DNA of 64,000 bases, taken from the sequence record PV112478.1. One strand, given 5' to 3'. This document shows positions 1 to 64,000 of this stretch, one piece after another (position 1 is the stretch's first letter; each line of letters starts with the position of its first letter). Below the pieces are notes generated by a model. The model was not told the origin of the DNA. It ran no database searches and was given only the letters and a program-made list of their open reading frames with translations. Made by a program: the position numbers and the translations under genes.

Positions 1-836
1 AAATAAGATTGGGTTGGTAACCCGTCGTCAGTGATATTTTCCCACCAAACGTTGGTTGAGAAAATCTGATCAAAAGCGATAGAGAGTTCGCCCAGGCCCT
101 TAGAAAAAATTCCATGGGTCACGAAGAGACTGAGCGATTTCGGGTTTTGGGTATTGAGCTTTTTCGCCAGCTCAGTGAAAGTCCACCCACCATCGCAGAT
201 GTCGTCGACAACCAACAAATTACGACCTTCGATATTGTCATTGTCCAATAACGTAATGTCGAGAATGTTGCCGGTTTTAGTATCGCGCTTTTTGTTTGCG
301 TAAACGATAGGCACCCCGCCGAGTAGTTTTGCCAACTCTTCAGTTTTCTTCGCCGCACCACCGTCAGGGGAGACTAATACGACGTTATTTTCCCGAATCC
401 AATTAGCCAATAAATTGTAGACAATTTTGGACTGTTCCAGGACGACGAGGTTTTTGATCAGTGCCGGAGTAACGTTAGAATGCGGATCGTGTATCAGCAC
501 TCGGTCTGCTTTCAGGCTATTGAACAGTTCAGCAAAAACGCCGAGTGAAAACGATTCGCCTGCATTACAGACACGGTCTTGTCGCGCGTACGGGAAATAA
601 GGCACAATTAAATGGAGTTCTGTTTTCGCAGTGTATTTCCCAATACGACGAATAGCGTCGACCAGTAACAGTAGACGCACTGCCTCGGTGGAAGATTTGA
701 TACTTCCTTCTATTTTAACAACGCCGATATCATGGGGCGGTAGCCCATGACGGTTAATTGTGATATGTTCCTCGCCACCCGGAAAAGTCATATTCTCATA
801 AAGGACCGGTTGGTCATCAAACGTAACTTTAAACAT
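1..836 (-). CDS. prs: Ribose-phosphate pyrophosphokinase family protein (phage Prs / NARP1 Adps-like); 3' end runs off the window
   Basis: Manual translation from ATG at 836 (MFKVTFDD...) is open to the window edge, so it is missing from the ORF track. Motifs FPGGE, PYFPYARQDR, DPHS, SPDGGAAKK, VVDDICDGGGTF, VTHGIFSKG. Confidence 0.92.
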   Translation of the reverse strand, partial: MFKVTFDDQPVLYENMTFPGGEEHITINRHGLPPHDIGVVKIEGSIKSSTEAVRLLLLVDAIRRIGKYTAKTELHLIVPYFPYARQDRVCNAGESFSLGVFAELFNSLKADRVLIHDPHSNVTPALIKNLVVLEQSKIVYNLLANWIRENNVVLVSPDGGAAKKTEELAKLLGGVPIVYANKKRDTKTGNILDITLLDNDNIEGRNLLVVDDICDGGWTFTELAKKLNTQNPKSLSLFVTHGIFSKGLGELSIAFDQIFSTNVWWENITDDGLPTQSY

Positions 837-884
837 TGTAACCCCTTTCAAAGTGTTAAAACTTAATCTTCAAAATAAATATTA

Positions 885-1424
885 TCAGCGTGTTATTGGA
901 TTCTGTATTTTCACGAACGTAGAGAAACGACATCCCTCGTCTTCCCCGAATTCAAGCGACTCAAGGGTCCAACCACGGTGAACTGTAGTATAAGAGAACA
1001 ATTTACTGAGTTCTTGGATAAGATCAATGTCGAGCGGAACATTCCCTTTGGAGCGAATAGGGATTTCCGTCACGTAAAGCTTCTGTACCCGATCTAATAG
1101 TTGTTTGTAGATACTTACCCCTCCGCAGATAACAATCTCGTTGTAGCCTTTTCTAGAGGCGTCTACAGCGATATCTTCAAATGAGCTATACGCGAGGAGT
1201 TCGGGGGTGTTTTCAAACTGACTGAGATCAGAGGTCAAAACGTAATGGGCTCGTCCAGGTAAAGCCCGGCCAATACCTTTAGCCGTGGTCGACCCCATGA
1301 CGATGGCTTTGTTTTTGGTTTTCCTTACAAACCAAGAAAGGTCTTCTTTGGATTTCCAAGCAAGTTTATCATCTTGACCAATAATGAAATCAAGATCGTG
1401 TGCAACGATGAGAGAGAAAATCAT
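885..1424 (-). CDS. folA: Dihydrofolate reductase
   Basis: LIVA..IIG...LAW..KEDLSWF..T..KAIVMG.TT...LPGR..YVLT, ICGGVSIY, LYVTEI. Confidence 0.93.
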   Translation of the reverse strand: MIFSLIVAHDLDFIIGQDDKLAWKSKEDLSWFVRKTKNKAIVMGSTTAKGIGRALPGRAHYVLTSDLSQFENTPELLAYSSFEDIAVDASRKGYNEIVICGGVSIYKQLLDRVQKLYVTEIPIRSKGNVPLDIDLIQELSKLFSYTTVHRGWTLESLEFGEDEGCRFSTFVKIQNPITR

Positions 1425-1570
1425 AATGGGTTACCTGTTAGTGAGTTCAAACTAAAAAGTATATACGTGATAATATACTTCGTTGTTGATATTGTTTTCC
1501 AATTAGCACCACAACAGTGCGTTTCTTGTGACAAGAATCAACCTATTAGCCCGATCGGGCAGGAGATGAA

Positions 1571-3826
1571 ATGAGCACCAATTTTATATCTATGCCAAAT
1601 AGTCAATTCAAACTATCCGATGGAGCGAGGAACGCTAATTTCGGTAAATTGTACGTAGGTAAAGCCAATACCGACCCTACCGTTGCGGCTAATCAAATCC
1701 CGGTAACCGGTGTTGCTACCGACGGTACGAGTACTACGTTAACGCAACCAGTGAATCTGGACAGTCGGGGCTTTCCGGTGGACGCCTCGGGTAAAACCGT
1801 AACACTATCTGTAGACTCTCACTACAGTCTCGCTATATTCGATGCGTACGATAAGTTACAACAATCTGTCAGCGCAGTGGAAACAAAAGAAGTGAGCTCG
1901 TTCGCGGAGCTCAGATCACTCCCTGTACTTCGCGACGGACAGTCAGTAAAAGTTTTAGGTGTCGGCTATGGAGATTTCGTCGGTAAAAAGGGAACAGGCG
2001 TCGATGACGGTTTTACCATTGCTGCCGGGCCTGGTTATTACTGGCAACGCATTGATATTCCTTTTTACAGCGCTAAAAGTGGATCCAGTACGCTGCGGAG
2101 TATTCAAAATAAGCTTCGTGAGATTCCTTCAATATACGATTGGGATAGCGACAGTGCAAATGACGACTCGACGCGTTTTACGAAAGCACTCAATTCTAAC
2201 GCAGATAATATTTTCATTCCAAGTAATACGGAAATAGGGACACTGAAAATTGCGAATATTAACGTTACTCGCAATATTCACTTTTGGGGAACTGCCATTG
2301 CGGGTTACCGTCAAGTTGGCGCATCGCTCGTTATCCTCGACGGTGCCGACTATGGATTTAATTTCAGTGGGTCAGGTAATGGGACCACCGGAAACGGTAG
2401 CCGCTTGATTGGCGGAGGAATGACGGGGATTTCATTACTCGGTCAAACCACGGCGAATAAATCAGACTTTATACGAGTCAGTCATGCTTCCAGTTTAGAG
2501 TTCTCAAACGTATCCCTACGTCAGTCCGCTGGAGCGGGGTTTGTTCTACAGGACTTTATGGAAAGTAGAATTGTTAACTGCTACTTTAACAGTGTCGGCG
2601 GAGAAACTAAAAACGTCATTCATCTTGGCGATTACATGGACAGCGCACCTTGGAACGTTAATAACTTGCACATTGAAGGTTGCACTTTTGGCTCTTGCGG
2701 CGGATACTTAATTTATGCTTCAGAGAACGCCAATGCCGATCTCATTTGGATTAGTAGTAACAAATTCGAATGGGACAGTGATTCGCTTAACCCGAATACG
2801 ACAGATAAGTCAGTTATTTATTTAGGGAAGGTGGAGCGGGTTAATATTGATAATAATGGCTTTGTGTATTATTACCCGGCACACAGTCGTTACACGTCGA
2901 TACTTGAATTGAGCCAGAATGCTAACTACGGGGTACAGTTTAAAGGGAACAGTGCGTGGGGTTGCACGAATGCGAATTACTGGAAGGTTTCTGGCGGCTC
3001 ATTACTGGCTGCGAATAACCGCAGTAACGCCACAATGACAACTGTAGTAACAAGTCCGTATAGCCAAGATATCGAAGCACCTGCTATTCGTACGTCGACA
3101 GGTAATCGACCGACGTCGTACGCAGCAAAACCTTTCTATTCTGATTTTATTCCGGCACATAGACTTACCGGACCTAACGACAGTAACAACTTCGTGACTG
3201 ACCCAGATGCAACGGTTAATGGTACGTGTCAGCAAGCGACCGTAGGGCAGGAAATTCGTCGACTCTTGATCCCAAAAGACATGATGGTTTCCGGTAGGGT
3301 ATTAAAAGTCTCAGCGCGAGTGAAAAGTACGGATACGGTTACCGACGGGAATATTCAAATTGTCCTCGATGGAAATATCATCACTAACAATACCCACTCT
3401 TTAGTGACCAATTCCAATTTTTTAACGGTTCCTGCTAACAGTGGTTGGACTCAGGTAGATTGGTTTATCACGCCGACTTTATTGGGCTCCGGCGCTGGCT
3501 CAATAATATTTAAAAATGTCGGGACGAATACTTTTCTTTTTGACGGGGTTAGTATAAAGTACGCAGATTATTTCGATGTTACTGTACCGTGGACGCCAGG
3601 TACTATTGCGGCAAATACCATGGTTAACACAACGATTACGAGTAGTCGTTTCTCTGCGTTTGTAACCGGTGTCAGTGGCGTTCGGACTGACCAAAGTCTG
3701 GGTGGTGCATTTTCGTCTGCTTATTTTAATGCTGCGAATAATCAGCTAGTTATTCAGCTGCGTACATTTGAAAGTCAGGCTGCGACGTCGGCGACATCCT
3801 TCCGAGTAAGATTATTTTTGAAATAG
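1571..3826 (+). CDS. Tailspike / capsule depolymerase with P22-type head-binding domain and KP32 gp38-like beta-helix
   Basis: N-terminus GKLYVGKANTDPT..NQIPV...QPV.L matches the P22 tailspike head-binding domain. Core (ESRI..NVNNLHIE..DLIWI..NKFE) resembles KP32 gp38. RBS AGGAG upstream, hairpin terminator downstream. Confidence 0.88.
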   Translation: MSTNFISMPNSQFKLSDGARNANFGKLYVGKANTDPTVAANQIPVTGVATDGTSTTLTQPVNLDSRGFPVDASGKTVTLSVDSHYSLAIFDAYDKLQQSVSAVETKEVSSFAELRSLPVLRDGQSVKVLGVGYGDFVGKKGTGVDDGFTIAAGPGYYWQRIDIPFYSAKSGSSTLRSIQNKLREIPSIYDWDSDSANDDSTRFTKALNSNADNIFIPSNTEIGTLKIANINVTRNIHFWGTAIAGYRQVGASLVILDGADYGFNFSGSGNGTTGNGSRLIGGGMTGISLLGQTTANKSDFIRVSHASSLEFSNVSLRQSAGAGFVLQDFMESRIVNCYFNSVGGETKNVIHLGDYMDSAPWNVNNLHIEGCTFGSCGGYLIYASENANADLIWISSNKFEWDSDSLNPNTTDKSVIYLGKVERVNIDNNGFVYYYPAHSRYTSILELSQNANYGVQFKGNSAWGCTNANYWKVSGGSLLAANNRSNATMTTVVTSPYSQDIEAPAIRTSTGNRPTSYAAKPFYSDFIPAHRLTGPNDSNNFVTDPDATVNGTCQQATVGQEIRRLLIPKDMMVSGRVLKVSARVKSTDTVTDGNIQIVLDGNIITNNTHSLVTNSNFLTVPANSGWTQVDWFITPTLLGSGAGSIIFKNVGTNTFLFDGVSIKYADYFDVTVPWTPGTIAANTMVNTTITSSRFSAFVTGVSGVRTDQSLGGAFSSAYFNAANNQLVIQLRTFESQAATSATSFRVRLFLK

Positions 3827-3841
3827 ATTAAAATGAGATAA

Positions 3842-3870
3842 GGGAGAGGAGGGTTCATCCCTCCTCTCCC
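3842..3870 (+). terminator. Intrinsic terminator after tailspike
   Basis: GGGAGAGGAGGG-ttcat-CCCTCCTCTCCC followed by TGTGTGTTTT. Confidence 0.8.
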
Positions 3871-4024
3871 TGTGTGTTTTATACTTCCGAATTACTACGT
3901 TCTGTAGCGTTAATCAACATGGGCTGTGTAGTGACAGGAACATCTTTCTGTTAATGATAAATGAATATCTTTTCCTCATTACGATATTGGACACAAACCA
4001 AAGAAAAAAGTTATAGACCATAGA

Positions 4025-4052
4025 CCTAGGAGAACCCGAAGGTTCTCCTAGG
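4025..4052 (-). terminator. Intrinsic terminator with UUCG tetraloop
   Basis: 12-bp perfect stem CCTAGGAGAACC/GGTTCTCCTAGG, C(UUCG)G loop on minus strand, just after the HigA-fusion stop. Confidence 0.8.
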
Positions 4053-4076
4053 CTACAATCGCGCCGTAAAGCGGAA

Positions 4077-4802
4077 TTATTTAAACGCCGGGTGCAGCTT
4101 GATCGTTTTCACTTCGGCGGCCAGCTCTTTATCAGCTTTGGCTTCAGCGAGGTCAACCGCCTGCTGGAGATTAACCCAGAATTCGACGGTGGTTTTGGTA
4201 GCCTTTGCCAGACGGTGCGCGGTGCGGATCGTCAGTTTGGTTTTACCGTTGATCAGGCGAGACAGCGTTGCTGTCGCCAGGCCGATATGCGCAGCGAAAT
4301 CAGTCGGGGAAATTTCTTTCGGTTCCAGGTATTCTTTCAAAAGAATTTCGCCCGGCGTAGAAGGTTTGCGTGCTTTTGCCATTTTCGGTTTTTCCTTTGG
4401 TTTTTCAGGAGGTTGTGTACCATTACTGTTATTGCATAATACTACTTCTTGACGTGAAAGATTACCGAGGAACAGAATCGAGCCAACAGTGAAAATCGAC
4501 TGTTTTACGCCGTCTGGCGTATTACGGAAAAGGGAGACCTGATTTTTATTTTTCTGCAGAAGATCAATGAGCAAATTAACGTGATAATCTGCCGGATTAT
4601 TCAGATCGCGGAAGAGCAGTGCTTCAGCTTCTGTAAAACTGATCTTCTTCTCCTGTACCATCGCCATCTGAAGAGGGAATTTTAACTTATGAACCAAGAT
4701 CCGATACGGTAATGAAACTACCGTTTTCAAATTACCCTCTTTATCGAGAATGAATCGGTTGAGCTCTTCGTCTGTGATGTCATTGTTAACGTAGTGAATC
4801 AT
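4077..4802 (-). CDS. Unknown N-terminal domain fused to HigA/VapI-family HTH antitoxin domain; possible internal start at 4382
   Basis: C-terminal 101 aa TPGEILLKEYLEP..S...FA..IG...TLSRLINGK..LT...A.RLAKA..TT.EFW.NLQ..DL is the HigA signature. AAGGA lies 10 nt before the internal ATG. Confidence 0.85.
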   Translation of the reverse strand: MIHYVNNDITDEELNRFILDKEGNLKTVVSLPYRILVHKLKFPLQMAMVQEKKISFTEAEALLFRDLNNPADYHVNLLIDLLQKNKNQVSLFRNTPDGVKQSIFTVGSILFLGNLSRQEVVLCNNSNGTQPPEKPKEKPKMAKARKPSTPGEILLKEYLEPKEISPTDFAAHIGLATATLSRLINGKTKLTIRTAHRLAKATKTTVEFWVNLQQAVDLAEAKADKELAAEVKTIKLHPAFK

Positions 4803-4822
4803 TTTATTCTCCCGTTTTATCT

Positions 4823-5212
4823 TTAACCGATAGTGATGAGGCGCTCTTCAAATCTGAGCGGGTTAGGAATGTTGATGTTATCCATTTCTGAGAGGTAGTA
4901 CGCAGCGACCTCTCGTTTAAGGAGGGTCACGCCGGTATTAGTACGCGCCAGTTCATCGGCTACTCGAATTACCGGGTCGTTCCAATAGTTACTTTTTACA
5001 ATAACTTTCAGCGTGGGGAATTTTCCATCGGCAATGAAATCCGTGTCGTATTCAAAATCCATATTGTCACTGCAACCGTGATCGGCTTCAATATGCAAAT
5101 TCAAAAGCCATGCCTTTAGTCGCTCTTCCGGATACGATTGCATAACCACGCAAAGGTCAATGTCCTTCCCTTCAGCATCGCTAAGAATGAAAATCATTTG
5201 TTGGACATTCAT
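4823..5212 (-). CDS. Hypothetical protein
   Basis: ORF-track 4823..5245; start moved to ATG 5212 (GGGGA RBS, removes overlap). Confidence 0.65.
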   Translation of the reverse strand: MNVQQMIFILSDAEGKDIDLCVVMQSYPEERLKAWLLNLHIEADHGCSDNMDFEYDTDFIADGKFPTLKVIVKSNYWNDPVIRVADELARTNTGVTLLKREVAAYYLSEMDNINIPNPLRFEERLITIG

Positions 5213-5226
5213 TTTTATTCCCCGTC

Positions 5227-5592
5227 TTATGGCATCGCAACCCAATAAGGATCGTCGAGATTATCGGCACACCAGCGTGCAATTTTTAGAAATTCTTCAA
5301 AGCCAGAAAAACCAATGTTACTGCGTTGTGTTTCTGTCATTGGCCATCGGGTCAGTAATTGAAGTTTCTCCAGGAAAAAGTCATCTATTTTACCGTAGAG
5401 AATACCCTCTTTTTCTTGTCCACTGAAAACAATATTGAGATAATTGTTAGTGAAATTGACCACCGAATGATAATTGGAGTGGGTAACGAATAACGAGTTA
5501 TCCAGAGGACAAGTATTGGGAACCTGTGCGAAAGGTTTATTACCGTCCTCGCTGTCTTCTTTGAGTTCGCCGAATTGGAATAAGATCGCCAT
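5227..5592 (-). CDS. Hypothetical protein
   Basis: AAGGA RBS, tiles with neighbours; no motif recognised. Confidence 0.7.
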   Translation of the reverse strand: MAILFQFGELKEDSEDGNKPFAQVPNTCPLDNSLFVTHSNYHSVVNFTNNYLNIVFSGQEKEGILYGKIDDFFLEKLQLLTRWPMTETQRSNIGFSGFEEFLKIARWCADNLDDPYWVAMP

Positions 5593-5615
5593 TTATTTTA
5601 TCCTTTATAGCGTAG

Positions 5616-5642
5616 GTCCTGGGAGAGACTATCTCCCAGGAC
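5616..5642 (-). terminator. Hairpin terminator
   Basis: GTCCTGGGAGA-gacta-TCTCCCAGGAC in intergenic gap. Confidence 0.65.
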
Positions 5643-5705
5643 GATGAGGTCATTAAACGTTTTTATTTTTCTCTTGGGTTGTTATTGCTTCCTGTCCAAG
5701 AGAAA

Positions 5706-6530
5706 TTAAATTCTCTCTACCACGGCTTTTAACCAGGCTTTAACGATGTCCTGATTCAGCAAAGAAAGTTCATTGCTACCAAACCCCGGTTCAACGATGT
5801 GTAACCGATAATTCTGATCGAGGTTATCCAGCCCTACGGCAGGGGAAATCGTATAAACTCGGTTTGAATTAAAACCAAATGAAGGACCGTTTTCTGAGTT
5901 AAAACTAACACCCGCCTTTAACATTACCCTCGTTTTAATTCCGGCAAAAAGCGCGTAGAAGACGACAGAGATTTTTGGTTTCAGGACGACCCCACCTTCG
6001 AATTTTCTTCCATCGAAAACAGGAACATTTATTTTACGTTCGTGACAGAATTCTGCAATTACGTCGAAGAACGGGTTTAAAGTAACAGCCTTAACCGGTA
6101 ACTGATTATAAACGTCGATAACCTTATCACTCTTGAAACCGATATCATGACGGTTTAAAAGAAAATAATAAATATATTCGCCGAACCAATTCATAACCCG
6201 CCCAAGTTGAGAGACGAACTTCTCTTCTTGATCTTCAATATTTGAGTAAAGCTTATAGGGTTTCTGATTGATAAAACGAATAATTAAGTTATTGTCATCC
6301 ACGCGTTCCGCAATCGATAGCCAACGCATATCGGTTGTTTTGTCATGGGTAATCACCGGGATAATTTTATAATTCTCATTATCCCGTTCCGGCATAATAT
6401 AATTTTTAAGCCCAGGACGTTCTTCGCCGAGCCTAATACGGAACTCTGGGGTATAAGGGTGCACCAGAGCAGCATCATTGGTGTTTTGGACTTCGTTTGG
6501 TAAAATAATCATCGTACATTTCCTTTTCAT
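5706..6530 (-). CDS. Hypothetical protein (probable early gene)
   Basis: 274-aa ORF directly downstream of promoter motif at 6614. Confidence 0.75.
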   Translation of the reverse strand: MKRKCTMIILPNEVQNTNDAALVHPYTPEFRIRLGEERPGLKNYIMPERDNENYKIIPVITHDKTTDMRWLSIAERVDDNNLIIRFINQKPYKLYSNIEDQEEKFVSQLGRVMNWFGEYIYYFLLNRHDIGFKSDKVIDVYNQLPVKAVTLNPFFDVIAEFCHERKINVPVFDGRKFEGGVVLKPKISVVFYALFAGIKTRVMLKAGVSFNSENGPSFGFNSNRVYTISPAVGLDNLDQNYRLHIVEPGFGSNELSLLNQDIVKAWLKAVVERI

Positions 6531-6585
6531 GACCAGTTAGTGGCCCGTTACGTTAGATAAGAGAATTTTAGATTCTCAGATATAA

Positions 6586-6610
6586 AGTGTAGAGATGTTG
6601 TCTCTACACT
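6586..6610 (-). terminator. Hairpin terminator abutting promoter motif
   Basis: AGTGTAGAGA-tgttg-TCTCTACACT. Confidence 0.6.
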
Positions 6611-6633
6611 AGAGTGATATAGACGTTAACCAG
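6605..6633 (-). promoter_or_regulatory. Putative phage (virion RNAP) early promoter, copy 1
   Basis: minus strand ctggttaac-GTCTATATCAC-tctag-TGTA; one of 8 copies. Confidence 0.75.
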
Positions 6634-7177
6634 ATTGGGTTTCGGTATCCTTTACGTAAATACCCGTTTCTACATCTAGTGTAAAACCCACGACCTCCAG
6701 ATTAACCCGCTCATTACCTTCGGCTGTAATCTTGAAACGTGCATTACAAGTCTCAATGTTAACTTCCCCGTCGACGCAGATAAATGCATCATCGATCAGC
6801 CCCGGTATATCGATTTCAGTCCCGTTGACTAAATCGAATACTCGGAAGTTATACGTCGTATTCTGAGTGGGGCGAAAACGCGGGTACTGAACAACGACGT
6901 GACCTGAACTTTCGAGTTCACCATCTTCGTTAAATTTAGTGTAACGGATGAGCACTTTGTCCACCGCAAAATTTGACAGTGTACGTATTTGCATATCGGT
7001 GAATGTTAACTCCCCGCTAGCAGCCGCCAAACCAACCAAATTAAACCCGACGTCAGAGTTTGCTTTAAAGAACACTCGTCCTTCTGCCTCAGGAATTCCG
7101 GTAACAAAATACTCTTGGTTTTCTTTGATGATCTTAAACTGCATTTTCTTAATATCGGTAAACATAGCTTTGTCCAC
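6626..7177 (-). CDS. Hypothetical protein
   Basis: 183-aa ORF tiling in minus-strand run. Confidence 0.7.
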   Translation of the reverse strand: MDKAMFTDIKKMQFKIIKENQEYFVTGIPEAEGRVFFKANSDVGFNLVGLAAASGELTFTDMQIRTLSNFAVDKVLIRYTKFNEDGELESSGHVVVQYPRFRPTQNTTYNFRVFDLVNGTEIDIPGLIDDAFICVDGEVNIETCNARFKITAEGNERVNLEVVGFTLDVETGIYVKDTETQSG

Positions 7178-7185
7178 TTAATATC

Positions 7186-7617
7186 CTATTCGATGTTGCT
7201 GTATTGATCACCCACCCATACTACGGGCGTTAATAGTCCTCGACCGATTTCCTGCTCGCGGTCTTTTTGTTTGTCTTCGTCGGAAAAACCGTCGATGCGC
7301 ATGAGTTGATGAGGTCGAAAGGCAGCATTAAAATAAGTACCCCCTGAATCTAAGAAAGATTCTGCTAATCCCTTAAAGCATCCACCAACTAACCCCCAAT
7401 GAAATTCCACATAGGACCGAACTTTACCATTAACCATCCAAACTTCCCGTCCCGAGATAACTTCTGCAACATTCTCTAATCCATTTTCGTTAACGGTGAC
7501 TTGAAGCATATTTCCTGGCGAAATACTAACGCCAAGAATGACTTCTTTCCCGACATTTTCTGGATTTTTAGAGTCTCGGATGACTATTGCCCGACAACCG
7601 GGTTCTAAAGGTTTCAT
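7186..7617 (-). CDS. Conserved phage hypothetical protein
   Basis: PGCRAIVI..NVGKEV..LMRIDG pattern recalled from small phage proteins. Confidence 0.7.
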   Translation of the reverse strand: MKPLEPGCRAIVIRDSKNPENVGKEVILGVSISPGNMLQVTVNENGLENVAEVISGREVWMVNGKVRSYVEFHWGLVGGCFKGLAESFLDSGGTYFNAAFRPHQLMRIDGFSDEDKQKDREQEIGRGLLTPVVWVGDQYSNIE

Positions 7618-7994
7618 TTATCTTTCCCCTGCACAAGGAAATATTCACGTATTCCCTCAGCTAATGGACCAAAGTCAGAAACCAACTGTAATAGGGATAA
7701 TTGGTCATCAGTCTGTCGCAGCCTTTCGAGCCCTATATGAGGAGGCTTCAGACCGACAGTAGAGAGCTCTAGTTTACCGAGGTATATCTTTGTCTGCCCT
7801 CGATCGAGGAACGCATGAAATGACAATTCCGGTCCAGTGGCAAGGATCATCCCGTCGAAGGGATTCTTTCCGTTATAAACACTCCCCCTTTGAAAGTGGA
7901 AAGCTGCTGCTACTTTCTCTCCCTCTCCCAATTCCTTTTGGCAATGTTTCAGCCAACGTTCAGTGAGTTCCGCTTCTTTGAATTTGAATTCCAT
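7614..7994 (-). CDS. Hypothetical protein
   Basis: GGAG RBS, 4-nt overlap with downstream gene. Confidence 0.7.
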   Translation of the reverse strand: MEFKFKEAELTERWLKHCQKELGEGEKVAAAFHFQRGSVYNGKNPFDGMILATGPELSFHAFLDRGQTKIYLGKLELSTVGLKPPHIGLERLRQTDDQLSLLQLVSDFGPLAEGIREYFLVQGKDK

Positions 7995-8003
7995 TTTGTA
8001 CTC

Positions 8004-8261
8004 CTATAATTTTTGGTTCAATTCCATGGCAACTTCGATGAATTCTACCATGGTGCCTACTATCTCTTCCTTAATATCCAAGTCAACATCAGTAAGCGCA
8101 TGTCCGATTCCCCTACGGTCAAGGAGATCGTCTATTATCGCCAGCGCAGCTAATCTGGCAGGGCTTGAAGTCAATCTTTCGCCACTATCATAAGGGTATT
8201 TTGCGGCGTTGAGCATAGTTTCTAATGTGGTCAATTCAATCACCTCTTCTTTATATTTCAT
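8004..8261 (-). CDS. Conserved phage hypothetical protein
   Basis: AIIDDLLDRRGIG motif; tiles with neighbours. Confidence 0.7.
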   Translation of the reverse strand: MKYKEEVIELTTLETMLNAAKYPYDSGERLTSSPARLAALAIIDDLLDRRGIGHALTDVDLDIKEEIVGTMVEFIEVAMELNQKL

Positions 8262-8277
8262 TAATCAAAATAAAAAA

Positions 8278-8301
8278 GTATAGGGGATTTCTCCCCTATA
8301 C
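8278..8301 (-). terminator. Intrinsic terminator
   Basis: GTATAGGGGA-tttc-TCCCCTATAC with U-tract on minus strand. Confidence 0.75.
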
Positions 8302-8320
8302 CGGCTTTATGTTCCTAAAC

Positions 8321-10012
8321 TTAGAAGTGGCGCGTCAGGGAATAACGAACCATTACCCCGTCTTCATTTTCCGCAAGCAGCTGGAATTCACCTGTACTGC
8401 GGTAGATCTCCACACCGGTGTTCCCCGGAATCTGCAGACCGGCTACAACCTGCCCTTCGACCTGCTCCAGCGGATTCGCCTGAGAGAATGCTTCGACAAC
8501 CCGACGAACGTCACGAAGTTCGTGACTGAGGTCTTCAGCAAACAATGCGGATTGTTTCGCTACGTTATCTTTCCAGCCCTCAAGTACCAGAAGCATCCCG
8601 CGATCTGGTGTCTGATAGCTGAAGGTTTCTTTCCCGCCCCATACTGCCGGCGCGAGCGAAATACCCACTACCTTGACACGTTGACCCGCTGTCTCCGACC
8701 ACTGACCAATCGGGCTTCCGTTTTGATAGCTGTAGCTCGCTACGCTGTTACGTTTCTCTTCGCTATCCCAACGATAGATCGGTTTCGCATCCGGGTCGGC
8801 CTGCGCGGTGAATTGTGCGAAGTTATAACGGCCGTAGTGCCCGCCTCTTAACTCAACGAACAGCGCCTTCGCTTTCGGTAACACCTCCGCGATAAATTGC
8901 ATCAGTGAAATATCCCCGCCGCTTACTACCGAGCGCTGAGGCTCTGTTTTATTCTCTTTGGTTTTCAGGCCATCGAAAATACTTCCCTTAGCTTCAGTAG
9001 CCGCTTCTGTTTCTTTCGGCTGCCAGAACCATTCCTGAATGTCAGCAAGCGTAGCGAAACGGCGACGGAACGCCGACTCAATCCCTAATTCAGCGACGAG
9101 TTTTTTCGCTTTTTCCAGCTGTTCTTCAGTTGGGGCTTCGGTTGCCCGCATGTAGTTGACGCCTTCGGTACGGATGCGGAATTGGTTAATCCCGTAACGC
9201 AGATTACCGTCTTTAATATCGTCGAGTAACACCCCAACCGCCGTAGTGTGGAAATGGATGATATCTTTGTTATCAAAGTCCATCGCTTCCCAAACCAGGT
9301 TGGTTTTGATATTGTTGTTTTTCGTTTCATGGAAGGCTGTGTAGAGTTTGTGCCACTTCATGAATTGGTTTTTGAACTTGGTGAGGTGTTTCAGTTCACC
9401 GTATTCAAACAGTTCATAAGCGGCGCGGACGGTATCTGCACCCCAACGCAACAGACCGCTTTGAAGAATACGAACCAGCTCACGTGCCTCTGCTTCTTTA
9501 CCCAGACGCTCTTCGTCGTTCTGATAAACGAAGATCAGTTCTTTCGACGCGCAGTTCAGGGTACCGTTGAAATGGCGGAATTTACCGGAATGCGGGAAAG
9601 AATAGTCAGCGACGTTTTCAACCACGATGTTCGCCACCGGACATTTTGAGATCACTTTATTTAACGCGCTCACGAAAGCGTAGACGTTGTTCGTTGGTTC
9701 GCCTTCTGCTTCCACGTCAACGTTAAACGCCATCGACTTCACTAACCCGTCGACAATCGTTACGTACTGACCGTATTTGTTCAACCAACGCTCACAGGTT
9801 TTGCAGCGGTACTGCTGACGTTCTTCTTCCGGGAAAAGTTCCAGGTAGTGCTGGTATAAACTTTTCCCGGTGCTGTGTTCAACATCGACACGATAAATGT
9901 CATCGTTGATATCGTGCAGGGAAAGATTGTGTTCAATAACGTCTACTAAGGTTTCGTAGAAACGATCAGAAGCTTCGGTGACGGTATTAACAGCAACAAT
10001 TTGATCAGTCAT
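8321..10012 (-). CDS. Large conserved phage protein with CxxC motif, function unknown
   Basis: ORF-track 8321..10048; likely start 10012 (AAGGA RBS). YRCKTCERWL motif. Confidence 0.8.
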   Translation of the reverse strand: MTDQIVAVNTVTEASDRFYETLVDVIEHNLSLHDINDDIYRVDVEHSTGKSLYQHYLELFPEEERQQYRCKTCERWLNKYGQYVTIVDGLVKSMAFNVDVEAEGEPTNNVYAFVSALNKVISKCPVANIVVENVADYSFPHSGKFRHFNGTLNCASKELIFVYQNDEERLGKEAEARELVRILQSGLLRWGADTVRAAYELFEYGELKHLTKFKNQFMKWHKLYTAFHETKNNNIKTNLVWEAMDFDNKDIIHFHTTAVGVLLDDIKDGNLRYGINQFRIRTEGVNYMRATEAPTEEQLEKAKKLVAELGIESAFRRRFATLADIQEWFWQPKETEAATEAKGSIFDGLKTKENKTEPQRSVVSGGDISLMQFIAEVLPKAKALFVELRGGHYGRYNFAQFTAQADPDAKPIYRWDSEEKRNSVASYSYQNGSPIGQWSETAGQRVKVVGISLAPAVWGGKETFSYQTPDRGMLLVLEGWKDNVAKQSALFAEDLSHELRDVRRVVEAFSQANPLEQVEGQVVAGLQIPGNTGVEIYRSTGEFQLLAENEDGVMVRYSLTRHF

Positions 10013-10064
10013 TCTTTTATCCTTTACAGTGAAATAGGTTCTATTCAAACAAATGAGAAGAGGT

Positions 10065-10577
10065 TTATTTTCGGAACAGTGAGAAGAAACGTTTAAAAAG
10101 ACTCAGTTTCTTCTCTTCCGGAATAATGTTTTTCTCTATCACAACCGCTTCAGTACTTTCTTCTGCGGCCCCAACATTTTTAAACCGTTTTTCGGTCATT
10201 GACCGGGTCAGGTACTCGTTACCGAGATAAACGTTTTTATTGCGAATAAAGTCGCGGAAACTTTCTTGCGCTTCTATCGCTCGTCCTTTAGTGTCGTAAT
10301 AAACCCTATAGTTTCTGACACTGTTGTTATCGACGCCTTGTAATTGGATCGTGTAACCCTCACCCGCTTCATTTATTTCGTCGGTGACCAGGTTTAAACA
10401 CCTGGACGGAATAACAAACGTCGCGCTGTCACCTAAGATTTCCAGTCCTTGGCCGTTATCAACAATCACCCAATAGCGGGCACTAAATGTTTTCAGCATT
10501 TTGTCAAACGGGAGCGGAAGGAGACCCTCAACAGAACCCGTCTCGTTGGGGGTATCGCTTTTAAACTCAGTTTTCAT
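10065..10577 (-). CDS. Hypothetical protein
   Basis: GGAG RBS, tiling. Confidence 0.7.
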   Translation of the reverse strand: MKTEFKSDTPNETGSVEGLLPLPFDKMLKTFSARYWVIVDNGQGLEILGDSATFVIPSRCLNLVTDEINEAGEGYTIQLQGVDNNSVRNYRVYYDTKGRAIEAQESFRDFIRNKNVYLGNEYLTRSMTEKRFKNVGAAEESTEAVVIEKNIIPEEKKLSLFKRFFSLFRK

Positions 10578-10935
10578 GCGGCAGCTCCGGTGTCAGGTCA
10601 CCCACTTTCAGTACCGTGACAGCGTGATTTTCTCTATCGAACGGTACAAAAGCAATACAAAAATAACGTTCTTCTTGCATCAGCTGAACAATTTTCCCTT
10701 CTGCTTTGATGTCTTTCCCTTCCCACACAACGGCAGTGAAAACCGTATCAAAATCAAACACTGAATCGCCGGTTGATTTTTTACATTCTGCTTCGGTTTC
10801 ACTGGCAACGACGATCTTCGTGTCACCTACGTAATAAAAACGTTTACCGTCACGAATATAGAAAGTGGCGTCGGCATCGCGCATAGGCTGAAAATCCACA
10901 AAATCCATTTCTTCTAAGATCATTGTTCTGGCCAT
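10567..10935 (-). CDS. Hypothetical protein
   Basis: GAGG RBS, tiling. Confidence 0.7.
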   Translation of the reverse strand: MARTMILEEMDFVDFQPMRDADATFYIRDGKRFYYVGDTKIVVASETEAECKKSTGDSVFDFDTVFTAVVWEGKDIKAEGKIVQLMQEERYFCIAFVPFDRENHAVTVLKVGDLTPELPHEN

Positions 10936-10937
10936 TT

Positions 10938-11243
10938 TTAATCCTCGTAATCGATAACTTCGTTAGTAAACGGAAAACGGTTCGCTAACATTTCCATACA
11001 GGTTCCAACCGAATCCCCGATGAAATAATAATCGTAAAGCATTTCGTTTTCATGGCGATGTTTGACGTGCAGGATCAGTCCTTTCCGATCCGCTGCGTAG
11101 AAGTCGTTAAACCACGCAGAGGTGTTATACTCACCTGCGCCGAATACCGCACGCAGATAATCCTTCACAGTCATCTGGCTGTTTTCTGGGAAGAAACCAA
11201 ACGACTTGATTTCAAATAACTCAAAACGATGTTCTAACTGCAT
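10938..11243 (-). CDS. Hypothetical protein
   Basis: AAGGAG RBS. Confidence 0.7.
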   Translation of the reverse strand: MQLEHRFELFEIKSFGFFPENSQMTVKDYLRAVFGAGEYNTSAWFNDFYAADRKGLILHVKHRHENEMLYDYYFIGDSVGTCMEMLANRFPFTNEVIDYED

Positions 11244-11275
11244 ACCGTATCTCCTTATTAAAAGTCCATAGAAGC

Positions 11276-11301
11276 TCTCCTGAGGCTTTCACCTCAGGAG
11301 A
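11276..11301 (-). terminator. Hairpin terminator
   Basis: TCTCCTGAGG-ctttca-CCTCAGGAGA. Confidence 0.65.
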
Positions 11302-11306
11302 CAATA

Positions 11307-11927
11307 CTATTTACGCTTTTTCTTTTTGGAACGCCCACCGGCGTGTTTAGAGACGTGTTTCTGAGGTTTCCATGGCGAAGTAAAGAGATTGCGTTTTCCG
11401 CCCATACTGAAACCCCCGTTGAAAGAGAAACTGGTTTGGAATTCAGCCGGTAACGCTTCTTTGAATTTGGTTTTCCACGCCAACCGCAGCGCTGACTGAA
11501 TCACCTGGAAACTACCCGGAACAAACCAGTCACCGGGGTTACGTTCGATCAGCGTTTTCCCGCCGTAGCTCGCAGTAACGCTGTTCTCTTCTTGGTTAAC
11601 AACGACGCTGACAACGGGATGTTCGATTGCCGGTTTCTCATCGCTGAGCTGAGACATACTGTCTATTTCGACAGTGTCTCCAGACTGCGAATAGTTTTGA
11701 GCTTTACGCAGATCAGGGATAAAAGCTGGCTCATCTAAGTAAGCAAGTTGACTTTTTTCTATCGGGGTTTCTGCTGCCATTAACTGTATTTTTTCTTCAG
11801 AAATAAAGGCAGGGTCGTCTACCGGAGTAGTGAATCGCGTATGTCCTCGACCGAGAACTTCATGTTTCTCCGCGGGCGTTTCGGTGGTGATAGCAGTTTC
11901 TGTAACTTCGATTTTTTTACTTTCCAT
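11307..11927 (-). CDS. Hypothetical protein with basic C-terminal tail
   Basis: AAGGA RBS; ends KHVSKHAGGRSKKKKRK. Confidence 0.75.
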   Translation of the reverse strand: MESKKIEVTETAITTETPAEKHEVLGRGHTRFTTPVDDPAFISEEKIQLMAAETPIEKSQLAYLDEPAFIPDLRKAQNYSQSGDTVEIDSMSQLSDEKPAIEHPVVSVVVNQEENSVTASYGGKTLIERNPGDWFVPGSFQVIQSALRLAWKTKFKEALPAEFQTSFSFNGGFSMGGKRNLFTSPWKPQKHVSKHAGGRSKKKKRK

Positions 11928-11954
11928 TTTACTTTCCTTCTTTTATAAAAATGA

Positions 11955-12287
11955 TTAACGACGGCGTTTAATTTTAATCGGTTTACTGCGCACTTTCTTC
12001 TTTGTCACCATCCGACCTTTAGCGTGTTTAGAAACACGGATTGCTTCCAGTCGTTCGATCTCATGATCAATCGTTTTCCCATTCTCATCCAGAATACGAT
12101 TAAGTACAGTGATTTCGATATTCTTTGCTTTTACTTTTAATAACGGAAAGTGTTTCTTAAAAATGTCTGCAAGGATATCGAAATTGATAGTGGATGTCTT
12201 TGGATCTACGGCATCACGGAACATGGTGTGATGAAGAGCATGTCCCTGAACGCGCGCAGAGAGTGTATTCTTTACCCGTTCTTTCAC
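11955..12287 (-). CDS. Basic hypothetical protein
   Basis: GTG start with GGAG; ends VSKHAKGRMVTKKKVRSKPIKIKRRR. Confidence 0.7.
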   Translation of the reverse strand: MKERVKNTLSARVQGHALHHTMFRDAVDPKTSTINFDILADIFKKHFPLLKVKAKNIEITVLNRILDENGKTIDHEIERLEAIRVSKHAKGRMVTKKKVRSKPIKIKRRR

Positions 12288-12352
12288 GGTGGCGTTCTCC
12301 AGAGGCGTTAGAGGATTCTGTTCACAGATACGTCACGCGCCTAAAAAATAAT

Positions 12353-12373
12353 GAGAGGGGGCGAACCCCTCTC
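12353..12373 (-). terminator. Intrinsic terminator closing the 17945-12383 operon
   Basis: GAGAGGGG-gcgaa-CCCCTCTC with U-tract on minus strand. Confidence 0.75.
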
Positions 12374-12382
12374 TCTTCAATG

Positions 12383-12856
12383 TCAATTAACGAAATAGAT
12401 GATCACATCTTCTGACAATGTAAAGTTGGTCAGTAACGCGTCGTAGAACTTTTCTTTGCGAACGCGCGTAAAGTAGAAATACGCTTCGTCAATGTAGACG
12501 TGCGTAATCGGCGCTTCGCGGTAAAACTGAGTGTAACCGCGCTCATACGGTTTCCCAGCAATAGCCCTGACCTTTTCCGTCGGTGGATTAGCATCACCGT
12601 AGAGACGCGCCTCAAAGTCATCCAGAAGCGTTTCTGTCGGGAGAAAGACCATCGAGTACTTAGGGTTTTTCTTCACTCGATCGAGTACCCATTTCGTCTT
12701 ACCGGTTTGACGCGGTATTTTAAACCCGATTGTCCGACATTCGCGGAGAATGGTACCACGTCGCCAATCAATTCGTTTCGCCATTTCCGAGGTCTCAGAA
12801 ATCAACGTTTTCTCTAGTGTCTGCGCTATCAATTCGAAATCAACTTTCTTAGCCAT
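12383..12856 (-). CDS. Small stand-alone P-loop NTPase (terminase/helicase-like ATPase motifs)
   Basis: Walker A IPRQTGKT, Walker B HVYIDEA. Confidence 0.6.
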   Translation of the reverse strand: MAKKVDFELIAQTLEKTLISETSEMAKRIDWRRGTILRECRTIGFKIPRQTGKTKWVLDRVKKNPKYSMVFLPTETLLDDFEARLYGDANPPTEKVRAIAGKPYERGYTQFYREAPITHVYIDEAYFYFTRVRKEKFYDALLTNFTLSEDVIIYFVN

Positions 12857-12886
12857 GACGTCTTTAACCTTTTAACGTTTTAACGT

Positions 12887-13237
12887 TTACAAAGAATGGA
12901 ACCATCCGTTTTCGTCTGGTTTCTCGGGGAATTTAAACGCGACAGTTTTATTGCGTTTAGCGAACTCTTGGTAGACCTTAGTACCGACCCAAAACCCACG
13001 CCGGATAATTTCAACATCGTCCCCGTTCAAACGGAAAGAGAACCGATGCTTCCCCGGGTCAAACGCGATGTCCAGGAAATGACCATCTTCTAATTCGTCT
13101 ACTGCGGACGTAAAGCGAAAATAGCCGCTTTTGTAAAGACACCCTGCCCGACTGGTTTGTCTGGAATTACCTACATTTTTAGGGACAGAAAGAAAACGCA
13201 AATTATCCAAATCAAGTTTCATGTTAATACCTGTCAA
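12887..13237 (-). CDS. Hypothetical protein, paralog family with 30729..31148 and 32309..32722
   Basis: LDIAFDPGKHRFSFRL and NGWF motifs shared with the other two. Confidence 0.7.
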   Translation of the reverse strand: MTGINMKLDLDNLRFLSVPKNVGNSRQTSRAGCLYKSGYFRFTSAVDELEDGHFLDIAFDPGKHRFSFRLNGDDVEIIRRGFWVGTKVYQEFAKRNKTVAFKFPEKPDENGWFHSL

Positions 13238-13560
13238 TCGGTAAAGGTAATCGAAAAAGTTCCTTCGTTGCGATGCCAGTTAACCAGGAAGGGTAACCCT
13301 ATTTCTTTTAAGATCTCGTTCAACGCACTTGCGGGGGTTTCTTGCTGACTTCTCCCGAAAAAGGGATTAGCGATGGTATTTTGTAGCTCCCAGAAACAGT
13401 TACCGTTTTTCCGCTTCTTAGAGAAGCGTTTTCGAGACGTGACGGGTTGTTTCAGATAGAGATGCAAAGGGCCTTTGTTACTCTGAACCACCACTAAACG
13501 TACAAACTGGTCGCTGTAACGTAACTCACCAAACAAAATGTCTTTGATTTTCTTTAGCAT
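13234..13560 (-). CDS. Hypothetical protein
   Basis: 4-nt overlap coupling; tiling. Confidence 0.7.
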   Translation of the reverse strand: MLKKIKDILFGELRYSDQFVRLVVVQSNKGPLHLYLKQPVTSRKRFSKKRKNGNCFWELQNTIANPFFGRSQQETPASALNEILKEIGLPFLVNWHRNEGTFSITFTD

Positions 13561-13787
13561 TCGTTTAAATCTCCAGTAATCATCGTGGTTAGATTCCTGA
13601 CTTTATTCAGGGTCGCAATGTCTTTTTCGACCGAGGCCACCGGGATGTTGTAAAAGAAAGCGATCTCTTCTACTCGCATACCATGATTGGCAGCGTTCTC
13701 CATCGTTCGGGCGATCTGCGGATTTTCGAGTTGTGACATCAGTTCGTCAAACTCGGCCAGGTAAGCCAGATATTTGTCACGTTGCAT
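13554..13787 (-). CDS. Small HTH-like protein
   Basis: GMRVEEIAFFYNIPVASVEKDI helix-turn-helix pattern. Confidence 0.6.
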   Translation of the reverse strand: MQRDKYLAYLAEFDELMSQLENPQIARTMENAANHGMRVEEIAFFYNIPVASVEKDIATLNKVRNLTTMITGDLNEC

Positions 13788-13819
13788 CCTTAGGTACCTT
13801 TTTACTGTGGCGGGTCAAA

Positions 13820-14119
13820 CTACTCATCGTACCCTTCTAATAGCGGGCTATGTCCGTTTTTAGAGATCCAAGCCTCCGCTAACTTATCAGATTTTTTCAT
13901 AATCTCGGTGGCCTCGGTATAAATTTTAATATCATGATCGACATCATCTACCGGAACAGAAAAAGCGGCGGCAATTGTCTCGTCGTCTAAACCGTTTTCT
14001 CGGAACTGAATAAAGTAATGAGGTAAGTCAGTCCCGTGGTGTCTCGCGGTAAAAAGTTGATCGTATCCTTTCATCCAAAGTTGATGGATTTCCATTTCTT
14101 CCTGTTTTTCTTTTGTCAT
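13820..14119 (-). CDS. Small HTH-like protein (paralog of 13554..13787)
   Basis: GLDDETIAAAFSVPVDDVDHDI. Confidence 0.6.
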   Translation of the reverse strand: MTKEKQEEMEIHQLWMKGYDQLFTARHHGTDLPHYFIQFRENGLDDETIAAAFSVPVDDVDHDIKIYTEATEIMKKSDKLAEAWISKNGHSPLLEGYDE

Positions 14120-14147
14120 ATTTTCACCTCTTTCTGAATTTTATACA

Positions 14148-15122
14148 TCAGTCTTCCTTACTGCTCCCGGAAACTACGCTAGTACGAATCCACTTTATTT
14201 TCAGTTGGCGATTAGGGCTATTACGAGCACCGGTCCAATAGCCGTGCCAGTGTGCCCGTCTGATATGCGCTGCTCGCCCGGTCGTCTTCTGTCCTTTCTT
14301 TCGCTTCTCGATTTCTTCGAGGTAATCGACCCCTACCGGAAACTTACGGTGTGCGTTCAGGAACCGTAGGCTATAGTGTTTACCCGACCGTTTCATCTGG
14401 GTAAGTCGAAAGGTATTACGGAAGTCAGCGCGGTCTTGCAACTCGTATTCCTGCGCAACAAACAATGCCACGTTGAGTAACTTAGTGTACGTTTCACGGT
14501 ACCCGTCACGCATTAGAATATCGACAGCTTTAACCGTATCGATATTGTATTCTTTTGCAGCCCGTACAATAGTAGGGTCAGAAGCAATGACCTCCTCTAG
14601 CGTCAAACCTTCATCGAACGGGAAGAATAACGTTTGCGGGAAGCCGTTATCGTTATATGGGTAAACGATCGTCAGTCCCTCTTTCCCGCTCCAGTGTGTA
14701 ACCGTAGAAAGGAAAATCCCTTCGATGATCGGTTCCTCCGGAAGAGGGTGTTTGATAGGACAAGCTGAAAGGTCGACGTACCCTGTCCAATGAGGAATGG
14801 TTTTCAAAACACTGAGCGGCAATTTACCGTTGAATTCAGAGTCCAACACATCAGGTAATAATTCAGCTGGAATCTGATATTCAGGTTTAGTAATTTGCCA
14901 GCAATACGCCATGCTCATATGGCAAAAGATTTCACGATAATACGGGTTAGTGAAATCGATATTATTGTTCCAGCTACGATTCTCTCCCCATATTTCGATA
15001 GGGTAGAAATACGGTGGAATTTCCCCTTTCTTCTCCGTGAGGATCCGATTGAAGAAATCCTTCGCGTCCCATGCCCGTAAACGGGGTAAGAGCATTTTCT
15101 CCATTGTCTCCAGTATTTTCAT
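14148..15122 (-). CDS. AcrVA2/FinQ-family protein
   Basis: 324 aa; C-terminal AHIRRAHWHGYWTG...KIKW versus recalled AcrVA2 PHIRRGHWHGYWQG...RVRW; also W..T...YQ and LP.S.L...P.W..YVD.S. Confidence 0.8.
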   Translation of the reverse strand: MKILETMEKMLLPRLRAWDAKDFFNRILTEKKGEIPPYFYPIEIWGENRSWNNNIDFTNPYYREIFCHMSMAYCWQITKPEYQIPAELLPDVLDSEFNGKLPLSVLKTIPHWTGYVDLSACPIKHPLPEEPIIEGIFLSTVTHWSGKEGLTIVYPYNDNGFPQTLFFPFDEGLTLEEVIASDPTIVRAAKEYNIDTVKAVDILMRDGYRETYTKLLNVALFVAQEYELQDRADFRNTFRLTQMKRSGKHYSLRFLNAHRKFPVGVDYLEEIEKRKKGQKTTGRAAHIRRAHWHGYWTGARNSPNRQLKIKWIRTSVVSGSSKED

Positions 15123-15425
15123 TCAGTCACCCTCAGACTCACGTGTTCCCAGATTCCCGTTTCCGTTAAAGACGATTTGATAGTCTAACGTACCTTTACT
15201 GTTCAGCTCCTCTAAATGCTCAGAGACAGCCTCGTTATAGGGCTTAAGTAAGTCGTTCTTACCCAGCGCCTCTAGCGTCATGAAAATGATCAGGGTACTT
15301 TGATCAATCGGTGTAATGTTCTTATTTGTCAAGATCTCAATAACGCGCGGGATATTCGCCCTGAGTTTCTCTAAGTCTTCATTCACCCGTAATCCCCTTA
15401 TAAAACAATTCCATCCCTTTCTCAA
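15123..15425 (-). CDS. Hypothetical protein
   Basis: Tiles; real start probably downstream (GTG VNEDL) to remove overlap. Confidence 0.6.
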   Translation of the reverse strand: MRKGWNCFIRGLRVNEDLEKLRANIPRVIEILTNKNITPIDQSTLIIFMTLEALGKNDLLKPYNEAVSEHLEELNSKGTLDYQIVFNGNGNLGTRESEGD

Positions 15426-15975
15426 CGTTACTGCAAAAGACAGAGAAAAGCGCCTCTCGTAACGACTGTGGACGGAAAGGGTTATTGGCCTGCACGTGAA
15501 CGTCGTAAACAGCTTTGTTTGCTAAACGTGCAGTGAACGTTTGTTTTGTCAATTTAAGCGTCTTGACGTCGTGGCCGTAGGATTTACAAACCTTCCGTCC
15601 CTCGGTAAAGACCAATCCCATCGCACCGTGACCAACCAAAAGTTTGTCAGTCGGTACGAGTAGCGGGTGCTCTTTAGTGCGGGGACTAACAACCGTCCAC
15701 CACATGTTCACAGGGATGAACCAGAATGCATCTTTCGGGTTAAGACGCGTCCAGTCACGGATGCAGTTGTACATCTCTTCCTGCGTGGTCGGGAGATAGT
15801 CGACCTGAACCCCGTTCATATTTTCACTGTGGTCATATTCGTAGATTTTACGGCCCATTTTAACCGAATAGACAAAGGCAATAATCGAATTATCTTGACG
15901 TAAAAGATTTTCTCTTGCCCATTTCCCGTATTCGATCTCTAACGCAATGACTTTTTCTGCAATGCTGTTTTCCAT
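15379..15975 (-). CDS. Hypothetical protein
   Basis: 198-aa ORF in operon. Confidence 0.7.
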   Translation of the reverse strand: MENSIAEKVIALEIEYGKWARENLLRQDNSIIAFVYSVKMGRKIYEYDHSENMNGVQVDYLPTTQEEMYNCIRDWTRLNPKDAFWFIPVNMWWTVVSPRTKEHPLLVPTDKLLVGHGAMGLVFTEGRKVCKSYGHDVKTLKLTKQTFTARLANKAVYDVHVQANNPFRPQSLREALFSVFCSNVEKGMELFYKGITGE

Positions 15976-15987
15976 CTCGTTTACCGA

Positions 15988-16422
15988 TTAATTAACTAAC
16001 TTTTTCAGACTGACTTTCTCTAAGCCAGAGAACATTTCTGAGATTGAATTACCAAAACCTTCCCCTTTCAACTCTTTTTCAAGCGCGTGGTAAAGTTCGT
16101 CGAGCGTTTCATACTCTATTTTCGTTAATGAAGTTGAATAATCTTTGGCCCGCGCCAAAATCTCTTCTTTGTAAACGTAAGCGAAAGCTTCGATTTTAGA
16201 TAAATCGCGCACAGCAGCAACTGTAAGGGCACTATGCAATTTCTGAGATGCTTTTGGGTTCTGCAGCGTCGCCGAGATATTCCCAACAAGAAACCCAATA
16301 ACGTAGTCTGATTGTTTAAAAGCAGAGAACAATTTTTCATCGACATTTTTCAGTGTGTTCATTTTGTTTACCTTTCGCGTTTTAAGTAAAATAATTAAAT
16401 ATCTAAAGTGGGGTTCCACCAA
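15988..16422 (-). CDS. Hypothetical protein
   Basis: Likely start at MNTLKN (AAGG RBS). Confidence 0.65.
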   Translation of the reverse strand: MVEPHFRYLIILLKTRKVNKMNTLKNVDEKLFSAFKQSDYVIGFLVGNISATLQNPKASQKLHSALTVAAVRDLSKIEAFAYVYKEEILARAKDYSTSLTKIEYETLDELYHALEKELKGEGFGNSISEMFSGLEKVSLKKLVN

Positions 16423-16583
16423 GTAGCCAGGCCGTCCAGCTCTTTGACAACTTTCGCTGCCTGTCGTGCAGGAATACGATACTTTCTTGCGACTCGGCGT
16501 TTTGCGCTTTTTACCGTGGTCATACAGGTAGACAGATCGTAGGTGACCAGGTTATCGATTTTCTTACGTAGTGATTCTTTCAT
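16395..16583 (-). CDS. Small basic hypothetical protein
   Basis: 62 aa, tiles in operon. Confidence 0.6.
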   Translation of the reverse strand: MKESLRKKIDNLVTYDLSTCMTTVKSAKRRVARKYRIPARQAAKVVKELDGLATWWNPTLDI

Positions 16584-16597
16584 TGTTTGGTTCTCTG

Positions 16598-16864
16598 TTA
16601 TTGGATAATGATGGCGTTGTCGCTTTTCTTGAGGATCTGTTCACGGGTGTAGAGTTGGTTATCAAAACCCGTAGATGAGATAAAAACGCCGTTACCGAAA
16701 TTGATGTAGCAGCCATCGCTATAAATGACTTCCACTTGTGAATAAAGCCGTTTCGTTAGTTTACACTGCTCTAAATCGTATTCTTTCTTTTTAGAAAGAA
16801 AATAAGGCGTTGCCAACAACATTAGAATAACCAGACCAAGAAGAACATATATCAATTTTTTCAT
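16598..16864 (-). CDS. Membrane-anchored hypothetical protein
   Basis: MKK plus hydrophobic N-terminal segment. Confidence 0.7.
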   Translation of the reverse strand: MKKLIYVLLGLVILMLLATPYFLSKKKEYDLEQCKLTKRLYSQVEVIYSDGCYINFGNGVFISSTGFDNQLYTREQILKKSDNAIIIQ

Positions 16865-17121
16865 GCGAGTTTCTCTCTGAGTGCCATGTAAAGTAAACCG
16901 ACCTGATCGGCGATGATTTTTCCTCGGCTGATAACAATCGGTTTCTGCGTTCCGTAGAACTCAATCGTTAACTTGATAAAAGGGACATCGCCAAGTATCC
17001 CTTTTAATTTACGGCACTCTTCTTCCTTGCGAACATTTCTGACATCACGAAGAAAGAAGATATAATTCTTATCATTATCATCAACAATGACTTTATTACC
17101 TACGATACTAAACTTAGGCAT
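16861..17121 (-). CDS. Hypothetical protein
   Basis: ATGA-type overlap, tiling. Confidence 0.7.
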   Translation of the reverse strand: MPKFSIVGNKVIVDDNDKNYIFFLRDVRNVRKEEECRKLKGILGDVPFIKLTIEFYGTQKPIVISRGKIIADQVGLLYMALREKLA

Positions 17122-17467
17122 GTTTTCTTACCTTAACTAAGGGAACATTAATCGATTTAACGTTGTTGATTTTATAGCGCTGAGCAGAAACCCCAAAGGT
17201 GCGTACTCGAATCCCAGTCTCTCCGACGAAACGCAGGTGAGAGAGGGTAGAAAGTAAAGTAACAAAGTCTCTTTTGGTTATTCGACTCCATCCCAGAATA
17301 GCAACGGCGTTTTTCCCGACCAAACTCTCGATACAAATTTGAACAGGATGGGTGTTAGGGGCGGCCAGAGACCGCTCCTCAATGACCGCTTCTAACCAAT
17401 TGCTAAGAGGAGCAGATTCCTCTAACGTGGGGATACGATATTCTTTAACTGCCATAGCTGTTCTCAA
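17114..17467 (-). CDS. Hypothetical protein
   Basis: Tiling. Confidence 0.65.
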   Translation of the reverse strand: MRTAMAVKEYRIPTLEESAPLSNWLEAVIEERSLAAPNTHPVQICIESLVGKNAVAILGWSRITKRDFVTLLSTLSHLRFVGETGIRVRTFGVSAQRYKINNVKSINVPLVKVRKHA

Positions 17468-17945
17468 AGCGGAAGAAAGAACCCTCGATGGAGACCATCA
17501 CCTTGCTTTCCGCAGGGTACAATTCGTCTAAGGCATCTGCCATCACTTTCTCAATATCGATGTCTCCCCTCACACAAGGACAAATACCGCCAGTGATTTC
17601 TTTAGTGGCGGTCGAGTCAAGTGTGAGCTTCATGACAAGGTCACAGTCAGCATCGACACACGCCATGACGCTGACGTTGTCTCTTTCATAGTCCAACTGG
17701 AAGCGGTAGTTATTATTGCCTGAATTATGAATATGGAACTCCTCAGGGATCTCCCCCGTCTTGTTACATTTCTCAAGAAGCGAAAGGACAAGATTGACGT
17801 GTTCTTTGACTAAATGAACAACGTTGTTTTTCATTTTCTCTACGGCTTCTTTTTGTCCTTTAACATGGGACATAATCGCATTGAAAGCGACTTCAGAAGA
17901 AACAAAGGTTTTTAAAACCGCAGCAGAACGAAATTCAGTGGACAT
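17445..17945 (-). CDS. Hypothetical protein, first gene of early operon
   Basis: GGAG RBS, downstream of promoter at 18010. Confidence 0.75.
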   Translation of the reverse strand: MSTEFRSAAVLKTFVSSEVAFNAIMSHVKGQKEAVEKMKNNVVHLVKEHVNLVLSLLEKCNKTGEIPEEFHIHNSGNNNYRFQLDYERDNVSVMACVDADCDLVMKLTLDSTATKEITGGICPCVRGDIDIEKVMADALDELYPAESKVMVSIEGSFFRFENSYGS

Positions 17946-18000
17946 TTTTTATCTCCGTGTTAAGTACAAACTATTTAAAGACCAAGTAATTTTTGTTACC

Positions 18001-18029
18001 TTCACTCAAGTGATATAGGCTTTAAAACG
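18001..18029 (-). promoter_or_regulatory. Putative early promoter, copy 2
   Basis: cgttttaaa-GCCTATATCAC-ttgag-TGAA. Confidence 0.8.
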
Positions 18030-18042
18030 AATCGAAACAAAA

Positions 18043-18074
18043 AAAAGAAAGAGGGAATGACCCCTCTTTCTTTT
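18043..18074 (-). terminator. Intrinsic terminator after AAA ATPase
   Basis: AAAAGAAAGAGGG-aatgac-CCCTCTTTCTTTT. Confidence 0.8.
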
Positions 18075-18081
18075 ATTAGCC

Positions 18082-19398
18082 TTAGTTCAGAGAACGCCCT
18101 GTTTGAACGACGACTTCGCCTTCTTTCAGGTAGATTTTCTTGCGCGGCTTACGCAGCGCCGTTGCCAGCGGGATATCGCTCTTAGGAACGACATCAAACT
18201 TCGGTAAACCCGCCGCCGCGCGAGCTTCAACGGCCTCCATCGGGGTCAGCATACGGAAGTGTAACGGCTCGCCAAGATAGTGACGGCCATCGCGCATCAG
18301 TGCCGGTTCGATTTTCGATTTGTCGGTCAGGTTAGTCGTGATAATGATTTTACGCGTGGTGGCGCTCCCTACGCCGTCGGTTTCGTTCAGCAGTTCTGAC
18401 ATCATCGTGTTACCGTCAGCACGCGGACGTAAGAGGATATCCCCATCTTCCACAATCACGATTGGGAAGGTAGGATCTTTACGGGTTTTCGCGCCGTGGC
18501 TGTTTGGCAGCGTCAGCATATTACGGGTATTTTCAAAATGCGAACGGTCTTTGAAAAGTTCATAACGCGCATTTTCACCACTGGAGATTTCAACCCTTTC
18601 CATTTTGTCGTCGCTGAACGCGAAGATCTTAGAGATGAATTCTGGGTTTTCGAGGACCTCAGTTTTCTTCGCGTAGATCGCGAAAAGGTTCAGCGCCACG
18701 CAGGTAGCGGAAATGGCGGTCGATTTCCCGGTGCCCGGTTCGCCCATGAGGATCAGAACTGATTCATCAGACTGAATAAAGTCTTCGATGAGCGCTTCCA
18801 CACCACCGTTCAGGAACGGATAGAACTCCTTCTTCGTTTCGCCGCTATGGCGCATAACTCTGGGTTCAAGGTGTGTCATTTCACCCATTGGCGTTTTCCG
18901 AATAACGACTTCAGAATAATAAAATTCCTCTTTCGTTTCGTCAGTACGGTTATCGATTTTGATATTTTCTTGGATCTGAATCAACAGATCGTCGTAGATA
19001 TCTTTCGCCATCATACCTTCGATAGAGAGGTTAGACCTGATGTCGCTTTGAATACGAATGCAGGCGATCGGACGATTGTATTTATCCAGTCCGATGAACT
19101 GGTCATCGTCGTGCTGGAAGAAGCGATGTTTTTCCAGGAACGCAGTTAACCACTGCGTGGATTCGAAGTAGTATTTATTCTGATCGAACATTCGATCGGT
19201 ATCGATGTTGAAGATAGGGAGTCGATTTGCAGTCAGGAAATGACGTACCATTTTATTGACACGAATTTCTTCCTCGTTATTGCCTACGAAACGTGCGTAG
19301 CTCCCGTAAGCTTCGCCGAACGATTCGAAGATATCATTCAGTGATTTAATAGGTGCGTTATCAGAGAGAGATCCAGAGAAAAAAGCGTGCTTGTCCAT
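18082..19398 (-). CDS. AAA+ ATPase with large N-terminal domain
   Basis: Walker A GEPGTGKST, Walker B IVIVEDGD, LLNETDG, sensor-1 ITTN, Arg finger ALMRDGR. Confidence 0.9.
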   Translation of the reverse strand: MDKHAFFSGSLSDNAPIKSLNDIFESFGEAYGSYARFVGNNEEEIRVNKMVRHFLTANRLPIFNIDTDRMFDQNKYYFESTQWLTAFLEKHRFFQHDDDQFIGLDKYNRPIACIRIQSDIRSNLSIEGMMAKDIYDDLLIQIQENIKIDNRTDETKEEFYYSEVVIRKTPMGEMTHLEPRVMRHSGETKKEFYPFLNGGVEALIEDFIQSDESVLILMGEPGTGKSTAISATCVALNLFAIYAKKTEVLENPEFISKIFAFSDDKMERVEISSGENARYELFKDRSHFENTRNMLTLPNSHGAKTRKDPTFPIVIVEDGDILLRPRADGNTMMSELLNETDGVGSATTRKIIITTNLTDKSKIEPALMRDGRHYLGEPLHFRMLTPMEAVEARAAAGLPKFDVVPKSDIPLATALRKPRKKIYLKEGEVVVQTGRSLN

Positions 19399-19438
19399 TT
19401 AAAGTTCCTTAACGTTGTTTGTATCAGGGTGGGTTTAT

Positions 19439-19467
19439 TTCAATAACGTGATATAGATCTTAAAACT
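19439..19467 (-). promoter_or_regulatory. Putative early promoter, copy 3
   Basis: agttttaag-ATCTATATCAC-gttat-TGAA. Confidence 0.8.
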
Positions 19468-19483
19468 TTTAGAAAACAGGAGA

Positions 19484-19507
19484 GAGAGGAGGCGTTTGCC
19501 TCCTCTC
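19484..19507 (-). terminator. Intrinsic terminator
   Basis: GAGAGGAGGC-gttt-GCCTCCTCTC. Confidence 0.75.
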
Positions 19508-19509
19508 GA

Positions 19510-19863
19510 TTAATGAAGCCAGTCGTAGCTGATCAGTCCGAGATGAACAGAGCACCAAACGATAAAATAAAAGGTCAATAACACCGCCGCTACTAATACC
19601 TCCGGTTCCTTCTTAAATTGATAACGCTTAAAAAGGTAACCCGGATAGAATATTAGCCACCAGTAACTGGGCGATTGATCATTTTTCCCGGTACTTAATT
19701 GGAATTTATCCAGGAAGATCGAGAAGAACAACCAGACGATATAAAGGAAACTGATTACCCAAAGGTTATCAAACGGGAACGAATGATTTTCTGACTGGGA
19801 AAAGCAAATCGAGTAATAGCCGAAGGTAAGTAGATAACCGATTAACCACCACGCTATTTTCAT
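19510..19863 (-). CDS. Multi-pass membrane protein
   Basis: About 4 hydrophobic segments; PSYWWLIFYPGYLFKR motif shared with 36763..37167. Confidence 0.75.
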   Translation of the reverse strand: MKIAWWLIGYLLTFGYYSICFSQSENHSFPFDNLWVISFLYIVWLFFSIFLDKFQLSTGKNDQSPSYWWLIFYPGYLFKRYQFKKEPEVLVAAVLLTFYFIVWCSVHLGLISYDWLH

Positions 19864-20327
19864 TGTAGCATATCCGTACTGTAGGTTGAGATTAGAGCCT
19901 TGAGCTGTTTAAGGTTATATTTTCCTTTTAATTCCTCCCATGGGCCGTCTTTAAAAAACTGCATTTCAATGCTACGACAGTCAACATAACTAGAATAACC
20001 TTCTACTTTAATAACTAGTCGTAAACCGACCAACCGGCTAGGGGGTACTTTGGGTAACTTCAGCGGGATATGAATACTGAAATTATTCTTTCGCATAATC
20101 CCTTGGTTATTGGAATCGGGAATACGGTAGACTTTAGCCGAACTCCACGGATCGACGTAATTGGCTTTGGTAATATCGTTAACGTCGAAAAGAGAATACG
20201 CGGTGCGCTCTAGCGCCTGCAAGTAAAGATCAGTCCTTAGCCAAGGAAGATCTAAATCGTAGATGTCTTTTAAAGACCGACTAAGCGGAGTGTTGAGTTT
20301 AAATTCCATTGCGTTTTCTTTTACCAT
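19860..20327 (-). CDS. Hypothetical protein
   Basis: Tiling with coupled overlaps. Confidence 0.7.
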   Translation of the reverse strand: MVKENAMEFKLNTPLSRSLKDIYDLDLPWLRTDLYLQALERTAYSLFDVNDITKANYVDPWSSAKVYRIPDSNNQGIMRKNNFSIHIPLKLPKVPPSRLVGLRLVIKVEGYSSYVDCRSIEMQFFKDGPWEELKGKYNLKQLKALISTYSTDMLQ

Positions 20328-20632
20328 TAAAAGATGAGTCTGATTTCAAAACGCACAGGTATTTTCAAGTGCTTCAATTTTGCTCTTGCTTTTCCTGAAC
20401 AGGCGACTTCAAGCACCAGTTTCTCTGGTAAGTGGTAATCGAACTTGTTCAGATACTCGATACGTTTCTTGATAGACTCGATTGCAGTATTAATCAAGAA
20501 CGGCGCTCCTGTCGATTTCCCGTCTAACGTGAAATAACCTTTAAGCGGGAGAACACCGAACAAGGAATTAATAGAGACTGCCCATTCAGGCAGTCCTTCT
20601 ATCGCGTGATAATACGGAAGTTGTTTCATCAC
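20327..20632 (-). CDS. Hypothetical protein
   Basis: Tiling. Confidence 0.7.
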   Translation of the reverse strand: MMKQLPYYHAIEGLPEWAVSINSLFGVLPLKGYFTLDGKSTGAPFLINTAIESIKKRIEYLNKFDYHLPEKLVLEVACSGKARAKLKHLKIPVRFEIRLIF

Positions 20633-21957
20633 TTACCTTTCATTACTAATGTACAGGGTTGCCAGATACCACGTTCGCGTGCGGCAATCTGCGCATTTTG
20701 TAAAATCACTACTTGATCAGAAAGGTCGCCGTTTTTAGGAACGACTTCATCAGCAGGAATAGTCATACGCAGCTCTTCCCCTTCGAAGTAGACCTCTGTA
20801 ATAGCATCCGCACTGAGATTCTCTTCGATGTTGAGCATAATCCATTGATCTGCTTTACGTACTTCATTCTCAGCCATGATATCCGCGTATTGAGTAATCA
20901 GTTTACGATTACGCACTGTCTCCTCAGAACTCGACACACGCCCGCTGTGGATGGTCCAGAATTCCCCGCCAAAATGCGCATAACCGCTCTTCTTGATAGT
21001 CCCGTCTTTAAGTCCAGCAGAGCCAAATAAACGAATAGCCGGAGAGGCCATCAGGCCACGCCAACGTAACGCGTCGCGTACTAACTCGTTGTGCTCATCG
21101 ATGGTATTAGCGCCATTGGTGAAGGTCTCTTTAAAACCGAGGTTTTTAATTTCATCGGTACTCGGGGTTTTTAGTGTAACTGATGTCCCGGATGCGGGTA
21201 ACTCAATGTTTACCTTTTTCGCTAATTCGGCGCGGATAAAAGCCTGAAGTTCATCAGACGTTTCAGTGACGGGGATAGCGAAACGATCGTTGACGTCAGG
21301 GACTGGTTTCAGGTTAAAACCGAGCAGGTTGTTCCGGCCATTACGGAAAGTGATCAACACGGTATTGTTGTCGTTCTGGACGCGGACATTATTGATAGGG
21401 CCGTTATAATCAGAACCGCTTAGGGTTTCATACAGCGCCCGGATTTCTGTTTCAACGTCTTTGCTAAACTGCGCTTTCGGATAGGGTTTAGTCATCCCTG
21501 GTTCCTGAAGCCCAAAATCCCATTCGATTATCTCGTGAATCTCCCGCCTATGTTTATTGGGTTCAATAACCGATTGACGACGAAGTTCAGCCAATTCCTG
21601 AGCCATACGCCGTACTTCGTACATGAATACCGTACAGCCGTCAGGTTGAGTAGGAAGAGTTTGATAATATTCGATACGGCTCAGGGGGAGTTGATCTTGC
21701 TTGTCCATTTCAACCTCGGTCAGTTTGTCCAATAAAGCGATTTCGTTGTAAGCGCCAAATACGGTGTCTATTCCGTATTTGTACTCTTCAATTTCTTCTT
21801 TCGGTAATTTACCGTAAAAGATATAATCGATACCGTTACACGGTTCGCAAATAACCCCGCCTAGTGCTTCAATACGCTTAGCATATTGTTCACGACTGAA
21901 CCGACTAAACTCACCCACTAATGCGATGTGCATTTTATCCATGGTATCACCTGACAT
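20629..21957 (-). CDS. Mosaic protein with N-terminal BRCT-like domain
   Basis: IALVGEFSRFSREQYAKRIEALGGVI..IDYIFYG resembles the ligase-type BRCT; several further modules. Confidence 0.65.
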   Translation of the reverse strand: MSGDTMDKMHIALVGEFSRFSREQYAKRIEALGGVICEPCNGIDYIFYGKLPKEEIEEYKYGIDTVFGAYNEIALLDKLTEVEMDKQDQLPLSRIEYYQTLPTQPDGCTVFMYEVRRMAQELAELRRQSVIEPNKHRREIHEIIEWDFGLQEPGMTKPYPKAQFSKDVETEIRALYETLSGSDYNGPINNVRVQNDNNTVLITFRNGRNNLLGFNLKPVPDVNDRFAIPVTETSDELQAFIRAELAKKVNIELPASGTSVTLKTPSTDEIKNLGFKETFTNGANTIDEHNELVRDALRWRGLMASPAIRLFGSAGLKDGTIKKSGYAHFGGEFWTIHSGRVSSSEETVRNRKLITQYADIMAENEVRKADQWIMLNIEENLSADAITEVYFEGEELRMTIPADEVVPKNGDLSDQVVILQNAQIAARERGIWQPCTLVMKGK

Positions 21958-21976
21958 TTACTACCTCTTTAATTAG

Positions 21977-22543
21977 TTAAAACCAATCTTCAATAACCCT
22001 TTCCAGGTCGCCTACGCTACTGCTCAACCAGTTCGTTTCATCCGTCCATTCTGTCCAAGGCTGAACCTCGTTTAACAAAGAACAGTCTTTACGCACTTTG
22101 ATAACGGAAAGATCGAGATTAAAAACAATCTCATGTTGAGTCAGTTGCAAATAGAAGATTCCCGTCTGTGATTCTTGGTCCCAGAAAGTCCCGGAACTAG
22201 AGGGATACCGATAAGCGTTTTCGCTGCCCTCAAAATACGCTCCTGTATCCCAGAAAGTCTTCACCCACGGACCAGATTCGTCGTATCCGTTATTCGCCAT
22301 AAACTCGAAGTCTACGAAGGTAAATTGACGTGAGCTAATATATTGACTTACGACTTTCTTGAGCGTTGCAAGTGTCAGCGGCTCTTCGGCAAAGGTTGGG
22401 GAATTGAAAAGTGATTCGTCTTTCCGGTTCATTTGCTCACGAATCTTGCCGGTGAGATCATAACGCTCGGTATGCTCACACAGTTCACTTAGAATCTCAT
22501 CTACTACTTCACGGGTGAGTACAACCACTTTATCGTTAGACAT
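21977..22543 (-). CDS. Hypothetical protein
   Basis: Tiling. Confidence 0.7.
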   Translation of the reverse strand: MSNDKVVVLTREVVDEILSELCEHTERYDLTGKIREQMNRKDESLFNSPTFAEEPLTLATLKKVVSQYISSRQFTFVDFEFMANNGYDESGPWVKTFWDTGAYFEGSENAYRYPSSSGTFWDQESQTGIFYLQLTQHEIVFNLDLSVIKVRKDCSLLNEVQPWTEWTDETNWLSSSVGDLERVIEDWF

Positions 22544-22545
22544 TT

Positions 22546-22815
22546 TCAGAGCACCTTATTAATCAAGTACAATTTCACTCGGACGATGACTTCCTGGCAA
22601 TATTCTTCATTGGAGATCGCTTCTAAAGCAGAACATTCGATGGCCGTAAGAATTCTTCTTGGCTGCCACCCTCCTGTTAACGCGGCATCAATGAACCCCG
22701 TCCAATCAATAGTGAATCCTGCGTTAAATATCTTACTTACTGCAATATCTAAGGGCAGTCCGTGAGTAGCAACCAAGAAGAACAATTTATCTCCCGAGAA
22801 CAAATTATTTTTCAT
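22546..22815 (-). CDS. Small protein resembling an alanyl-tRNA synthetase helical subdomain
   Basis: SGDKLFFLVATHGLPLDI..GFTIDWTGF versus AlaRS GE.AF.LYDTYGFPLDLT..G..VD..GF. Confidence 0.55.
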   Translation of the reverse strand: MKNNLFSGDKLFFLVATHGLPLDIAVSKIFNAGFTIDWTGFIDAALTGGWQPRRILTAIECSALEAISNEEYCQEVIVRVKLYLINKVL

Positions 22816-23341
22816 TTCGCAATTTCCTTCCTATCGATTCTATTTCATCCAACAAGGGTTTCAACGTATAAAGACCCTCGATCGTTTCTAGTGGGTTATC
22901 CGCCCGTAATCGAGACACGGTTTCGCGGTGACGTTCAAACCACTCAGCGTCGGTCTCAGGAACTTCTAGTATCTCCCACCACCTTGCTTCCGATTTCTTT
23001 TTCTTCCCGAAACGTTTTCCTTCGTGAAGTTGAACCTCTTGAACAACGAATCGGCCTCTTCCGGTGGTGATCTCTTCAGGTTCCCCAATAGGGGAATACT
23101 CTTCAGTAATACTCCCTACCCATTTCTCTTTGAAGTTTATTTCCCAACGGCATTTACTCCCCCAGGCAAAATAAATCCCTGTGGTTTCGATCAGTAAGAC
23201 TTTACCGTTTTCAGAAGCGAATGAGGCCGCTGGAGAAATTCCGCGACGGTAAAGTGTTCGATTACCAACAATTAACATTTTACCGTGTTCGCTAGAGACG
23301 AAAGAGGCCAGAATCATTATTTCATTTTCCTCAGGTTCCAT
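22805..23341 (-). CDS. Hypothetical protein
   Basis: Tiling. Confidence 0.65.
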   Translation of the reverse strand: MEPEENEIMILASFVSSEHGKMLIVGNRTLYRRGISPAASFASENGKVLLIETTGIYFAWGSKCRWEINFKEKWVGSITEEYSPIGEPEEITTGRGRFVVQEVQLHEGKRFGKKKKSEARWWEILEVPETDAEWFERHRETVSRLRADNPLETIEGLYTLKPLLDEIESIGRKLRNEK

Positions 23342-23562
23342 TGCACGATAATTTCTTCGTATTTCTCAATGGCCGTTTCTTGGTCATGAAATACCAACCA
23401 ACCCATCTTGCTTGGGTTAGACGTATAGAGCAGCCCAATTGAAGGTTTAGCGCCGCCCCAGTTTGTATTGAGTTTTGAAATAGGCGGAGTAACATGTACC
23501 AATTCGCCAAAGTCAATGACATGATCGTTGATAATAACACTTTTAATTTCTTCGTCGGTCAC
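23317..23562 (-). CDS. Hypothetical protein, first gene of early operon
   Basis: GTG start with AAGGAG, downstream of promoter at 23609. Confidence 0.7.
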   Translation of the reverse strand: MTDEEIKSVIINDHVIDFGELVHVTPPISKLNTNWGGAKPSIGLLYTSNPSKMGWLVFHDQETAIEKYEEIIVQWNLRKMK

Positions 23563-23599
23563 GGTAGGAACTCCTTATAAACGATTTTGTTTACGTTCT

Positions 23600-23628
23600 T
23601 TCACTAGGGTGATATAGGTGTGAAACAG
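23600..23628 (-). promoter_or_regulatory. Putative early promoter, copy 4
   Basis: ctgtttcac-ACCTATATCAC-cctag-TGAA. Confidence 0.8.
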
Positions 23629-23646
23629 GGTCGAGTTGACCCTGTT
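23624..23646 (-). terminator. Hairpin terminator
   Basis: AACAGGGTC-gagtt-GACCCTGTT. Confidence 0.65.
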
Positions 23647-23658
23647 CCCATAGTACGT

Positions 23659-25038
23659 TTAACTTACAGCTTTTAAGACGTTATAACTTACTGCTTCGAC
23701 AGGTTTAGTGACGTCGTACGTCCGTAGCGCGTTTTCATAGGCTACCGGGTCATGTTTGTTCAGCATGAAAAGCGCTTGAACAGATGCACCGGGTAAAGGA
23801 GAGAAAGGAAGGTTATTACTAGGTTCCGTATCAGGGAATGCCATTTTGAAGAACTGACGAATTTCTTTATCGCCTAATACTTCTACTTCAGCCCTGACGT
23901 CTATTCTCCCGTCCCGCAGCAGCGCATCGTCAAGTTTCTCAGGGCGGTTAGTCGTCAGGAAAACGATAACATCATTCAACCGCAAGACGCCGTCTAACGC
24001 GTTGAGGAAATCTGACAAGCTACCGTTTAGGTACTCGTCCATTGCTTTATCGTCAGAACTTTGTTCTTCAACGACGAAAGGGGTATTTTTGAGTTCTTCT
24101 GGGTTTTCCGGTTTGTTTCCCTCTTTTAAGTCAATGATAACCTTTTCTTTACTCCGCGCTTTCGTGAACGAATACGTGTCAATATCCTCGATAATCACAA
24201 CCCCGCCAGCTGCTCGTTGGAAAAGCGCTTGGTATTGTAATCCACCGGCGGGTTTGAGGATATGAATATCGCGCCCTAACGCCGCCGCTAATGCCGAAAT
24301 CAAACTGCTTTTTCCGGTGCCCGGTAAACCGTATAACAACACCGTGAACTTATAAGCCAGTCCTCGTGATTCGTACCAGTCTTTACTCTTATTAAAATCG
24401 AAGATAGGGTCGATTAACTCGCGCTGGACTTTATCCGTAACGACTATGGTTTTAAGGTCTCTTTTCTTCAGTCGGCACAAATAATTCCAACTGTCGGTAG
24501 TATTGACAAATGTCCGTATGTTGTCTTTACCCGTATCTTTCAGCATAAACTCATCCATCAGGTTTAAGATAGGTTTATGACTGCGACCGAATTTACTGAT
24601 ACTAAGACGGTATTTCGAATTACTCGCAGCGTTAGCGTCGATTTCCGTGATAGAGAAAACAAACACAGTGCCCTTATGGAGAAAGAAATGTGAGCCCGCA
24701 CCAGGTCCCACTGCGCCGGACTCTCCGTTCGCGTCGCCATCAATCGTTATCGTCCTACTCCAATGGAACCAACTATTCTTAGCAAACCATTTCAGGAATG
24801 CCCCGTATTGTTCGGAGTTATAATTACTCCAGTTGGTTCCTGAGGTGTTAAAAACCAAACTGGTAACAAACTGACGTTTGACCCATTGTGCTACCGCCTT
24901 GGGCGTTTTGATTAACCCCCAACCAATCGCCCCTGATACCGCGATAGAGCTCGCGGCGACAATCGCATTCTGTGCCATGGGGTAGTCTTTAAAGTTAGAC
25001 AAAATATGGTCGTAAAATGACATTAGTTGTTCGAGCAT
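23659..25038 (-). CDS. BCS1-like membrane-anchored AAA+ ATPase
   Basis: N-terminal TM, PGAGSHFF (BCS1_N-like), WYESRGLAYK..LLYGLPGTGKSSL, IIEDID, LSDFLNALDG, TTNRPEKLDDALLRDGRID. Confidence 0.88.
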   Translation of the reverse strand: MLEQLMSFYDHILSNFKDYPMAQNAIVAASSIAVSGAIGWGLIKTPKAVAQWVKRQFVTSLVFNTSGTNWSNYNSEQYGAFLKWFAKNSWFHWSRTITIDGDANGESGAVGPGAGSHFFLHKGTVFVFSITEIDANAASNSKYRLSISKFGRSHKPILNLMDEFMLKDTGKDNIRTFVNTTDSWNYLCRLKKRDLKTIVVTDKVQRELIDPIFDFNKSKDWYESRGLAYKFTVLLYGLPGTGKSSLISALAAALGRDIHILKPAGGLQYQALFQRAAGGVVIIEDIDTYSFTKARSKEKVIIDLKEGNKPENPEELKNTPFVVEEQSSDDKAMDEYLNGSLSDFLNALDGVLRLNDVIVFLTTNRPEKLDDALLRDGRIDVRAEVEVLGDKEIRQFFKMAFPDTEPSNNLPFSPLPGASVQALFMLNKHDPVAYENALRTYDVTKPVEAVSYNVLKAVS

Positions 25039-25105
25039 TATTATTCCCCGTTACGGTGATTAAAGTCGTACCATATTCTTACTCTCTGCCGTAAAAAGCA
25101 AAAAA

Positions 25106-25133
25106 AAAAGAGGAGGGAAACCCCTCCTCTTTT
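25106..25133 (-). terminator. Intrinsic terminator
   Basis: AAAAGAGGAGGG-aaac-CCCTCCTCTTTT with long U-tract on minus strand. Confidence 0.85.
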
Positions 25134-25136
25134 AGA

Positions 25137-25301
25137 TTAGTCTAAATCGTTGAGTTCCTGACGTACGATCTTTTTACTGATACGACGTTCAGCACGGTGA
25201 GTCAAGAGTTTAGAGTATGGACCAGGGATTGTTGGGTTACCTGGCCGGGCGCTCCAGAATTCTTGACTTTGAGCCTTAGAACCGCGTTTGGTTCTTGCCA
25301 T
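25137..25301 (-). CDS. 54-aa basic peptide
   Basis: MARTKRGSKAQSQEFWSARPG...THRAERRISKK; start moved to ATG 25301. Confidence 0.65.
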   Translation of the reverse strand: MARTKRGSKAQSQEFWSARPGNPTIPGPYSKLLTHRAERRISKKIVRQELNDLD

Positions 25302-25359
25302 GATTTGAGTCCTCGAGTTAAAGTAGGTAATCGAGGACGAACTTGAAAATAATGCATTT

Positions 25360-25743
25360 TTATCCCGCAGTAAAAATAAACCAGTCTTTATCAAAATCAA
25401 ATGATTTATTTTTAAGAATTAAAAAGAGTTTTAATCCCTCATAATCGTTCCATCGATCGTCGTTTTGCTCGTTATTACGCGCAGTAATCTCAGAGATGAT
25501 TAATGGGATATCATCCTTAGTAATAACCCACGGCCCCAAGTCATCGTTAGAGCAGAGGTTCGCAGCAGCCATAATTTCGGCTAATGTATGTTGATTCTTC
25601 CAAGATGCTATTCTCTTTGGTGAGACAGCATCATTGTTAAAGACCTCATCGTATTCAAATGTTTTCCCTACACCGCCTTCGCCTGTAACCGGTTCCAATA
25701 CCGTGTCTTTATCGACCGAATAAAACGTGAGAAAAAATCCCAT
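25360..25743 (-). CDS. Hypothetical protein
   Basis: Tiling. Confidence 0.7.
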   Translation of the reverse strand: MGFFLTFYSVDKDTVLEPVTGEGGVGKTFEYDEVFNNDAVSPKRIASWKNQHTLAEIMAAANLCSNDDLGPWVITKDDIPLIISEITARNNEQNDDRWNDYEGLKLFLILKNKSFDFDKDWFIFTAG

Positions 25744-26109
25744 CTATTCCCCTCCCCAATAATAAGTTAAGATTGAATCGAAGTCAGCGATGCACCAGAA
25801 GGTATCTAACTCAATCCAAGAATCAATAATGTCGGAAGAACCCTCTACTATCCAGGTATCTAGCAGTTCCCTGATCTCATCACCCATTAAAACAAAATGA
25901 ATTCCGGGTCGAGGGAAATTATACTTGGCCTGTACCAGTTTATGGAAAGACTCCGCGCTTTTTCCGCTGATTCCACGCACCGCTAATGTCGGGCCAAGGT
26001 TATGCCCGTAGGTTAAGTATTGCCGTGTTTTCCCTGCTTCTGTTTCGTAGTTGTCTATCTTTTCGGGTATCACACAGTCACGCTGAAATTCCCTCAGTTC
26101 AACAAACAT
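25744..26109 (-). CDS. Hypothetical protein
   Basis: GAGG RBS, tiling. Confidence 0.7.
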   Translation of the reverse strand: MFVELREFQRDCVIPEKIDNYETEAGKTRQYLTYGHNLGPTLAVRGISGKSAESFHKLVQAKYNFPRPGIHFVLMGDEIRELLDTWIVEGSSDIIDSWIELDTFWCIADFDSILTYYWGGE

Positions 26110-26112
26110 AGT

Positions 26113-26586
26113 TTAACCCTCGAACCGATAAACAATGATTTCAAGATTGGTATCCTTAAAAGCCCGCTCAATATTTTGGCGGACCAATTCCCAATCGCCA
26201 CCGGCCAGCCCGCAACCGATTAAAGGAAAACCAACCTTTAACGGCTTCTCTTCCTTTTTGAGAATCGATGCCATTATCTTCATTGCCAGATACTGTGCGC
26301 TATAATGCGTTTTATATCCTGGATCTGAATGGTCGTGGTGAAATTGGCCACAAAGATTGAAGCCCCATTGACCCTCTTTTTTGGCGGCGGTTAATTTCCC
26401 CAATCTGTTTTTGACAGGGCGTTTGTCGGCAAAGTAAGACTCGGCTATCCAGGGAAAAGCTTCGAAGATCTTAACGGCGATACCGCTCTTTGCAATCCCA
26501 AAACAATTTACTTGGTGGGCAATGACGTCGACTTCCTTATTAAAGAAAGCTTCAATCAAATCCCCTTTAATTTCGGTATAGGTCAT
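26113..26586 (-). CDS. Macrodomain protein (T4 Tk.4 / Poa1p-like)
   Basis: IKGDL..IAHQVNC..GIA..FP..FNL.GQ..FPLIGCGLAGGDW. Confidence 0.88.
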   Translation of the reverse strand: MTYTEIKGDLIEAFFNKEVDVIAHQVNCFGIAKSGIAVKIFEAFPWIAESYFADKRPVKNRLGKLTAAKKEGQWGFNLCGQFHHDHSDPGYKTHYSAQYLAMKIMASILKKEEKPLKVGFPLIGCGLAGGDWELVRQNIERAFKDTNLEIIVYRFEG

Positions 26587-26604
26587 TGCCCAAACTCTCC
26601 GTAT

Positions 26605-27219
26605 TTAATTGATGATAAACTTACAATCTTCGAGACGGTATTCTCGCCCACCAAAACAAAGTTTCTTAACATAGTCAGGACGAGGAAGATTAACGTTGTC
26701 CATGTGGGCATTATGGGAAACTAATGACTCGTTAATTATTTTTCCTTTGCTGTATTCGACGAGTTTTCCTGGGTGTTCTTGGGAGAAACCAAACCCCGAG
26801 AATTTCAACTTTACATGAGAATGAAAAGAGAGATTTCGCCAGCCTGGGAATTTCAACCCTTTAACGTGCGCGGCGATAAAACGGATCAAAGCGGTATAAA
26901 TTTTACCCAGTTCGCTCACTGTCAGTCGTTCTTCTTCATCGCCAAAACGGAAAATAATCTTGACGTCATGACCGTCAAGATTACGATGCCAGTCGATGAT
27001 AAAACGAGAATAATAACCGTACAGACCATTCTCGGCGACAGTGCGGTTGCGATAGGTTTGTGCCGTCTCAGAGTCGTAACGATAGGCACCTGGTTCCAAA
27101 GGCTGCCCGCGTCTGAAACCAATAAACTGTGCGAGCTGTACCGCTTGGATTAAAGTCAGGTGCACGGCGGTACCGAACTTGTTAGTAATGATAAAAAGAG
27201 GACTTGAAGACGTGTGCAT
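26605..27219 (-). CDS. Hypothetical protein
   Basis: GGAG RBS, tiling. Confidence 0.7.
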   Translation of the reverse strand: MHTSSSPLFIITNKFGTAVHLTLIQAVQLAQFIGFRRGQPLEPGAYRYDSETAQTYRNRTVAENGLYGYYSRFIIDWHRNLDGHDVKIIFRFGDEEERLTVSELGKIYTALIRFIAAHVKGLKFPGWRNLSFHSHVKLKFSGFGFSQEHPGKLVEYSKGKIINESLVSHNAHMDNVNLPRPDYVKKLCFGGREYRLEDCKFIIN

Positions 27220-27224
27220 TAGTT

Positions 27225-27824
27225 TTACTCCTGTAGTAGTTTGGCTATTTCAGTAACGAATTCGGAATGATCCTCTATTTTATCGCTACCGATCTCTGAA
27301 CGTCTTATTTGATCATCGACATATTTAGAGATTAAGACGTTGATTTTGCCAGCTGAGCTGGAGAGAAATTCTTTTGATTCGGCGTAGTCATTATTCCAAT
27401 GACGAATATAATACTCTGGAGAAAATCTTTCCGGCGTGTTGAAGTTTTGTAATTCGCCCTTTGCGAGTAACTTGAGGTTGTCTGAAAACAAAACATCAAT
27501 ACTGCGACCTGGGTAGTCATCCCTATAGCTAAATTGGACTGAAATCGAGAATGTATTGATAGCAGGGTGATCGCCACATCGTTCGATGACTTCCCTTTTC
27601 CAATCGGTTAAAGGTCCATTTTGTAAAGCAAACGTTAATACCTCCTCGGAAATAATCTCGTCGCCATAGTGCTCTCGGTTGAAATTTTCGATTTTATCCG
27701 TCAATGACTTGAATAAATATGTTTGATTTGAACGAATAAAAACCGGGTAATAATCATTAGTGATAAAGTCCCTTTCTTCCTGATTTAACGGCTCTTTAAG
27801 AAAACCGAGTTTTGTTCTGGACAT
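27225..27824 (-). CDS. Hypothetical protein
   Basis: AGGAG RBS. Confidence 0.7.
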   Translation of the reverse strand: MSRTKLGFLKEPLNQEERDFITNDYYPVFIRSNQTYLFKSLTDKIENFNREHYGDEIISEEVLTFALQNGPLTDWKREVIERCGDHPAINTFSISVQFSYRDDYPGRSIDVLFSDNLKLLAKGELQNFNTPERFSPEYYIRHWNNDYAESKEFLSSSAGKINVLISKYVDDQIRRSEIGSDKIEDHSEFVTEIAKLLQE

Positions 27825-27826
27825 TT

Positions 27827-28213
27827 TTACTCCTCATGAAATGGGTTATAATCAAAAGCAATAATTGTTTTATGTTCTCCTTGATTCTCTTTCGGATCCC
27901 ACGCCCTAACAGAAAATTTTATCGTATCCTCTGATGATCCCTCAATAAGTTTCTTCAAATCCGAAGAAGGTTTTATTTTGACATAAATCCCATCGGTTTG
28001 CCTATAAACGTCCATTACTATTCCAGCGTATTTACTTTCATCAATAGTTAACCTCCTCGCGACCATGGCTTCATCGCCCATTAACCGAGAAATGTTTGGC
28101 GGACTTATTTCACCAATAACTTTTTTCCGCATTTTTTCTAGTTGGTAGATAATTTCTTCTTCACTAAATCCATGAGTATCGACTATTTTAACGGTAAACA
28201 TTTTATTCCTCAA
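27827..28213 (-). CDS. Possible degenerate prohead-protease-like protein
   Basis: GEISPP..IKPS..LKKLIE..FSVRA..IIAFDY parallels recalled phiKZ gp175-type GE.GHP..VKPS..FSIRS..IVTFDY. Confidence 0.45.
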   Translation of the reverse strand: MRNKMFTVKIVDTHGFSEEEIIYQLEKMRKKVIGEISPPNISRLMGDEAMVARRLTIDESKYAGIVMDVYRQTDGIYVKIKPSSDLKKLIEGSSEDTIKFSVRAWDPKENQGEHKTIIAFDYNPFHEE

Positions 28214-28254
28214 ATCAAAATTTTTAGTTTAAGTGCCCTAACTAAACAGTTAAT

Positions 28255-28659
28255 TTAGTTGAAGTTGAACACCAATCTTTCCACACCGAGTGCTTTTAGC
28301 TGCTCCAAACGTTCGAACCACTCCTCTCCAAGATGTTCTCGCCAAGTCGCTGTTGTTCCTTGTCCCTCAGGTAGAGTATCGTGACCGTCTTGGCGATCTT
28401 CCACTAACTGATCGTAATCAAACTCGAACAGATATTTTGTTTCCAGCGTGTAATTATAGTCGCAGTCGTAATTAATTGGCTCTCCTGCCTTTTCCCACTT
28501 GTAAGGTAGCGGAGGGACTCCGGCGTGGTTCCGGACATCAGCAAACCAACCGTAAATGAAATAAGATTGGAAATCAAACCAATCTACACCGCCAGAGATT
28601 CCTTCCCACTTCCCATTTTTATTTTTCTTTTCAAACCGCCCGTAAATGTAAGCGCCCAT
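28255..28659 (-). CDS. Conserved phage hypothetical protein
   Basis: MG.YI...Y..F.WFADVRN...RLVF.F pattern. Confidence 0.7.
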   Translation of the reverse strand: MGAYIYGRFEKKNKNGKWEGISGGVDWFDFQSYFIYGWFADVRNHAGVPPLPYKWEKAGEPINYDCDYNYTLETKYLFEFDYDQLVEDRQDGHDTLPEGQGTTATWREHLGEEWFERLEQLKALGVERLVFNFN

Positions 28660-28660
28660 T

Positions 28661-29008
28661 CTATTTTTCCTCTACCTTGTAGTAAAGAGTAAGACCGTAT
28701 TCGAAAGGATGTATCAAAGAGAGACTGTGCCAGCAATTATCGTTTACAGGGAGCCCTTCTTCTGAGGCAGTGACTCCTTGTAGACGTTTGAGAAGACTGA
28801 AGAGAGTGTCGTTGTCGGTCTCATTCATCCACTCTTTAAGTTGAGACATCAGATTGGCGACACCGATAGATAGCCTATAGTTAATAGTTGTAACATCCCG
28901 ATCTTCTGGTGTTACTGTAACCGCCGCGACTTTTCTGTCCAGTAAGTCCATTCGAGTGTAAATAACTGCTAAATAAATTTTCATTAGTATCCCCCTTATT
29001 AAACACAA
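28661..29008 (-). CDS. Hypothetical protein
   Basis: Likely start at MKIYL (GGGG RBS). Confidence 0.65.
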   Translation of the reverse strand: MCLIRGILMKIYLAVIYTRMDLLDRKVAAVTVTPEDRDVTTINYRLSIGVANLMSQLKEWMNETDNDTLFSLLKRLQGVTASEEGLPVNDNCWHSLSLIHPFEYGLTLYYKVEEK

Positions 29009-29033
29009 GGTGAGAGGAAAGACCCCTCACCTT
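29007..29033 (-). terminator. Hairpin terminator
   Basis: AAGGTGAG...CTCACCTT stem. Confidence 0.55.
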
Positions 29034-29038
29034 TTACC

Positions 29039-29353
29039 TTATTTTTGCCTGATACGGAGTTCGAGTTTAATCGATAAATCGTCACCGCCAGTTTCATCAA
29101 ATGAGAGACTCCGCCAGATTCCTATTTCTCCGCCGTACGCGTAGAAATAAATCTCCCTTTCGAAAATAACGAAGAGCTTCTCGATAATCGCCGTTTCTTC
29201 ATTCGTAAACGCAAAGGACGGAGAAAGCGACTCCGAACGATGTTTAGGTAGCCTCTGTAACAATTCTACGGAATCGTTAAACTCCGTTGAAGTAACACCG
29301 GAGTGACGAGCGTGACCAACCACAAGACACGTTTCTAAAACGCACGTTGTCAT
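29039..29353 (-). CDS. Hypothetical protein
   Basis: 4-nt overlap with thyA stop. Confidence 0.6.
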   Translation of the reverse strand: MTTCVLETCLVVGHARHSGVTSTEFNDSVELLQRLPKHRSESLSPSFAFTNEETAIIEKLFVIFEREIYFYAYGGEIGIWRSLSFDETGGDDLSIKLELRIRQK

Positions 29354-30729
29354 ACCGACACCTGTAATTTAATGGCCGGGTGATGCTTGTACTCGGTGAA
29401 GACGAAATCTTCATAGGTGAGTTCAAACAACCCTTTCTTCGGCACCTCTGAGTTATAGTAGTGCTCAGAGCGAACGTAGCACTCAACCGGTTTGTAAGGC
29501 TCGCGAGTTAATTGTAACTTCGCTTCCTCTAACTGATTGTTGTAGATATGGACGTTAGTCAGATTACCGACCAGCTTATTGGGCGCCATACCGAGCTCAT
29601 GAGCAAATGACAGCAACATGAAGGCGTAGAAAGCTTGGTTAAAGGGCTCGCCGGTCATTGTGTCACAGCTCCGCATACTGTATTTCAAACTCAGCCACTG
29701 CGTCGGTACATGGTTCTCCGTCAACCATTCCGCTTTACGCTCAGGGGACATTTTCGGCTGGTCACAATGTTCTTCGCTGTAGTAGTCAGACATGTGGTCT
29801 TCCCAGAGATCCTGGAAGTACGGGTTAGCGTTGTTCCTGCACCATTTTAACCGCTCGTTCAACGTCATCTCTTCTACGTAGAACTCTACCAGGAAATGAC
29901 ACGGGGTAAGGCATGGTTTACCCTCCACAATATTTTCCTGCGGCGTAACCTTAACGGTCTTAGTGCGTGGTACACCATGACTTGCTAAGAACTCTTCGCA
30001 GTTATCGGTCTTACCATGATATTCCAGGCGCGGCCAGAAAATAGCATAAAGGTCCGGACTGTGGGTTTTTAAATGTTCCCACATCTCGTCACTACTGAGA
30101 GTAACTTCTTTCGTTTCTTCCGGCATCCAAAGCGGGTTCCACGCCGAGATCAGGATACGACGCGATTCTGGATTGTTCCGTAGGAGATCGAGCGCATACG
30201 CGATTTGGTCAACGCCCTTCTTCTCCAATGGATTCTCAGAGAAATTTCGCCATGCTGACCCGTAAGGGGCATTAAGATCACCCGCTTTGTTCACGGTGAC
30301 CTGGCGAGTACGTGGTACGCCTTTTTCATCTAACCAACGATGACCGTCTTCAACAGGCCGGATGGAGATCCCTTTACTGTAAAACTCGATGTGAGCTTCT
30401 TTGTTGTTCTCTTCAAGCCACTTCAGACGTTCGTAGTTTTCCAGAGGTACTTCTTTCACTACGTCAGCTTCTAAACGCCACGGATCCCAGAACTTGACAT
30501 TATTCTCCACCATGGTATCGAGGTGGAGTTCCCCGTTTAACATTGCTTTGTACTCAAACCACGCAGATTTACGCGGAACGAACTTCGTTGTGAGCAGAGG
30601 GAATTCCCCGGTCGAAAGGTCGTACTTCAGTTTCGCATCGAAAATAGAAATCGTCCCCGTTCCCGTCCTGTCTCCTCGCTGACGACCGGTTTCGATAATT
30701 TCACGTAGTAAATCGAGATACTGTTTCAC
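29350..30729 (-). CDS. thyA: Thymidylate synthase (ThyA) with three large insertions
   Basis: DRTGTGT, FPLLTTK, PYG..WR, DQI, RRIL.SAWN, L.PCH, RSCD..G.PFN, HIY.NQ. Confidence 0.95.
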   Translation of the reverse strand: MKQYLDLLREIIETGRQRGDRTGTGTISIFDAKLKYDLSTGEFPLLTTKFVPRKSAWFEYKAMLNGELHLDTMVENNVKFWDPWRLEADVVKEVPLENYERLKWLEENNKEAHIEFYSKGISIRPVEDGHRWLDEKGVPRTRQVTVNKAGDLNAPYGSAWRNFSENPLEKKGVDQIAYALDLLRNNPESRRILISAWNPLWMPEETKEVTLSSDEMWEHLKTHSPDLYAIFWPRLEYHGKTDNCEEFLASHGVPRTKTVKVTPQENIVEGKPCLTPCHFLVEFYVEEMTLNERLKWCRNNANPYFQDLWEDHMSDYYSEEHCDQPKMSPERKAEWLTENHVPTQWLSLKYSMRSCDTMTGEPFNQAFYAFMLLSFAHELGMAPNKLVGNLTNVHIYNNQLEEAKLQLTREPYKPVECYVRSEHYYNSEVPKKGLFELTYEDFVFTEYKHHPAIKLQVSV

Positions 30730-31148
30730 TATTCTTTTTCCTCTTTAGCGATTTTATAGTGTTTAGGGGCTTTATTGACACTTACAAATTCCCCGGTAAA
30801 CCAACCTTCCGATTGTTCAATAATGCGGTAATAGAACATACGGTTATATCTCGTACCACTCCGAGAAGTAATCAACCGGGTTAATTCGGCCGGAAGCGAA
30901 AACGCACCCGAGAGCACTTTATACGGGTAACCCTTCCCTACCCGAAATCGAAACTCTAACGTGACAGGATCGTATTCGAATTCGAGTGACGAATAAGGCT
31001 CAGGCTGTAAGTCCCTGAACCCTGCGGAGAGGTAACAACTCCCGCCTGGTGCAATACGGAGATAGACCGGTTTTAGGTTAGGAAGTTTATTGGTCTTCGG
31101 AACAAACTTTTCAAAGGCCATTTTGTTCTCTCTTATTAATTTAATCAA
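30729..31148 (-). CDS. Hypothetical protein, paralog family
   Basis: LEFEYDPVTLEFRFRVG, EGWFTGEF. Confidence 0.7.
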   Translation of the reverse strand: MIKLIRENKMAFEKFVPKTNKLPNLKPVYLRIAPGGSCYLSAGFRDLQPEPYSSLEFEYDPVTLEFRFRVGKGYPYKVLSGAFSLPAELTRLITSRSGTRYNRMFYYRIIEQSEGWFTGEFVSVNKAPKHYKIAKEEKE

Positions 31149-31168
31149 ATAAAATCAAGACGGAATAA

Positions 31169-31197
31169 AAAGAGAGAGGGTACTCCCCTCTCTCTTT
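31169..31197 (-). terminator. Intrinsic terminator
   Basis: AAAGAGAGAGGG-tactc-CCCTCTCTCTTT. Confidence 0.8.
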
Positions 31198-31199
31198 AT

Positions 31200-31796
31200 T
31201 TATCTGCCTGTACGCGTATTTGCCCAAGAAAACAATCGTTTCAAATTATCTCGATGAGCTAATAAATCACCCCAATCTTTTTCGGGAGAGTTATCACTAG
31301 AAGTAACTCTCTGATAAGCATACATAATTTGCTCGTAAGAAACCTCTACAGGCATTCCGCCTGTCGTTGTGCAGAATAACGGCATAACGACGTTTTTTAT
31401 CGCCAGATTTGGAGATAACTTGTTGAAGCATTTTATCTGACAAAAAGCCGCCAGCGCTGCAAGATATGCGGTGTCTTTACTTTTTAACGGGCCAGGGAAT
31501 CGCATCGTCGGTGCATAACACAATTGAACTGCTTCACTTAGTGAAACTGTGATAGCCTGCCCCACTGGCATTTCTTTACCCCAGAATTGTTTGATGACCG
31601 TTTGGACAGTTTCTTGGGAGCGAGGAAACTTGTCCCTTACTACTTTGTCAAAACCACCGTCCATAATACCAAACGAGTTACCAGGTGTAATAATGCAGTC
31701 GTAATCCTTACCCGGGATCATCGTTCTGAAATCCCGTTTTTCAAAATTTGGCCAGCTATCAAAGCCAGATAAATCAATTATCTTTAGATTAAACAT
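31200..31796 (-). CDS. Macrodomain protein (second family)
   Basis: IITPGNSFGIMDGGFD, PVGQA, YAPTMRFP, MPLFCT.TGG. Confidence 0.85.
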   Translation of the reverse strand: MFNLKIIDLSGFDSWPNFEKRDFRTMIPGKDYDCIITPGNSFGIMDGGFDKVVRDKFPRSQETVQTVIKQFWGKEMPVGQAITVSLSEAVQLCYAPTMRFPGPLKSKDTAYLAALAAFCQIKCFNKLSPNLAIKNVVMPLFCTTTGGMPVEVSYEQIMYAYQRVTSSDNSPEKDWGDLLAHRDNLKRLFSWANTRTGR

Positions 31797-31810
31797 TTTT
31801 GGTTACCTCT

Positions 31811-32290
31811 TTAATTAAAAAAGAAATTAGGGAATGGAAGCATTGACTTTTTCTTGTAGTCGCGATAGACGATTTCAATCGTTAACTTAGCCCCTGCTTT
31901 TGAGGTGAGAAGAAGCACGTCAGAAATGTAATGCGTATTTGTTATCTTCTTTTTCCGGTAAAGGCCAAGAACTTTTTCAGACTTCTCATTAATTACGTAG
32001 TCGCTTTCCAGCCTTACTCGGATTTCTCCTTCGGAATTAGTTCGAATGGCCAGTTGGAAGTCGATAGAAAGTAGTGGTGTAGTAACCTTAACTTCCCCTT
32101 TCTCTCCGATACCCTTCTTCAGTTTTTCTTGGAAAGTGGTACTTTCTGCGTTGCTTCGTAAATACTCAGTAACCTCATCGATTACTTTTGAGATTACTAA
32201 AATCAATTCCCCTTCCGAAAAAACCTTTTCTTCTTGTTTCGGTTCTTCAAGTGCCTGAAATAGTTTAGCGAGCGGGTCACTGGATGCCAT
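31811..32290 (-). CDS. Hypothetical protein
   Basis: Tiling. Confidence 0.7.
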   Translation of the reverse strand: MASSDPLAKLFQALEEPKQEEKVFSEGELILVISKVIDEVTEYLRSNAESTTFQEKLKKGIGEKGEVKVTTPLLSIDFQLAIRTNSEGEIRVRLESDYVINEKSEKVLGLYRKKKITNTHYISDVLLLTSKAGAKLTIEIVYRDYKKKSMLPFPNFFFN

Positions 32291-32308
32291 ATATTTTCCC
32301 CTAGTTAC

Positions 32309-32722
32309 TTATTTAACCCAAGTGTCAATCGGGCGAATAAAACTTTTGAATTCGCCGTACCACCATCCGTCTTCTTTTAAGACGGGTTTAAAGTACGCCG
32401 ATCGTCTGGCGAAACCTTTTGCGTGTTGACCTTCTGTCAAGAGTTGTTTATTCCAGATTGTACGTAATACTGTTGTTGGGAGAAGAAACGTACCACTCCC
32501 TGACAGCGGACGATCGAAATAAGGGCCAACCTGAAAACGAAAATGACCTGTTTCAGTATCGTATTCAAAATCAATCGTATCGTCGCCAATGTCAAATTGA
32601 TTCAAAAATGTTTTCGATAAAGAACAATCGGAATCCCGAGAGAGGCGTACGTACTTTACGTGATAACTGCGTTCCCGGTGAATATCTTTCACTTGTGAAT
32701 AAGGGACTTTGATAAAGGGCAT
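32309..32722 (-). CDS. Hypothetical protein, paralog family
   Basis: IDFEYDTETGHFRFQVG, DGWWYGEF; AGGAG RBS. Confidence 0.72.
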   Translation of the reverse strand: MPFIKVPYSQVKDIHRERSYHVKYVRLSRDSDCSLSKTFLNQFDIGDDTIDFEYDTETGHFRFQVGPYFDRPLSGSGTFLLPTTVLRTIWNKQLLTEGQHAKGFARRSAYFKPVLKEDGWWYGEFKSFIRPIDTWVK

Positions 32723-32745
32723 TCACTACTCCTTGAAAAATAAAA

Positions 32746-32767
32746 AGACGGAGGAAATCCTCCGTCT
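32746..32767 (-). terminator. Intrinsic terminator
   Basis: AGACGGAGGA/TCCTCCGTCT with U-tract on minus strand. Confidence 0.75.
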
Positions 32768-32773
32768 GATAAA

Positions 32774-33151
32774 TTAACAAATGACCGCGTCTACAAACAG
32801 CGCCGACATCGAACGGACTGGCGTAAGCGACTCTTTTAACGTAGGGAAGAATTTACCTTCCGAACTGATGAATAAACACGCGCAGTCTACCTGACCACGA
32901 TTTATTCGCTGCGCCATTGCTAAGGTGTTCGGTAACGGAATGACCTTGATCGAAGCGATCAATTTCGGCCCGAGGTAGTCAGCAATGACCTCTTTGAATT
33001 TCGCGCGGGTACGAGGATCACCGTATACCTTTACGGTCTTACCCTTCATCAGGTTATTCGCAATGAAAGCGGAATAATGCAACATCGCGGATTCGTTGAA
33101 GGTTCCTAACACTTTAATGGACTGGATTCGTTTCATTTTGTAAAAACCCAA
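32774..33151 (-). CDS. Hypothetical protein
   Basis: Tiling; alpha/beta pattern. Confidence 0.65.
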   Translation of the reverse strand: MGFYKMKRIQSIKVLGTFNESAMLHYSAFIANNLMKGKTVKVYGDPRTRAKFKEVIADYLGPKLIASIKVIPLPNTLAMAQRINRGQVDCACLFISSEGKFFPTLKESLTPVRSMSALFVDAVIC

Positions 33152-33732
33152 TAAACGTCGTAAAATGAAATAGCATGAATTCCCGAGGGGAGATTGTCGA
33201 TCTCTTCGATATCTTTCATATCGAGTAAATTGACAACTAACCCGGTGGATAATAATCGCTTGAGGCTATACGCCACCGCACCAAGCGGAATTTCGAAGGT
33301 AATCGCCTTTTGACATCTGAAATGGCTGACCAGTTTGCGCGGTTTATCCGCTAACCGTTCGAGATAATCTTTATACGTTTCCCCGTCGTGACCACGCAGC
33401 GGCCACTGCCAGATAATTCCGTCTGCGGCTACTATCGCCTCCCCTCGAAAACGATAAGGATTTTGATATTGCTCCCATTTGAGATACCCCGGTTGGTACA
33501 TAGAGCCGTGATCAAGGATCTCCAATTCTTTCCCTGCTATGGCTTCATGAATCATTTCTGCAAGGGCCGGTATGAGAACAGTTTCCCCTGCGGCATTTTT
33601 ACCAAGAGCGACCTTCTCTCCTTCCACTAAACCGTAGACGTCAGCCGCATAAGCGCCACGTTCAAACTTAAATTTCATTCTTTTTTCTCCTCTATTTTGA
33701 AACAACCTACCGGAACATGTTCGACCAGCCAA
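33133..33732 (-). CDS. Hypothetical protein
   Basis: Real start probably MKFKFE (AGGAG RBS, about 33678). Confidence 0.65.
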   Translation of the reverse strand: MAGRTCSGRLFQNRGEKRMKFKFERGAYAADVYGLVEGEKVALGKNAAGETVLIPALAEMIHEAIAGKELEILDHGSMYQPGYLKWEQYQNPYRFRGEAIVAADGIIWQWPLRGHDGETYKDYLERLADKPRKLVSHFRCQKAITFEIPLGAVAYSLKRLLSTGLVVNLLDMKDIEEIDNLPSGIHAISFYDVYWVFTK

Positions 33733-34250
33733 ACCCCGTTCAACGCTTTGTAGAACACGTAGCCGCGTTCCAATAGTTTCTGGGTATCAATACTCAAGAC
33801 TACGAGCGACCCTTTCTTAGCGTACCGTATACCCACTAAACGCGCGGTCTCAATGTGGTCAGTTAAATGAACGAACTGACGCGACCCCGGCGTTAACCCT
33901 TCCTGAAAAATGCTCTCTAAATTCCCCGATGCAGTGCCGTGGTAAAGTACCTCAGGCGGTACCTCTTCATTGAAGGCCATTTCACTTACCGGGAATGAAT
34001 GTCCCTGTACAGCACGGATAGAAGAAAGATCATCGGATAACCCAAATCGTTTCTTATCGTCCGTCTCTACAACGTGCATAATTTCCTGTAACGTAACTGA
34101 CTTATTCTGTTCAGAGAATGCTGCAATCAGGTCGTCGAGTCTGACATAGCCAAGTTCATCAGGCGTTAATTTCAAAGCCTGAGGACGATGACGTAGAATG
34201 AAACACAACGTTTTAGAAAGTTTAATCGGATTATTCACTGACATGAACAC
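33675..34250 (-). CDS. kptA: RNA 2'-phosphotransferase (Tpt1/KptA)
   Basis: LSK.L..ILRH, D.KKRF, IRAVQGHS, LYHGT, RQFVHL, NGVWL. Confidence 0.95.
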   Translation of the reverse strand: MFMSVNNPIKLSKTLCFILRHRPQALKLTPDELGYVRLDDLIAAFSEQNKSVTLQEIMHVVETDDKKRFGLSDDLSSIRAVQGHSFPVSEMAFNEEVPPEVLYHGTASGNLESIFQEGLTPGSRQFVHLTDHIETARLVGIRYAKKGSLVVLSIDTQKLLERGYVFYKALNGVWLVEHVPVGCFKIEEKKE

Positions 34251-34755
34251 TCTTGTTGATGTAAATATTCCATGCAGGGCTCACCCAAACCGGTACTTTA
34301 AAACCGAGATGTTCTTCTTCTCGATAACCCCAGCCCTCTTTCTCGGTAAATGAAAAGAAACGATCCCTGCTCTTTTTTAGGTCGTCGTAGTACCCAAACA
34401 TTCTATGGTCAGTCGCTTCAGCTTTGTATTTCGCATAAAGCATACTACGATAATCGGACTCGAGCTCGTTGTACTCAACCGGCTCATAACCGGTAAGAAT
34501 TGTCACCCCGCCTGTTTCATTTTCGGGATAATATTTCAGCCCTTCCCATACGGCAGGAAGAGGAACGAAGTCCCCCAATTCCCAGATGTCAAACATCGGC
34601 GTCAAGACAGAGCGCGGTTCATCCGGGCAGCAACTGTAGGTCGCGTTTCTCATTGCAGCGTCTTTGTCCGGTGCCATGATTAAAAGAACAGTTGCTTCCT
34701 GAGAATCGGGAACATCGTAAAACTTCTCACTGGCCAGAAACAGTTTCATGTTCAT
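34231..34755 (-). CDS. Hypothetical protein
   Basis: Tiling. Confidence 0.7.
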   Translation of the reverse strand: MNMKLFLASEKFYDVPDSQEATVLLIMAPDKDAAMRNATYSCCPDEPRSVLTPMFDIWELGDFVPLPAVWEGLKYYPENETGGVTILTGYEPVEYNELESDYRSMLYAKYKAEATDHRMFGYYDDLKKSRDRFFSFTEKEGWGYREEEHLGFKVPVWVSPAWNIYINKSVHVSE

Positions 34756-35455
34756 CCCCCTGTTTATTCAAAAGAAATTGTTGGCACTTATTGATAACCG
34801 TCTCTTTATACTTTTCTGCGTGCTCAGCGCCGACTGCCGTATAAAAGTTAAGACCTTTAATGTATCGAACGTTTCGCTCTGTAAACTCTTCTCTGGTCTG
34901 TCCGAAACGAACCCCGATTTCCTGATAGAGTCCATCGAAAATCTCTTCGTCCAAATAGGTCATTGCGTACAGTTGGTCAGCATCACGAATGATGCCAAAC
35001 AAATAGCGCAATACGGACCCGCCAGGGTACTGTGGGAATGGGTCATCGAAGTCGTAATGCGTGAACCCGATCAAAAGCGTGACTAACGTTTTGTCTACTG
35101 TCGGAAATTGACGCCAGAACCCGAGTTGCTCAAGGCGTTGAAACGCGTGTTCAATATTCTTCCAGTCGTTCTTTTCTCCTTGATGACAGAAGTCATGAAG
35201 AAGTCCAGCAATAACAGCTGATTCACGATCCTTCTCAGTGAGCCTATAATAGGTCAAGCTGACATTTGAAAGTAAGTGACTCACCAGTACCCCTACGCCA
35301 ATTAAATGGCGTGTAGAGTGGTACGGACGGCTAATATTCTGCTCCTCTACCCATTGCATGATTTTACCGTACTGGTTAAAGAATTGACGTCCCCAGATCG
35401 GGCTGAAATCCTCTAACGCATACGTGGCCCAGAAGCTTGAAAAGTCAGTGTGCAT
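34727..35455 (-). CDS. HD-domain phosphohydrolase
   Basis: YHSTRH, AGLLHDFCH, IIRDAD. Confidence 0.85.
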   Translation of the reverse strand: MHTDFSSFWATYALEDFSPIWGRQFFNQYGKIMQWVEEQNISRPYHSTRHLIGVGVLVSHLLSNVSLTYYRLTEKDRESAVIAGLLHDFCHQGEKNDWKNIEHAFQRLEQLGFWRQFPTVDKTLVTLLIGFTHYDFDDPFPQYPGGSVLRYLFGIIRDADQLYAMTYLDEEIFDGLYQEIGVRFGQTREEFTERNVRYIKGLNFYTAVGAEHAEKYKETVINKCQQFLLNKQGDEHETVSGQ

Positions 35456-36161
35456 TTTTAACCTCGTTATACGCGTTGTTTACCGCCACCAACGTTTTGC
35501 TTACCGCTTCATTGTCTCGGAGGGTAAGCGGCCAGCTAGGATGCATGTTGATGTAATATTCGTTCTCGCCAGGAGCGAAGTCAATAAAGAATTTATGATC
35601 AACGTTCACTTCCGCAGAAAGCCGATTAATGGCGATATTGTAATGAACCCGACACCATGCTTTCTCCCCAATTGATTTTAGTTTGTCTGGGTTGATTAAT
35701 GGGTTGTTTAAGAAGGACTCAACTGTCCCTTTAAACGGGAGAATATTCATTTCGCCGTTAGAGGAATCCGTCGGTCCGCGATACAGTTTAACAGCATCCT
35801 GACAATACTCTTCTACCCGATCGCAATACGTCGCAATCAACGCTTCAGGTACTGTCGAGAGTTTGTCAGTGAGTTTATCAATCAGTACCGCGGTATCGGC
35901 TTCATCTGACCGGACCATGACCATCGGAAACCATTTATTCAGTAGACAGAAGAAACGGGGGTCTACGCCGTGATTAACGAGGTAAGAAACGAATTCAGTG
36001 GTAGCGATCCCCGCTACCCAGCCGTAGGGCTTAAAGGTACCCGGAGGAGCCCATTCTTCATCAGACCAAAAGTCACGGAGATGAACCTCATCCCTTTTTA
36101 AACGTTGAATAAAGAAAGTGAATTCTGGTTTCTGGTTCAGGAAACGTTCGATGAGTCGCAT
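35445..36161 (-). CDS. Hypothetical protein
   Basis: Tiling. Confidence 0.7.
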   Translation of the reverse strand: MRLIERFLNQKPEFTFFIQRLKRDEVHLRDFWSDEEWAPPGTFKPYGWVAGIATTEFVSYLVNHGVDPRFFCLLNKWFPMVMVRSDEADTAVLIDKLTDKLSTVPEALIATYCDRVEEYCQDAVKLYRGPTDSSNGEMNILPFKGTVESFLNNPLINPDKLKSIGEKAWCRVHYNIAINRLSAEVNVDHKFFIDFAPGENEYYINMHPSWPLTLRDNEAVSKTLVAVNNAYNEVKNAH

Positions 36162-36643
36162 GGTTTGTCCTCGAGATGAAAACGCAGTTTAAAGGTAGGG
36201 AACGGTGCAGGTTCATCTGAGTGAATGAGCGGTAACGAATCAATGATTTCGATCCTTACTGCTTTCAGATTAAACCCGATTAACACTTTAAAGTCCACTA
36301 AGGCATTAATAAAGGTGGCCGTAAAATCGGTCTTTAATACGGTATTAGAATTGTCCGGGTAAATCGTATCATTGACCAATATCTCAAATTCTCTTTCGAC
36401 AGGTTCTTTTTGATCGGATGAATCCACAAGGCGTTTAACTGAGAGCAGATCGACTTTGGTCAACACTTTATTTTCGGGGATAAGGTGTTTGAACTTCTTA
36501 ATTCGATCGTCAGTAATAATCAGATCGAAGAACGGGTAATCGGCTGTTTCAGTTTGTTTTTCGACCAGTCGCTGAATCTCTTTGACTTTAACAGTGTCGG
36601 AAGCCATACTCCCTAATACGCGTTTGATATCGTCAATTAACAC
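36137..36643 (-). CDS. Hypothetical protein, first gene of early operon
   Basis: AAGGAG RBS, downstream of promoter at 36678. Confidence 0.72.
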   Translation of the reverse strand: MLIDDIKRVLGSMASDTVKVKEIQRLVEKQTETADYPFFDLIITDDRIKKFKHLIPENKVLTKVDLLSVKRLVDSSDQKEPVEREFEILVNDTIYPDNSNTVLKTDFTATFINALVDFKVLIGFNLKAVRIEIIDSLPLIHSDEPAPFPTFKLRFHLEDKPCDSSNVS

Positions 36644-36668
36644 GTTAGTCTCCTTTAGTAATAATTGT

Positions 36669-36697
36669 TACATACTGGTGATATAGACTTGAAAACA
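36669..36697 (-). promoter_or_regulatory. Putative early promoter, copy 5
   Basis: tgttttcaa-GTCTATATCAC-cagta-TGTA. Confidence 0.8.
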
Positions 36698-36727
36698 AAT
36701 CCAAAAGAAAAAAAGAGAACATAGAAC

Positions 36728-36755
36728 CTTCCTCTCTCCCGAAGGAGAGAGGAAG
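36728..36755 (-). terminator. Intrinsic terminator, UUCG loop
   Basis: CTTCCTCTCTCC-cgaa-GGAGAGAGGAAG. Confidence 0.8.
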
Positions 36756-36762
36756 CGTCAAA

Positions 36763-37167
36763 CTATAGTTGCTGACCCATGGCCGCCGCTACAATCACTG
36801 CAACGAAGATCGAAACAACACCGGAAAGAATATACCAGACAAACCACAGGCGGGAGTTACCGTTGCGGTTTTGGCGTTTATAGACATAAACCGGGGAGAG
36901 CAGCCACCACCAACCCGATGGGACAAAGGCCCCTTCTTTCTTCAGCATTTCACGGTCGGTGATGAACCAACCCGTAAACAGCATCAGTGAGATCAGCCAG
37001 CCAATGGTTGGTAAGGCGACCTGAATCGCAGTGAAGATCGGCTGTGAGAAAATGATGAAAAGCATGAAGAACGGCGTCATCAGCTGAGGCTTAGTGCCTT
37101 TCTTGAAGAAAGTGTAACCGTTCGCGTTTTGGTATTGGATTTCTGTTTCAATAGTGTTCTGGGACAT
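36763..37167 (-). CDS. Monocistronic early multi-pass membrane protein
   Basis: About 4 TM segments; PSGWWWLLSPVYVYKR; own promoter and terminator. Confidence 0.8.
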   Translation of the reverse strand: MSQNTIETEIQYQNANGYTFFKKGTKPQLMTPFFMLFIIFSQPIFTAIQVALPTIGWLISLMLFTGWFITDREMLKKEGAFVPSGWWWLLSPVYVYKRQNRNGNSRLWFVWYILSGVVSIFVAVIVAAAMGQQL

Positions 37168-37229
37168 TTTATTACTCGCTTAGTTAAAGGTTGTTGTTAA
37201 ATGATTTTACAAGACTTATCTGTCGTATA

Positions 37230-37258
37230 TGCATTGAAGTGATATAGATGTTAAATTA
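37230..37258 (-). promoter_or_regulatory. Putative early promoter, copy 6
   Basis: taatttaac-ATCTATATCAC-ttcaa-TGCA. Confidence 0.75.
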
Positions 37259-37802
37259 TTTCGATATTGAAGGTGGGTTCTGGGATGCCTTTAAAAGCGC
37301 ATTCGTTACTGACGAGCTCACTCAGACCGCCGCCGATATAAACATCTTTAAGTCCGCGTTTGCTGTAAGTACGTTTGCCGATGGGGCTTTCTGCGGAGCA
37401 ATCGTTCCGGAAAAGAAGATAAATTCTTTGCCCATCAAAATCGGTGTAGATTGAATAATCAGTAACGTCTTCTTGTTCGCCAGGTTCAGCAAAACAAAAA
37501 TCAATAACGTTCGCGGAGAGTAGCCAGAAAAACCGAAGGTATTCCCGTAACAGATCGCTATGAATGGCAGAGAACTCGCCGCCTTTGTTAATTTTTTCTA
37601 TCATCTCTTTAACCGGAACTTCAGAAGAGGGCGAACCAACACCGTGAAGATCCCCTAGGATTTCCCACGCTGGATCGTTATCTCGTTGAACAAAAAGAAA
37701 CTCTCCGCTTTTCTCGTCATACATCACCGACGCCAACTCGGATTCGAGAAGTTTTAACCCTGCACGGTAATTCTCAATTAAAGAAGTTTCTGTGTTTTCC
37801 AT
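37251..37802 (-). CDS. Hypothetical protein
   Basis: Tiling. Confidence 0.7.
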   Translation of the reverse strand: MENTETSLIENYRAGLKLLESELASVMYDEKSGEFLFVQRDNDPAWEILGDLHGVGSPSSEVPVKEMIEKINKGGEFSAIHSDLLREYLRFFWLLSANVIDFCFAEPGEQEDVTDYSIYTDFDGQRIYLLFRNDCSAESPIGKRTYSKRGLKDVYIGGGLSELVSNECAFKGIPEPTFNIEII

Positions 37803-38231
37803 TTAAAATACCTCTATTTGTAAAAAGTTTTGATGGGGGTTGACTTCTAGTTCAAACTGAACATCGTCATCTGAGATGTAGCCCCCAAGATCAATTTTCT
37901 CAAAGAAAAATCGATAGATCGTTGGCCACCCGCAATAAACATCGATATGTTGAGAAAACTTCTCAAAGACCTCGTATAACCTCTCGCCTTCATCAGGCCC
38001 TATTTTCTTAGTTTCATCATCGAAATAAGACGGTTCAATAAATTGATGATAGGCTTGCTCTGAAAACGCCTGATGTAAAATTTTCCCAGCATACTTTGAA
38101 TCTGCGTTTTCAGCGGTAAGAATGACAGCCCAGAAAAGGGCTGTCATGACGTAAATGCGGTCATCAGGATCCTTGATCTTCCGCAGACCCATCGAGAGTC
38201 TCTCCGGAATCCCCAAAATGAACGTTCCCAT
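37803..38231 (-). CDS. Hypothetical protein
   Basis: Tiling. Confidence 0.65.
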   Translation of the reverse strand: MGTFILGIPERLSMGLRKIKDPDDRIYVMTALFWAVILTAENADSKYAGKILHQAFSEQAYHQFIEPSYFDDETKKIGPDEGERLYEVFEKFSQHIDVYCGWPTIYRFFFEKIDLGGYISDDDVQFELEVNPHQNFLQIEVF

Positions 38232-39402
38232 CTTTTTCCTTTATCCTCATGATAAACGAGTAGCAATAACTGATCTTTCTGCCAAATCTCCGGAGATGAT
38301 CACGGTCTAAAGAGTCAGTCACGTTAGGAATCAAACCCGTGGACAAGAAACTTTCGTCAAAAATTTCTACGTCTTTACCGTAATCAGAAAAGAAACCACG
38401 GAGATTGACTTCGAGACGCTCGATCAAACGAGATATGTCTAGTTCAACTTCGGGTATCGTTAATCTAAGGTTAAGAACAAAGTCATTCTTGTCCAAGGTT
38501 AAAGAAGCATCGAGTACAAAAGATTGATCCATTGTTAAATCGATAATCGATTGACCTTTTAACTCCATAACGGAAATGTTCTGTAACGTTGTCTCAGAAA
38601 GGTAGTCCGAGATTTTCCGCGAGAAAAAGCCGATGCTATCGACGTACTCTTTTTCCAACTTCCTCTTCATTTCGTTGGTGAATGACAAAAGTTGATGATA
38701 AACCTCTACCGGTTTTCCTTTTGCCGAGAATTTATTTACGTCAGCATCAGGTAAACAAAAGATGATTTCCTCGGACTTTTCATCTCTACTGGAAAAAATG
38801 TCCCAAGGGGAATTAAGGGTAACATACCCAAGATCGTTGGAAAGCGTATCTGTTATCCACTTTTTCCAATGCCATTCAATGGCGGAGCTATTCTGATCGT
38901 TAATAGACGATCGAATAATGGTTCGGATATCCGAACCATTCAGACCCGGGAAAGACTGAGTAACCTGAATCCTAATCGCATCTTCCCATTCCCACCCAAA
39001 CGTAGGGATTTCTACCGTAATACGCCACAGTCCCATGAAATCCCGCGTCAATGAAAACTTTACACTGTTTTCTGGGAAAATTGAGTCCGCTTCATTTCTC
39101 AGTAAGAATCCCTCCTTCGTCGTTTGAACAAGCATATCTTGATTACTCGATAATAGCTCACGCAACAAAGTTAAAGACTCTTCGCCGGGATAAAGTTGCT
39201 TAGCCATTTCTTCTTGAATTTCTTTTACTTTCTCCCTGATCAAATTGTCATCAATCACCGAGTAAGAAAGAGAAGACTTTCCTTTATTTTTTACTAAAAC
39301 AAAATAGATCGAAGTCACGCCGGCACCAATTAATGCCAAGACCCCTAGCGCAAAAAGAATATCAGTCATTTGCTTTACCTTTTGAGAATTCAACGAATTC
39401 AC
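38164..39402 (-). CDS. Membrane-anchored hypothetical protein
   Basis: N-terminal TM (ILFALGVLALIGAGVTSIYFVL); start probably MTDIL. Confidence 0.75.
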   Translation of the reverse strand: MNSLNSQKVKQMTDILFALGVLALIGAGVTSIYFVLVKNKGKSSLSYSVIDDNLIREKVKEIQEEMAKQLYPGEESLTLLRELLSSNQDMLVQTTKEGFLLRNEADSIFPENSVKFSLTRDFMGLWRITVEIPTFGWEWEDAIRIQVTQSFPGLNGSDIRTIIRSSINDQNSSAIEWHWKKWITDTLSNDLGYVTLNSPWDIFSSRDEKSEEIIFCLPDADVNKFSAKGKPVEVYHQLLSFTNEMKRKLEKEYVDSIGFFSRKISDYLSETTLQNISVMELKGQSIIDLTMDQSFVLDASLTLDKNDFVLNLRLTIPEVELDISRLIERLEVNLRGFFSDYGKDVEIFDESFLSTGLIPNVTDSLDRDHLRRFGRKISYCYSFIMRIKEKDGNVHFGDSGETLDGSAEDQGS

Positions 39403-39568
39403 CCGCGAACTGAATCAGCTCAGCACCGTTCGGTTGAGTATCGGTATTTAACATACCGGCTGCGACGAGGACATCGTATAATGCCTCGGCTAATAACTGA
39501 CGCTGATGAAAAACATCAGCAGGATCATTATCGGGCAGATAGACTTTAGACATGTTAAACTTCTCCAA
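39362..39568 (-). CDS. Small hypothetical protein
   Basis: Tiling. Confidence 0.6.
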   Translation of the reverse strand: MEKFNMSKVYLPDNDPADVFHQRQLLAEALYDVLVAAGMLNTDTQPNGAELIQFAGEFVEFSKGKAND

Positions 39569-39573
39569 TATTG

Positions 39574-40023
39574 TTAGTGCTTATCTTTTACTACCACCGA
39601 GGCTTTCTCGGGGTCTGTGTCGTGCGCCAAAGAAATGTTTCCCAGCTCTTCACGGAAGGCGTAGTTCAGGGTTGTCGTTGTCGAATCGTTTTGGATGATA
39701 TCTACCACACCGCTTTTCTCGTTCTGACTTTGAATAGTTAAATCAATACTTTCCCATTCAACGATATCCAATTCACGGTTAGACGACAAGAACCAAACGT
39801 TATCGCCTACAGCCTCTTCATTGTCCATGAAAACGGCCAGATAACGTTCACCGGGAACTAAGTGAGTGAAACGATCGCTGGCAATCCAGAAGGGGATGAG
39901 TACATTACCAAATTTCAAGACAAGATTGGCCTGCTCGCCTTTGTCATTGAGGGGGACTTCGTTAGGGTTCAGTTCCATGTTATTCTCCTCCAAAAGATTG
40001 TTGTATGGCAGTACGAATATCAA
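39574..40023 (-). CDS. Hypothetical protein
   Basis: Likely start at MELNP (GGAG RBS). Confidence 0.65.
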   Translation of the reverse strand: MIFVLPYNNLLEENNMELNPNEVPLNDKGEQANLVLKFGNVLIPFWIASDRFTHLVPGERYLAVFMDNEEAVGDNVWFLSSNRELDIVEWESIDLTIQSQNEKSGVVDIIQNDSTTTTLNYAFREELGNISLAHDTDPEKASVVVKDKH

Positions 40024-40897
40024 TAGTTGGGAGAGGAATGATTACATCCCAATCTAAATCGGGTCGTACGGCAATAAACGCACTACGACGTTTCTGTAGT
40101 TCTACTTTTAAAAGGTCGTCATCTTTAAAAAGGTACCCCTTCTCTAAGAGATCAAACACTTCTATTTCACCTACGCCGAATTCATCAACTAAAGCCCAGA
40201 ATATTTCATATCCTTTTACAGATAACCATCCGCCCGCTGACCCGCCATGTTCCTCCCAATCTAAATTACCAAGCTGATAAGCCACCCAAAAATAAACCGG
40301 CTGAGGTAATCTCGTCCAGATCACCCCTCGTTTTTCATAAAGGTCTGTTGTATCCGTTTTAGTAGGGGAGACAGCACGTTTACGTAAAGCGAGATGGGTC
40401 ATGAATTTGAATAAGAACCACTTACTATTACGTTTAGCGGCGTCTGGGATACTGAGAGTTGAGGTGAAATCCCCGGGGACTTCGTCGTCGCCGTCCGGAC
40501 AGATCTCAATATGTTTTTCGACAAAAAGTATCGTGAGTTTACCCAAATTTGTTAAGTTCCCTTCGGGGGTAATAATACCCTGACGAATCGCTGTTTCCGT
40601 GAAAAACTCCACGCCACCAGGGTACCCCATGTAATCCATTTTTGTCCCTGACACAACAGCATTAATCTGAGCTAACCAAAATACCTGTGCCTCGAAAGGC
40701 ATACCGCAGCCGCAAAAGCCGAGAACGTCGTAAAGGAAGTACTGCTTAGCATCGTCTAAAACTGTTTCCACTCCGTTAAGAATAATGGGGGAATTATCTC
40801 CCCAATCCTCTTTTAGTTCGAAAGTTGGCGTTTCCAGCAATGGAATAATTGGATTTTTGCCACGGATATTACCATATTTAATTTCAATACTTTCCAT
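39980..40897 (-). CDS. Hypothetical protein with CGCG and EHGGS motifs
   Basis: LGFCGCGMP; WEEHGGSAGGWLS. Confidence 0.72.
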   Translation of the reverse strand: MESIEIKYGNIRGKNPIIPLLETPTFELKEDWGDNSPIILNGVETVLDDAKQYFLYDVLGFCGCGMPFEAQVFWLAQINAVVSGTKMDYMGYPGGVEFFTETAIRQGIITPEGNLTNLGKLTILFVEKHIEICPDGDDEVPGDFTSTLSIPDAAKRNSKWFLFKFMTHLALRKRAVSPTKTDTTDLYEKRGVIWTRLPQPVYFWVAYQLGNLDWEEHGGSAGGWLSVKGYEIFWALVDEFGVGEIEVFDLLEKGYLFKDDDLLKVELQKRRSAFIAVRPDLDWDVIIPLPTIDIRTAIQQSFGGE

Positions 40898-40906
40898 CTT
40901 TTTTCC

Positions 40907-41263
40907 TCAGTGCAGTTTTCGTTTATCGTCTTCGGTCAATCTATACCGCATCTTGATAGGCGGGTCATTATTGAATAAAGCGTCTAGCGTCACTGTTGTT
41001 TCGTCTTTATCCATAACCCGAACCCATGTGAAAATATATTCCGAATCGGGCTCGTTGATATACTTTAACACCCGCGCCATAAAGGGCATCTCAAGGTCTT
41101 CGTCACAAAACATTGGATTGACGTAAACTCCTATCGAGAGAGGTTCGTTTAAACGGGATAACAGGTAAACTTTCCCTACTTCCATTCCGGATGGACCGCC
41201 TTCAACGGGGTAAAAGTTGACATCGCCAACGTTGGACTTTAACACCATAATTGCTTCGCGCAT
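40907..41263 (-). CDS. Hypothetical protein
   Basis: GGAGG RBS. Confidence 0.7.
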   Translation of the reverse strand: MREAIMVLKSNVGDVNFYPVEGGPSGMEVGKVYLLSRLNEPLSIGVYVNPMFCDEDLEMPFMARVLKYINEPDSEYIFTWVRVMDKDETTVTLDALFNNDPPIKMRYRLTEDDKRKLH

Positions 41264-41310
41264 AAATCAAACCCTCCTTTCATTCAGACCAATTGACGAG
41301 AAAATAAAAA

Positions 41311-41332
41311 AGGAGAGACCGAAGCCTCTCCT
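41311..41332 (-). terminator. Intrinsic terminator
   Basis: AGGAGAG...CTCTCCT with U-tract on minus strand. Confidence 0.65.
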
Positions 41333-41365
41333 CATGGTAATAAGAGAACATTCTCTTTGTGAAGA

Positions 41366-41878
41366 CTACCCTAAAATCTTAATTAGTCGCTGGTTAACAG
41401 AGACTAAGACAGGATCATCTAATAAATTGTTACCGTAGAAGTAAACGTATTCGTTACCTTTGTCGTCCGGGATAACAGTAAATGAAATGGCGGCGATATC
41501 CTCCAAACCAGTATAAAACCAACCCTGTGTAATTCCAGTAGGAACTTGGTCGGTGCGCAATGCCATTGGCATTAGCGTATCGTAACCGCCTATCGCCATC
41601 ACTACTGTCACGCATTTCACACCTTCGACAACCCTCTGATTCATTTCAGTGACGGAACGAATTTGATCAAAGAGATGACTCTGTGGCAGATGAGTGAATT
41701 GCGTATAAGTGGCGATATCACATGAGAACATTCCTTTGTAAAGGTCCCCGTTCACTAACTCAACACCTTTCGGCAATAAAAACACTTTGTTGAGTACAGT
41801 TCCTCCTGTCTCAGAAAGACTACTTGTTTTCAATAGTGCGTGAATCTCTGAGACCGTCATCTCTTTTATTTTACCCAT
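41366..41878 (-). CDS. Hypothetical protein
   Basis: Tiling. Confidence 0.7.
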   Translation of the reverse strand: MGKIKEMTVSEIHALLKTSSLSETGGTVLNKVFLLPKGVELVNGDLYKGMFSCDIATYTQFTHLPQSHLFDQIRSVTEMNQRVVEGVKCVTVVMAIGGYDTLMPMALRTDQVPTGITQGWFYTGLEDIAAISFTVIPDDKGNEYVYFYGNNLLDDPVLVSVNQRLIKILG

Positions 41879-41881
41879 GAC

Positions 41882-42307
41882 TTATTCCCCTTTCAATCGG
41901 GTCGCTTCCATCACTGGAAGGTTCGCTTCAGTCGGGACGTAGATCACTTGGTTTTTAGTTTGCTGTAAACTATCTACCCACAGGTAACGGAGATACGCTT
42001 CGTTGTTCTTCAAGCTGTCGCCGATGATCTTGTTCGCCTTGGCAACACCACCTGCACGAATAACCTCCGCCTCCGCCAAACTCTTAGCAGACTCTTTCTT
42101 AGCTTCTGCTTCCTGTACGGCGATCTGACGATCCTGCGTGGCTTTCATCAGAGCGGCTTTCCCCGCCATTCCCTGCTGCCATACATTGTAGTACGGGCAC
42201 CCCGCCATCAGCAGCACTATAAATGCAACAATGCCGATAGCTACCCATTTACCTACCTTCTTTAATAACGACTTTACGTCGAAATCATTATCAGCGTAAC
42301 GATTCAT
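41882..42307 (-). CDS. Membrane protein with SPFH/band-7-like coiled-coil C-terminus
   Basis: TM helix then G.A.L..A...QEAEAK..AEAE.IRA.G.A.AN..I..SL...YL.Y.W...L..IYVPTE. Confidence 0.75.
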   Translation of the reverse strand: MNRYADNDFDVKSLLKKVGKWVAIGIVAFIVLLMAGCPYYNVWQQGMAGKAALMKATQDRQIAVQEAEAKKESAKSLAEAEVIRAGGVAKANKIIGDSLKNNEAYLRYLWVDSLQQTKNQVIYVPTEANLPVMEATRLKGE

Positions 42308-42338
42308 TTTGTTTTCCTGTTAGTTTACTCTAAAAGAA

Positions 42339-43028
42339 TTACTTATTGGTTTTGGTGATATACCACTTCCAAAGGCCGTAGAAAGCATTCATCAAGAATA
42401 CTGCCCACTGTGCCACCTGCGCCCATGAACCCGGTTGATTAAGCGCCGGGATCACCCACAGATAAATCGTGACGCAGTTGATAATGATCCAGAGAATCCA
42501 TTGCTCTGGCTGCTGCTTGATCATCATCCACATGGCGATGAGCGATGCGACTAAGCAGAATGCGTCTAAGGCAGGAAACGGATCCTGCGTCGTTTTAAGG
42601 TATTCGGTCAGGCCATACCAGAAGATAACCCCAACAACCAGATAAGTTATCACGTCACGTAAAGTGATCGTTTTAACCGCTACGTCCGCTTTCGCTGGCG
42701 TTTTACCCAGATCTTTCGTCCAGTAATAGATACCGATGAATTGCATGGGTAAATAAATAGCGTTTAGCGCCGCATTCGCGTAGAGTCCGGTATTGTACGA
42801 AACAATACCGTAGGTAATTACACCAATCGTCCCCCAGTAATAATTAGAGACGCGACCCTTCGCCACCAGAATCACGCAGACAACGTTGGTTAGCGCTGCC
42901 GTGAATTCTAACGGACTGGCTTGCCAGCTCCCCAATCCGACGACGATTAACGCTACGATCAGCCAAAAGTATTCGACTTTCTTCCAGTGCGCAAAGTCAG
43001 TGAAAGTTTTCATTACCAGTGAGTTCAT
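42339..43028 (-). CDS. pnuC: PnuC nicotinamide riboside transporter
   Basis: About 7 TMs; CVILVAKG.VSNY, GLYANA.L, G.YYW, PALDAF, QW.LWI..N. Confidence 0.92.
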   Translation of the reverse strand: MNSLVMKTFTDFAHWKKVEYFWLIVALIVVGLGSWQASPLEFTAALTNVVCVILVAKGRVSNYYWGTIGVITYGIVSYNTGLYANAALNAIYLPMQFIGIYYWTKDLGKTPAKADVAVKTITLRDVITYLVVGVIFWYGLTEYLKTTQDPFPALDAFCLVASLIAMWMMIKQQPEQWILWIIINCVTIYLWVIPALNQPGSWAQVAQWAVFLMNAFYGLWKWYITKTNK

Positions 43029-43031
43029 TTA

Positions 43032-43502
43032 TTATTCCTCAATTTTAATACGGCGAAGGGTATATGCGCCGATGTCAGAATTCAGGGTGCGGAACTTATC
43101 AATGAAGATACTGATTCCGTCTACGTCCTCATAAACGAAAACAGACATATCAGCTTGGCTGTCGATGCGCAGCGATGTATAGTATCTACTGAAATATCCA
43201 TCAACGTCATCAGGGAAACGATTCTTGTTCATCAACTCATGATAAAACATAATGGCCCCGCTATTTCTGGCGATATCTCGAATTTCGCGGAGTGTTTTCA
43301 TCACAGCTTCTTTGTTATCGCAGGTAGGGCTCAGGGTAAAATGAATATCTTCTGGCGCTTCCTCATCTTTACAGAATAGTCCGGCTATCTTTTGTGCAAC
43401 ATTATTTTGGTTAGTTCCATAGATCGTTTTGATGATCACTAACCCACCGCTTTGGAAAAGTCCAGTTTTACGGAAAATAGTGTTTAATTCAGAAATTTTC
43501 AT
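43032..43502 (-). CDS. Hypothetical protein
   Basis: Between nadR and pnuC; GAGG RBS. Confidence 0.7.
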   Translation of the reverse strand: MKISELNTIFRKTGLFQSGGLVIIKTIYGTNQNNVAQKIAGLFCKDEEAPEDIHFTLSPTCDNKEAVMKTLREIRDIARNSGAIMFYHELMNKNRFPDDVDGYFSRYYTSLRIDSQADMSVFVYEDVDGISIFIDKFRTLNSDIGAYTLRRIKIEE

Positions 43503-43523
43503 TTATAACCTCTAAGATCTTAA

Positions 43524-44738
43524 TTACTGATTAGGGATGGAATATTTACCTTCAACACTTTCCACTGCCATCCATGCAGGGTCAGATTCAAAGGACTCAC
43601 CAGCCGGTGCAGGTTGAAGTTTGCCGGGTACACCTTCCCCTAGTGGATCCCATCCTTTAAACCCTTCGTTAAACGCCAACAATTGATCTACAGCTGCTCG
43701 AGCTTGATCTAACCGTCTTTTGTAGGAGTCTCCTGTAATGTAGACTGTACGGTAACGAGGAATTTGGTTTTTAAATTCCCGAAGCATTTGCTGGAAAAGA
43801 CTGTCTGTTTTCTCGCGGTCAGGATTCAACCGCAGACCGTCATCGACCCATGGTACTTCCGGCGAAAGAACCAACACGAGATCGTAATGTTCTTCAGCCG
43901 CGATAGCAGAAACAATAGGGTTAGGTTTACCCTCGTACAGTCGATGGTAATATTCCGTAATGAAGGCGTTCGTATCGATGAAACAGAGTCGATTAGAAGT
44001 ACGTAATGCTTCCTCCTCCAGCTCTTTGTGACGATACGCAATCAACGGGTAGTCAGAACTACGGAGAGTCGCTTCCGAACCCGCTAAGACCGTTTCACAG
44101 TACGTACGACCGTACTCTTCAACCCAGCTGGTATTGTAGAGTTTGGCGAGGTTCTTGACGAGGGAACTTTTCCCGGAACTCTCAACACCTAATACGACCA
44201 CCCGCAAACAATAATCTTTACGGACAATGCTCGGGAGATATTCCCAATGGTCGTAAAGGTTTTCACGGATCATGGTCGCAGAGATGGGAACGCGGGTACG
44301 GTTGCTGTCAACGATAACGTGTTCTACAAAACCGAGGTGCGTTTTGTATTTTTCATCGTAATCCAGCTCGCTACTGAAAATAGCAATGCTCTGCGCCTGA
44401 CTGTGGTTAGCTGCCAGTCTACCCGCCTCGTTGAAAATCTTAGCGCCGAGCAGAGCAGCGTATTCTTTCCAACCGTTAGGGTATTCCGGTACAGAAGCCT
44501 CGTCAATGAAATCGATCGTGACGTGTTCTGTATCCGCGTAAGTTTGTTGCAGCCAGCGCAGACGATTTTTGAAGTTGAGTACCTTTTGGTCTCGTGGCGA
44601 TTGTTTATCCAGCCAACGTTGGTCGTGGGAAAGAATAACGAGGACATGCTTAGACTGCACAGCAGCCTCTGTGATTAAGTTGATGTGCCCCAACGTAAGG
44701 GGCGCGAATTTACCGATTACTACGCCTAAGTCAAACAT
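43524..44738 (-). CDS. nadR: NadR-like bifunctional NMN adenylyltransferase / ribosylnicotinamide kinase, no HTH domain
   Basis: GKFAPLTLGH, ISATMIR, P-loop GVESSGKSSL, EEYGRTY, FIDT, PWVDDGLR. Confidence 0.93.
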   Translation of the reverse strand: MFDLGVVIGKFAPLTLGHINLITEAAVQSKHVLVILSHDQRWLDKQSPRDQKVLNFKNRLRWLQQTYADTEHVTIDFIDEASVPEYPNGWKEYAALLGAKIFNEAGRLAANHSQAQSIAIFSSELDYDEKYKTHLGFVEHVIVDSNRTRVPISATMIRENLYDHWEYLPSIVRKDYCLRVVVLGVESSGKSSLVKNLAKLYNTSWVEEYGRTYCETVLAGSEATLRSSDYPLIAYRHKELEEEALRTSNRLCFIDTNAFITEYYHRLYEGKPNPIVSAIAAEEHYDLVLVLSPEVPWVDDGLRLNPDREKTDSLFQQMLREFKNQIPRYRTVYITGDSYKRRLDQARAAVDQLLAFNEGFKGWDPLGEGVPGKLQPAPAGESFESDPAWMAVESVEGKYSIPNQ

Positions 44739-44756
44739 CTGATATACCCTTCCTTA

Positions 44757-45071
44757 TTAGCCTACGAAATGGTGATAAAGACGATGCAAGTCCCAGCCCT
44801 TATGATTCATCGCATTGAATCCCTGCTCATTCTTGACCACCACCTTGACGGCGTAGTCTTCCATCAGAAGGAAATCCCGTCCTGACTTAGAATGAATATC
44901 GCCATCGTAGACCGGACCATCTACAATCAGCTGGTTCATGGTACCGATAACATGGCCAACGTCGTTCCGCTCGAGTAACATCGTCACGGTTTTCTCTAAC
45001 TCGGCAGCGTACGCCATATCTGCTTCTTCATCGGCATCTAAACCACAAATTTCAATAATCTGATTCAACAT
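44757..45071 (-). CDS. Conserved phage hypothetical protein
   Basis: GPVYDGDIHSKSGRD motif. Confidence 0.7.
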   Translation of the reverse strand: MLNQIIEICGLDADEEADMAYAAELEKTVTMLLERNDVGHVIGTMNQLIVDGPVYDGDIHSKSGRDFLLMEDYAVKVVVKNEQGFNAMNHKGWDLHRLYHHFVG

Positions 45072-45084
45072 GTTTTAGTTTCCT

Positions 45085-45477
45085 TTATTCGGTCCAGGGA
45101 CGGAAAGTCCATGTACGGACTTTGTATTTACGGTTATCAAAACGACGGCTACGGATATAAACCTCTACAGTTAAACTCGTTGCCGTTGGGGTGAGAAAAA
45201 CAACCAGGTGCGCGGGTTCGTACTGGTACACCTCCGCTAAAGAAACAAACGCCGAAAACGGCAGACTTTTCTTTTCAGCGGAACGGAGATTCCGATAGAG
45301 CAGTTTCACTGCGCGTTTAGCGAACACCTGGTCGTGGTAACTGGCGTGACGGAGACTTTTCCGATTAGCGTTTAGCTTCATCAGAAACAAACGCTTCTCC
45401 GCCCATGGGAGGTAATAGCTCAAACTGATCCCTGCCCCAGAAAACAATATTGCTGATAGTGTTTTCATTAACGCCAT
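45085..45477 (-). CDS. Hypothetical protein
   Basis: Tiling. Confidence 0.65.
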   Translation of the reverse strand: MALMKTLSAILFSGAGISLSYYLPWAEKRLFLMKLNANRKSLRHASYHDQVFAKRAVKLLYRNLRSAEKKSLPFSAFVSLAEVYQYEPAHLVVFLTPTATSLTVEVYIRSRRFDNRKYKVRTWTFRPWTE

Positions 45478-45490
45478 TAATTTTCTTCTC

Positions 45491-45733
45491 CTATCGTATA
45501 TCGTTGTTGTCTTTCTTGAACGGGTTATAGATGTTCAGGTACCAAACCAACCCGACGAATATTCCGATGCAGATAAAAGGCCATGCAATACCAATTGTCA
45601 AAACCTTCCAGATCTCCATACGGAGGACGACGCGGCGATACTTGGGGTTAACGATAGGTTTCCACACGATCATCAGAAACACAACCGCCCAGAGCGCCCC
45701 GCCGGCAGATATCAACATTCCCGCTGTACTCAT
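45491..45733 (-). CDS. Small two-TM membrane protein
   Basis: Two hydrophobic segments. Confidence 0.7.
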   Translation of the reverse strand: MSTAGMLISAGGALWAVVFLMIVWKPIVNPKYRRVVLRMEIWKVLTIGIAWPFICIGIFVGLVWYLNIYNPFKKDNNDIR

Positions 45734-46044
45734 GACTTCACACCTACCGTTAAAAGGAGGCTTCGCAGGTAATCCGCATCCGGGTTGAGTACAACACTGA
45801 ACCGACTGTTGTCGTGAATCAGAATCAAATCACCGGGATAAAGAACTGCAGTGTGATTTCCGTCGTACACGAAATTCAAGGTCGCGTAATCTAACGCGTC
45901 TTGTTCAGGAAGCCGTGGCGTGACGGGTGGTTCATTCAGGATATCGGCGGCGGGGTCGCCTGCCAGGATACGTAAGAACCCGTTGTACTCAGTCGGAACA
46001 ATAGGGAGTTCCACATATTTCAGTTCAATCACGTGCGTTAACAT
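45730..46044 (-). CDS. Hypothetical protein
   Basis: GAGG RBS. Confidence 0.7.
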   Translation of the reverse strand: MLTHVIELKYVELPIVPTEYNGFLRILAGDPAADILNEPPVTPRLPEQDALDYATLNFVYDGNHTAVLYPGDLILIHDNSRFSVVLNPDADYLRSLLLTVGVKS

Positions 46045-46061
46045 GATTCACCTCTTTATCG

Positions 46062-46556
46062 TTAGTTATTAAAGGATCGAAAGAATTCGTTGCCGTGTTT
46101 AACCCCGTCGAGAATGTCGTTACAGAGTTTTGGTATTTCTCTGATAACTAGGATATCCATAATCTTGAAATCGGCACAGTGGATAGCCCGGAGTTTTTCA
46201 TAAGCGAGATCACCTTTAAGTGAACGCGTAATACCAAGGAGGTCACAGGTGCTTGTAATAGGGCAAAGAGAAAACCAACCTTGCTTTGCGTAGGTGTCAA
46301 AGTCCATGATTAGTTTTCTTAGGCCGATTTCTTTAAACGGGTCATTGCCCGCCGAGGGCCAGTTGATGGCCCTGGTTAACGGGTGAAGCGAATTTAACCA
46401 GAGAACGAAAGGGTCCGACTCTTCATAGGTCGCGTTTTCAGGAGCAAGATTACTCAGCGCTGTTCCGTTACCAATGCCGCTAAATTGTTTCTGATTTTCC
46501 ATCGTTACCTTATCCACACCCGTCGCAAAGACTTTACCAAAAAATTTAATAAGCAT
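46062..46556 (-). CDS. Conserved phage hypothetical protein
   Basis: TAATG coupling; IHCADF..M..IP motif. Confidence 0.7.
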   Translation of the reverse strand: MLIKFFGKVFATGVDKVTMENQKQFSGIGNGTALSNLAPENATYEESDPFVLWLNSLHPLTRAINWPSAGNDPFKEIGLRKLIMDFDTYAKQGWFSLCPITSTCDLLGITRSLKGDLAYEKLRAIHCADFKIMDILVIREIPKLCNDILDGVKHGNEFFRSFNN

Positions 46557-46816
46557 TAGAGCCCCTCGGTTGAGAACATTTTTAACCCGTGCCGATAGTG
46601 AACGCGGTTTTTCAATAGATGACCCATCTCAGCACAATTTTTCAGCCTGGTCGCAAGTAACGTTTTCCCCATCCGGCGGGGCGCTGAAATTGTGAGATTA
46701 CTGTCTAAACCATCAAAATAGGGTTTGGATACTTTAATGAGGAAAATATGGTTGGCGGTGACGGAACTCCTTTTCAGTTTCCTTCTCTGTATTTTCAAAC
46801 ATTTTTTCAAGGCCAT
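46556..46816 (-). CDS. Short basic protein with isolated Walker-A-like motif
   Basis: APRRMGKT; no Walker B within 86 aa. Confidence 0.55.
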   Translation of the reverse strand: MALKKCLKIQRRKLKRSSVTANHIFLIKVSKPYFDGLDSNLTISAPRRMGKTLLATRLKNCAEMGHLLKNRVHYRHGLKMFSTEGL

Positions 46817-46825
46817 AGCGTCTCC

Positions 46826-46951
46826 TTATTCTAGTGAATCATAGAGCTTCTTACCAATAGCAAACAGTATCTTAAGTATCGCACCGGAGATGTACCAAGC
46901 ACCACCGTAACAGAAGATTACGAAAATAACGATTTTCCATTCTACTGACAT
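46826..46951 (-). CDS. 41-aa membrane peptide (not in ORF track)
   Basis: GGAGG RBS; MSVEWKIVIFVIFCYGGAWYISGAILKILFAIGKKLYDSLE. Confidence 0.7.
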   Translation of the reverse strand: MSVEWKIVIFVIFCYGGAWYISGAILKILFAIGKKLYDSLE

Positions 46952-46980
46952 AGTACACCTCCGGTATTTAAGAAATAATA

Positions 46981-47010
46981 ACTGAGAGAGGGGTAACGCC
47001 CTCTCTCAGT
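46981..47010 (-). terminator. Intrinsic terminator
   Basis: ACTGAGAGAGGG-gtaacg-CCCTCTCTCAGT. Confidence 0.8.
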
Positions 47011-47013
47011 CAG

Positions 47014-47640
47014 TCAATATAAGTTTTCGGAATAAAGTTCGTTGTTAATAATGATAACGTTGGGACGTGTGGCGTTAATTTGTCCGGCGTGTTTCGCAAT
47101 GACAAACGCGTCTTCTCGATTCCAATAACGATCCCATTGATCGATAAACCCTTGTCCGCTACCGTGCGGGAAACTAACGGGTTCTTCACCTGCCTTTGCC
47201 CGGAGGCGTTTGATCTCATCGCCGAGGATATGCTGAAGAAGCGAACCATGGCGCGAAGAAGGAATGACCAAGGGCTCTTCCTCTTTTAACCCCAGCGCTT
47301 CTCCGAGTCTTTCGTTCGGTTTCACTGTCCCCCAGATATTCGCCGCTGAAACGATACGAACCTGAACAAAGATACCCGGTGACGGCTCGTGTACGCAAAT
47401 AGCCGGGAGGGTCGCTCTTTGTTCTTCAGTGAGTACTTCGTCATCAGCGTAGCCTTCCTCTTTACGGAAATGAGATTCGGCTAATTGACACGACGCGAGG
47501 ATATCCATGGCCAATTTGCGAGCAGAGTCGATATCAAACTCGTACTGACCGCTCTTTAACAGAATAACCTTATCATCGCGAATGTCGTAATCGCGGATAT
47601 CTACTCGACTGTAGTCACCTTCATGAATCATTTTAGCCAT
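47014..47640 (-). CDS. Conserved phage hypothetical protein
   Basis: RHG..QGFIDQW..Y.NREDA..IA..AGQI..LYSENLY pattern. Confidence 0.75.
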   Translation of the reverse strand: MAKMIHEGDYSRVDIRDYDIRDDKVILLKSGQYEFDIDSARKLAMDILASCQLAESHFRKEEGYADDEVLTEEQRATLPAICVHEPSPGIFVQVRIVSAANIWGTVKPNERLGEALGLKEEEPLVIPSSRHGSLLQHILGDEIKRLRAKAGEEPVSFPHGSGQGFIDQWDRYWNREDAFVIAKHAGQINATRPNVIIINNELYSENLY

Positions 47641-47923
47641 TAAGATTCTTCCTCAAGGAAAGTTTCTGACCCAGTTTGAGGGTGCGGATCGGAAGTTCGA
47701 TTGATCCACACGCATTGGCGATAATGGTTCCTGTCGGTGTTCCAACCACCGCAGTGAATTCATCGGGATGTTTCTCAATCAACCCGATGCTGGCGGAGAA
47801 CAGATCTTCATCGCGCGCGAGCAGATGTAAATCAGCTTCACTTACGATGTCGCCGATGTAAGGATAATTTGGATTGCGGTCATAGGCGACAGTTGGAGAC
47901 TGCTTGACTTTCTTTGCCGACAT
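47633..47923 (-). CDS. Hypothetical protein
   Basis: Coupled to SspB stop. Confidence 0.65.
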   Translation of the reverse strand: MSAKKVKQSPTVAYDRNPNYPYIGDIVSEADLHLLARDEDLFSASIGLIEKHPDEFTAVVGTPTGTIIANACGSIELPIRTLKLGQKLSLRKNLNG

Positions 47924-48351
47924 TATTCCTTCCCTCCGGAGATAACCGAAAATGGATTTGGTTTCTTAGTTTCTTTTGCTGGTTCAGCGGGTTCGTCAGA
48001 ACGCCCGTCAGCAGTGATGAGTTTTTGCGGGAGTTGAATCATCTGTTCCGGGTTATCAGGGTTAAACATCTGAATGACGGACCCCCACGGGAAAGTGTCT
48101 GAGGCGAGTTTACCCCCGAAACGCCCTTCGAAGAACAACCCTTCGTCCAGTGAAGAAAGCTGACAGGAATGCGGAGAAACATTCAGTGTCAATACGTGAT
48201 ATCCCTGCATGTTAGGGACCGGTTTGACATATTGACGAAGAATGGGATTCACGGTGATTTCGGTACCAAAGACCGTGATGTAAATACGGCTGCCATTATC
48301 GATAAGCCAGCTATAACCTGCATCAAACAACGCTTTATTTAAAGAAGACAT
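47923..48351 (-). CDS. sspB: SspB-like ClpXP adaptor
   Basis: YSWLIDN, LTLNVSP, FEGRFGG, FPWGSVIQMF versus E. coli YEWLLDN, IVLNIAP, FNARFGG, VPLAAVLAIY; flexible tail ending FSVISGGKE. Confidence 0.8.
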   Translation of the reverse strand: MSSLNKALFDAGYSWLIDNGSRIYITVFGTEITVNPILRQYVKPVPNMQGYHVLTLNVSPHSCQLSSLDEGLFFEGRFGGKLASDTFPWGSVIQMFNPDNPEQMIQLPQKLITADGRSDEPAEPAKETKKPNPFSVISGGKE

Positions 48352-48380
48352 GTGTTACTCCCGATTGTTATTTAATTACC

Positions 48381-48409
48381 TTCACTCAGGTGATATAGAT
48401 TTTAAAAGC
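48381..48409 (-). promoter_or_regulatory. Putative early promoter, copy 7 (inside the 3' end of the NADAR-like gene)
   Basis: gcttttaaa-ATCTATATCAC-ctgag-TGAA, upstream of sspB. Confidence 0.8.
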
Positions 48410-48876
48410 CGTCGAGTTTCTTCCCAAAACTCCACTAACCATTCTCCGCTTTTAGGCGTAACAACTTTAACGTCGTCTTCCCAGACACGCGCCCCTTTCT
48501 CCATTCGCCAATTACCGAAGACGTAGTAATGGGTAAAAGGTAGGGTTGAATTGACTAACGCTTGGTATTGGTGTTTGTAAGTATTCAGTTTCGCCAGATT
48601 AGCAGCTTTGATAATCGAGAGGAAATCAGGATGATGAACCACTTCCAATTTCTTCCCAAATGCTTTCGCCTCGTTACCGTACAAGCCTCTGAGGTATTGG
48701 TGTTTAAAACCGGTTTTTGCGTAATACCAAAACCCTTCCATACTTTCAAAGTTTCCGTACTCAGGGTGAATGAAAGGTGTCTTTGGAAAGTGAGAGAGAA
48801 AGAACCCGAGACGGTTCTTGGACTTAGAGTAAATGTTGATGTGGTCAATACCGTCATTGTTTGGGTTCAAAGTCAT
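48382..48876 (-). CDS. NADAR-like protein (YbiA / T4 gp30.3 superfamily)
   Basis: FLSHF..PF...F.SMEGFW..K, EAKAFGK, L.NS...H, G.WL.E.W...R.LL. Confidence 0.6.
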   Translation of the reverse strand: MTLNPNNDGIDHINIYSKSKNRLGFFLSHFPKTPFIHPEYGNFESMEGFWYYAKTGFKHQYLRGLYGNEAKAFGKKLEVVHHPDFLSIIKAANLAKLNTYKHQYQALVNSTLPFTHYYVFGNWRMEKGARVWEDDVKVVTPKSGEWLVEFWEETRRLLKSISPE

Positions 48877-49132
48877 CAGGTGCTACCTTCCTGTACGCGT
48901 AAGTTTTTCGGAGAATATGTTTTTTCATCGGGCCCCAATAATTATTTTTGATACGATAGATTAAATGAAGTTGTTTAATCGTATAGTTGAACCGTCTTTC
49001 CGCTGTATCGAGGAATAATAACACAGGGGTCATCAATTTACGGGCTTTAACGATTTTTCTTTTATTTGTCCATATGACTTTAATCAGAATTTGATTCAAC
49101 AAGTTATTCAAATCGCTGTTATCTATCGCCAT
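48854..49132 (-). CDS. Hypothetical protein
   Basis: Tiling. Confidence 0.6.
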   Translation of the reverse strand: MAIDNSDLNNLLNQILIKVIWTNKRKIVKARKLMTPVLLFLDTAERRFNYTIKQLHLIYRIKNNYWGPMKKHILRKTYAYRKVAPDDFEPKQ

Positions 49133-49133
49133 T

Positions 49134-49361
49134 TTAGAATCCCGGTGTAGTTATCCAAAACCAAACTTCTTCGTAGATACGAAAAAATGTCGGCCATAAG
49201 AGTAGAGCCGTTCCCATTACGCATACGAGATTGATTATTTTCTTCTTTAGGGGTAATGGTCGAAATAAGTCAACAACAGAGAGCACCACCATAAGAGCAA
49301 ATATTAACGCGACAAAAAGTAAAACCCACTCTCCAAAAATATTAGTCGGGTAAAGGTTCAT
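49134..49361 (-). CDS. Small two-TM membrane protein
   Basis: GGAGG RBS; two hydrophobic segments. Confidence 0.7.
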   Translation of the reverse strand: MNLYPTNIFGEWVLLFVALIFALMVVLSVVDLFRPLPLKKKIINLVCVMGTALLLWPTFFRIYEEVWFWITTPGF

Positions 49362-49370
49362 ATTCCCTCC

Positions 49371-49772
49371 TTAGCGATTGTAAAAAAGAAAAGCTAAAAT
49401 TCCAATCACTATAGCGGCAAAGCCCCCTAGCCATTTTCTACGTGATCCCTTTTTTACATCCCCAGAAGACCAAGGGGAGAACCCCTCGTTTAATCTTTTC
49501 ACTATCTCTTCTACTTCGTGATAGTAGTTTTCATACCGTTCAGAAATTCCTTTCTCATCGTAGAGTAAGTCATCCATTTTATATCTTAACGGTAGAAAAT
49601 TACGTGACAAAATATAACCGTCGTTATCTTTTATTATCGCCCACTTCGGTTCAATGGAAGAACTGGTACGCGGGAACAGTTTAATATCGGGGTTTCGTTT
49701 TGCTGCGACGACATAAAACTTAGGTTCTTTACTTTCCGTTATCTTTATATTCCCGCCAATTATTTCCACCAT
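49371..49772 (-). CDS. C-terminally anchored membrane protein
   Basis: KRLNE motif then C-terminal TM; paralog of next gene. Confidence 0.7.
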   Translation of the reverse strand: MVEIIGGNIKITESKEPKFYVVAAKRNPDIKLFPRTSSSIEPKWAIIKDNDGYILSRNFLPLRYKMDDLLYDEKGISERYENYYHEVEEIVKRLNEGFSPWSSGDVKKGSRRKWLGGFAAIVIGILAFLFYNR

Positions 49773-50188
49773 ACCGTTATCCCCTGATGAATGAGAAAAC
49801 CGACAGAAAAAAGAAAACCCGCTGATAACATTCCTGCCACGATTTGTAATACCGGGCTTTGATTGAAAATCGCCTTAGCTTGATTCCAACGGGTATTACC
49901 GAAGTCTATTTCAAACCCAGCAATTACACGCTCGTTTAAACGTTTTGCTTCTTTTTCTGCGCCTTCTTTAAAATGATAGGCGAATAGCTCCTGACACCCG
50001 AGCGCATCGACCATCTTTCCGTTATTTCCCGGATAGCACAAGGGAAGTTCATTGGAGGAAATAGGCGTACCGTTAATGTTCACGACAATCCAACTTCCCC
50101 GCGCTTCTGGGTGCTCAATCACCCGAAAGAATTTTCTTTCGATATAATAAAACTGAGGGCCCGAAGGCCCTCTTTTATTTTTTGCCAA
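49760..50188 (-). CDS. C-terminally anchored membrane protein
   Basis: TTG start with AAGGGGA; KRLNE then TM. Confidence 0.65.
   Translation of the reverse strand: MAKNKRGPSGPQFYYIERKFFRVIEHPEARGSWIVVNINGTPISSNELPLCYPGNNGKMVDALGCQELFAYHFKEGAEKEAKRLNERVIAGFEIDFGNTRWNQAKAIFNQSPVLQIVAGMLSAGFLFSVGFLIHQGITVWWK
50155..50172 (-). terminator. Terminator-like UUCG hairpin after dut
   Basis: GAGGGCC-ttcg-GGCCCTC followed by AGTTTT on minus strand. Confidence 0.6.
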
Positions 50189-50206
50189 AGGACAATCCCC
50201 TTTAGA

Positions 50207-50830
50207 TTACTTAACGCCGGAAGAACCCCAGCCGCTATCGCCGCGTTCAGAAGACGCACTGAAAGACTCGACCTCTTTCAGCGCCAGATGCCATACAGGG
50301 ACGACAACGAGCTGACTGATACGATCGCCAGGGTTGACGGTGAACGGAACGTCTGAGCGGTTCCAGAGCGGTATACCGATGGTTCCGGTATAGTCGCTGT
50401 CAATGACCCCAGTCAGGTTTCCGAGAACGATACCGTTTTTGTACCCTAACCCAGAGCGCGGATGGGTATTCAGCATGAAGTTCGGGTTATTCAGGTGAAT
50501 GGCCACACCGGAGGAGATCATCTTACACTCACCCGGATTCAGTACAACCGGTGCATCGATGGCTGCACGCAGATCGACTGCCGCAGAACCGGGGGTGGCG
50601 TAATCCAGTTTACCCCATTCGTTTTCGTAACGCGGGTCGTGGTAGATAATTTCAGCGGGAACGAACTGGCGCGGGTCAGGCTTATCAACACGGAAACGCT
50701 GAACGGTATCAACGGTAGATCCCAGCTGGGAGTGGTGTACGATAGCCCCTGTTTCGGTCTTAAAATAATTCAGGATTTCTTTTGGCTCAGACATTTTTAA
50801 CTCTCTTAGGTTGTTACGGTGGTTATTCAA
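50207..50830 (-). CDS. dut: Trimeric dUTPase
   Basis: Motifs AAVDL, PRSGLG, GVIDSDYTG, GDRISQLV, RGDSGWGSSG. Confidence 0.96.
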   Translation of the reverse strand: MNNHRNNLRELKMSEPKEILNYFKTETGAIVHHSQLGSTVDTVQRFRVDKPDPRQFVPAEIIYHDPRYENEWGKLDYATPGSAAVDLRAAIDAPVVLNPGECKMISSGVAIHLNNPNFMLNTHPRSGLGYKNGIVLGNLTGVIDSDYTGTIGIPLWNRSDVPFTVNPGDRISQLVVVPVWHLALKEVESFSASSERGDSGWGSSGVK

Positions 50831-50862
50831 ACTAAGTCGGCGTGCCGTTGAAAAATATAGCC

Positions 50863-50886
50863 GGGAGAGAGCCGTAGCCCTCTCCC
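50863..50886 (-). terminator. Hairpin terminator after tail proteins
   Basis: GGGAGAG...CTCTCCC. Confidence 0.6.
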
Positions 50887-50893
50887 TAAACTA

Positions 50894-52963
50894 TTAAGCG
50901 GTTTCGTAATCAGTAATCTGACGACTGGTGTAAATGAACCGGTAAGGGTTAGGTTTGCTGTACTGTGCTACCGCACCGATCGGCGTATTGTAGAGATGAA
51001 TCTCGCCGCTACCGTACGTTTGGAAGCTGGACTTCACGCCGTTGTCGTAACTACAGCTGTAGAAATAAGACGCCCCTCTACCGTAAACGTTAGAACCTAC
51101 CGTATCTTTCCCGACGACATACAATGCACCTTTAATGCTGTCGGTGCTTTGGTTGCCGCTGGCGATCGTTTCGAGGTGAGCCACGAAGGTATTCAGTCCG
51201 TACTCTTCGATAGGGTAACCGTCTACATTTCGGTAAGTCGATTTGAATCGAATCCCGATTACACCCGGCCCTACTAACGACCCACGTTTTTGTCCATTAC
51301 CCGAACCGAAGTGATTCTCGGATACGCAACTGACTTCGAGGAACGTGCCTTGTACCCCCAACGGAATTGTCTGACGGTCACTGCCGTGATAGGTACCGTA
51401 AGTCCCGCCGTTACTGAAATGGCAATCTTGAGAGAAGACCTCAGCCCCGTAGTTGTTCAGACACGCCGTTGAACAGGTTCCGGTAACCTCCACGCCCTTC
51501 AACCATAAAGACGGCTTCGCGTTGATCGCCACAGACTCAGCACCCAAACCAATGTCGGTATCAGAGACTTTCACATTGGAGACGTAAATTGTACTGTTCC
51601 CAGTGAAATTCAGTCCCGTGTTCCTCACAACGACTTTAACGTTACTGTCAGGTTTACGGCTATTCGACGTCTGAACAATAATCGCAGTGGACGTCACGCA
51701 GTAGCTTCCTACTGTGGCCACTACCGCAGCAGGACCGTCTACTTCCACTAAGCGTTTAGGTAATCCGTTACTGTCTAACGTACCGTAATCAAAGACACCG
51801 GCGATACTTAGACCCGTTGCTAAATATTGATAGACAACGTTAGAGTCGGAGTAAAGCGACCAGTTAGTGATCCCCAGATCGCCCGTAAAGGTTGGTACGG
51901 TGCCACCGGTGCCATAGATACCGATCTTACGGTCATTCACTGTACGTTGAACGAAGAACGGTTTAGAGCCCTTCACGACGATACTGGTGGCAATAGGCGA
52001 TTTATCAATTGCAGCGTTAAGGGTTTTCAGTGGGTTAGCTTCACTTCCGTCATTCCCGTCTGCGCCGAGATCAGAGTCAACGTAGTAGACCGTCCCGTAG
52101 GGGAAGTACCATTCGCTCAGATCAAAGTCGGTTGAGAACCGCATCAGTCCCTGGGCCAACGCCCCCTCGTAAGGGAAGACCGCAGCGAGTGGATCAAAAA
52201 CCGCAGGGAGTTTAGGAACTACCGGCAAACAGTTATTTGCACTGTCGTAACTGGTCTCGTAAGAAGGGCCGGTCAGTTCCAGTAATTGCCCAGCGCGGAA
52301 ACGAGCCACTGTATTACCCGATTGTAGCGAACTTTGAGTCATTGACAACGACCCGTCATTCCCTAAAATAACCCCAGTATTCGAGGTAGTCGGTGAGAAA
52401 CTCCCTTGCTTCCCAACCACAAAGTTTTCGCCGTTAACTCGGCTTTTCCCGGAGAGCGCAAAGGTTTTACCGTCTGACTGATAAAGTTGGTACGGGGTAC
52501 GGAGCCAATCACGAATCGTGGTTTCCTGACCGAAATAAACTTCGAGTGTCCCGATGTACATCAATGAAGTGGCAACGGTTTTCAGTGTAAAGACACCGAT
52601 CGTGGTCGTCAACGCAGTGGGGATGAAGACTTCCTGTTTGATATCGGTCATGTCAAGCTGTAGACCGTACAACGTATTCAGACGGGCAACGATATCTTCG
52701 GCCGTGAATATTCCGGCAGTAGACATGAACACCACGGGCTCGGTCAGGACTTTATTGAGATTGACCCGGTTGTAATCAAAGACTGCTGAATCACGATAGT
52801 CACCTGCATCGGTCGCTACCGCGGTGATACGCGTGTTAAAATTCCCGGTCGTCAGGGCAGTGAGGTTGATGAAATCCAAATCGCTTTCTTTAAAAAAGGC
52901 GTCGTACTGCGTGTTCAGCTGACGAACCAGAAGCGCTTTACTTTTTAACGAGAAATCTGTCAT
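50894..52963 (-). CDS. Virion tail fibre / depolymerase-like protein (phiKZ-type N-terminal anchor plus beta-helix)
   Basis: NTRIT..Y.R.NL..L..IV..LN..YGL.L..DI N-terminus; YYVDSDLGADGNDGSEANPLKTL beta-helix entry motif. Confidence 0.75.
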   Translation of the reverse strand: MTDFSLKSKALLVRQLNTQYDAFFKESDLDFINLTALTTGNFNTRITAVATDAGDYRDSAVFDYNRVNLNKVLTEPVVFMSTAGIFTAEDIVARLNTLYGLQLDMTDIKQEVFIPTALTTTIGVFTLKTVATSLMYIGTLEVYFGQETTIRDWLRTPYQLYQSDGKTFALSGKSRVNGENFVVGKQGSFSPTTSNTGVILGNDGSLSMTQSSLQSGNTVARFRAGQLLELTGPSYETSYDSANNCLPVVPKLPAVFDPLAAVFPYEGALAQGLMRFSTDFDLSEWYFPYGTVYYVDSDLGADGNDGSEANPLKTLNAAIDKSPIATSIVVKGSKPFFVQRTVNDRKIGIYGTGGTVPTFTGDLGITNWSLYSDSNVVYQYLATGLSIAGVFDYGTLDSNGLPKRLVEVDGPAAVVATVGSYCVTSTAIIVQTSNSRKPDSNVKVVVRNTGLNFTGNSTIYVSNVKVSDTDIGLGAESVAINAKPSLWLKGVEVTGTCSTACLNNYGAEVFSQDCHFSNGGTYGTYHGSDRQTIPLGVQGTFLEVSCVSENHFGSGNGQKRGSLVGPGVIGIRFKSTYRNVDGYPIEEYGLNTFVAHLETIASGNQSTDSIKGALYVVGKDTVGSNVYGRGASYFYSCSYDNGVKSSFQTYGSGEIHLYNTPIGAVAQYSKPNPYRFIYTSRQITDYETA

Positions 52964-52979
52964 TTTAAATTCGCCCCAG

Positions 52980-55040
52980 TTAAGCGGTATAAATGAATTG
53001 ATACGGGGTCAGAAGCTGCGTGGCCGGTTTAGTGCCAATGTCGGTATCGAACAGGGCGATTTTCCCCACTCCGTTTGGAATGAACGAGAACGCCGAGTTA
53101 TCCCCTTTACAACTCCAGTACTGAGCAGATGCAACGGTCGTCGCATTCGCACCGGTGGTAAAGTGCGCCAGATTACTCAACGTGTTCGTCACGTTATTGG
53201 ACTGGCAAGCGATATTCACTGAGAACGTTCCTTCACCGGAGTCTTTGACGTGAGAACCGTCACAATGGCTGTATACGGAGTTCAGACGCAGGATTGTCCC
53301 GTATGCAGAGAGACCGGAGGCCGCAGAGGTATGGTTACTATCAAAACCGCAGTAGCTGACTGTTGCTCTATTCTCCACGATCCAATACTTACTGTTCATC
53401 GCAGGTAATACACGGTCACTGTTGTAACTGAATCCGCCACTGAAACCAAATTGTGCAACACAGTCTTGGTGTGCAACGTTATAACCGTAGCTTCCGAAGG
53501 ATGGGCCCTTGAACGTCCACCCGAACCGGCAGGCGTTCATGTACAGATACCCGTAAGTTCTCGGTGTGGTCATGTCCGCGATAAAGCCATTGTAGGAGAG
53601 ATCAAAATTACATTTCTCCATGAACACGTTACCCGCATCGGCGACTGACCCTGAGAGCGTTTTTGCAATCAGGTAAACGTTATTGTCAGGCTTGCGGCTA
53701 TCAGTTAATCGAACGTAGACCCGATTATTGGTGTTGTCGATGTAATAAGAGTGCGGGGTGTTCGCACAGTCGGTAATCGAGGTCTTAGCGGTCATCCTTC
53801 CAAACCCGGCATCGCTATATACCGTTTTGTCTACCACGGCAGCAATGTCACTGATTTTACTGTACCAGGTGTTGGCATCGTACCCTGACCAATCGGTACT
53901 TTGACGGGTGGAGGTAAAGGTAGGGTTAACATCCCCGTAACCAATAATATCGACTGTACGTTGGCGAATGGTTTGTGTCCAGCCAGAATCGGCGTCGTAG
54001 TAAAGATCTGCGTAACCTTTTACGCGAATAACCCTGGCAGCAGGTAGTCTGTTTATCGCTCGACGGAAGGTTTTGAACGCGGTCGCTGCGGTCGAACCGT
54101 CATTGGTGTCGGAACCGTCTTTGACATCAACGAAGACCACTGTACCTGTACCGGCACGTTTACTGGTGACGTCGAAGCCCAGAGAGTAGGTCAATGTCCC
54201 CGCATTCAACGACGCTGTTAACCCTAACGTTTCAGGGATCACTGCAAGTTGAGACGGTAATGTTGGTACTTTAGGAAGTAAGTTACCCGAGGCATCGTAA
54301 GACGTTTCGCCGTTGACCCCTAAGGTCTCCAGCAGACGACCGTTGCGGAAACGTCCTATCAACGTGTTCTTGCTGTTTGGGTGATAGTCGATTGCCGGGA
54401 TAATTTTCCCAGTGGGGGAAAGATAAAGCGCAGTTAATCCGGAACGTTGCGAAAGGGTACGACTGACGTCAACGATGTCTTTCCCAGCCAGTTTCCAGTG
54501 ACCGCCTAAAAAGCTGAGGGTGTTATAGTCACTTCCTACGGTAAATTGTAACGCATTGAAATACTGGTAAACCGCCTCTTGTTTGCCGAGATAGATAGTT
54601 ACGCTACCGGTGTACACGAGGTGGTTATCTACCACGCTGACTGTGATTTTTCTGACGCCAGTGGCAATGTCGTCGGGGCGATACGGGCCATCTACAAGAT
54701 CAGTGGTCGTTAGGGCGAGTTGGTATTTCTCGTTCAGGTACGGAATTAAATCAACGATACGAGAAAGGTTATAGTCTTCCAGTTGACAATAAGGTCGGGC
54801 CAATAACGTTTTAAAGCTCAGGCGATTATACTGTAATGTTACACCGAGTGATTGCAGGGACGAGCCGTTAGTGACGTTAATCGTCGTATTCAAACCGTTA
54901 ACAACAGTGGTGTTAACTGCGGGTGTACCTAACGAGATTGACGAAGTCGTGTACATTGTCCCGTTTGCTTCGTTAATCAGATCAACGGCAATCTGTTTTG
55001 GGGTCTGTTTTAAATCAACCATTTTCAATTCATCCCTCAT
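52980..55040 (-). CDS. Virion tail fibre / depolymerase-like protein, tandem paralog
   Basis: Same architecture; VFVDVKDGSDTNDGSTAATAFKTF. Confidence 0.75.
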   Translation of the reverse strand: MRDELKMVDLKQTPKQIAVDLINEANGTMYTTSSISLGTPAVNTTVVNGLNTTINVTNGSSLQSLGVTLQYNRLSFKTLLARPYCQLEDYNLSRIVDLIPYLNEKYQLALTTTDLVDGPYRPDDIATGVRKITVSVVDNHLVYTGSVTIYLGKQEAVYQYFNALQFTVGSDYNTLSFLGGHWKLAGKDIVDVSRTLSQRSGLTALYLSPTGKIIPAIDYHPNSKNTLIGRFRNGRLLETLGVNGETSYDASGNLLPKVPTLPSQLAVIPETLGLTASLNAGTLTYSLGFDVTSKRAGTGTVVFVDVKDGSDTNDGSTAATAFKTFRRAINRLPAARVIRVKGYADLYYDADSGWTQTIRQRTVDIIGYGDVNPTFTSTRQSTDWSGYDANTWYSKISDIAAVVDKTVYSDAGFGRMTAKTSITDCANTPHSYYIDNTNNRVYVRLTDSRKPDNNVYLIAKTLSGSVADAGNVFMEKCNFDLSYNGFIADMTTPRTYGYLYMNACRFGWTFKGPSFGSYGYNVAHQDCVAQFGFSGGFSYNSDRVLPAMNSKYWIVENRATVSYCGFDSNHTSAASGLSAYGTILRLNSVYSHCDGSHVKDSGEGTFSVNIACQSNNVTNTLSNLAHFTTGANATTVASAQYWSCKGDNSAFSFIPNGVGKIALFDTDIGTKPATQLLTPYQFIYTA

Positions 55041-55156
55041 TATACGGGGCGGTTAAAGTACGAGTCATAGAAAGGTTTTGGGATAAAAAAGAAAAGCGCG
55101 AGAAGGAGACAACAGGAGAAGAGAGCGTCTGCTCTCTTCTCCTGGGAATTATTCAT
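55040..55156 (-). CDS. 38-aa hydrophobic peptide
   Basis: MNNSQEKRADALFSCCLLLALFFFIPKPF...; coupled to both neighbours. Confidence 0.5.
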   Translation of the reverse strand: MNNSQEKRADALFSCCLLLALFFFIPKPFYDSYFNRPV

Positions 55157-55556
55157 CGTCTTCGAAGTCTTCCGGTACAGATTGGTAATCGTCATCGTCG
55201 TAGTCGTCCCAATCCTCTTCCTCGCTGTCGTCAAGTTCATCGATGATCTTGTTGTCAGCTTCTTCCATGAACCAGCCTTTCTCAGCCAGTGTAGCAGCAA
55301 AGACGTTGTTCCCTTCTTCGATCAGCGTTTCGGTCACCGCCCCTGAGTCATTCTCAGTAACGGCAACCACCGTGAGTTCTTCGCCGTCAGCGGTCTTATC
55401 GTTGACATCCGTTTTATAGAGTTCAAACCCTAACTGCTCGTTGACACTTTCTAATGTTTCAGAAAGGTCGAGTGGGTCCACCGGACGCCCGTCGTTGTCG
55501 ATGACTTCGAAAGTCTCTTCGTCGGTACTGAATTTCAGGATAGTGCGATTTGTCAT
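55149..55556 (-). CDS. Highly acidic protein
   Basis: GGAGG RBS; D/E-rich throughout, tail DELDDSEEEDWDDYDDDDY. Confidence 0.75.
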   Translation of the reverse strand: MTNRTILKFSTDEETFEVIDNDGRPVDPLDLSETLESVNEQLGFELYKTDVNDKTADGEELTVVAVTENDSGAVTETLIEEGNNVFAATLAEKGWFMEEADNKIIDELDDSEEEDWDDYDDDDYQSVPEDFEDDE

Positions 55557-55882
55557 TTCCAGTCCTCCTGGGTGCGTTTAATAAAGAGTGCGTCAACGAC
55601 AGTCAGATCGACAGGGATCAGCTCAGTCGCCGCATAGGGTTGCATAAAGTAAAGCGTCAGGGTTGTGTCGTTGGTAAGTTTCCCAACTACATTATAAAGA
55701 ACACCGTTGTACATTCCGGATGTGCCGGTTTTCAGATTGAGTGCGATAATGAGTTGTCGGCCCAGTAAATCGCAATTGTTACCAGGGTAACTGTCGCGGA
55801 GTTTAAAGAGTACTCGACCCACCTTTTCTTGCCATTCTTTCATTAACACATTGAGAATTGTTTCTCTTGTAATAACCTGCAT
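55553..55882 (-). CDS. Hypothetical protein
   Basis: Start moved to ATG 55882 (AAGGA RBS). Confidence 0.65.
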   Translation of the reverse strand: MQVITRETILNVLMKEWQEKVGRVLFKLRDSYPGNNCDLLGRQLIIALNLKTGTSGMYNGVLYNVVGKLTNDTTLTLYFMQPYAATELIPVDLTVVDALFIKRTQEDWK

Positions 55883-56003
55883 CTTGTCTTCCTTATTGGT
55901 CGTTATCATAGAAAGTTTACTTAAAAATAGATTTGGGGTAGTCAAGAAAAACAGGCGGTATATTGCTATGTTAACACCTAAAATGAACAAGGCATAAGTA
56001 GCG

Positions 56004-56216
56004 ATGAACTATTCAATCATTCCCACCACAGCGCAAAAAATTGTTGAGATTACCCGCAGTAAAATTGACCCGAATGCGGTCACGCTCATTTTCGAAGACG
56101 GGGCAAACGAAACATTTCTGGATTGGTTTGTCCAGAAACATAAACCAGCAATCGGTCGTTTTCTGGCCAAAGACACCGACGGTTTCCTGCACGTAGTAGA
56201 CACGATCGACGCATAA
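56004..56216 (+). CDS. Small hypothetical protein on plus strand
   Basis: Fills gap, followed by bidirectional terminator; WFVQKHKPAIG motif. Confidence 0.65.
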   Translation: MNYSIIPTTAQKIVEITRSKIDPNAVTLIFEDGANETFLDWFVQKHKPAIGRFLAKDTDGFLHVVDTIDA

Positions 56217-56224
56217 AAGAACAC

Positions 56225-56257
56225 AGAAAGGAAAGGGGTTAGTCCCCTTTCCTTTCT
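56225..56257. terminator. Bidirectional terminator
   Basis: AGAAAGGAAAGGGG-ttagt-CCCCTTTCCTTTCT between convergent genes. Confidence 0.8.
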
Positions 56258-56501
56258 AGTCTATATTGTTTTTCAGGATGTCTTCGGCAGGGTAGAAATG
56301 ATCTTCTACGATTTTACCGAATTGATGGGCGCCAGTGAGTGCGTTTTCTACGGGGGTGATGTAAGCGGCTTTATTGTCCCAGGGCGGGAGAAGCTCTGAG
56401 AGCAGCAGCGCGGCTTCGTTTAGTAAAGGTAGGTTCTCGTCAGGGACGAATGAGATTGTCTCTTGTAGGCTCTCTAAGAGCGCTATACGGGGAGTAAACA
56501 T
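56256..56501 (-). CDS. Small hypothetical early protein
   Basis: AAGGG RBS; downstream of promoter copy 8. Confidence 0.65.
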   Translation of the reverse strand: MFTPRIALLESLQETISFVPDENLPLLNEAALLLSELLPPWDNKAAYITPVENALTGAHQFGKIVEDHFYPAEDILKNNID

Positions 56502-56518
56502 AGTTGACCCTTAAAGGT

Positions 56519-56631
56519 GAAATAAGACAGGGACCGAAGTCCCCGAACTTATAAATTAAAATGAATGTCTCGTTATTAACCGGCACTGTGAGAAACGGTT
56601 AAATAGGAGTAATCGGAGGGTGTCTTATTTC
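56519..56631 (-). ncRNA. Putative structured RNA / 5' leader
   Basis: 11-bp closing stem GAAATAAGACA/TGTCTTATTTC enclosing TTAACCG/CGGTTAA and GGGAC-UUCG-GTCCC hairpins. Confidence 0.5.
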
Positions 56632-56634
56632 CTC

Positions 56635-56663
56635 TTCACAATTGTAATATAGATGTGAAAAAG
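56635..56663 (-). promoter_or_regulatory. Putative early promoter, copy 8
   Basis: ctttttcac-ATCTATATTAC-aattg-TGAA. Confidence 0.78.
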
Positions 56664-56671
56664 AATGGGAA

Positions 56672-58450
56672 TTAAACAGGGGTTAATTCTTCCAGTCTGA
56701 CTTCTATAGACCGGGTTGTCGCTGTTGGGGCGGTTCCAAACTCAATGTTAAATGATGTAACTGATTTACCGGCTAACAACGGGCGAACGGTCGTTTGGTA
56801 ATCGGGCAATATTGAAACAATTCTATAATTTGTGTTCAGAACGGTCGATGGTAAATTAAGCGAGAAAACAGTGGTTGTACCGTCACCTGTGATGCTATAG
56901 GTCTTAGTGATTTCTGTTACATAGCCAATGTTACCAGAAATTAAAAGATTTGTTTTAGTGGCACCACCGTAGTTTATTTTCCCATCACCGGCCGAATCAG
57001 AGAAATGATTATTTTTAATCATTGAGTCAGCTATAGTTCCGCTGGGACCGATTGAAATATCATAACCACTGTTGTTTAAAAAAGTGTTATTTAAAATATC
57101 GATTTGGTAACAAGACGAAAGGTTAGTTTGGATATCGATTCCTCTCCCTGTACTCGTCTTAGTTGTTCCAGTTTCATTGTCTAAATAGTCAGCTTTAAAA
57201 GAACCTATAATAAAACAATTTATAATTTTTAAACCTACGAAACCAGAACAATATATCCCAGACCCACAATTGTCAATGACAACATTACTGAATTCACAAT
57301 ATGTTAAGGAGCCTAACGAGCCAATCCCAGACCGTTTACAATTTTTAGAGGTGAAATTGGTTATAGAACATTTTACAATATTATTTTCGCCTAAATACGC
57401 CCCGTCTTGGCAGTTATCGGCGGTACCGCCATCCAGTTTCGCATTATAGCATCCGTTGAAATCTACGCCATTGTCAACGCAGTTTTTAACGTACGGGTTG
57501 CTAACAAGATGGTCTTGACATTTCCCGTTGGCAATCCCGATGAAACCTGCTGTATTGACTGCATCCGAGATGGACTTACATCCTACAGTTCGACCTAAAG
57601 AATCGGCCCTAAACTTAATCCCGTTAGAATCTACATTCTCAATAATATTTTCTGAAGAAACATGCTCAATACAATTTGTGACATATTGCCCACAGGACGT
57701 CTCAACGGCCCCACCTTTGATTTGATGAATATAATTTTTTCTACAAAATGTGCGGGTGGTATTCTCGAAGTATGCGCCATTAGCTACAAAGTTAACGACC
57801 TCAATATCTTCCAGACCCGCCCCAGTGACTCCGACAGCAGAAAATGCGAAATGTTTACTTGACGAAGTTAAATCACCGGCGATCTTCCCTTTCTTATTCA
57901 CAGACTTAAGAACAGAGTAGTTAGAGGCAATGAACATGTGTCCTGTGCTGTTTACCTTTTTACTTACTGTTACTCCAGGTAAAACGATCAACGTAATATT
58001 TTCTGGTATAACAAAACTGTCGACAATGACATTGATATCTATTTCGACAGTATTATTAATTTTCGCCGCCTTGGAACAAAGAACTGATAAAACCGAGGTG
58101 ATGTCAGTATTCGGCGTGGCATAGTCTGAAACTTTAGGAGGGAGCTTATTAATAGAAGAAAGAACGCTGGTTTGATTTAATGCTAAGTTAATATTGAAAC
58201 TCCCAGTGGAAGTGACTAGATTAGCACTCCCGTCTGGATTTAAGCTAATGGAATTAAAAATACCACTAGCATTGCCTTTATCCCAAGTTGTTTCGGTATC
58301 TGGGTGGAATAAAATTTTACTTTGATTAATACTGTTACCTGACTCTAAATACCCAACCTCCGCTTCTGAAATACCATAAATTCTTGCCAGACTATTTTTG
58401 TTTGTTATCTCAGCAGAGCTGCCGCCAGGTTGAACTAAACGATTTAACAT
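56672..58450 (-). CDS. Tailspike with CBA120 TSP1/TSP3-like N-terminal docking domain and beta-helix
   Basis: QP.GS...TNK.SLAR.YG..EV.Y matches the Ackermannviridae TSP docking domain; pectin-lyase-like N/C/G repeats. Confidence 0.85.
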   Translation of the reverse strand: MLNRLVQPGGSSAEITNKNSLARIYGISEAEVGYLESGNSINQSKILFHPDTETTWDKGNASGIFNSISLNPDGSANLVTSTGSFNINLALNQTSVLSSINKLPPKVSDYATPNTDITSVLSVLCSKAAKINNTVEIDINVIVDSFVIPENITLIVLPGVTVSKKVNSTGHMFIASNYSVLKSVNKKGKIAGDLTSSSKHFAFSAVGVTGAGLEDIEVVNFVANGAYFENTTRTFCRKNYIHQIKGGAVETSCGQYVTNCIEHVSSENIIENVDSNGIKFRADSLGRTVGCKSISDAVNTAGFIGIANGKCQDHLVSNPYVKNCVDNGVDFNGCYNAKLDGGTADNCQDGAYLGENNIVKCSITNFTSKNCKRSGIGSLGSLTYCEFSNVVIDNCGSGIYCSGFVGLKIINCFIIGSFKADYLDNETGTTKTSTGRGIDIQTNLSSCYQIDILNNTFLNNSGYDISIGPSGTIADSMIKNNHFSDSAGDGKINYGGATKTNLLISGNIGYVTEITKTYSITGDGTTTVFSLNLPSTVLNTNYRIVSILPDYQTTVRPLLAGKSVTSFNIEFGTAPTATTRSIEVRLEELTPV

Positions 58451-58468
58451 GGTCGTTCCTTAAAAGGT

Positions 58469-58492
58469 AAAGGAGGAGATATCTCCTCCTTT
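58469..58492 (-). terminator. Hairpin between tailspike genes (overlaps RBS region)
   Basis: AAAGGAGGAGA-ta-TCTCCTCCTTT. Confidence 0.55.
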
Positions 58493-58502
58493 TTATCTTT
58501 AA

Positions 58503-61500
58503 TTACGAATGCCCTAACGCATCCACCAAAGACTGAAGTTTCTCGCGCAGTCTATCCGTTTCCCTGCGCTGGTAAGCCGCCTCTAGCGCTAAACACTCTT
58601 CCATACGTATCATCCAAACTTCTCCCTCCTCTACGGCGGGTTGTTCAGGGATTGCTGGGGAAAGTTCAACACCATCTTTGTCTAACACCGCTGGGACAGC
58701 AGGTACAGCTGCTTTTGCATCCCATCTGTTATAAATGAGAATCCCGTAATCGGTTGCATCCATTCCTGCCGCTTCAAATGCTTCTTTGATATCTTGAGCG
58801 ACAATACCGAAGTGAACCCGGGCATTAGCTGACCCTTTCTCGGCTATTGCTGTTTTAAGTTTCCATTGACTAAACTTGACGGTTCCCCAGACATCGAGAA
58901 CTTCATCAGCGATACTGTTTATTTCGTCTTTATAAGTCCGATCCGAAATCACCGTTACAGCATTTTGAGAGAAAACATCTTTAAACGTAGACGATGCTGA
59001 ACCTAACGTGTATGTTGCAGTCGTCGTCGGTAAAAAGTTACCTGTCGTCCAGAGATTACCCCCTGCATTAATCGTGATCCCGGATGCGCTAGTTGCTGCG
59101 ATATATCCTGTCGCGGTGGTTCCGCCGTTGTAGTAGAAATTAAGATATTTAACACCTACACCGCCAGAATACCCAACGTCGGTGGCGTATATTGAACGCC
59201 AAGCATTCGCTACGCCAGTGCCGCCGGAAACAACGACAGATTTAGCGGTAACCGTATTCCCGTTCCAATCGTTACTGAATGAATAGGCGCTAAGGTTACT
59301 TTGGTCAATAGCTAAGGTGTCCCCTACTGCCCCTACAACGCCGTATAGCACGTAATTCCCGCTAGCAGTACCGTCCGCGTTCATCACACGCTTCAGTATT
59401 TTCACCGAACCTGTCGTACCTGTACTTGAACCGCTCACAATCCAAATTGGTATACCGACCGCAACATACGGAAGGTTAGCGGCGGGGACACTAATTGTCG
59501 TGAATCCCGCAGTGCCATCTACCGCTGTCACAGTTGCACTAAAAGCGGTTTGAAACGCTGATTCTAATGTGACGCCGTCGGCTATCATTCTGAACTGCGT
59601 ACCAAAACCTGATGTCACTGACGGTGTCACGAGACTACCGGTTTGTGATAGTGTAATTTGGCTCCATGGCGCGAGCATGTCTCCTTTGTAGAAAAGTCCT
59701 CCTCCTAAACTACCGTTCGCCCCCGAGTAATCACTGACTGTACTGATAACACTTGTCGCTGGTGATTCAGGGAAATAATTCCCGCAACCACCCGGGAACA
59801 TCGGGATACCACCGTGATAAGCTTCAATGGCCTTCAAAATTATCGGTGTGGTAGCCGGGACTGTGATGACGATGTTCGCATTACGACCGTAGGTAAAAAT
59901 CCCGTCCCAAGCAGATAGGCGTTTGTTGTAGAGTTGTAGCATTTTATAGCCATTGCCGTAATCAATGACTTTTTCAGCGAAGCTTTTATAAATTGCTTCT
60001 TTGTCACTACCTTCTTGAGCAGCGGCGGTGATCCATGCTACTATTTGTCTAGGGTCGAAATTACCTGTTAAATCTTTGATCCAAATACAGACTGTGTTAC
60101 GCGGAGAGGGGTTCTGCCATGGGATAAAGACAGTACCGCTGTTAATCTGTAAACCATACGGGTTAAACATCTCTTTTGCGTAGGGGCGATAACGCAAAGA
60201 TTCCCAATCGGTTCCTGGTAACAGATATAAGTTATATGGTCCGTATTTGAAGTCGAAGCCGGTATGTCGAAACGCACCGAGATCGCGACTTGGGCTGTTT
60301 ATACTGTAGCTTGCTTGGCCATTAGGGAGGTCAAATTGTTGTAACCCCGCCGGCAGTGTGTATTGCCCGTTATCGCTAATGGTACCGAAACATCCACTTT
60401 CAAAGACAATTTGATTATAATTGGCAAAGTCATCCTTGTAAGTGCTCACCATGTCAATCTTCAAACCCTGTAACCTGGACGCATTACCGCTGAAGGTGTA
60501 GGCTGATATCATGAAATTATTGTAGCACCATTCGGTATACAATGCACTAAATGTGTGGTTCCTCGCGGACGTGTAGACAATAGCCCGGCCAGGGTTAAAA
60601 TTCTTCGCTGCGGAGGCGGAAATATACGACCCGTGACATTGAAACCCTGTCCCCGTTACCACTGCCAAATAATCGGGTATTAACCCCGAAACGTTTTTTG
60701 TCATGTCTTGCCACGCTAACGCGTTGGCAATAATGCCACCGGAGAATTTAGACCAATCAGTTGAGTTACGGTAGACCCCGCGACGACCATTGTAGAATCG
60801 GCAGTTTTCGCAGTTCATTCCGTAGAAGTTACCGAATCGTGTTGATTGTGTCTCAGAAAGGAAATCACAAACGTATTGATAATCTAAAACATTATCGTCG
60901 AACTTGTTACCGTAAACCGTTTTATAATTTGTTTCCGCTAATTGAGCGGGTACTGCTACGGCGCACCAGTTAAAATTGCGAATTTCAACATTCTTCAGGG
61001 TAATATATTCTGGGTTTAATATTAGAATCCCAACGCCGGAAGAACAGTCAACCGGCAATTGTTCAACCACATGATCACCGTAAAACGTTCCGCCGTTGAC
61101 TGTGACTTTTTGGCAGCTAACACTACCCCAATAAGCTTTCTTACCGATCGCTTCCCATTTTGCCTTAATTTCGTTGTAACCATGCACAAATCCATTTAAA
61201 CGTTTGCCGGTGGCCGAAAAACTGTAAGATTTACCGGCGTAGACAAAAATAGTCGCTCCGTTAAGATTGTAGGTCACTTGGTTATAAACGCTGTGTGCTT
61301 CTTTACCAATGCGATAGATATTAGGCGGTAACTCCACCGTAATATTTTTATACCCGGTATAAGTCGAGTAATTGTTTGACGGCGAAACAGGTAAAGGTAG
61401 CTGGTAGAAAATACCGTTGAGTGCTTGCCCCAAACAAACGAAATCATCTGTGGTCTTATCAGTGGCTTGTGCTACAGTGACCGCTTTAGCACCGTTAGCC

Positions 61501-62417
61501 AAAGGGTTAATGGTGCCAGAGTTAATATCGATTAGATATTCATCGCCATTAGCGTTATAAACCTTGCCTTCTGTAATAATGTGTTTACCGGCACGAGAGG
61601 CATTGTTCACACCGGTGGCATTCCATTTTCCGTCACCGCCGTCACCAGCGGCATAAAAGCCACGGGTAGAAAAACTATTTACTGCGGCTGTTTGAGTTAA
61701 AATATCGATTGTACACGATACCCATTCTCCCAAACCGGTACTAATTTTATTTAGGTTGCTTTGAACTGTCCCGCCCCCAGTAACACCAATATTACTCGCG
61801 CCAGTAGGACCGGTATATGTTGCCAAGAAAGCTTCGTTGACCTTCTCAACGTCATCGGACCCAAAACAAATTGCTACTACGGTTTGATTGGCTTTAACTG
61901 GCGTGGCAAGTGTGAAAGTGAGACCCGAACTTTCAAAACCTACGTCTTTAAACTGACGCAAACCGTCCACGTAAACTTCCTGAACTGAGATATTCCCAGT
62001 CAGCGGAACAGTGAAGGTTTGCTCTCCACCATTACTCAGTCCACCGTTATAAACCCACTGAACAATCGCACCCTTATCCTTCAGAGCTTTATTCAACAGC
62101 GCGTAAGTACCGTAGGTGACTTGTTCGCTATTAGCATTCAACAACGGAGTTGCGCCGCCGGCACTATTAACCCAACCTTGAACATGTTCTTTAGTATCGT
62201 CAGTGTAAACAAAGAACACATCACCGGGAACCGTTGCCGAAACACCCGCCACAGTACTCAAGTAGGCGTTCTCAAACATGATACTTTCACGTAACGCACG
62301 GAGCGTTGTTTTATACGTGTCATTTTCTTCTTTAACTTGAGCAATGGGAATAAACCCATTCTCAGAGGCTACCGACAAAGCCGGTAATTCGGTAATCTTT
62401 AAGCTAGACTTATCCAT
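58503..62417 (-). CDS. Large tailspike: anchor, XD-like domain, beta-helix and C-terminal intramolecular chaperone (peptidase S74)
   Basis: WVYNGG..NGGE..VYVDGLRQ (XD-like), GASNIGV.GGGTVQ neck, SDRTYKDEI..HFGIVAQ..IRMEECL chaperone. Confidence 0.88.
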   Translation of the reverse strand: MDKSSLKITELPALSVASENGFIPIAQVKEENDTYKTTLRALRESIMFENAYLSTVAGVSATVPGDVFFVYTDDTKEHVQGWVNSAGGATPLLNANSEQVTYGTYALLNKALKDKGAIVQWVYNGGLSNGGEQTFTVPLTGNISVQEVYVDGLRQFKDVGFESSGLTFTLATPVKANQTVVAICFGSDDVEKVNEAFLATYTGPTGASNIGVTGGGTVQSNLNKISTGLGEWVSCTIDILTQTAAVNSFSTRGFYAAGDGGDGKWNATGVNNASRAGKHIITEGKVYNANGDEYLIDINSGTINPLANGAKAVTVAQATDKTTDDFVCLGQALNGIFYQLPLPVSPSNNYSTYTGYKNITVELPPNIYRIGKEAHSVYNQVTYNLNGATIFVYAGKSYSFSATGKRLNGFVHGYNEIKAKWEAIGKKAYWGSVSCQKVTVNGGTFYGDHVVEQLPVDCSSGVGILILNPEYITLKNVEIRNFNWCAVAVPAQLAETNYKTVYGNKFDDNVLDYQYVCDFLSETQSTRFGNFYGMNCENCRFYNGRRGVYRNSTDWSKFSGGIIANALAWQDMTKNVSGLIPDYLAVVTGTGFQCHGSYISASAAKNFNPGRAIVYTSARNHTFSALYTEWCYNNFMISAYTFSGNASRLQGLKIDMVSTYKDDFANYNQIVFESGCFGTISDNGQYTLPAGLQQFDLPNGQASYSINSPSRDLGAFRHTGFDFKYGPYNLYLLPGTDWESLRYRPYAKEMFNPYGLQINSGTVFIPWQNPSPRNTVCIWIKDLTGNFDPRQIVAWITAAAQEGSDKEAIYKSFAEKVIDYGNGYKMLQLYNKRLSAWDGIFTYGRNANIVITVPATTPIILKAIEAYHGGIPMFPGGCGNYFPESPATSVISTVSDYSGANGSLGGGLFYKGDMLAPWSQITLSQTGSLVTPSVTSGFGTQFRMIADGVTLESAFQTAFSATVTAVDGTAGFTTISVPAANLPYVAVGIPIWIVSGSSTGTTGSVKILKRVMNADGTASGNYVLYGVVGAVGDTLAIDQSNLSAYSFSNDWNGNTVTAKSVVVSGGTGVANAWRSIYATDVGYSGGVGVKYLNFYYNGGTTATGYIAATSASGITINAGGNLWTTGNFLPTTTATYTLGSASSTFKDVFSQNAVTVISDRTYKDEINSIADEVLDVWGTVKFSQWKLKTAIAEKGSANARVHFGIVAQDIKEAFEAAGMDATDYGILIYNRWDAKAAVPAVPAVLDKDGVELSPAIPEQPAVEEGEVWMIRMEECLALEAAYQRRETDRLREKLQSLVDALGHS

Positions 62418-62476
62418 TTTGGTACCTGTATAGTCTGGGTAAATAAGAGGGTATCTAGATCGTCATAAAAACACAA

Positions 62477-62500
62477 GAGTAGGGCCGATCGGCCCTACTC
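62477..62500 (-). terminator. Hairpin terminator
   Basis: Perfect palindrome GAGTAGGGCCGATCGGCCCTACTC. Confidence 0.65.
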
Positions 62501-62524
62501 GCTATGAACAACCTATAAAACAAT

Positions 62525-62719
62525 TCAACTACCGGAATCGTCTTCGCTAGTCCTGTCTTCTAAAAGAAAAGAACCATCCAGACCCTTTTCCGATAAGAAC
62601 CCAAGTGCGGCTTCCTGATAGTTTTCTACTTCTTCAAAGAAAACGATAGCCTCCCCCAAATCAATTCTGGAAAGAAAATAAACGTTCTCTCGCACAGTAT
62701 CCTTGTAGATATAAATCAT
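62525..62719 (-). CDS. 64-aa acidic protein coupled to tailspike
   Basis: TGATG overlap: ATG 62719-62717 overlaps the upstream stop. Confidence 0.6.
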   Translation of the reverse strand: MIYIYKDTVRENVYFLSRIDLGEAIVFFEEVENYQEAALGFLSEKGLDGSFLLEDRTSEDDSGS

Positions 62720-64000
62720 CACAAATACCCTAAAGTCGGATGTTGATCGGAAAACCAAACCGCGGGGAGCTTAACTTGAATAGTACCAACGAAACCAGTA
62801 AAGTTAAGTCCAGCGTACCCATACTGGGATGTCCCGGTATCGCAAGACAACATGTAAGTGCCCATGTAATTGTCTGCGGTAAGGGTGATACCTGTTTTTG
62901 TCAGCGAGTTTAAAATATCTTGCTGTGGACCTAGGGCATAGCCACTATAGTTTTCACTCATTGACACCACGTTAGTCGTGGCATTATTAGTAAAAGACTG
63001 AGATGAGACTAAACGACATACACCGCGTACGTAAACATTACCGGTAGTTGCGGAGCCAGCTTTGACCGAACAGGATACATGAAATTTCTGTTGGCTATTA
63101 CTGTTATTAATCGGCGTACCCCAGAGAAGGTTAACTGAGTTAGTTGTACTTGTGGCAGTGATTGTCACCGGGATCAAACCGTCAGAGTCTGCATCTGCTG
63201 CAGAACCGTAGACAATGGTTGAGCCGTTAGCAACTACGTACCATTGCCCAATCGCTCTGGCGGTCGGTAAGGCCGCACCCGCGGTACCATTAAATAATAA
63301 CCCGGTACTATTCAAAATGTAACCGTCTGTGGTATCGTAGGATGGCAGAAAACGATAGGTTTGTCCACGTAACGGGTAACGTATTCTGACTTTGATCAGG
63401 TTAGTGGGATCGTACGCCTTATAACTCCCATAAGCACTATTAACATGTGGGCCGTAACAGAAAATGTTTACGTTGTCAAGGTCGATAGCGGTGCGTGTAG
63501 TGGTCGCATAACCGATCGTTCTGACGCCGCGGTAAGGGTCGTTAACAAACGCGTACATGAAGATATTTCCGCCAATCATTTTAAAGTTATTTTCGCCAGC
63601 GCCAGTTGTACGAGATGGGCAGTTGACCAAATAGCGGAAACCTTCAACATGACATTCAATCAATGTATCTTGACCGATGTTCACTGGCGAATAAAAAACA
63701 ACATCATTTGTGTTATAGTCGAAACTACAACCAAAATATTTAAACATGTGGACAGTATCGTTTCGGTAAACCCCACCCAAATAGTTATCACCGATGAGGC
63801 AGTTAACAAAACGCATGTTCTCACCGGAGTTAACGCAGTTTGTACCGGCGTCAGTTACTACACCGTACGCGTTACGATAAAAATCACAATTCTCCACGAT
63901 ATCTAAATACGTATCGGTAGAACCTATCCTAATTCCACCGTAAAATTGCGCGACTTTTACACCCGTGATTTTTACTTCACGGACGTGAACATAACCACCA
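62719..64000 (-). CDS. Tailspike / depolymerase, C-terminal part (5' end outside window)
   Basis: Frame is open to 64000 (GGYVHVREVKITG...); beta-helix repeats NSGENMRFVNC, FGCSFDY. Confidence 0.85.
   Translation of the reverse strand, partial: GGYVHVREVKITGVKVAQFYGGIRIGSTDTYLDIVENCDFYRNAYGVVTDAGTNCVNSGENMRFVNCLIGDNYLGGVYRNDTVHMFKYFGCSFDYNTNDVVFYSPVNIGQDTLIECHVEGFRYLVNCPSRTTGAGENNFKMIGGNIFMYAFVNDPYRGVRTIGYATTTRTAIDLDNVNIFCYGPHVNSAYGSYKAYDPTNLIKVRIRYPLRGQTYRFLPSYDTTDGYILNSTGLLFNGTAGAALPTARAIGQWYVVANGSTIVYGSAADADSDGLIPVTITATSTTNSVNLLWGTPINNSNSQQKFHVSCSVKAGSATTGNVYVRGVCRLVSSQSFTNNATTNVVSMSENYSGYALGPQQDILNSLTKTGITLTADNYMGTYMLSCDTGTSQYGYAGLNFTGFVGTIQVKLPAVWFSDQHPTLGYL

Follow-up and report, generated by a model that had tools for sequence, protein, structure and literature searches.

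Probably independent NAD+ and ADP-ribose modules gathered in an accessory region of the Klebsiella jumbo phage LPKP23

Introduction

Phage genes that act on NAD+ or ADP-ribose (ADPR) have been described as several distinct systems. NARP1 is an overlapping Adps–Namat gene pair (Osterman et al., 10.1101/2024.02.11.579819), and in SpbetaL1 Namat the selectivity-clamp helix aromatics F392 and Y396 confer specificity for ADPR-PP, with nicotinamide-PRPP chemistry persisting in vitro (PMC12774641). Adpp, a macrodomain ADPR-1''-phosphate phosphatase, acts with this pair as NARP1-AP; 15% of NARP1 operons contain a macro gene, and an aRES defence has been cloned from K. pneumoniae (bioRxiv 10.64898/2026.01.28.702374). 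RyDEP likewise couples with NARP1 (bioRxiv 10.64898/2026.05.28.727677). NARP3 comprises the PnuC transporter Bas30_87 and the NadR-like enzyme Bas30_86 (PMC13464706), and close homologs of both NARP1 and NARP3 counter Sir2-HerA, DSR and related defences (10.1101/2024.02.11.579819; PMC13464706).

Other systems handle ADP-ribose on nucleic acids or as a by-product of RNA processing. Orphan phage NADAR proteins of the AdfN type (T4 gp30.3, AdfN-Bas32, AdfN-Bas60) act against DarTG1, and the phage NADARs tested act on ADP-ribosylated DNA (PMC11825919). In the by-product route of yeast tRNA splicing, Tpt1 is followed by the ADPR-1''-phosphate phosphatases Poa1p and YMR087W, and enzymes of the YMR087W/Macro2 type are reported to be without de-MARylating activity (PMC6397177). 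A bacterial Tpt1, that of Runella, clusters with the HD-domain end-healing enzyme HD-Pnk and a ligase (PMC6097658). At the level of whole genomes, a 2022 survey found at least one gene of the NAD-ADPr network in 85% of jumbo phages, and NadV in 33% (PMC9503650).

Here we compare these systems with a 64,000-nucleotide stretch of the Klebsiella jumbo phage LPKP23 (PV112478.1, 62001-126000), hereafter the window, whose own numbering is used unless the record is named. A preliminary description of the sequence had proposed that dispersed NAD+ and ADP-ribose genes form a closed erase-and-rebuild circuit against host defences. We consider it probable, though well short of certain, that they are several independent modules of known kinds, acting on the NAD+ pool or derivatives of ADP-ribose and gathered in an accessory region of this Maaswegvirus-like jumbo phage, and that this accessory region is probably an early region.

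Results

Gene content of the window

LPKP23 has a genome of about 300 kb, and the seven or more NAD+/ADP-ribose genes claimed for 49 kb of it were borne out: all seven were found, all on the minus strand, and just beyond the window edge Namat (593 aa) makes an eighth. A Pfam sweep (E<=1) of nearly all the other ~80 annotated genes at 1-49 kb revealed one extra candidate, a weak HD/PDEase-like protein at 34727-35455. The relative FBKp24 keeps all nine genes, at 68-96% identity. Seven to nine such genes is a rich set, yet one in keeping with a phage of 300 kb, and any excess over chance is less clear.

A NARP1 pair at the window edge

The gene first called Prs/Adps-like proved to be Adps, the PRPS-like ADP-ribose pyrophosphokinase of NARP1. 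It occupies positions 1..836 (minus strand) and is truncated by the window start, the full 287-aa gene spanning 61973-62836 of PV112478.1. Namat (record 60195-61976) lies directly downstream on the same strand with a 4-bp ORF overlap, an arrangement kept in FBKp24. LPKP23 Adps is 38% identical to the structurally solved ICP1 Adps, against only 77 bits for the top cellular PRPS in the PDB, and its homologs number 1578 phage records, the ICP1 and Felixounavirus groups among them; for the sister-phage homolog the Pfam family on record is Pribosyltran. In a four-sequence alignment (A4), eight of nine ICP1 Adps residues are invariant (F18, R87, H121, D161, K185, D212, D213, D216), while the ninth, the adenine-stacking F92 of ICP1, is Cys in LPKP23 and FBKp24. 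Because most of the named ICP1 residues are common to PRPS (PMC13586617), they do not tell an Adps from a PRPS. Against SpbetaL1 Namat (9W5W) the LPKP23 Namat reaches 401 bits, versus ~140 bits against NAMPTs, and aligned to 9W5W it keeps the catalytic His, the R306 equivalent and both clamp-helix aromatics.

These comparisons bear on a purely metabolic reading, in which PRPP and NMN are the classical products of the Prs-like and Nampt-like enzymes, which together with NadR and PnuC boost NAD+ and nucleotides for a large, fast-replicating genome, with no role in defence. The neighbourhood suits it, with DHFR next to Adps and ThyA and dUTPase in the same region, as do the passing of the generic TIGR01251 subfamily cutoff by Adps and of a PRTase equivalog cutoff (NCBIfam) by Namat, and the nicotinamide-PRPP chemistry that Namat retains. 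However, the Prs-like protein falls below all PRPS equivalog cutoffs in NCBIfam and groups with phage Adps, the bit scores and conserved clamp of Namat point to ADPR-PP, and close homologs of both NARP systems counter defences; we regard this reading as very improbable.

Judged by sequence, Adps and Namat of LPKP23 are a NARP1 pair, to which activity and defence rescue may be ascribed by analogy. The pair shares with NARP1 the overlapping gene order, the clamp and catalytic residues of Namat, and the acceptor-site residues and K185 of Adps; it differs in the Cys at F92 and in two large insertions that make its Namat longer than the SpbetaL1 enzyme (593 vs ~490 aa).

A NARP3 module around a resident gene

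NadR and PnuC were both correctly called from the sequence, and the named pathway to which they belong, NARP3, had gone unrecognised. PnuC (42339..43028, minus strand; PF04973, E 3e-43) is a nicotinamide riboside transporter of the PnuC type, passes TIGR01528 at 121.9 bits (cutoff 42.45), is 96% identical in FBKp24 and would be the transport half. The enzyme half (43524..44738, minus strand) is a predicted bifunctional NMN adenylyltransferase/ribosylnicotinamide kinase without the N-terminal HTH, which matches Bas30_86 (9X6F/9X6H) at E 8.8e-144 (residues 2-357 on 8-353), keeps both the nucleotidyltransferase GH motif and the kinase P-loop, and carries a C-terminal tail of ~47 aa past the Bas30_86 end. 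Its nearest outside relatives, in T5-like Salmonella phages, are 62% identical.

The two genes lie on the same strand in one predicted unit, split by a 156-aa ORF (43032..43502, minus strand) with no family match. FBKp24 is without this ORF and has a 50-aa ORF instead, and a 32% identical homolog occurs in a distant syntenic relative that has neither NadR nor PnuC. The ORF lies outside NARP3 and appears to be a resident gene that the module surrounds.

By homology and motif content, the NadR-like enzyme and PnuC of LPKP23 are identified as NARP3, with which they share an HTH-less enzyme with both catalytic motifs and a nearby same-strand PnuC-family transporter. They differ from the described system (PMC13464706) in the unrelated ORF between the genes, the enzyme tail and the presence of NARP1 in the same genome; the reference phage is T5-like, whereas LPKP23 is a 300-kb jumbo myovirus.

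A macrodomain unlinked to the NARP1 pair

Macro1 (26113..26586, minus strand) is a macrodomain of the Poa1p/TARG1/DarG clade. Pfam Macro aligns over the full profile at 20.3 bits, just under the 22-bit cutoff, PF01661 is found in its homologs, and the protein matches phrog_335 at 1e-42. Over its full length it is 35% identical (E 6e-27) to gp175 of Vibrio phage Quinn, whose gene sits between Adps gp174 and Namat gp176; the likeness to Adpp is drawn through this protein, the tested Adpp being that of Vibrio phage Gary. Macro1 lies ~25 kb and Macro2 ~30 kb from Adps, and there is no macro gene among the genes immediately around the LPKP23 Adps–Namat pair. The published rule for NARP1-AP requires the macro gene (PF01661, PF14519 or PF20016) to be no more than two genes from the NARP1 pair and would therefore miss Macro1, which is ~25 kb off in another predicted unit. 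We take Macro1 to be a phage-encoded, Poa1p-like homolog of the Adpp type, unlinked to the pair. What it shares with NARP1-AP (10.64898/2026.01.28.702374) is full-length homology to an operon-embedded macro gene and a genome that also encodes Adps and Namat; the distance and the separate unit set it apart.

The family profile of Macro1 matches TARG1/OARD1, the DarG macrodomain (5m31) and Poa1p (6lfq, 6lfu; E 1e-11 to 1e-13), and in NCBIfam it matches only the DarG macro region, at E 1e-11. Being about equally close to DarG/TARG1 and to Poa1p, it could alternatively be a DNA or protein de-ADP-ribosylase. The DarG match fits the DNA de-ADP-ribosylation that the erase-and-rebuild circuit calls for. 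In that circuit the macrodomains and NADAR would strip ADP-ribose from DNA, RNA or protein modified by toxins of the DarT or CmdT type, Adps and Namat would rebuild NAD+, and NadR and PnuC would top it up, the freed ADP-ribose being a quantitatively meaningful feedstock for Adps and Namat. Part of the idea has stood: that ADP-ribose producers may feed Adps and Namat has published precedent in Adpp and RyDEP, and Macro1 is a homolog of the operon macro gene. The closed circuit as a whole has not, and we consider it unlikely on the evidence given in the sections below.

A NADAR-fold family missed by the Pfam NADAR model

The 164-aa protein at 48382..48876 (minus strand), of the phrog_652 family, has no match in Pfam (NADAR model included), NCBIfam or named PHROGs, and the family profile gives NADAR 8bau as its best PDB match at E 0.09. 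Its AlphaFold model (pLDDT 96.3) nevertheless upholds the NADAR-like call: YbiA 2b3w comes first (TM 0.63), then 8bau and 8bat, so that YbiA, PnNADAR and GlNADAR head the PDB list, with nothing else credible, and a BFVD search returned many proteins named NADAR. E47, kept in at least 90% of 29 family sequences, aligns with PnNADAR E43, and K54 aligns with PnNADAR K50 but varies across the family. Their spacing of seven residues is that of T4 AdfN E36/K43, and a His common at position 116 of the family may be compared with the second, acidic-or-His position of NADARs (PnNADAR E125) (PMC11543638; PMC11825919). Homologs of the phrog_652 type number 513 phage records; among the records listed, all are annotated 'hypothetical'.

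The protein is a candidate AdfN-like ADP-ribosylglycohydrolase. It shares with AdfN (PMC11825919) a single-domain NADAR/YbiA fold and the ADP-ribose-contacting Glu and Lys at the same spacing, and like AdfN it is carried by a large virulent phage as an orphan gene; in contrast, it belongs to a distinct sequence family that the Pfam NADAR model does not see and in which the Lys is variable.

A Tpt1 unit with an orphan-fold partner

Tpt1/KptA (33675..34244, minus strand), a predicted NAD+-dependent RNA 2'-phosphotransferase, was recognised by PF01885 (E 2e-43) and by 7kw8 (E 1.4e-40). Its tetrad is intact, R18, H19, R66 and R122 falling on RslTpt1 R16, H17, R64 and R119 (residues named in PMC6097658), and its homologs occur in only 98 phage records, mostly from jumbo phages. 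Upstream lies an orphan 172-aa protein (34231..34749, minus strand) whose ORF overlaps the Tpt1 ORF on one side and, on the other, that of the HD/class-I PDEase-like phosphohydrolase (34727..35455, minus strand). The orphan has no family match and no P-loop/Walker A motif, falls in 5 representative clusters among 1.84 billion proteins, and its model (pLDDT 86.7) has no fold match in the PDB. In the distant relative the orphan and HD domains form a single 398-aa ORF. The HD protein itself, 71% identical in FBKp24, matches PDEase_I at E 2e-4 and HD at E 5e-3, neither reaching its Pfam cutoff, and phrog_16069 'phosphohydrolase' at E 3e-25; on these weak matches it may be a phosphodiesterase or phosphatase serving the Tpt1 unit. 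We rejected an HD-Pnk-type end-healing enzyme, since the 172-aa partner of the HD protein has neither a Walker A motif nor a known fold, and without a P-loop it is not a polynucleotide kinase.

Macro2 (31200..31796, minus strand), annotated 'tail protein' in relatives, is a YMR087W-related macrodomain of the Macro_2 (PF14519) type. It scores 23.1 bits to Macro_2, not reaching the 27-bit cutoff, and 16.5 bits to Macro; its homologs carry PF14519 or PF01661, the closer ones PF14519, and the best PDB match of the family profile is 1njr (E 3.6e-12). Homologs were found in 45 phage records, several of them annotated as Appr-1-p processing. The calls of two macrodomains and a Tpt1 thus held. An eraser role for them is not supported: the macrodomains resemble small-molecule ADPR-1''-phosphate phosphatases and Tpt1 is a consumer of NAD+.

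Several of these observations invite a broader RNA-repair reading, in which Tpt1, the HD and orphan proteins, both macrodomains and perhaps NADAR mend tRNA or mRNA that anticodon nucleases of the host have cleaved and have no role against ADP-ribosylating toxins. The RNA 2'-phosphate would be removed, ADPR 1''-2''-cyclic phosphate and ADPR-1''-phosphate would then be processed, and the NARP modules would have no link to this work beyond their location or would just make good the NAD+ used by Tpt1. LPKP23 indeed has an intact-tetrad Tpt1 and one macrodomain for each clade of the yeast phosphatases that clear the Tpt1 by-product (PMC6397177). Tpt1 and Macro2 are 0.8-1.9 kb apart in the LPKP23 lineage and ~0.8 kb apart in the distant relative, where an RNA ligase (PF09414) and RlaP (PF10127) flank them, and RtcB is present in the sister phages FBKp24 and KpSz_1, though absent from some other relatives. 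As in the Runella cluster (PMC6097658), an HD-domain gene stands upstream of Tpt1, and RNA ligases are near in relatives. The differences are equally concrete. Compared with Runella, the HD partner has an orphan fold in place of a P-loop kinase, and compared with the yeast route the LPKP23 window yielded no 2H cyclic phosphodiesterase; nor does the window hold an RNA ligase gene, which weakens the reading for LPKP23 itself. Macro1 is far from Tpt1 and has homologs elsewhere inside NARP1 operons, the phage NADARs tested so far target ADP-ribosylated DNA, and within 5 kb of Tpt1 in the unrelated phages Ea35-70 and phiCD211 there is neither a macro nor an HD nor a NADAR gene. We hold this broad reading to be possible but doubtful.

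Modularity and co-occurrence

Returning to independent modules as the preferred reading, we evaluated how the genes are arranged and inherited. They are spread over at least four predicted transcription units with strong intergenic hairpins between them (28 found vs 18.9 expected, in a terminator scan that is a consensus match only). In the distant syntenic relative, NadR and PnuC are missing from their slot while the NADAR, macro and Tpt1 genes are kept. Toolkit genes are more conserved, and the same is true of ordinary enzymes in the region.

Co-occurrence, one of the checks proposed for the circuit, was evaluated around NADAR-like genes. Among 36 de-replicated IMG/VR clusters, the neighbours of NADAR-like genes within 10 kb included a Macro1-type gene in 5, Namat in 3 and NadR with PnuC in 2, with direct adjacency in some (L041, L096) and tight Namat-Macro-NADAR groups in others (L043, L057). 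Against genome-level base rates the enrichment reached a binomial p of 0.04 for Macro1, and of 0.10 each for Namat and NadR, and control nucleotide-metabolism genes were of comparable frequency (3/36, 3/36, 1/36). Local co-occurrence of NADAR with other toolkit genes is thus only weakly above base rates.

These results weigh on the erase-and-rebuild circuit from both sides. In its favour, the component genes are all there and look catalytically competent, ADP-ribose producers coupled to NARP1 have been described, and the IMG/VR groupings do occur. Against it, the genes are scattered over 49 kb in at least four predicted units, each module comes and goes on its own, local enrichment is weak with controls similarly frequent, the higher conservation of toolkit genes extends to ordinary enzymes of the region, enzymes of the Macro2 type are reported to show no de-MARylating activity, and the ADP-ribose released from modified nucleic acid would presumably be stoichiometrically small against a depleted NAD+ pool. 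A closed circuit is unsupported because the genes lie in separate predicted units, because NARP3 is absent from a relative that retains NADAR, macro and Tpt1, because both macrodomains resemble small-molecule phosphatases of the Poa1p and YMR087W types, because Tpt1 spends NAD+, erases no ADP-ribosylation and is linked in its lineage to RNA-repair genes, and because nothing found here bears on CmdTAC.

Discussion

The sequence comparisons establish gene identities, conserved catalytic residues, operon partners and clade conservation; from these we infer how independent modules could operate in LPKP23. After host NADase defences, Adps would transfer pyrophosphate onto ADP-ribose and Namat would join the product to nicotinamide, restoring NAD+. 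Macro1 plausibly converts ADPR-1''-phosphate, the product of aRES-type defences such as those found in K. pneumoniae, into ADP-ribose, so that Macro1 and the distant Adps and Namat would amount to a split NARP1-AP. In parallel, PnuC would import nicotinamide riboside for the HTH-less NadR-like enzyme to turn into NMN and then NAD+. Like AdfN in its action against DarTG1, the NADAR-fold enzyme most likely frees DNA guanines of ADP-ribose. The Tpt1 unit, specific to this lineage and made up of the HD phosphohydrolase, the orphan domain and Tpt1, is followed by a unit ending in Macro2; the former most likely serves NAD+-dependent removal of RNA 2'-phosphates in RNA repair, and Macro2 would clear the ADPR-1''-phosphate by-product. 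Any flow of ADP-ribose from the NADAR and Tpt1 modules into NARP1 we would only infer. What is genuinely unexplained or unannotated here is the orphan-fold partner of the HD phosphohydrolase beside Tpt1 and the NADAR-fold family in its 513 phage records.

As a whole, the gene set is closest to the jumbo-phage repertoire described by Iyer, Burroughs, Anantharaman and Aravind in 2022 (PMC9503650), in which NadV-like, NadR, Macro, NADAR and KptA genes co-occur as they do in LPKP23. That survey was earlier than the biochemical reassignment of Prs/NadV to Adps/Namat, and earlier also than Adpp, AdfN and NARP3. Set against the kinds of system described by 2026, the LPKP23 genes are best read as separate putative modules: a NARP1 whose phosphatase is unlinked, a NARP3, a NADAR hydrolase and a Tpt1 RNA-repair unit.

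Phage context and identity of the NAD+/ADP-ribose genes

The 64 kb of the window match Klebsiella phage LPKP23, a 300.7-kb jumbo myovirus whose source is waste water, with 100% identity and span 62001-126000 of its record (PV112478.1). Nine K. pneumoniae sister records share 94-98% identity with LPKP23, and over the conserved parts its identity to the phages FBKp24 (genus Maaswegvirus) and Centimanus is about 80%. All annotated genes in 1-49 kb lie on the minus strand except one tailspike gene (1571-3826), the only plus-strand gene of the region, whose counterpart in a sister record carries Head_binding and Beta_helix domains. Because FBKp24 does not conserve it at a coverage of at least 60%, the tailspike is likely to be a variable receptor-binding protein.

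The preliminary description had placed at least seven NAD- or ADP-ribose-related genes in this stretch, and the seven that it listed all proved to be present in 1-49 kb by Pfam, homologs, a PDB profile match and a structure model. Tpt1 (33675-34244, minus) and PnuC (42339-43028, minus) gave unambiguous Pfam matches (each about 1e-43), and the NadR-like enzyme (43524-44738, minus) matched PDB entries 9X6F/9X6H at an E-value of 8.8e-144. The Prs-like or Adps gene (1-836, minus) is cut at the window edge and encodes 287 aa at full length. Both macrodomain genes, Macro1 (26113-26586, minus) and Macro2 (31200-31796, minus), fell slightly below the Pfam cutoff, and homologs carrying PF01661 or PF14519 secure the macrodomain call for each, while the NADAR-like gene (48382-48876, minus; 164 aa) was recognized by profile and structure model with no family match. 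A lenient Pfam sweep that took in almost every remaining annotated gene of 1-49 kb added only a weak match to an HD/PDEase-like phosphohydrolase (34727-35455, minus). Precomputed Pfam labels on the encoding contigs served as an overview, and these missed both macrodomains and the NADAR protein.

An unannotated family with a NADAR fold

With no Pfam, NCBIfam or named PHROG match, the 164-aa NADAR candidate was the riskiest of the gene calls, and it was settled only by PDB profile search and structure prediction. A profile built from 29 homologs found a NADAR structure (8bau) as its best, though weak, PDB match (E 0.09). The AlphaFold model (pLDDT 96.3) had as its only credible PDB matches E. 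coli YbiA, the ADP-ribose-bound Phytophthora NADAR and Geobacter NADAR, and dozens of named NADAR proteins in a viral structure library matched it as well. The protein resembles AdfN, an orphan phage NADAR that takes ADP-ribose off guanine in DNA and counters DarTG1 (PMC11825919). In the alignment, its E47 and K54 pair with the Phytophthora residues E43 and K50, which contact ADP-ribose (PMC11543638), and their spacing equals that of E36 and K43 in T4 AdfN; K54 varies across the family. This family occurs in 513 phage records and is recognized by no curated model, and as an unannotated NADAR-fold family it is new in detail. Some of its members are fused to other domains: P0007, a metagenomic homolog, has an N-terminal DUF4326 (PF14216, E 1e-18), and the member from Erwinia phage RAY is 293 aa long and annotated 'DprA-like' (BFVD A0A173GE06).

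A predicted NARP1 pair with a distant candidate macrodomain partner

The 287-aa Adps gene shares 4 bp with a 593-aa gene that lies immediately beyond the window edge and is annotated as a nicotinamide phosphoribosyltransferase in sister records, and from their sequences we assign these Prs-like and Nampt-like genes as the NARP1 pair, that is, Adps and Namat. The 593-aa protein scored 401 bits against the SpbetaL1 Namat structures (9W5W/9W5X) versus about 140 bits against any NAMPT, and residue-by-residue alignment showed that it keeps the catalytic His, the R306 equivalent and both aromatics of the selectivity-clamp helix, the two residues that confer ADPR-PP specificity (PMC12774641). Relative to the SpbetaL1 enzyme, Namat of the LPKP23 clade has two insertions (593 aa versus about 490; locus L002, 10195-11976, minus). 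The Prs-like protein fell below every PRPS equivalog cutoff in NCBIfam and is 38% identical to ICP1 Adps, an enzyme with solved structures (PMC13586617). Of the nine residues that this study names, eight are invariant in the Adps alignment and the ninth, the adenine-stacking F92, is a Cys; Adps of the LPKP23 clade differs from ICP1 Adps at this position and also by an 11-residue insertion near the C-terminus (L002, 11973-12836, minus).

Macro1 aligns along its full length with gp175 of Vibrio phage Quinn (35% identity, E 6e-27), a gene that sits between Adps and Namat. This Quinn gene order is the architecture of NARP1-AP, in which the macrodomain phosphatase Adpp converts the aRES product ADPR-1''-phosphate to ADP-ribose (bioRxiv 10.64898/2026.01.28.702374), and Macro1 of LPKP23 is a homolog of gp175. 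The Macro1 family profile matches the TARG1, DarG-macro and Poa1p clade. Under the published rule, NARP1-AP requires that a macro gene lie no more than two genes away from NARP1, and 15% of NARP1 operons have one (bioRxiv 10.64898/2026.01.28.702374). The predicted split NARP1-AP of LPKP23, which this neighborhood rule would miss, is new in detail, and the proportion of NARP1 phages with a macro gene is hence probably no less than this 15%.

The Tpt1 unit and Macro2

Tpt1 keeps all four catalytic residues (compared with PMC6097658) and lies in a run of overlapping ORFs made up of 35445-36161, the HD protein, a 172-aa ORF (34231-34749), Tpt1 and two small ORFs. Strong hairpins flank the HD-orphan-Tpt1 run on both sides, and Macro2 is the end of the next unit downstream. 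In a distant relative, a 264-kb metagenomic genome whose proteins are only 40-60% identical, the HD and 172-aa proteins form a single 398-aa ORF (L016, 4685-5881), Tpt1 and Macro2 are 0.8 kb apart, and an RNA ligase (PF09414) stands alongside, as does an RlaP nucleotidyltransferase (PF10127). FBKp24 and the Klebsiella phage KpSz_1 have an RtcB ligase and LPKP23 has none. Taken together, the RNA-ligase and RlaP neighbors and the RtcB of these relatives point to a role of the Tpt1 unit in RNA repair rather than in erasing ADP-ribosylation. This HD-orphan-Tpt1 unit is new in detail. In the unrelated phages Ea35-70 and phiCD211, the 5 kb around Tpt1 were free of macro, HD and NADAR genes. The RtcB site, between 20629-21957 and 21977-22543 (L008, 18502-19746; L012, 28956-30200), is a presence/absence polymorphism of an RNA-repair gene in the clade.

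We considered whether the HD protein and the 172-aa ORF could be read as HD-Pnk and rejected this reading, as the 172-aa protein has no P-loop and so is not a kinase, and the fused 398-aa relative gave only weak PDEase matches against PDB sequences, in its HD half. The confident model of this orphan protein had no fold match in the PDB, which likewise spoke against HD-Pnk, and only five representative clusters among 1.84 billion proteins belong to it.

Macro2 belongs to a macro family unrelated to that of Macro1, and its profile best matches yeast YMR087W, the sole studied member of the Macro2-type clade, which converts ADPR-1''-phosphate to ADP-ribose and is reported to lack de-MARylating activity (PMC6397177). 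Across public phage records, homologs of Macro2 widely carry the labels 'tail protein', 'tail fiber protein' or 'tail assembly-like protein', apparently a propagated mis-annotation of a macrodomain.

A predicted NARP3 around a probable resident gene

From its sequence, we assign the NadR-like enzyme, together with PnuC, to NARP3, which was published in August 2026 (PMC13464706). Like the NARP3 prototype Bas30_86, the enzyme is without an HTH domain and keeps both catalytic motifs. Between NadR and PnuC lies a 156-aa ORF (43032-43502, minus) that matched no family. The ORF is absent from FBKp24, and a 32% identical homolog occurs in the distant relative, which lacks NARP3, so the ORF appears to be a resident outside NARP3, suggesting that the NARP3 genes were inserted around it. 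The nearest relatives of NadR outside the clade are in T5-like Salmonella phages (62% identity), a kinship that suggests NadR was separately acquired. The presence of NARP1 and NARP3 together in one genome is new in detail; NARP1 and NARP2 never shared a phage in the original NARP study.

Separate modules or one circuit

The preliminary description had gone further and joined these genes into a closed circuit in which erasers release ADP-ribose and Adps/Namat could rebuild NAD+ from it. This claim has partial support, from the gene identities and the known flow of ADP-ribose into NARP1. Gene organization favors modules that are separate. Those terminator-like hairpins that were strongest (stems of 9-14 bp, all intergenic and on the coding strand, and identified by consensus match only) separate the NADAR gene, NadR-ORF-PnuC, HD-orphan-Tpt1 and Macro2 into different predicted units, with Macro1 5 kb and Adps-Namat 30 kb further on. 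A sigma-70 promoter scan showed no enrichment (31 found versus 30.4 expected). In the distant relative, NADAR, Macro1, Macro2, Tpt1 and HD-orphan are syntenic, and the corresponding slot has neither NadR nor PnuC. FBKp24 retains all nine toolkit genes and also 71 of 80 neighbors, which puts the chance expectation for keeping all nine at about 0.35; we therefore dismissed this retention as evidence of a linked toolkit. Toolkit identity in FBKp24 exceeds that of the neighbors (Mann-Whitney p 0.0009), and DHFR, ThyA and an AAA ATPase are as well conserved.

Co-occurrence across phages, which had been proposed as a check on the toolkit, was weakly above base rates within 10 kb of the NADAR gene and similar to that of control genes. 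As base rates, we took the share of 50,697 phage records carrying each family: 5.2% for Macro1, 3.1% for Adps, 1.5% for NadR, 1.0% for the NADAR fold, 0.19% for Tpt1 and 0.09% for Macro2. De-replication of 80 NADAR-fold-centered IMG/VR loci left 36 clusters, for which the 10 kb around the NADAR gene was scored. Macro1-type genes were found in 5/36 clusters, Namat in three, NadR with PnuC in two (one being the query's own clade) and Tpt1 in one, versus 3/36 for dUTPase, 3/36 for ThyA and 1/36 for DHFR as controls. Against the genome-level base rates, Macro1 alone reached p 0.04, in a small test uncorrected for phylogeny and genome size. Some arrangements are suggestive: the NADAR gene has a Macro1-type gene as its direct neighbor in L041 and L096; in L043 and L057, Namat, macro and NADAR genes fall within 4-8 kb of one another; and in jumbo phages of 354-378 kb the NADAR gene and a NadR-PnuC pair are separated by 7.5 kb. 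Amid such weak enrichment, these argue for a recurring loose neighborhood and no tight system. Among Macro2-centered loci outside the window's clade, the only other toolkit match was in L118, where the A2 profile weakly hit the Macro2 ORF itself.

One could still read the genes as a self-contained NAD+ economy that jointly recovers the NAD+ spent on RNA repair, makes NARP1 resistant to aRES and adds a new AdfN type, a combination that we regard as improbable. Under this reading, Tpt1 would release ADPR 1''-2''-cyclic phosphate, the HD phosphohydrolase and the orphan would form a new kind of cyclic phosphodiesterase replacing a 2H enzyme, Macro2 and Macro1 would then take off the 1''-phosphate, leaving ADP-ribose for Adps/Namat to turn back into NAD+. 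The two macrodomain proteins would also give NARP1 its aRES resistance, and the NADAR-fold family (phrog_652) would be a widespread, unannotated fourth AdfN type.

Other genes of the accessory region

A 324-aa gene of the same accessory region (14148-15122, minus; PF26125, AcrVA2-like by precomputed label; phrog_6160; 84.5% identical in FBKp24) is possibly, by its family labels, of anti-CRISPR type. A 241-aa HTH_3 gene (4077-4802, minus; 81% identical in FBKp24) is annotated as a HigA-like or 'plasmid antitoxin' regulator. Thymidylate synthase (29350-30729, minus) is unusually long at 459 aa, and that of the distant relative (L015, 4106-6122) is interrupted once by a NUMOD3/I-TevI-type homing-endonuclease ORF. 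The region also has two AAA-family ATPases, one with BCS1_N and AAA domains (23659-25038, minus; 55% identical in the distant relative) and a second at 18082-19398 (minus).

Relation to known systems

At least one gene of the NAD+-ADPr network occurs in 85% of jumbo phages and NadV-like genes in 33%, and NadR can co-occur with NadV (Iyer and colleagues 2022, PMC9503650). The host of the toolkit clade is K. pneumoniae, and reports of aRES and Sir2-HerA defenses exist for this species. Two leads emerge, namely the 513-record NADAR-fold family and the protein of orphan fold that goes with Tpt1 and an HD phosphohydrolase. The concept behind the closed circuit is already known: two demonstrations exist, Adpp and RyDEP, of an ADP-ribose-producing enzyme that feeds NARP1, and given these precedents the circuit is a reasonable extension of known biology with no new principle. 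The hypothetical step specific to it is that macromolecular erasers would feed NARP1. Genes that the records now call prs, 'hypothetical', 'tail protein' and 'phosphatase' become readable, with the literature of 2024-2026, as NARP1, an Adpp-type macrodomain, NARP3 and an AdfN-like NADAR.

Follow-up and report, generated by a model that had tools for sequence, protein, structure and literature searches.

The window analyzed here, a stretch of 64,000 nucleotides, is 100% identical to Klebsiella phage LPKP23 (PV112478.1, 300,747 bp), base 62001 of that record being base 1 of the window. On the minus strand at positions 14148–15122 lies a single ATG-to-stop open reading frame (ORF) of 324 codons, evident from the ORF list and its translation, which is also the longest possible reading of its frame. 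A preliminary description of this DNA had given exactly these coordinates, to which the ORF list adds the strand. In GenBank the ORF is JNLGKPLP_00116 (XPA09922.1), annotated as a 'hypothetical protein', and we assign it as an AcrVA2/FinQ-family coding sequence (324 aa plus stop codon) on the basis of the ORF list, the GenBank record, profile and Foldseek searches, PHROG 6160 and dN/dS values. Its ATG directly abuts the stop codon of the upstream gene (15123–15125), and a Shine–Dalgarno-like GAGGG, read from the sequence 8 nt upstream of the ATG (15130–15134, minus strand), falls inside the end of that gene. The gene is present as a single copy in the phage record, with no second copy at E 1e-5, and has a GC content of 0.466 compared with 0.444 for the window.

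The 3.5-kb region around the gene is found in 9 further records at 96–97% nucleotide identity. Six of these nine are titled 'Serratia phage' and yet state Klebsiella as host. Records MN871447–MN871453 comprise six near-identical genomes named 'Serratia phage Kp...', all deposited without annotation and with Klebsiella pneumoniae as the stated host.

Within the phage genome, the gene belongs to a series of approximately 14 small co-oriented genes of unknown function, flanked by two strong terminator-like hairpins that were located by a terminator scan. The first (18043–18074, minus strand) has a 14-bp stem followed by a T-run, lies after an AAA-ATPase gene, and delimits the putative transcription unit on its upstream side; in the related phage genome FBKp24, a terminator is annotated at the equivalent place. 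The second (12353–12373, minus strand) has an 8-bp stem with 6 GC pairs and a T-run, and is the probable end of the unit. Pfam and PHROG scans of ten neighboring genes returned one AAA ATPase and otherwise families of unknown function, and no AcrVA1-like partner was recognized among the genes adjoining the AcrVA2-like gene. The window contains two AAA-ATPase genes on the minus strand, 4 kb apart (18082–19398 and 23659–25038). The second additionally bears an N-terminal BCS1 domain, and of three related jumbo phages examined, two have the first as a conserved landmark upstream of the locus.

With respect to conservation, the AcrVA2-like gene was compared across FBKp24 and two metagenomic jumbo-phage contigs of 264 kb and 144 kb, in which its product is 85%, 52% and 50% identical to that of the window, respectively. 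A DUF8224 gene lies downstream of it in all three (71%, 38% and 40% identity), and the AAA ATPase lies upstream in FBKp24 (58%) and in the 144-kb contig (41%), with no match in the 264-kb contig. Most of the small neighbors are less conserved in these same three genomes, with identities mostly of 30–60% and many genes having no counterpart. Across the four diverged jumbo-phage genomes, the gene keeps a fixed position and is better conserved than the majority of the genes around it. Tested via the 563-aa DUF8224 neighbor, this synteny does not extend to the Erwinia phages. The gene is also under strong purifying selection, with dN/dS values of 0.06 against FBKp24 (85% amino-acid identity, with dS saturated) and 0.11 against KpLz-2_45 (97% identity), and on the strength of these two values we regard it as functional. 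Seven of the nine amino-acid replacements that separate the window protein from its KpLz-2_45 counterpart fall within the first 86 residues.

The relationship of this protein to AcrVA2 is apparent from sequence and structure searches. When the single 324-aa sequence was compared with all PDB chains using phmmer, AcrVA2 (7ci1_A, 323 aa) was the only match, at E 2.1e-7 and in two colinear stretches. A profile of 9 sequences raised this to E 1.1e-33 against AcrVA2 (7CI1), aligning residues 56–320 of the window protein with residues 62–320 over 265 residues. The AlphaFold model of the window protein (pLDDT 81.8, pTM 0.84) led to the same place: in a Foldseek search of the PDB, 7ci1 and 7ci2 were alone below E 1e-3 (E 4e-12 to 8e-12, TM 0.52–0.58), the next match being at E 0.2, and the structural alignment to AcrVA2 gave 16–17% identity, TM ~0.55 and an rmsd of ~7 Å. 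On this model, the protein is predicted to have the AcrVA2 fold, with the three-part architecture of 7CI1. PHROG 6160, a family of unknown function, matches it at E 4e-36, and PF26125, which bears the family name 'AcrVA2-like', is precomputed on a 97%-identical relative as well as on the 52% and 50% orthologues. Scans of the window protein and its relatives with NCBIfam and with a Pfam-A set that does not contain PF26125 returned nothing significant.

The second characterized relative, FinQ, is also recovered. The finQ product of an IncFII plasmid (361 aa) matches by BLASTP at E 4e-18, with 28% identity over residues 66–312, and by hhalign with a probability of 99.6%, and it shares the C-terminal motif with the window protein. 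FinQ differs in exceeding the window protein by 37 aa, in having its first 80 residues and much of its central part unaligned, and in being borne by IncI/IncF plasmids, where it acts on F transfer genes, whereas the window gene resides in a phage genome. The likeness to AcrVA2 extends to length (324 versus 323 aa for the PDB chain), fold and colinearity over 265 residues, and is offset by an identity of only ~16–25%, by residues 1–55, which cannot be aligned, and by the carrier, which is a Moraxella prophage for AcrVA2 and a virulent 300-kb Klebsiella phage for the window protein. Taken together, these results place the window protein solidly in the AcrVA2/FinQ family (Pfam PF26125, AcrVA2-like).

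The preliminary description had proposed this membership from motifs and had suggested HMM and Foldseek comparison with AcrVA2 and FinQ as a check; the AcrVA2 profile and Foldseek matches, the hhalign match to FinQ and the finQ-annotated relatives all bear the proposal out, and the profile alignment over residues 56–320 carries the homology well beyond the short C-terminal motif. The motifs it listed are present and align with AcrVA2 residues in HMMER alignments (W75/T78/Y82-Q83, L101-P102...P110/W112/Y115-V-D...S119 and H286-I-R-R-A-H-W-H-G-Y-W). Its wording that they run along the whole protein holds for the ~82% of the length that aligns to AcrVA2 and fails for residues 1–55.

AcrVA2 has been studied by mutagenesis: mutants at H286, R288 or H291 retain binding and lose down-regulation, and mutation of W79 or D89 has a moderate effect (Marino et al., bioRxiv 10.1101/2022.11.29.518452). 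The numbering of the AcrVA2 PDB chain is offset by one from that used by Marino et al., and once this offset is applied, the window protein has H286, R288 and H291 opposite the three essential residues, at the very same numbers. W79 of AcrVA2 aligns with W75 and is conserved, whereas D89 aligns with P85, so that the Asp is not kept. Among 150 distant cluster representatives, W75, H286, R288 and H291 were each found in 100%; P102, P110, G135, H293, G298 and W311 were common to 99%, and Y115, G264 and W292 to 97%. The relative P0002, which is 83% identical to the window protein, has different residues at G294 and W296 (within the columns of query residues 294–297) and keeps H286, R288 and H291. 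The residues of the window protein at these two positions are common to 74% and 93% of distant family members, respectively, and the FBKp24 version is without P0002's changes.

The distribution of this conservation along the chain is modular. Segment HMMs were built from the Klebsiella-phage clade and scored on 155 family members. The C-terminal module (aa 271–324; 14151–14312, minus strand) was matched in 155 of the 155; it corresponds to the part of AcrVA2 in which the essential residues lie, and contains the motif H-x-R-R-x-H-W-H-G-Y-W-x-G at aa 286–298 (14229–14267, minus strand). A first module at aa 61–125 (14748–14942, minus strand), which contains W75, Y82, P102, P110, W112 and Y115, was matched in 147 of 155. 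The variable middle between the two (aa 126–270; 14313–14747, minus strand), a β-sheet with helices in the AlphaFold model, was matched in only two, both of them Erwinia jumbo-phage versions (E ~1e-4 to 1e-3), and in the 150 distant representatives the 20-residue blocks lying between the conserved modules show 6–18% identity. The N-terminal helical region (aa 1–60; 14943–15122, minus strand) is likewise clade-specific and unaligned to AcrVA2 and FinQ, whose alignments begin at residues 56 and 66 of the window protein, respectively; its segment HMM also matched two of 155, namely Erwinia phage RisingSun and one cluster representative (E ~1e-4 to 1e-3). Judged from these alignments, the window protein combines two family-wide modules with two clade-specific parts, a picture that matches the observation of Marino et al. 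that AcrVA2 and FinQ are alike in their C-terminal domain and diverge towards the N-terminus.

In terms of distribution, the family is very large. An exhaustive profile search returned 4,523 clusters (at 50% identity) at E ≤ 1e-3, 900 of them at E ≤ 1e-30, and at least 203 viral stretches in IMG/VR, on contigs of 4 to 307 kb, contain a member. The single sequence matches 75 records of deposited phages, mostly jumbo phages that infect Erwinia, Dickeya and Klebsiella; Leptospira, Pasteurella and Acinetobacter contribute a few records, and Pseudomonas jumbo phages are absent from the tblastn matches. Structural neighbors among viral proteins are all uncharacterized. A tblastn search of 72,556 plasmids found a relative in 539 records, 485 of which are conjugative, and the top matches are annotated 'protein finQ'.

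The nearest relatives outside the Klebsiella-phage clade come from Erwinia and Dickeya jumbo phages (Alexandravirus, Yoloswagvirus, Risingsunvirus and Salmondvirus). The Alexandravirus protein aligns over residues 22–323 with 29% identity (E 9e-28), and the Erwinia jumbo-phage versions show weak similarity to the window protein in its variable N-terminal and middle parts. The neighborhoods of these homologues differ from the Klebsiella-phage locus and their functions are uncharacterized. From these sequence comparisons, Enterobacterales jumbo phages appear to carry a distinct branch of the AcrVA2/FinQ family. The RisingSun homologue, gp126 (L090:2935–3936), is annotated as a 'putative mycothiosynthase', which present evidence does not support, and lies directly after genes annotated as acetyltransferase, exonuclease and Cor superinfection exclusion. 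In a Dickeya phage (JA13_060/061; L089:2860–4484), the homologue is followed by a (p)ppGpp synthetase/hydrolase-like gene, the stop of the one overlapping the start of the other.

What such a protein might do is best considered in light of its two studied relatives. AcrVA2 originates from a Moraxella bovoculi prophage (Marino et al. 2018; 2026, Nature 654:771); to our knowledge, it is so far the sole bacterial protein seen to recognize a nascent chain and to have the mRNA encoding that chain destroyed. FinQ, described as a 361-aa fertility inhibitor, was first proposed to act on transcription termination. It has since been recognized as an AcrVA2 homologue that lowers the mRNA of F transfer genes (bioRxiv 10.1101/2022.11.29.518452). 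For AcrVA2 itself, a review's summary of the 2026 Nature paper (PMC13728456) describes a C-terminal part that associates with ribosomes and polysomes, with cleavage being carried out by a cellular enzyme. The signature described for the cas12a transcript is loss of its 3' part while its 5' end is kept. What the preliminary description said of AcrVA2 and FinQ agrees with the preprint of Marino et al. and with this summary.

Building from these precedents, we consider that the gene probably encodes a functional AcrVA2/FinQ member that destroys, co-translationally, the mRNA of one protein other than Cas12a, the target being made after the onset of infection. The conserved C-terminal module (aa 271–324) would, as the AcrVA2 work suggests, dock on translating ribosomes, and the rest of the protein, including the clade-specific aa 1–60 and 126–270, would recognize the N-terminus of one specific protein as it emerges. 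Recruitment of a cellular RNase would follow, and the mRNA of the target would be destroyed before its translation ends. Because blocking biogenesis spares proteins that are already present, the target would be one synthesized during infection, whether an induced host factor, the protein of a competing element or a product of the phage itself. Nascent-chain-directed mRNA decay is a reasonable extrapolation from AcrVA2 for the window protein, although it would carry the mechanism over ~16–25% identity in a family whose experimentally studied members are AcrVA2 and, in part, FinQ. The replacement of D89 by P85, as read from the alignment, would count against it.

The target can be narrowed to some extent. 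CRISPR surveys of K. pneumoniae report types I-E, I-F and IV-A only, with type V absent (PMC11792477), and for this reason Cas12a is an unlikely target. The preliminary description had held that Klebsiella generally lacks Cas12a and that the target should be another protein; the surveys agree on the first point, and the second is a reasonable expectation given the absence of type V from the host. The related phage phiKp24 has been reported to encode tubulin and a nucleus-shell protein, and with a nucleus shell of this type the phage DNA would already be shielded from DNA-targeting nucleases. The further proposal that an early gene silences a host defense or conjugation factor found no such footing: sigma-70-like promoter sites were not enriched (15 found versus 16.6 expected) and cannot date the expression of the gene, and the neighbors, PADLOC and domain fusions gave no pointer to a target. 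Specifically, no defense-system model was matched by PADLOC, longer family members (407–574 aa) scanned for fused domains yielded none that was informative, and papers on phiKp24/FBKp24 offer nothing on the gene in terms of expression, proteomics or anti-CRISPR activity. More tentatively, and with doubt outweighing confidence, the Klebsiella/Erwinia jumbo-phage branch may have a nascent-chain specificity of its own, directed against a conserved Enterobacterales protein made after infection, such as an inducible defense or stress factor.

The same mechanism could also serve a conflict between mobile elements. In an unlikely but serious alternative, the protein would act much as FinQ does, and its target would be a de novo protein of a co-resident plasmid or of a co-infecting or superinfecting phage. 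The finQ-annotated proteins are closer to it in pairwise comparison than AcrVA2 is (70.5 bits, E 4e-18, versus 33.8 bits), FinQ is known to lower F transfer gene mRNA (bioRxiv 10.1101/2022.11.29.518452), and the plasmids that bear a relative are conjugative in 485 of 539 cases. Moreover, a blocker of biogenesis would work best against proteins made once the blocker is present, and the RisingSun homologue lies three genes downstream of the gene annotated as Cor superinfection exclusion. Against this, FinQ has no recognizable counterparts to the variable segments of the window protein, and plasmid transfer is of no evident interest to a virulent jumbo phage.

Similarly improbable, in our estimate, is a housekeeping role, in which the protein would silence a class of phage mRNAs as a temporal switch, or an abundant host mRNA as part of shut-off, rather than an immune gene. 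The conserved, syntenic pattern described above is unlike that of patchy, fast-evolving anti-defense genes, and would fit a housekeeping function in phage development equally well. The gene occupies the same locus in four diverged genomes, its identities of 85%, 52% and 50% standing against neighbors that are mostly at 30–60% or have no match; it is under strong purifying selection, it occurs once per genome, and its GC content, close to that of the window, indicates that it is not a recent import. This unusually high conservation relative to its neighbors gives the housekeeping role real weight. Nonetheless, members of the family are spread unevenly among plasmids, prophages and both small and large phages, as is typical of accessory conflict genes, and Pseudomonas jumbo phages are absent from the tblastn matches.

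It is considerably less probable that a homologous fold has been put to a different activity, with the protein being a stoichiometric binder or a transcription-termination factor that does not bring about translation-coupled decay. The low identity and loose superposition with AcrVA2 (16–17%, TM ~0.55, rmsd ~7 Å) would leave room for this, as would the loss of D89 and the fact that the AcrVA2 mechanism is itself only partly resolved. The residues that AcrVA2 requires for mRNA decay and not for binding are, however, invariant throughout the family and present in the window protein, which suggests that the shared activity is the one these residues serve. Finally, a true anti-Cas12a protein is highly improbable: the family name and the retained W79 equivalent are all that speak for it, against hosts in which K. 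pneumoniae surveys report I-E, I-F and IV-A only (PMC11792477), a family whose members mostly occur without Cas12a (bioRxiv 10.1101/2022.11.29.518452), and N-terminal and middle parts that are unrelated in sequence to their AcrVA2 counterparts.

With regard to novelty, the preliminary description had called the proposed anti-defense specificity previously undescribed, which overstates the case given the homologues and targets discussed by Marino et al., the report of Al-Shayeb et al. 2020 and the existence of PF26125. Plasmids and megaphages are already on record as carrying approximately 1,800 AcrVA2 homologues, most of which occur without Cas12a, and other targets have been proposed for them (bioRxiv 10.1101/2022.11.29.518452); AcrVA2-like proteins in huge phages were noted by Al-Shayeb et al. 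2020, and a Shewanella phage AcrVA2 homologue was described in 2024. The gene is accordingly a new, previously unannotated member of a known family, and introduces no new principle beyond Marino et al. The present analysis adds the distinct Enterobacterales jumbo-phage branch, the map of modular conservation and the evidence of strong constraint. In a very large family (4,523 clusters) with Cas12a as its one known target and F transfer genes as a suspected second, a well-conserved member in culturable Klebsiella and Erwinia jumbo phages is a practical place to seek another target, and such a target would help to show how the variable parts set specificity. If the Klebsiella/Erwinia jumbo-phage branch does have a nascent-chain specificity of its own, aimed at a conserved Enterobacterales protein made after infection, this would be the second specificity known for silencing mRNA co-translationally, and the first from a virulent, probably nucleus-forming phage.

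Several other genes in the window merit brief mention. The 459-aa thymidylate synthase ORF at 29350–30729 (minus strand) matches Pfam and PHROG families in two stretches (approximately aa 1–202 and 344–459), and the ~140 residues between them match no family and may represent either an intein-like element or an inserted domain. At 50894–52963 and 52980–55040 (minus strand) lie adjacent paralogues of ~688 aa, both matching phrog_30606 and each with an N-terminal virion-structural domain; the middle of the second paralogue also matches hydrolase and tail-fiber families. Tail-spike and tail-fiber genes are found at 1571–3826 (plus strand), 56672–58450 (minus strand) and 58503–62417 (minus strand), and the 1304-aa tail ORF has a C-terminal Peptidase_S74 chaperone domain. 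These tail-spike and tail-fiber genes fit the many depolymerase-type fibers described for phiKp24.
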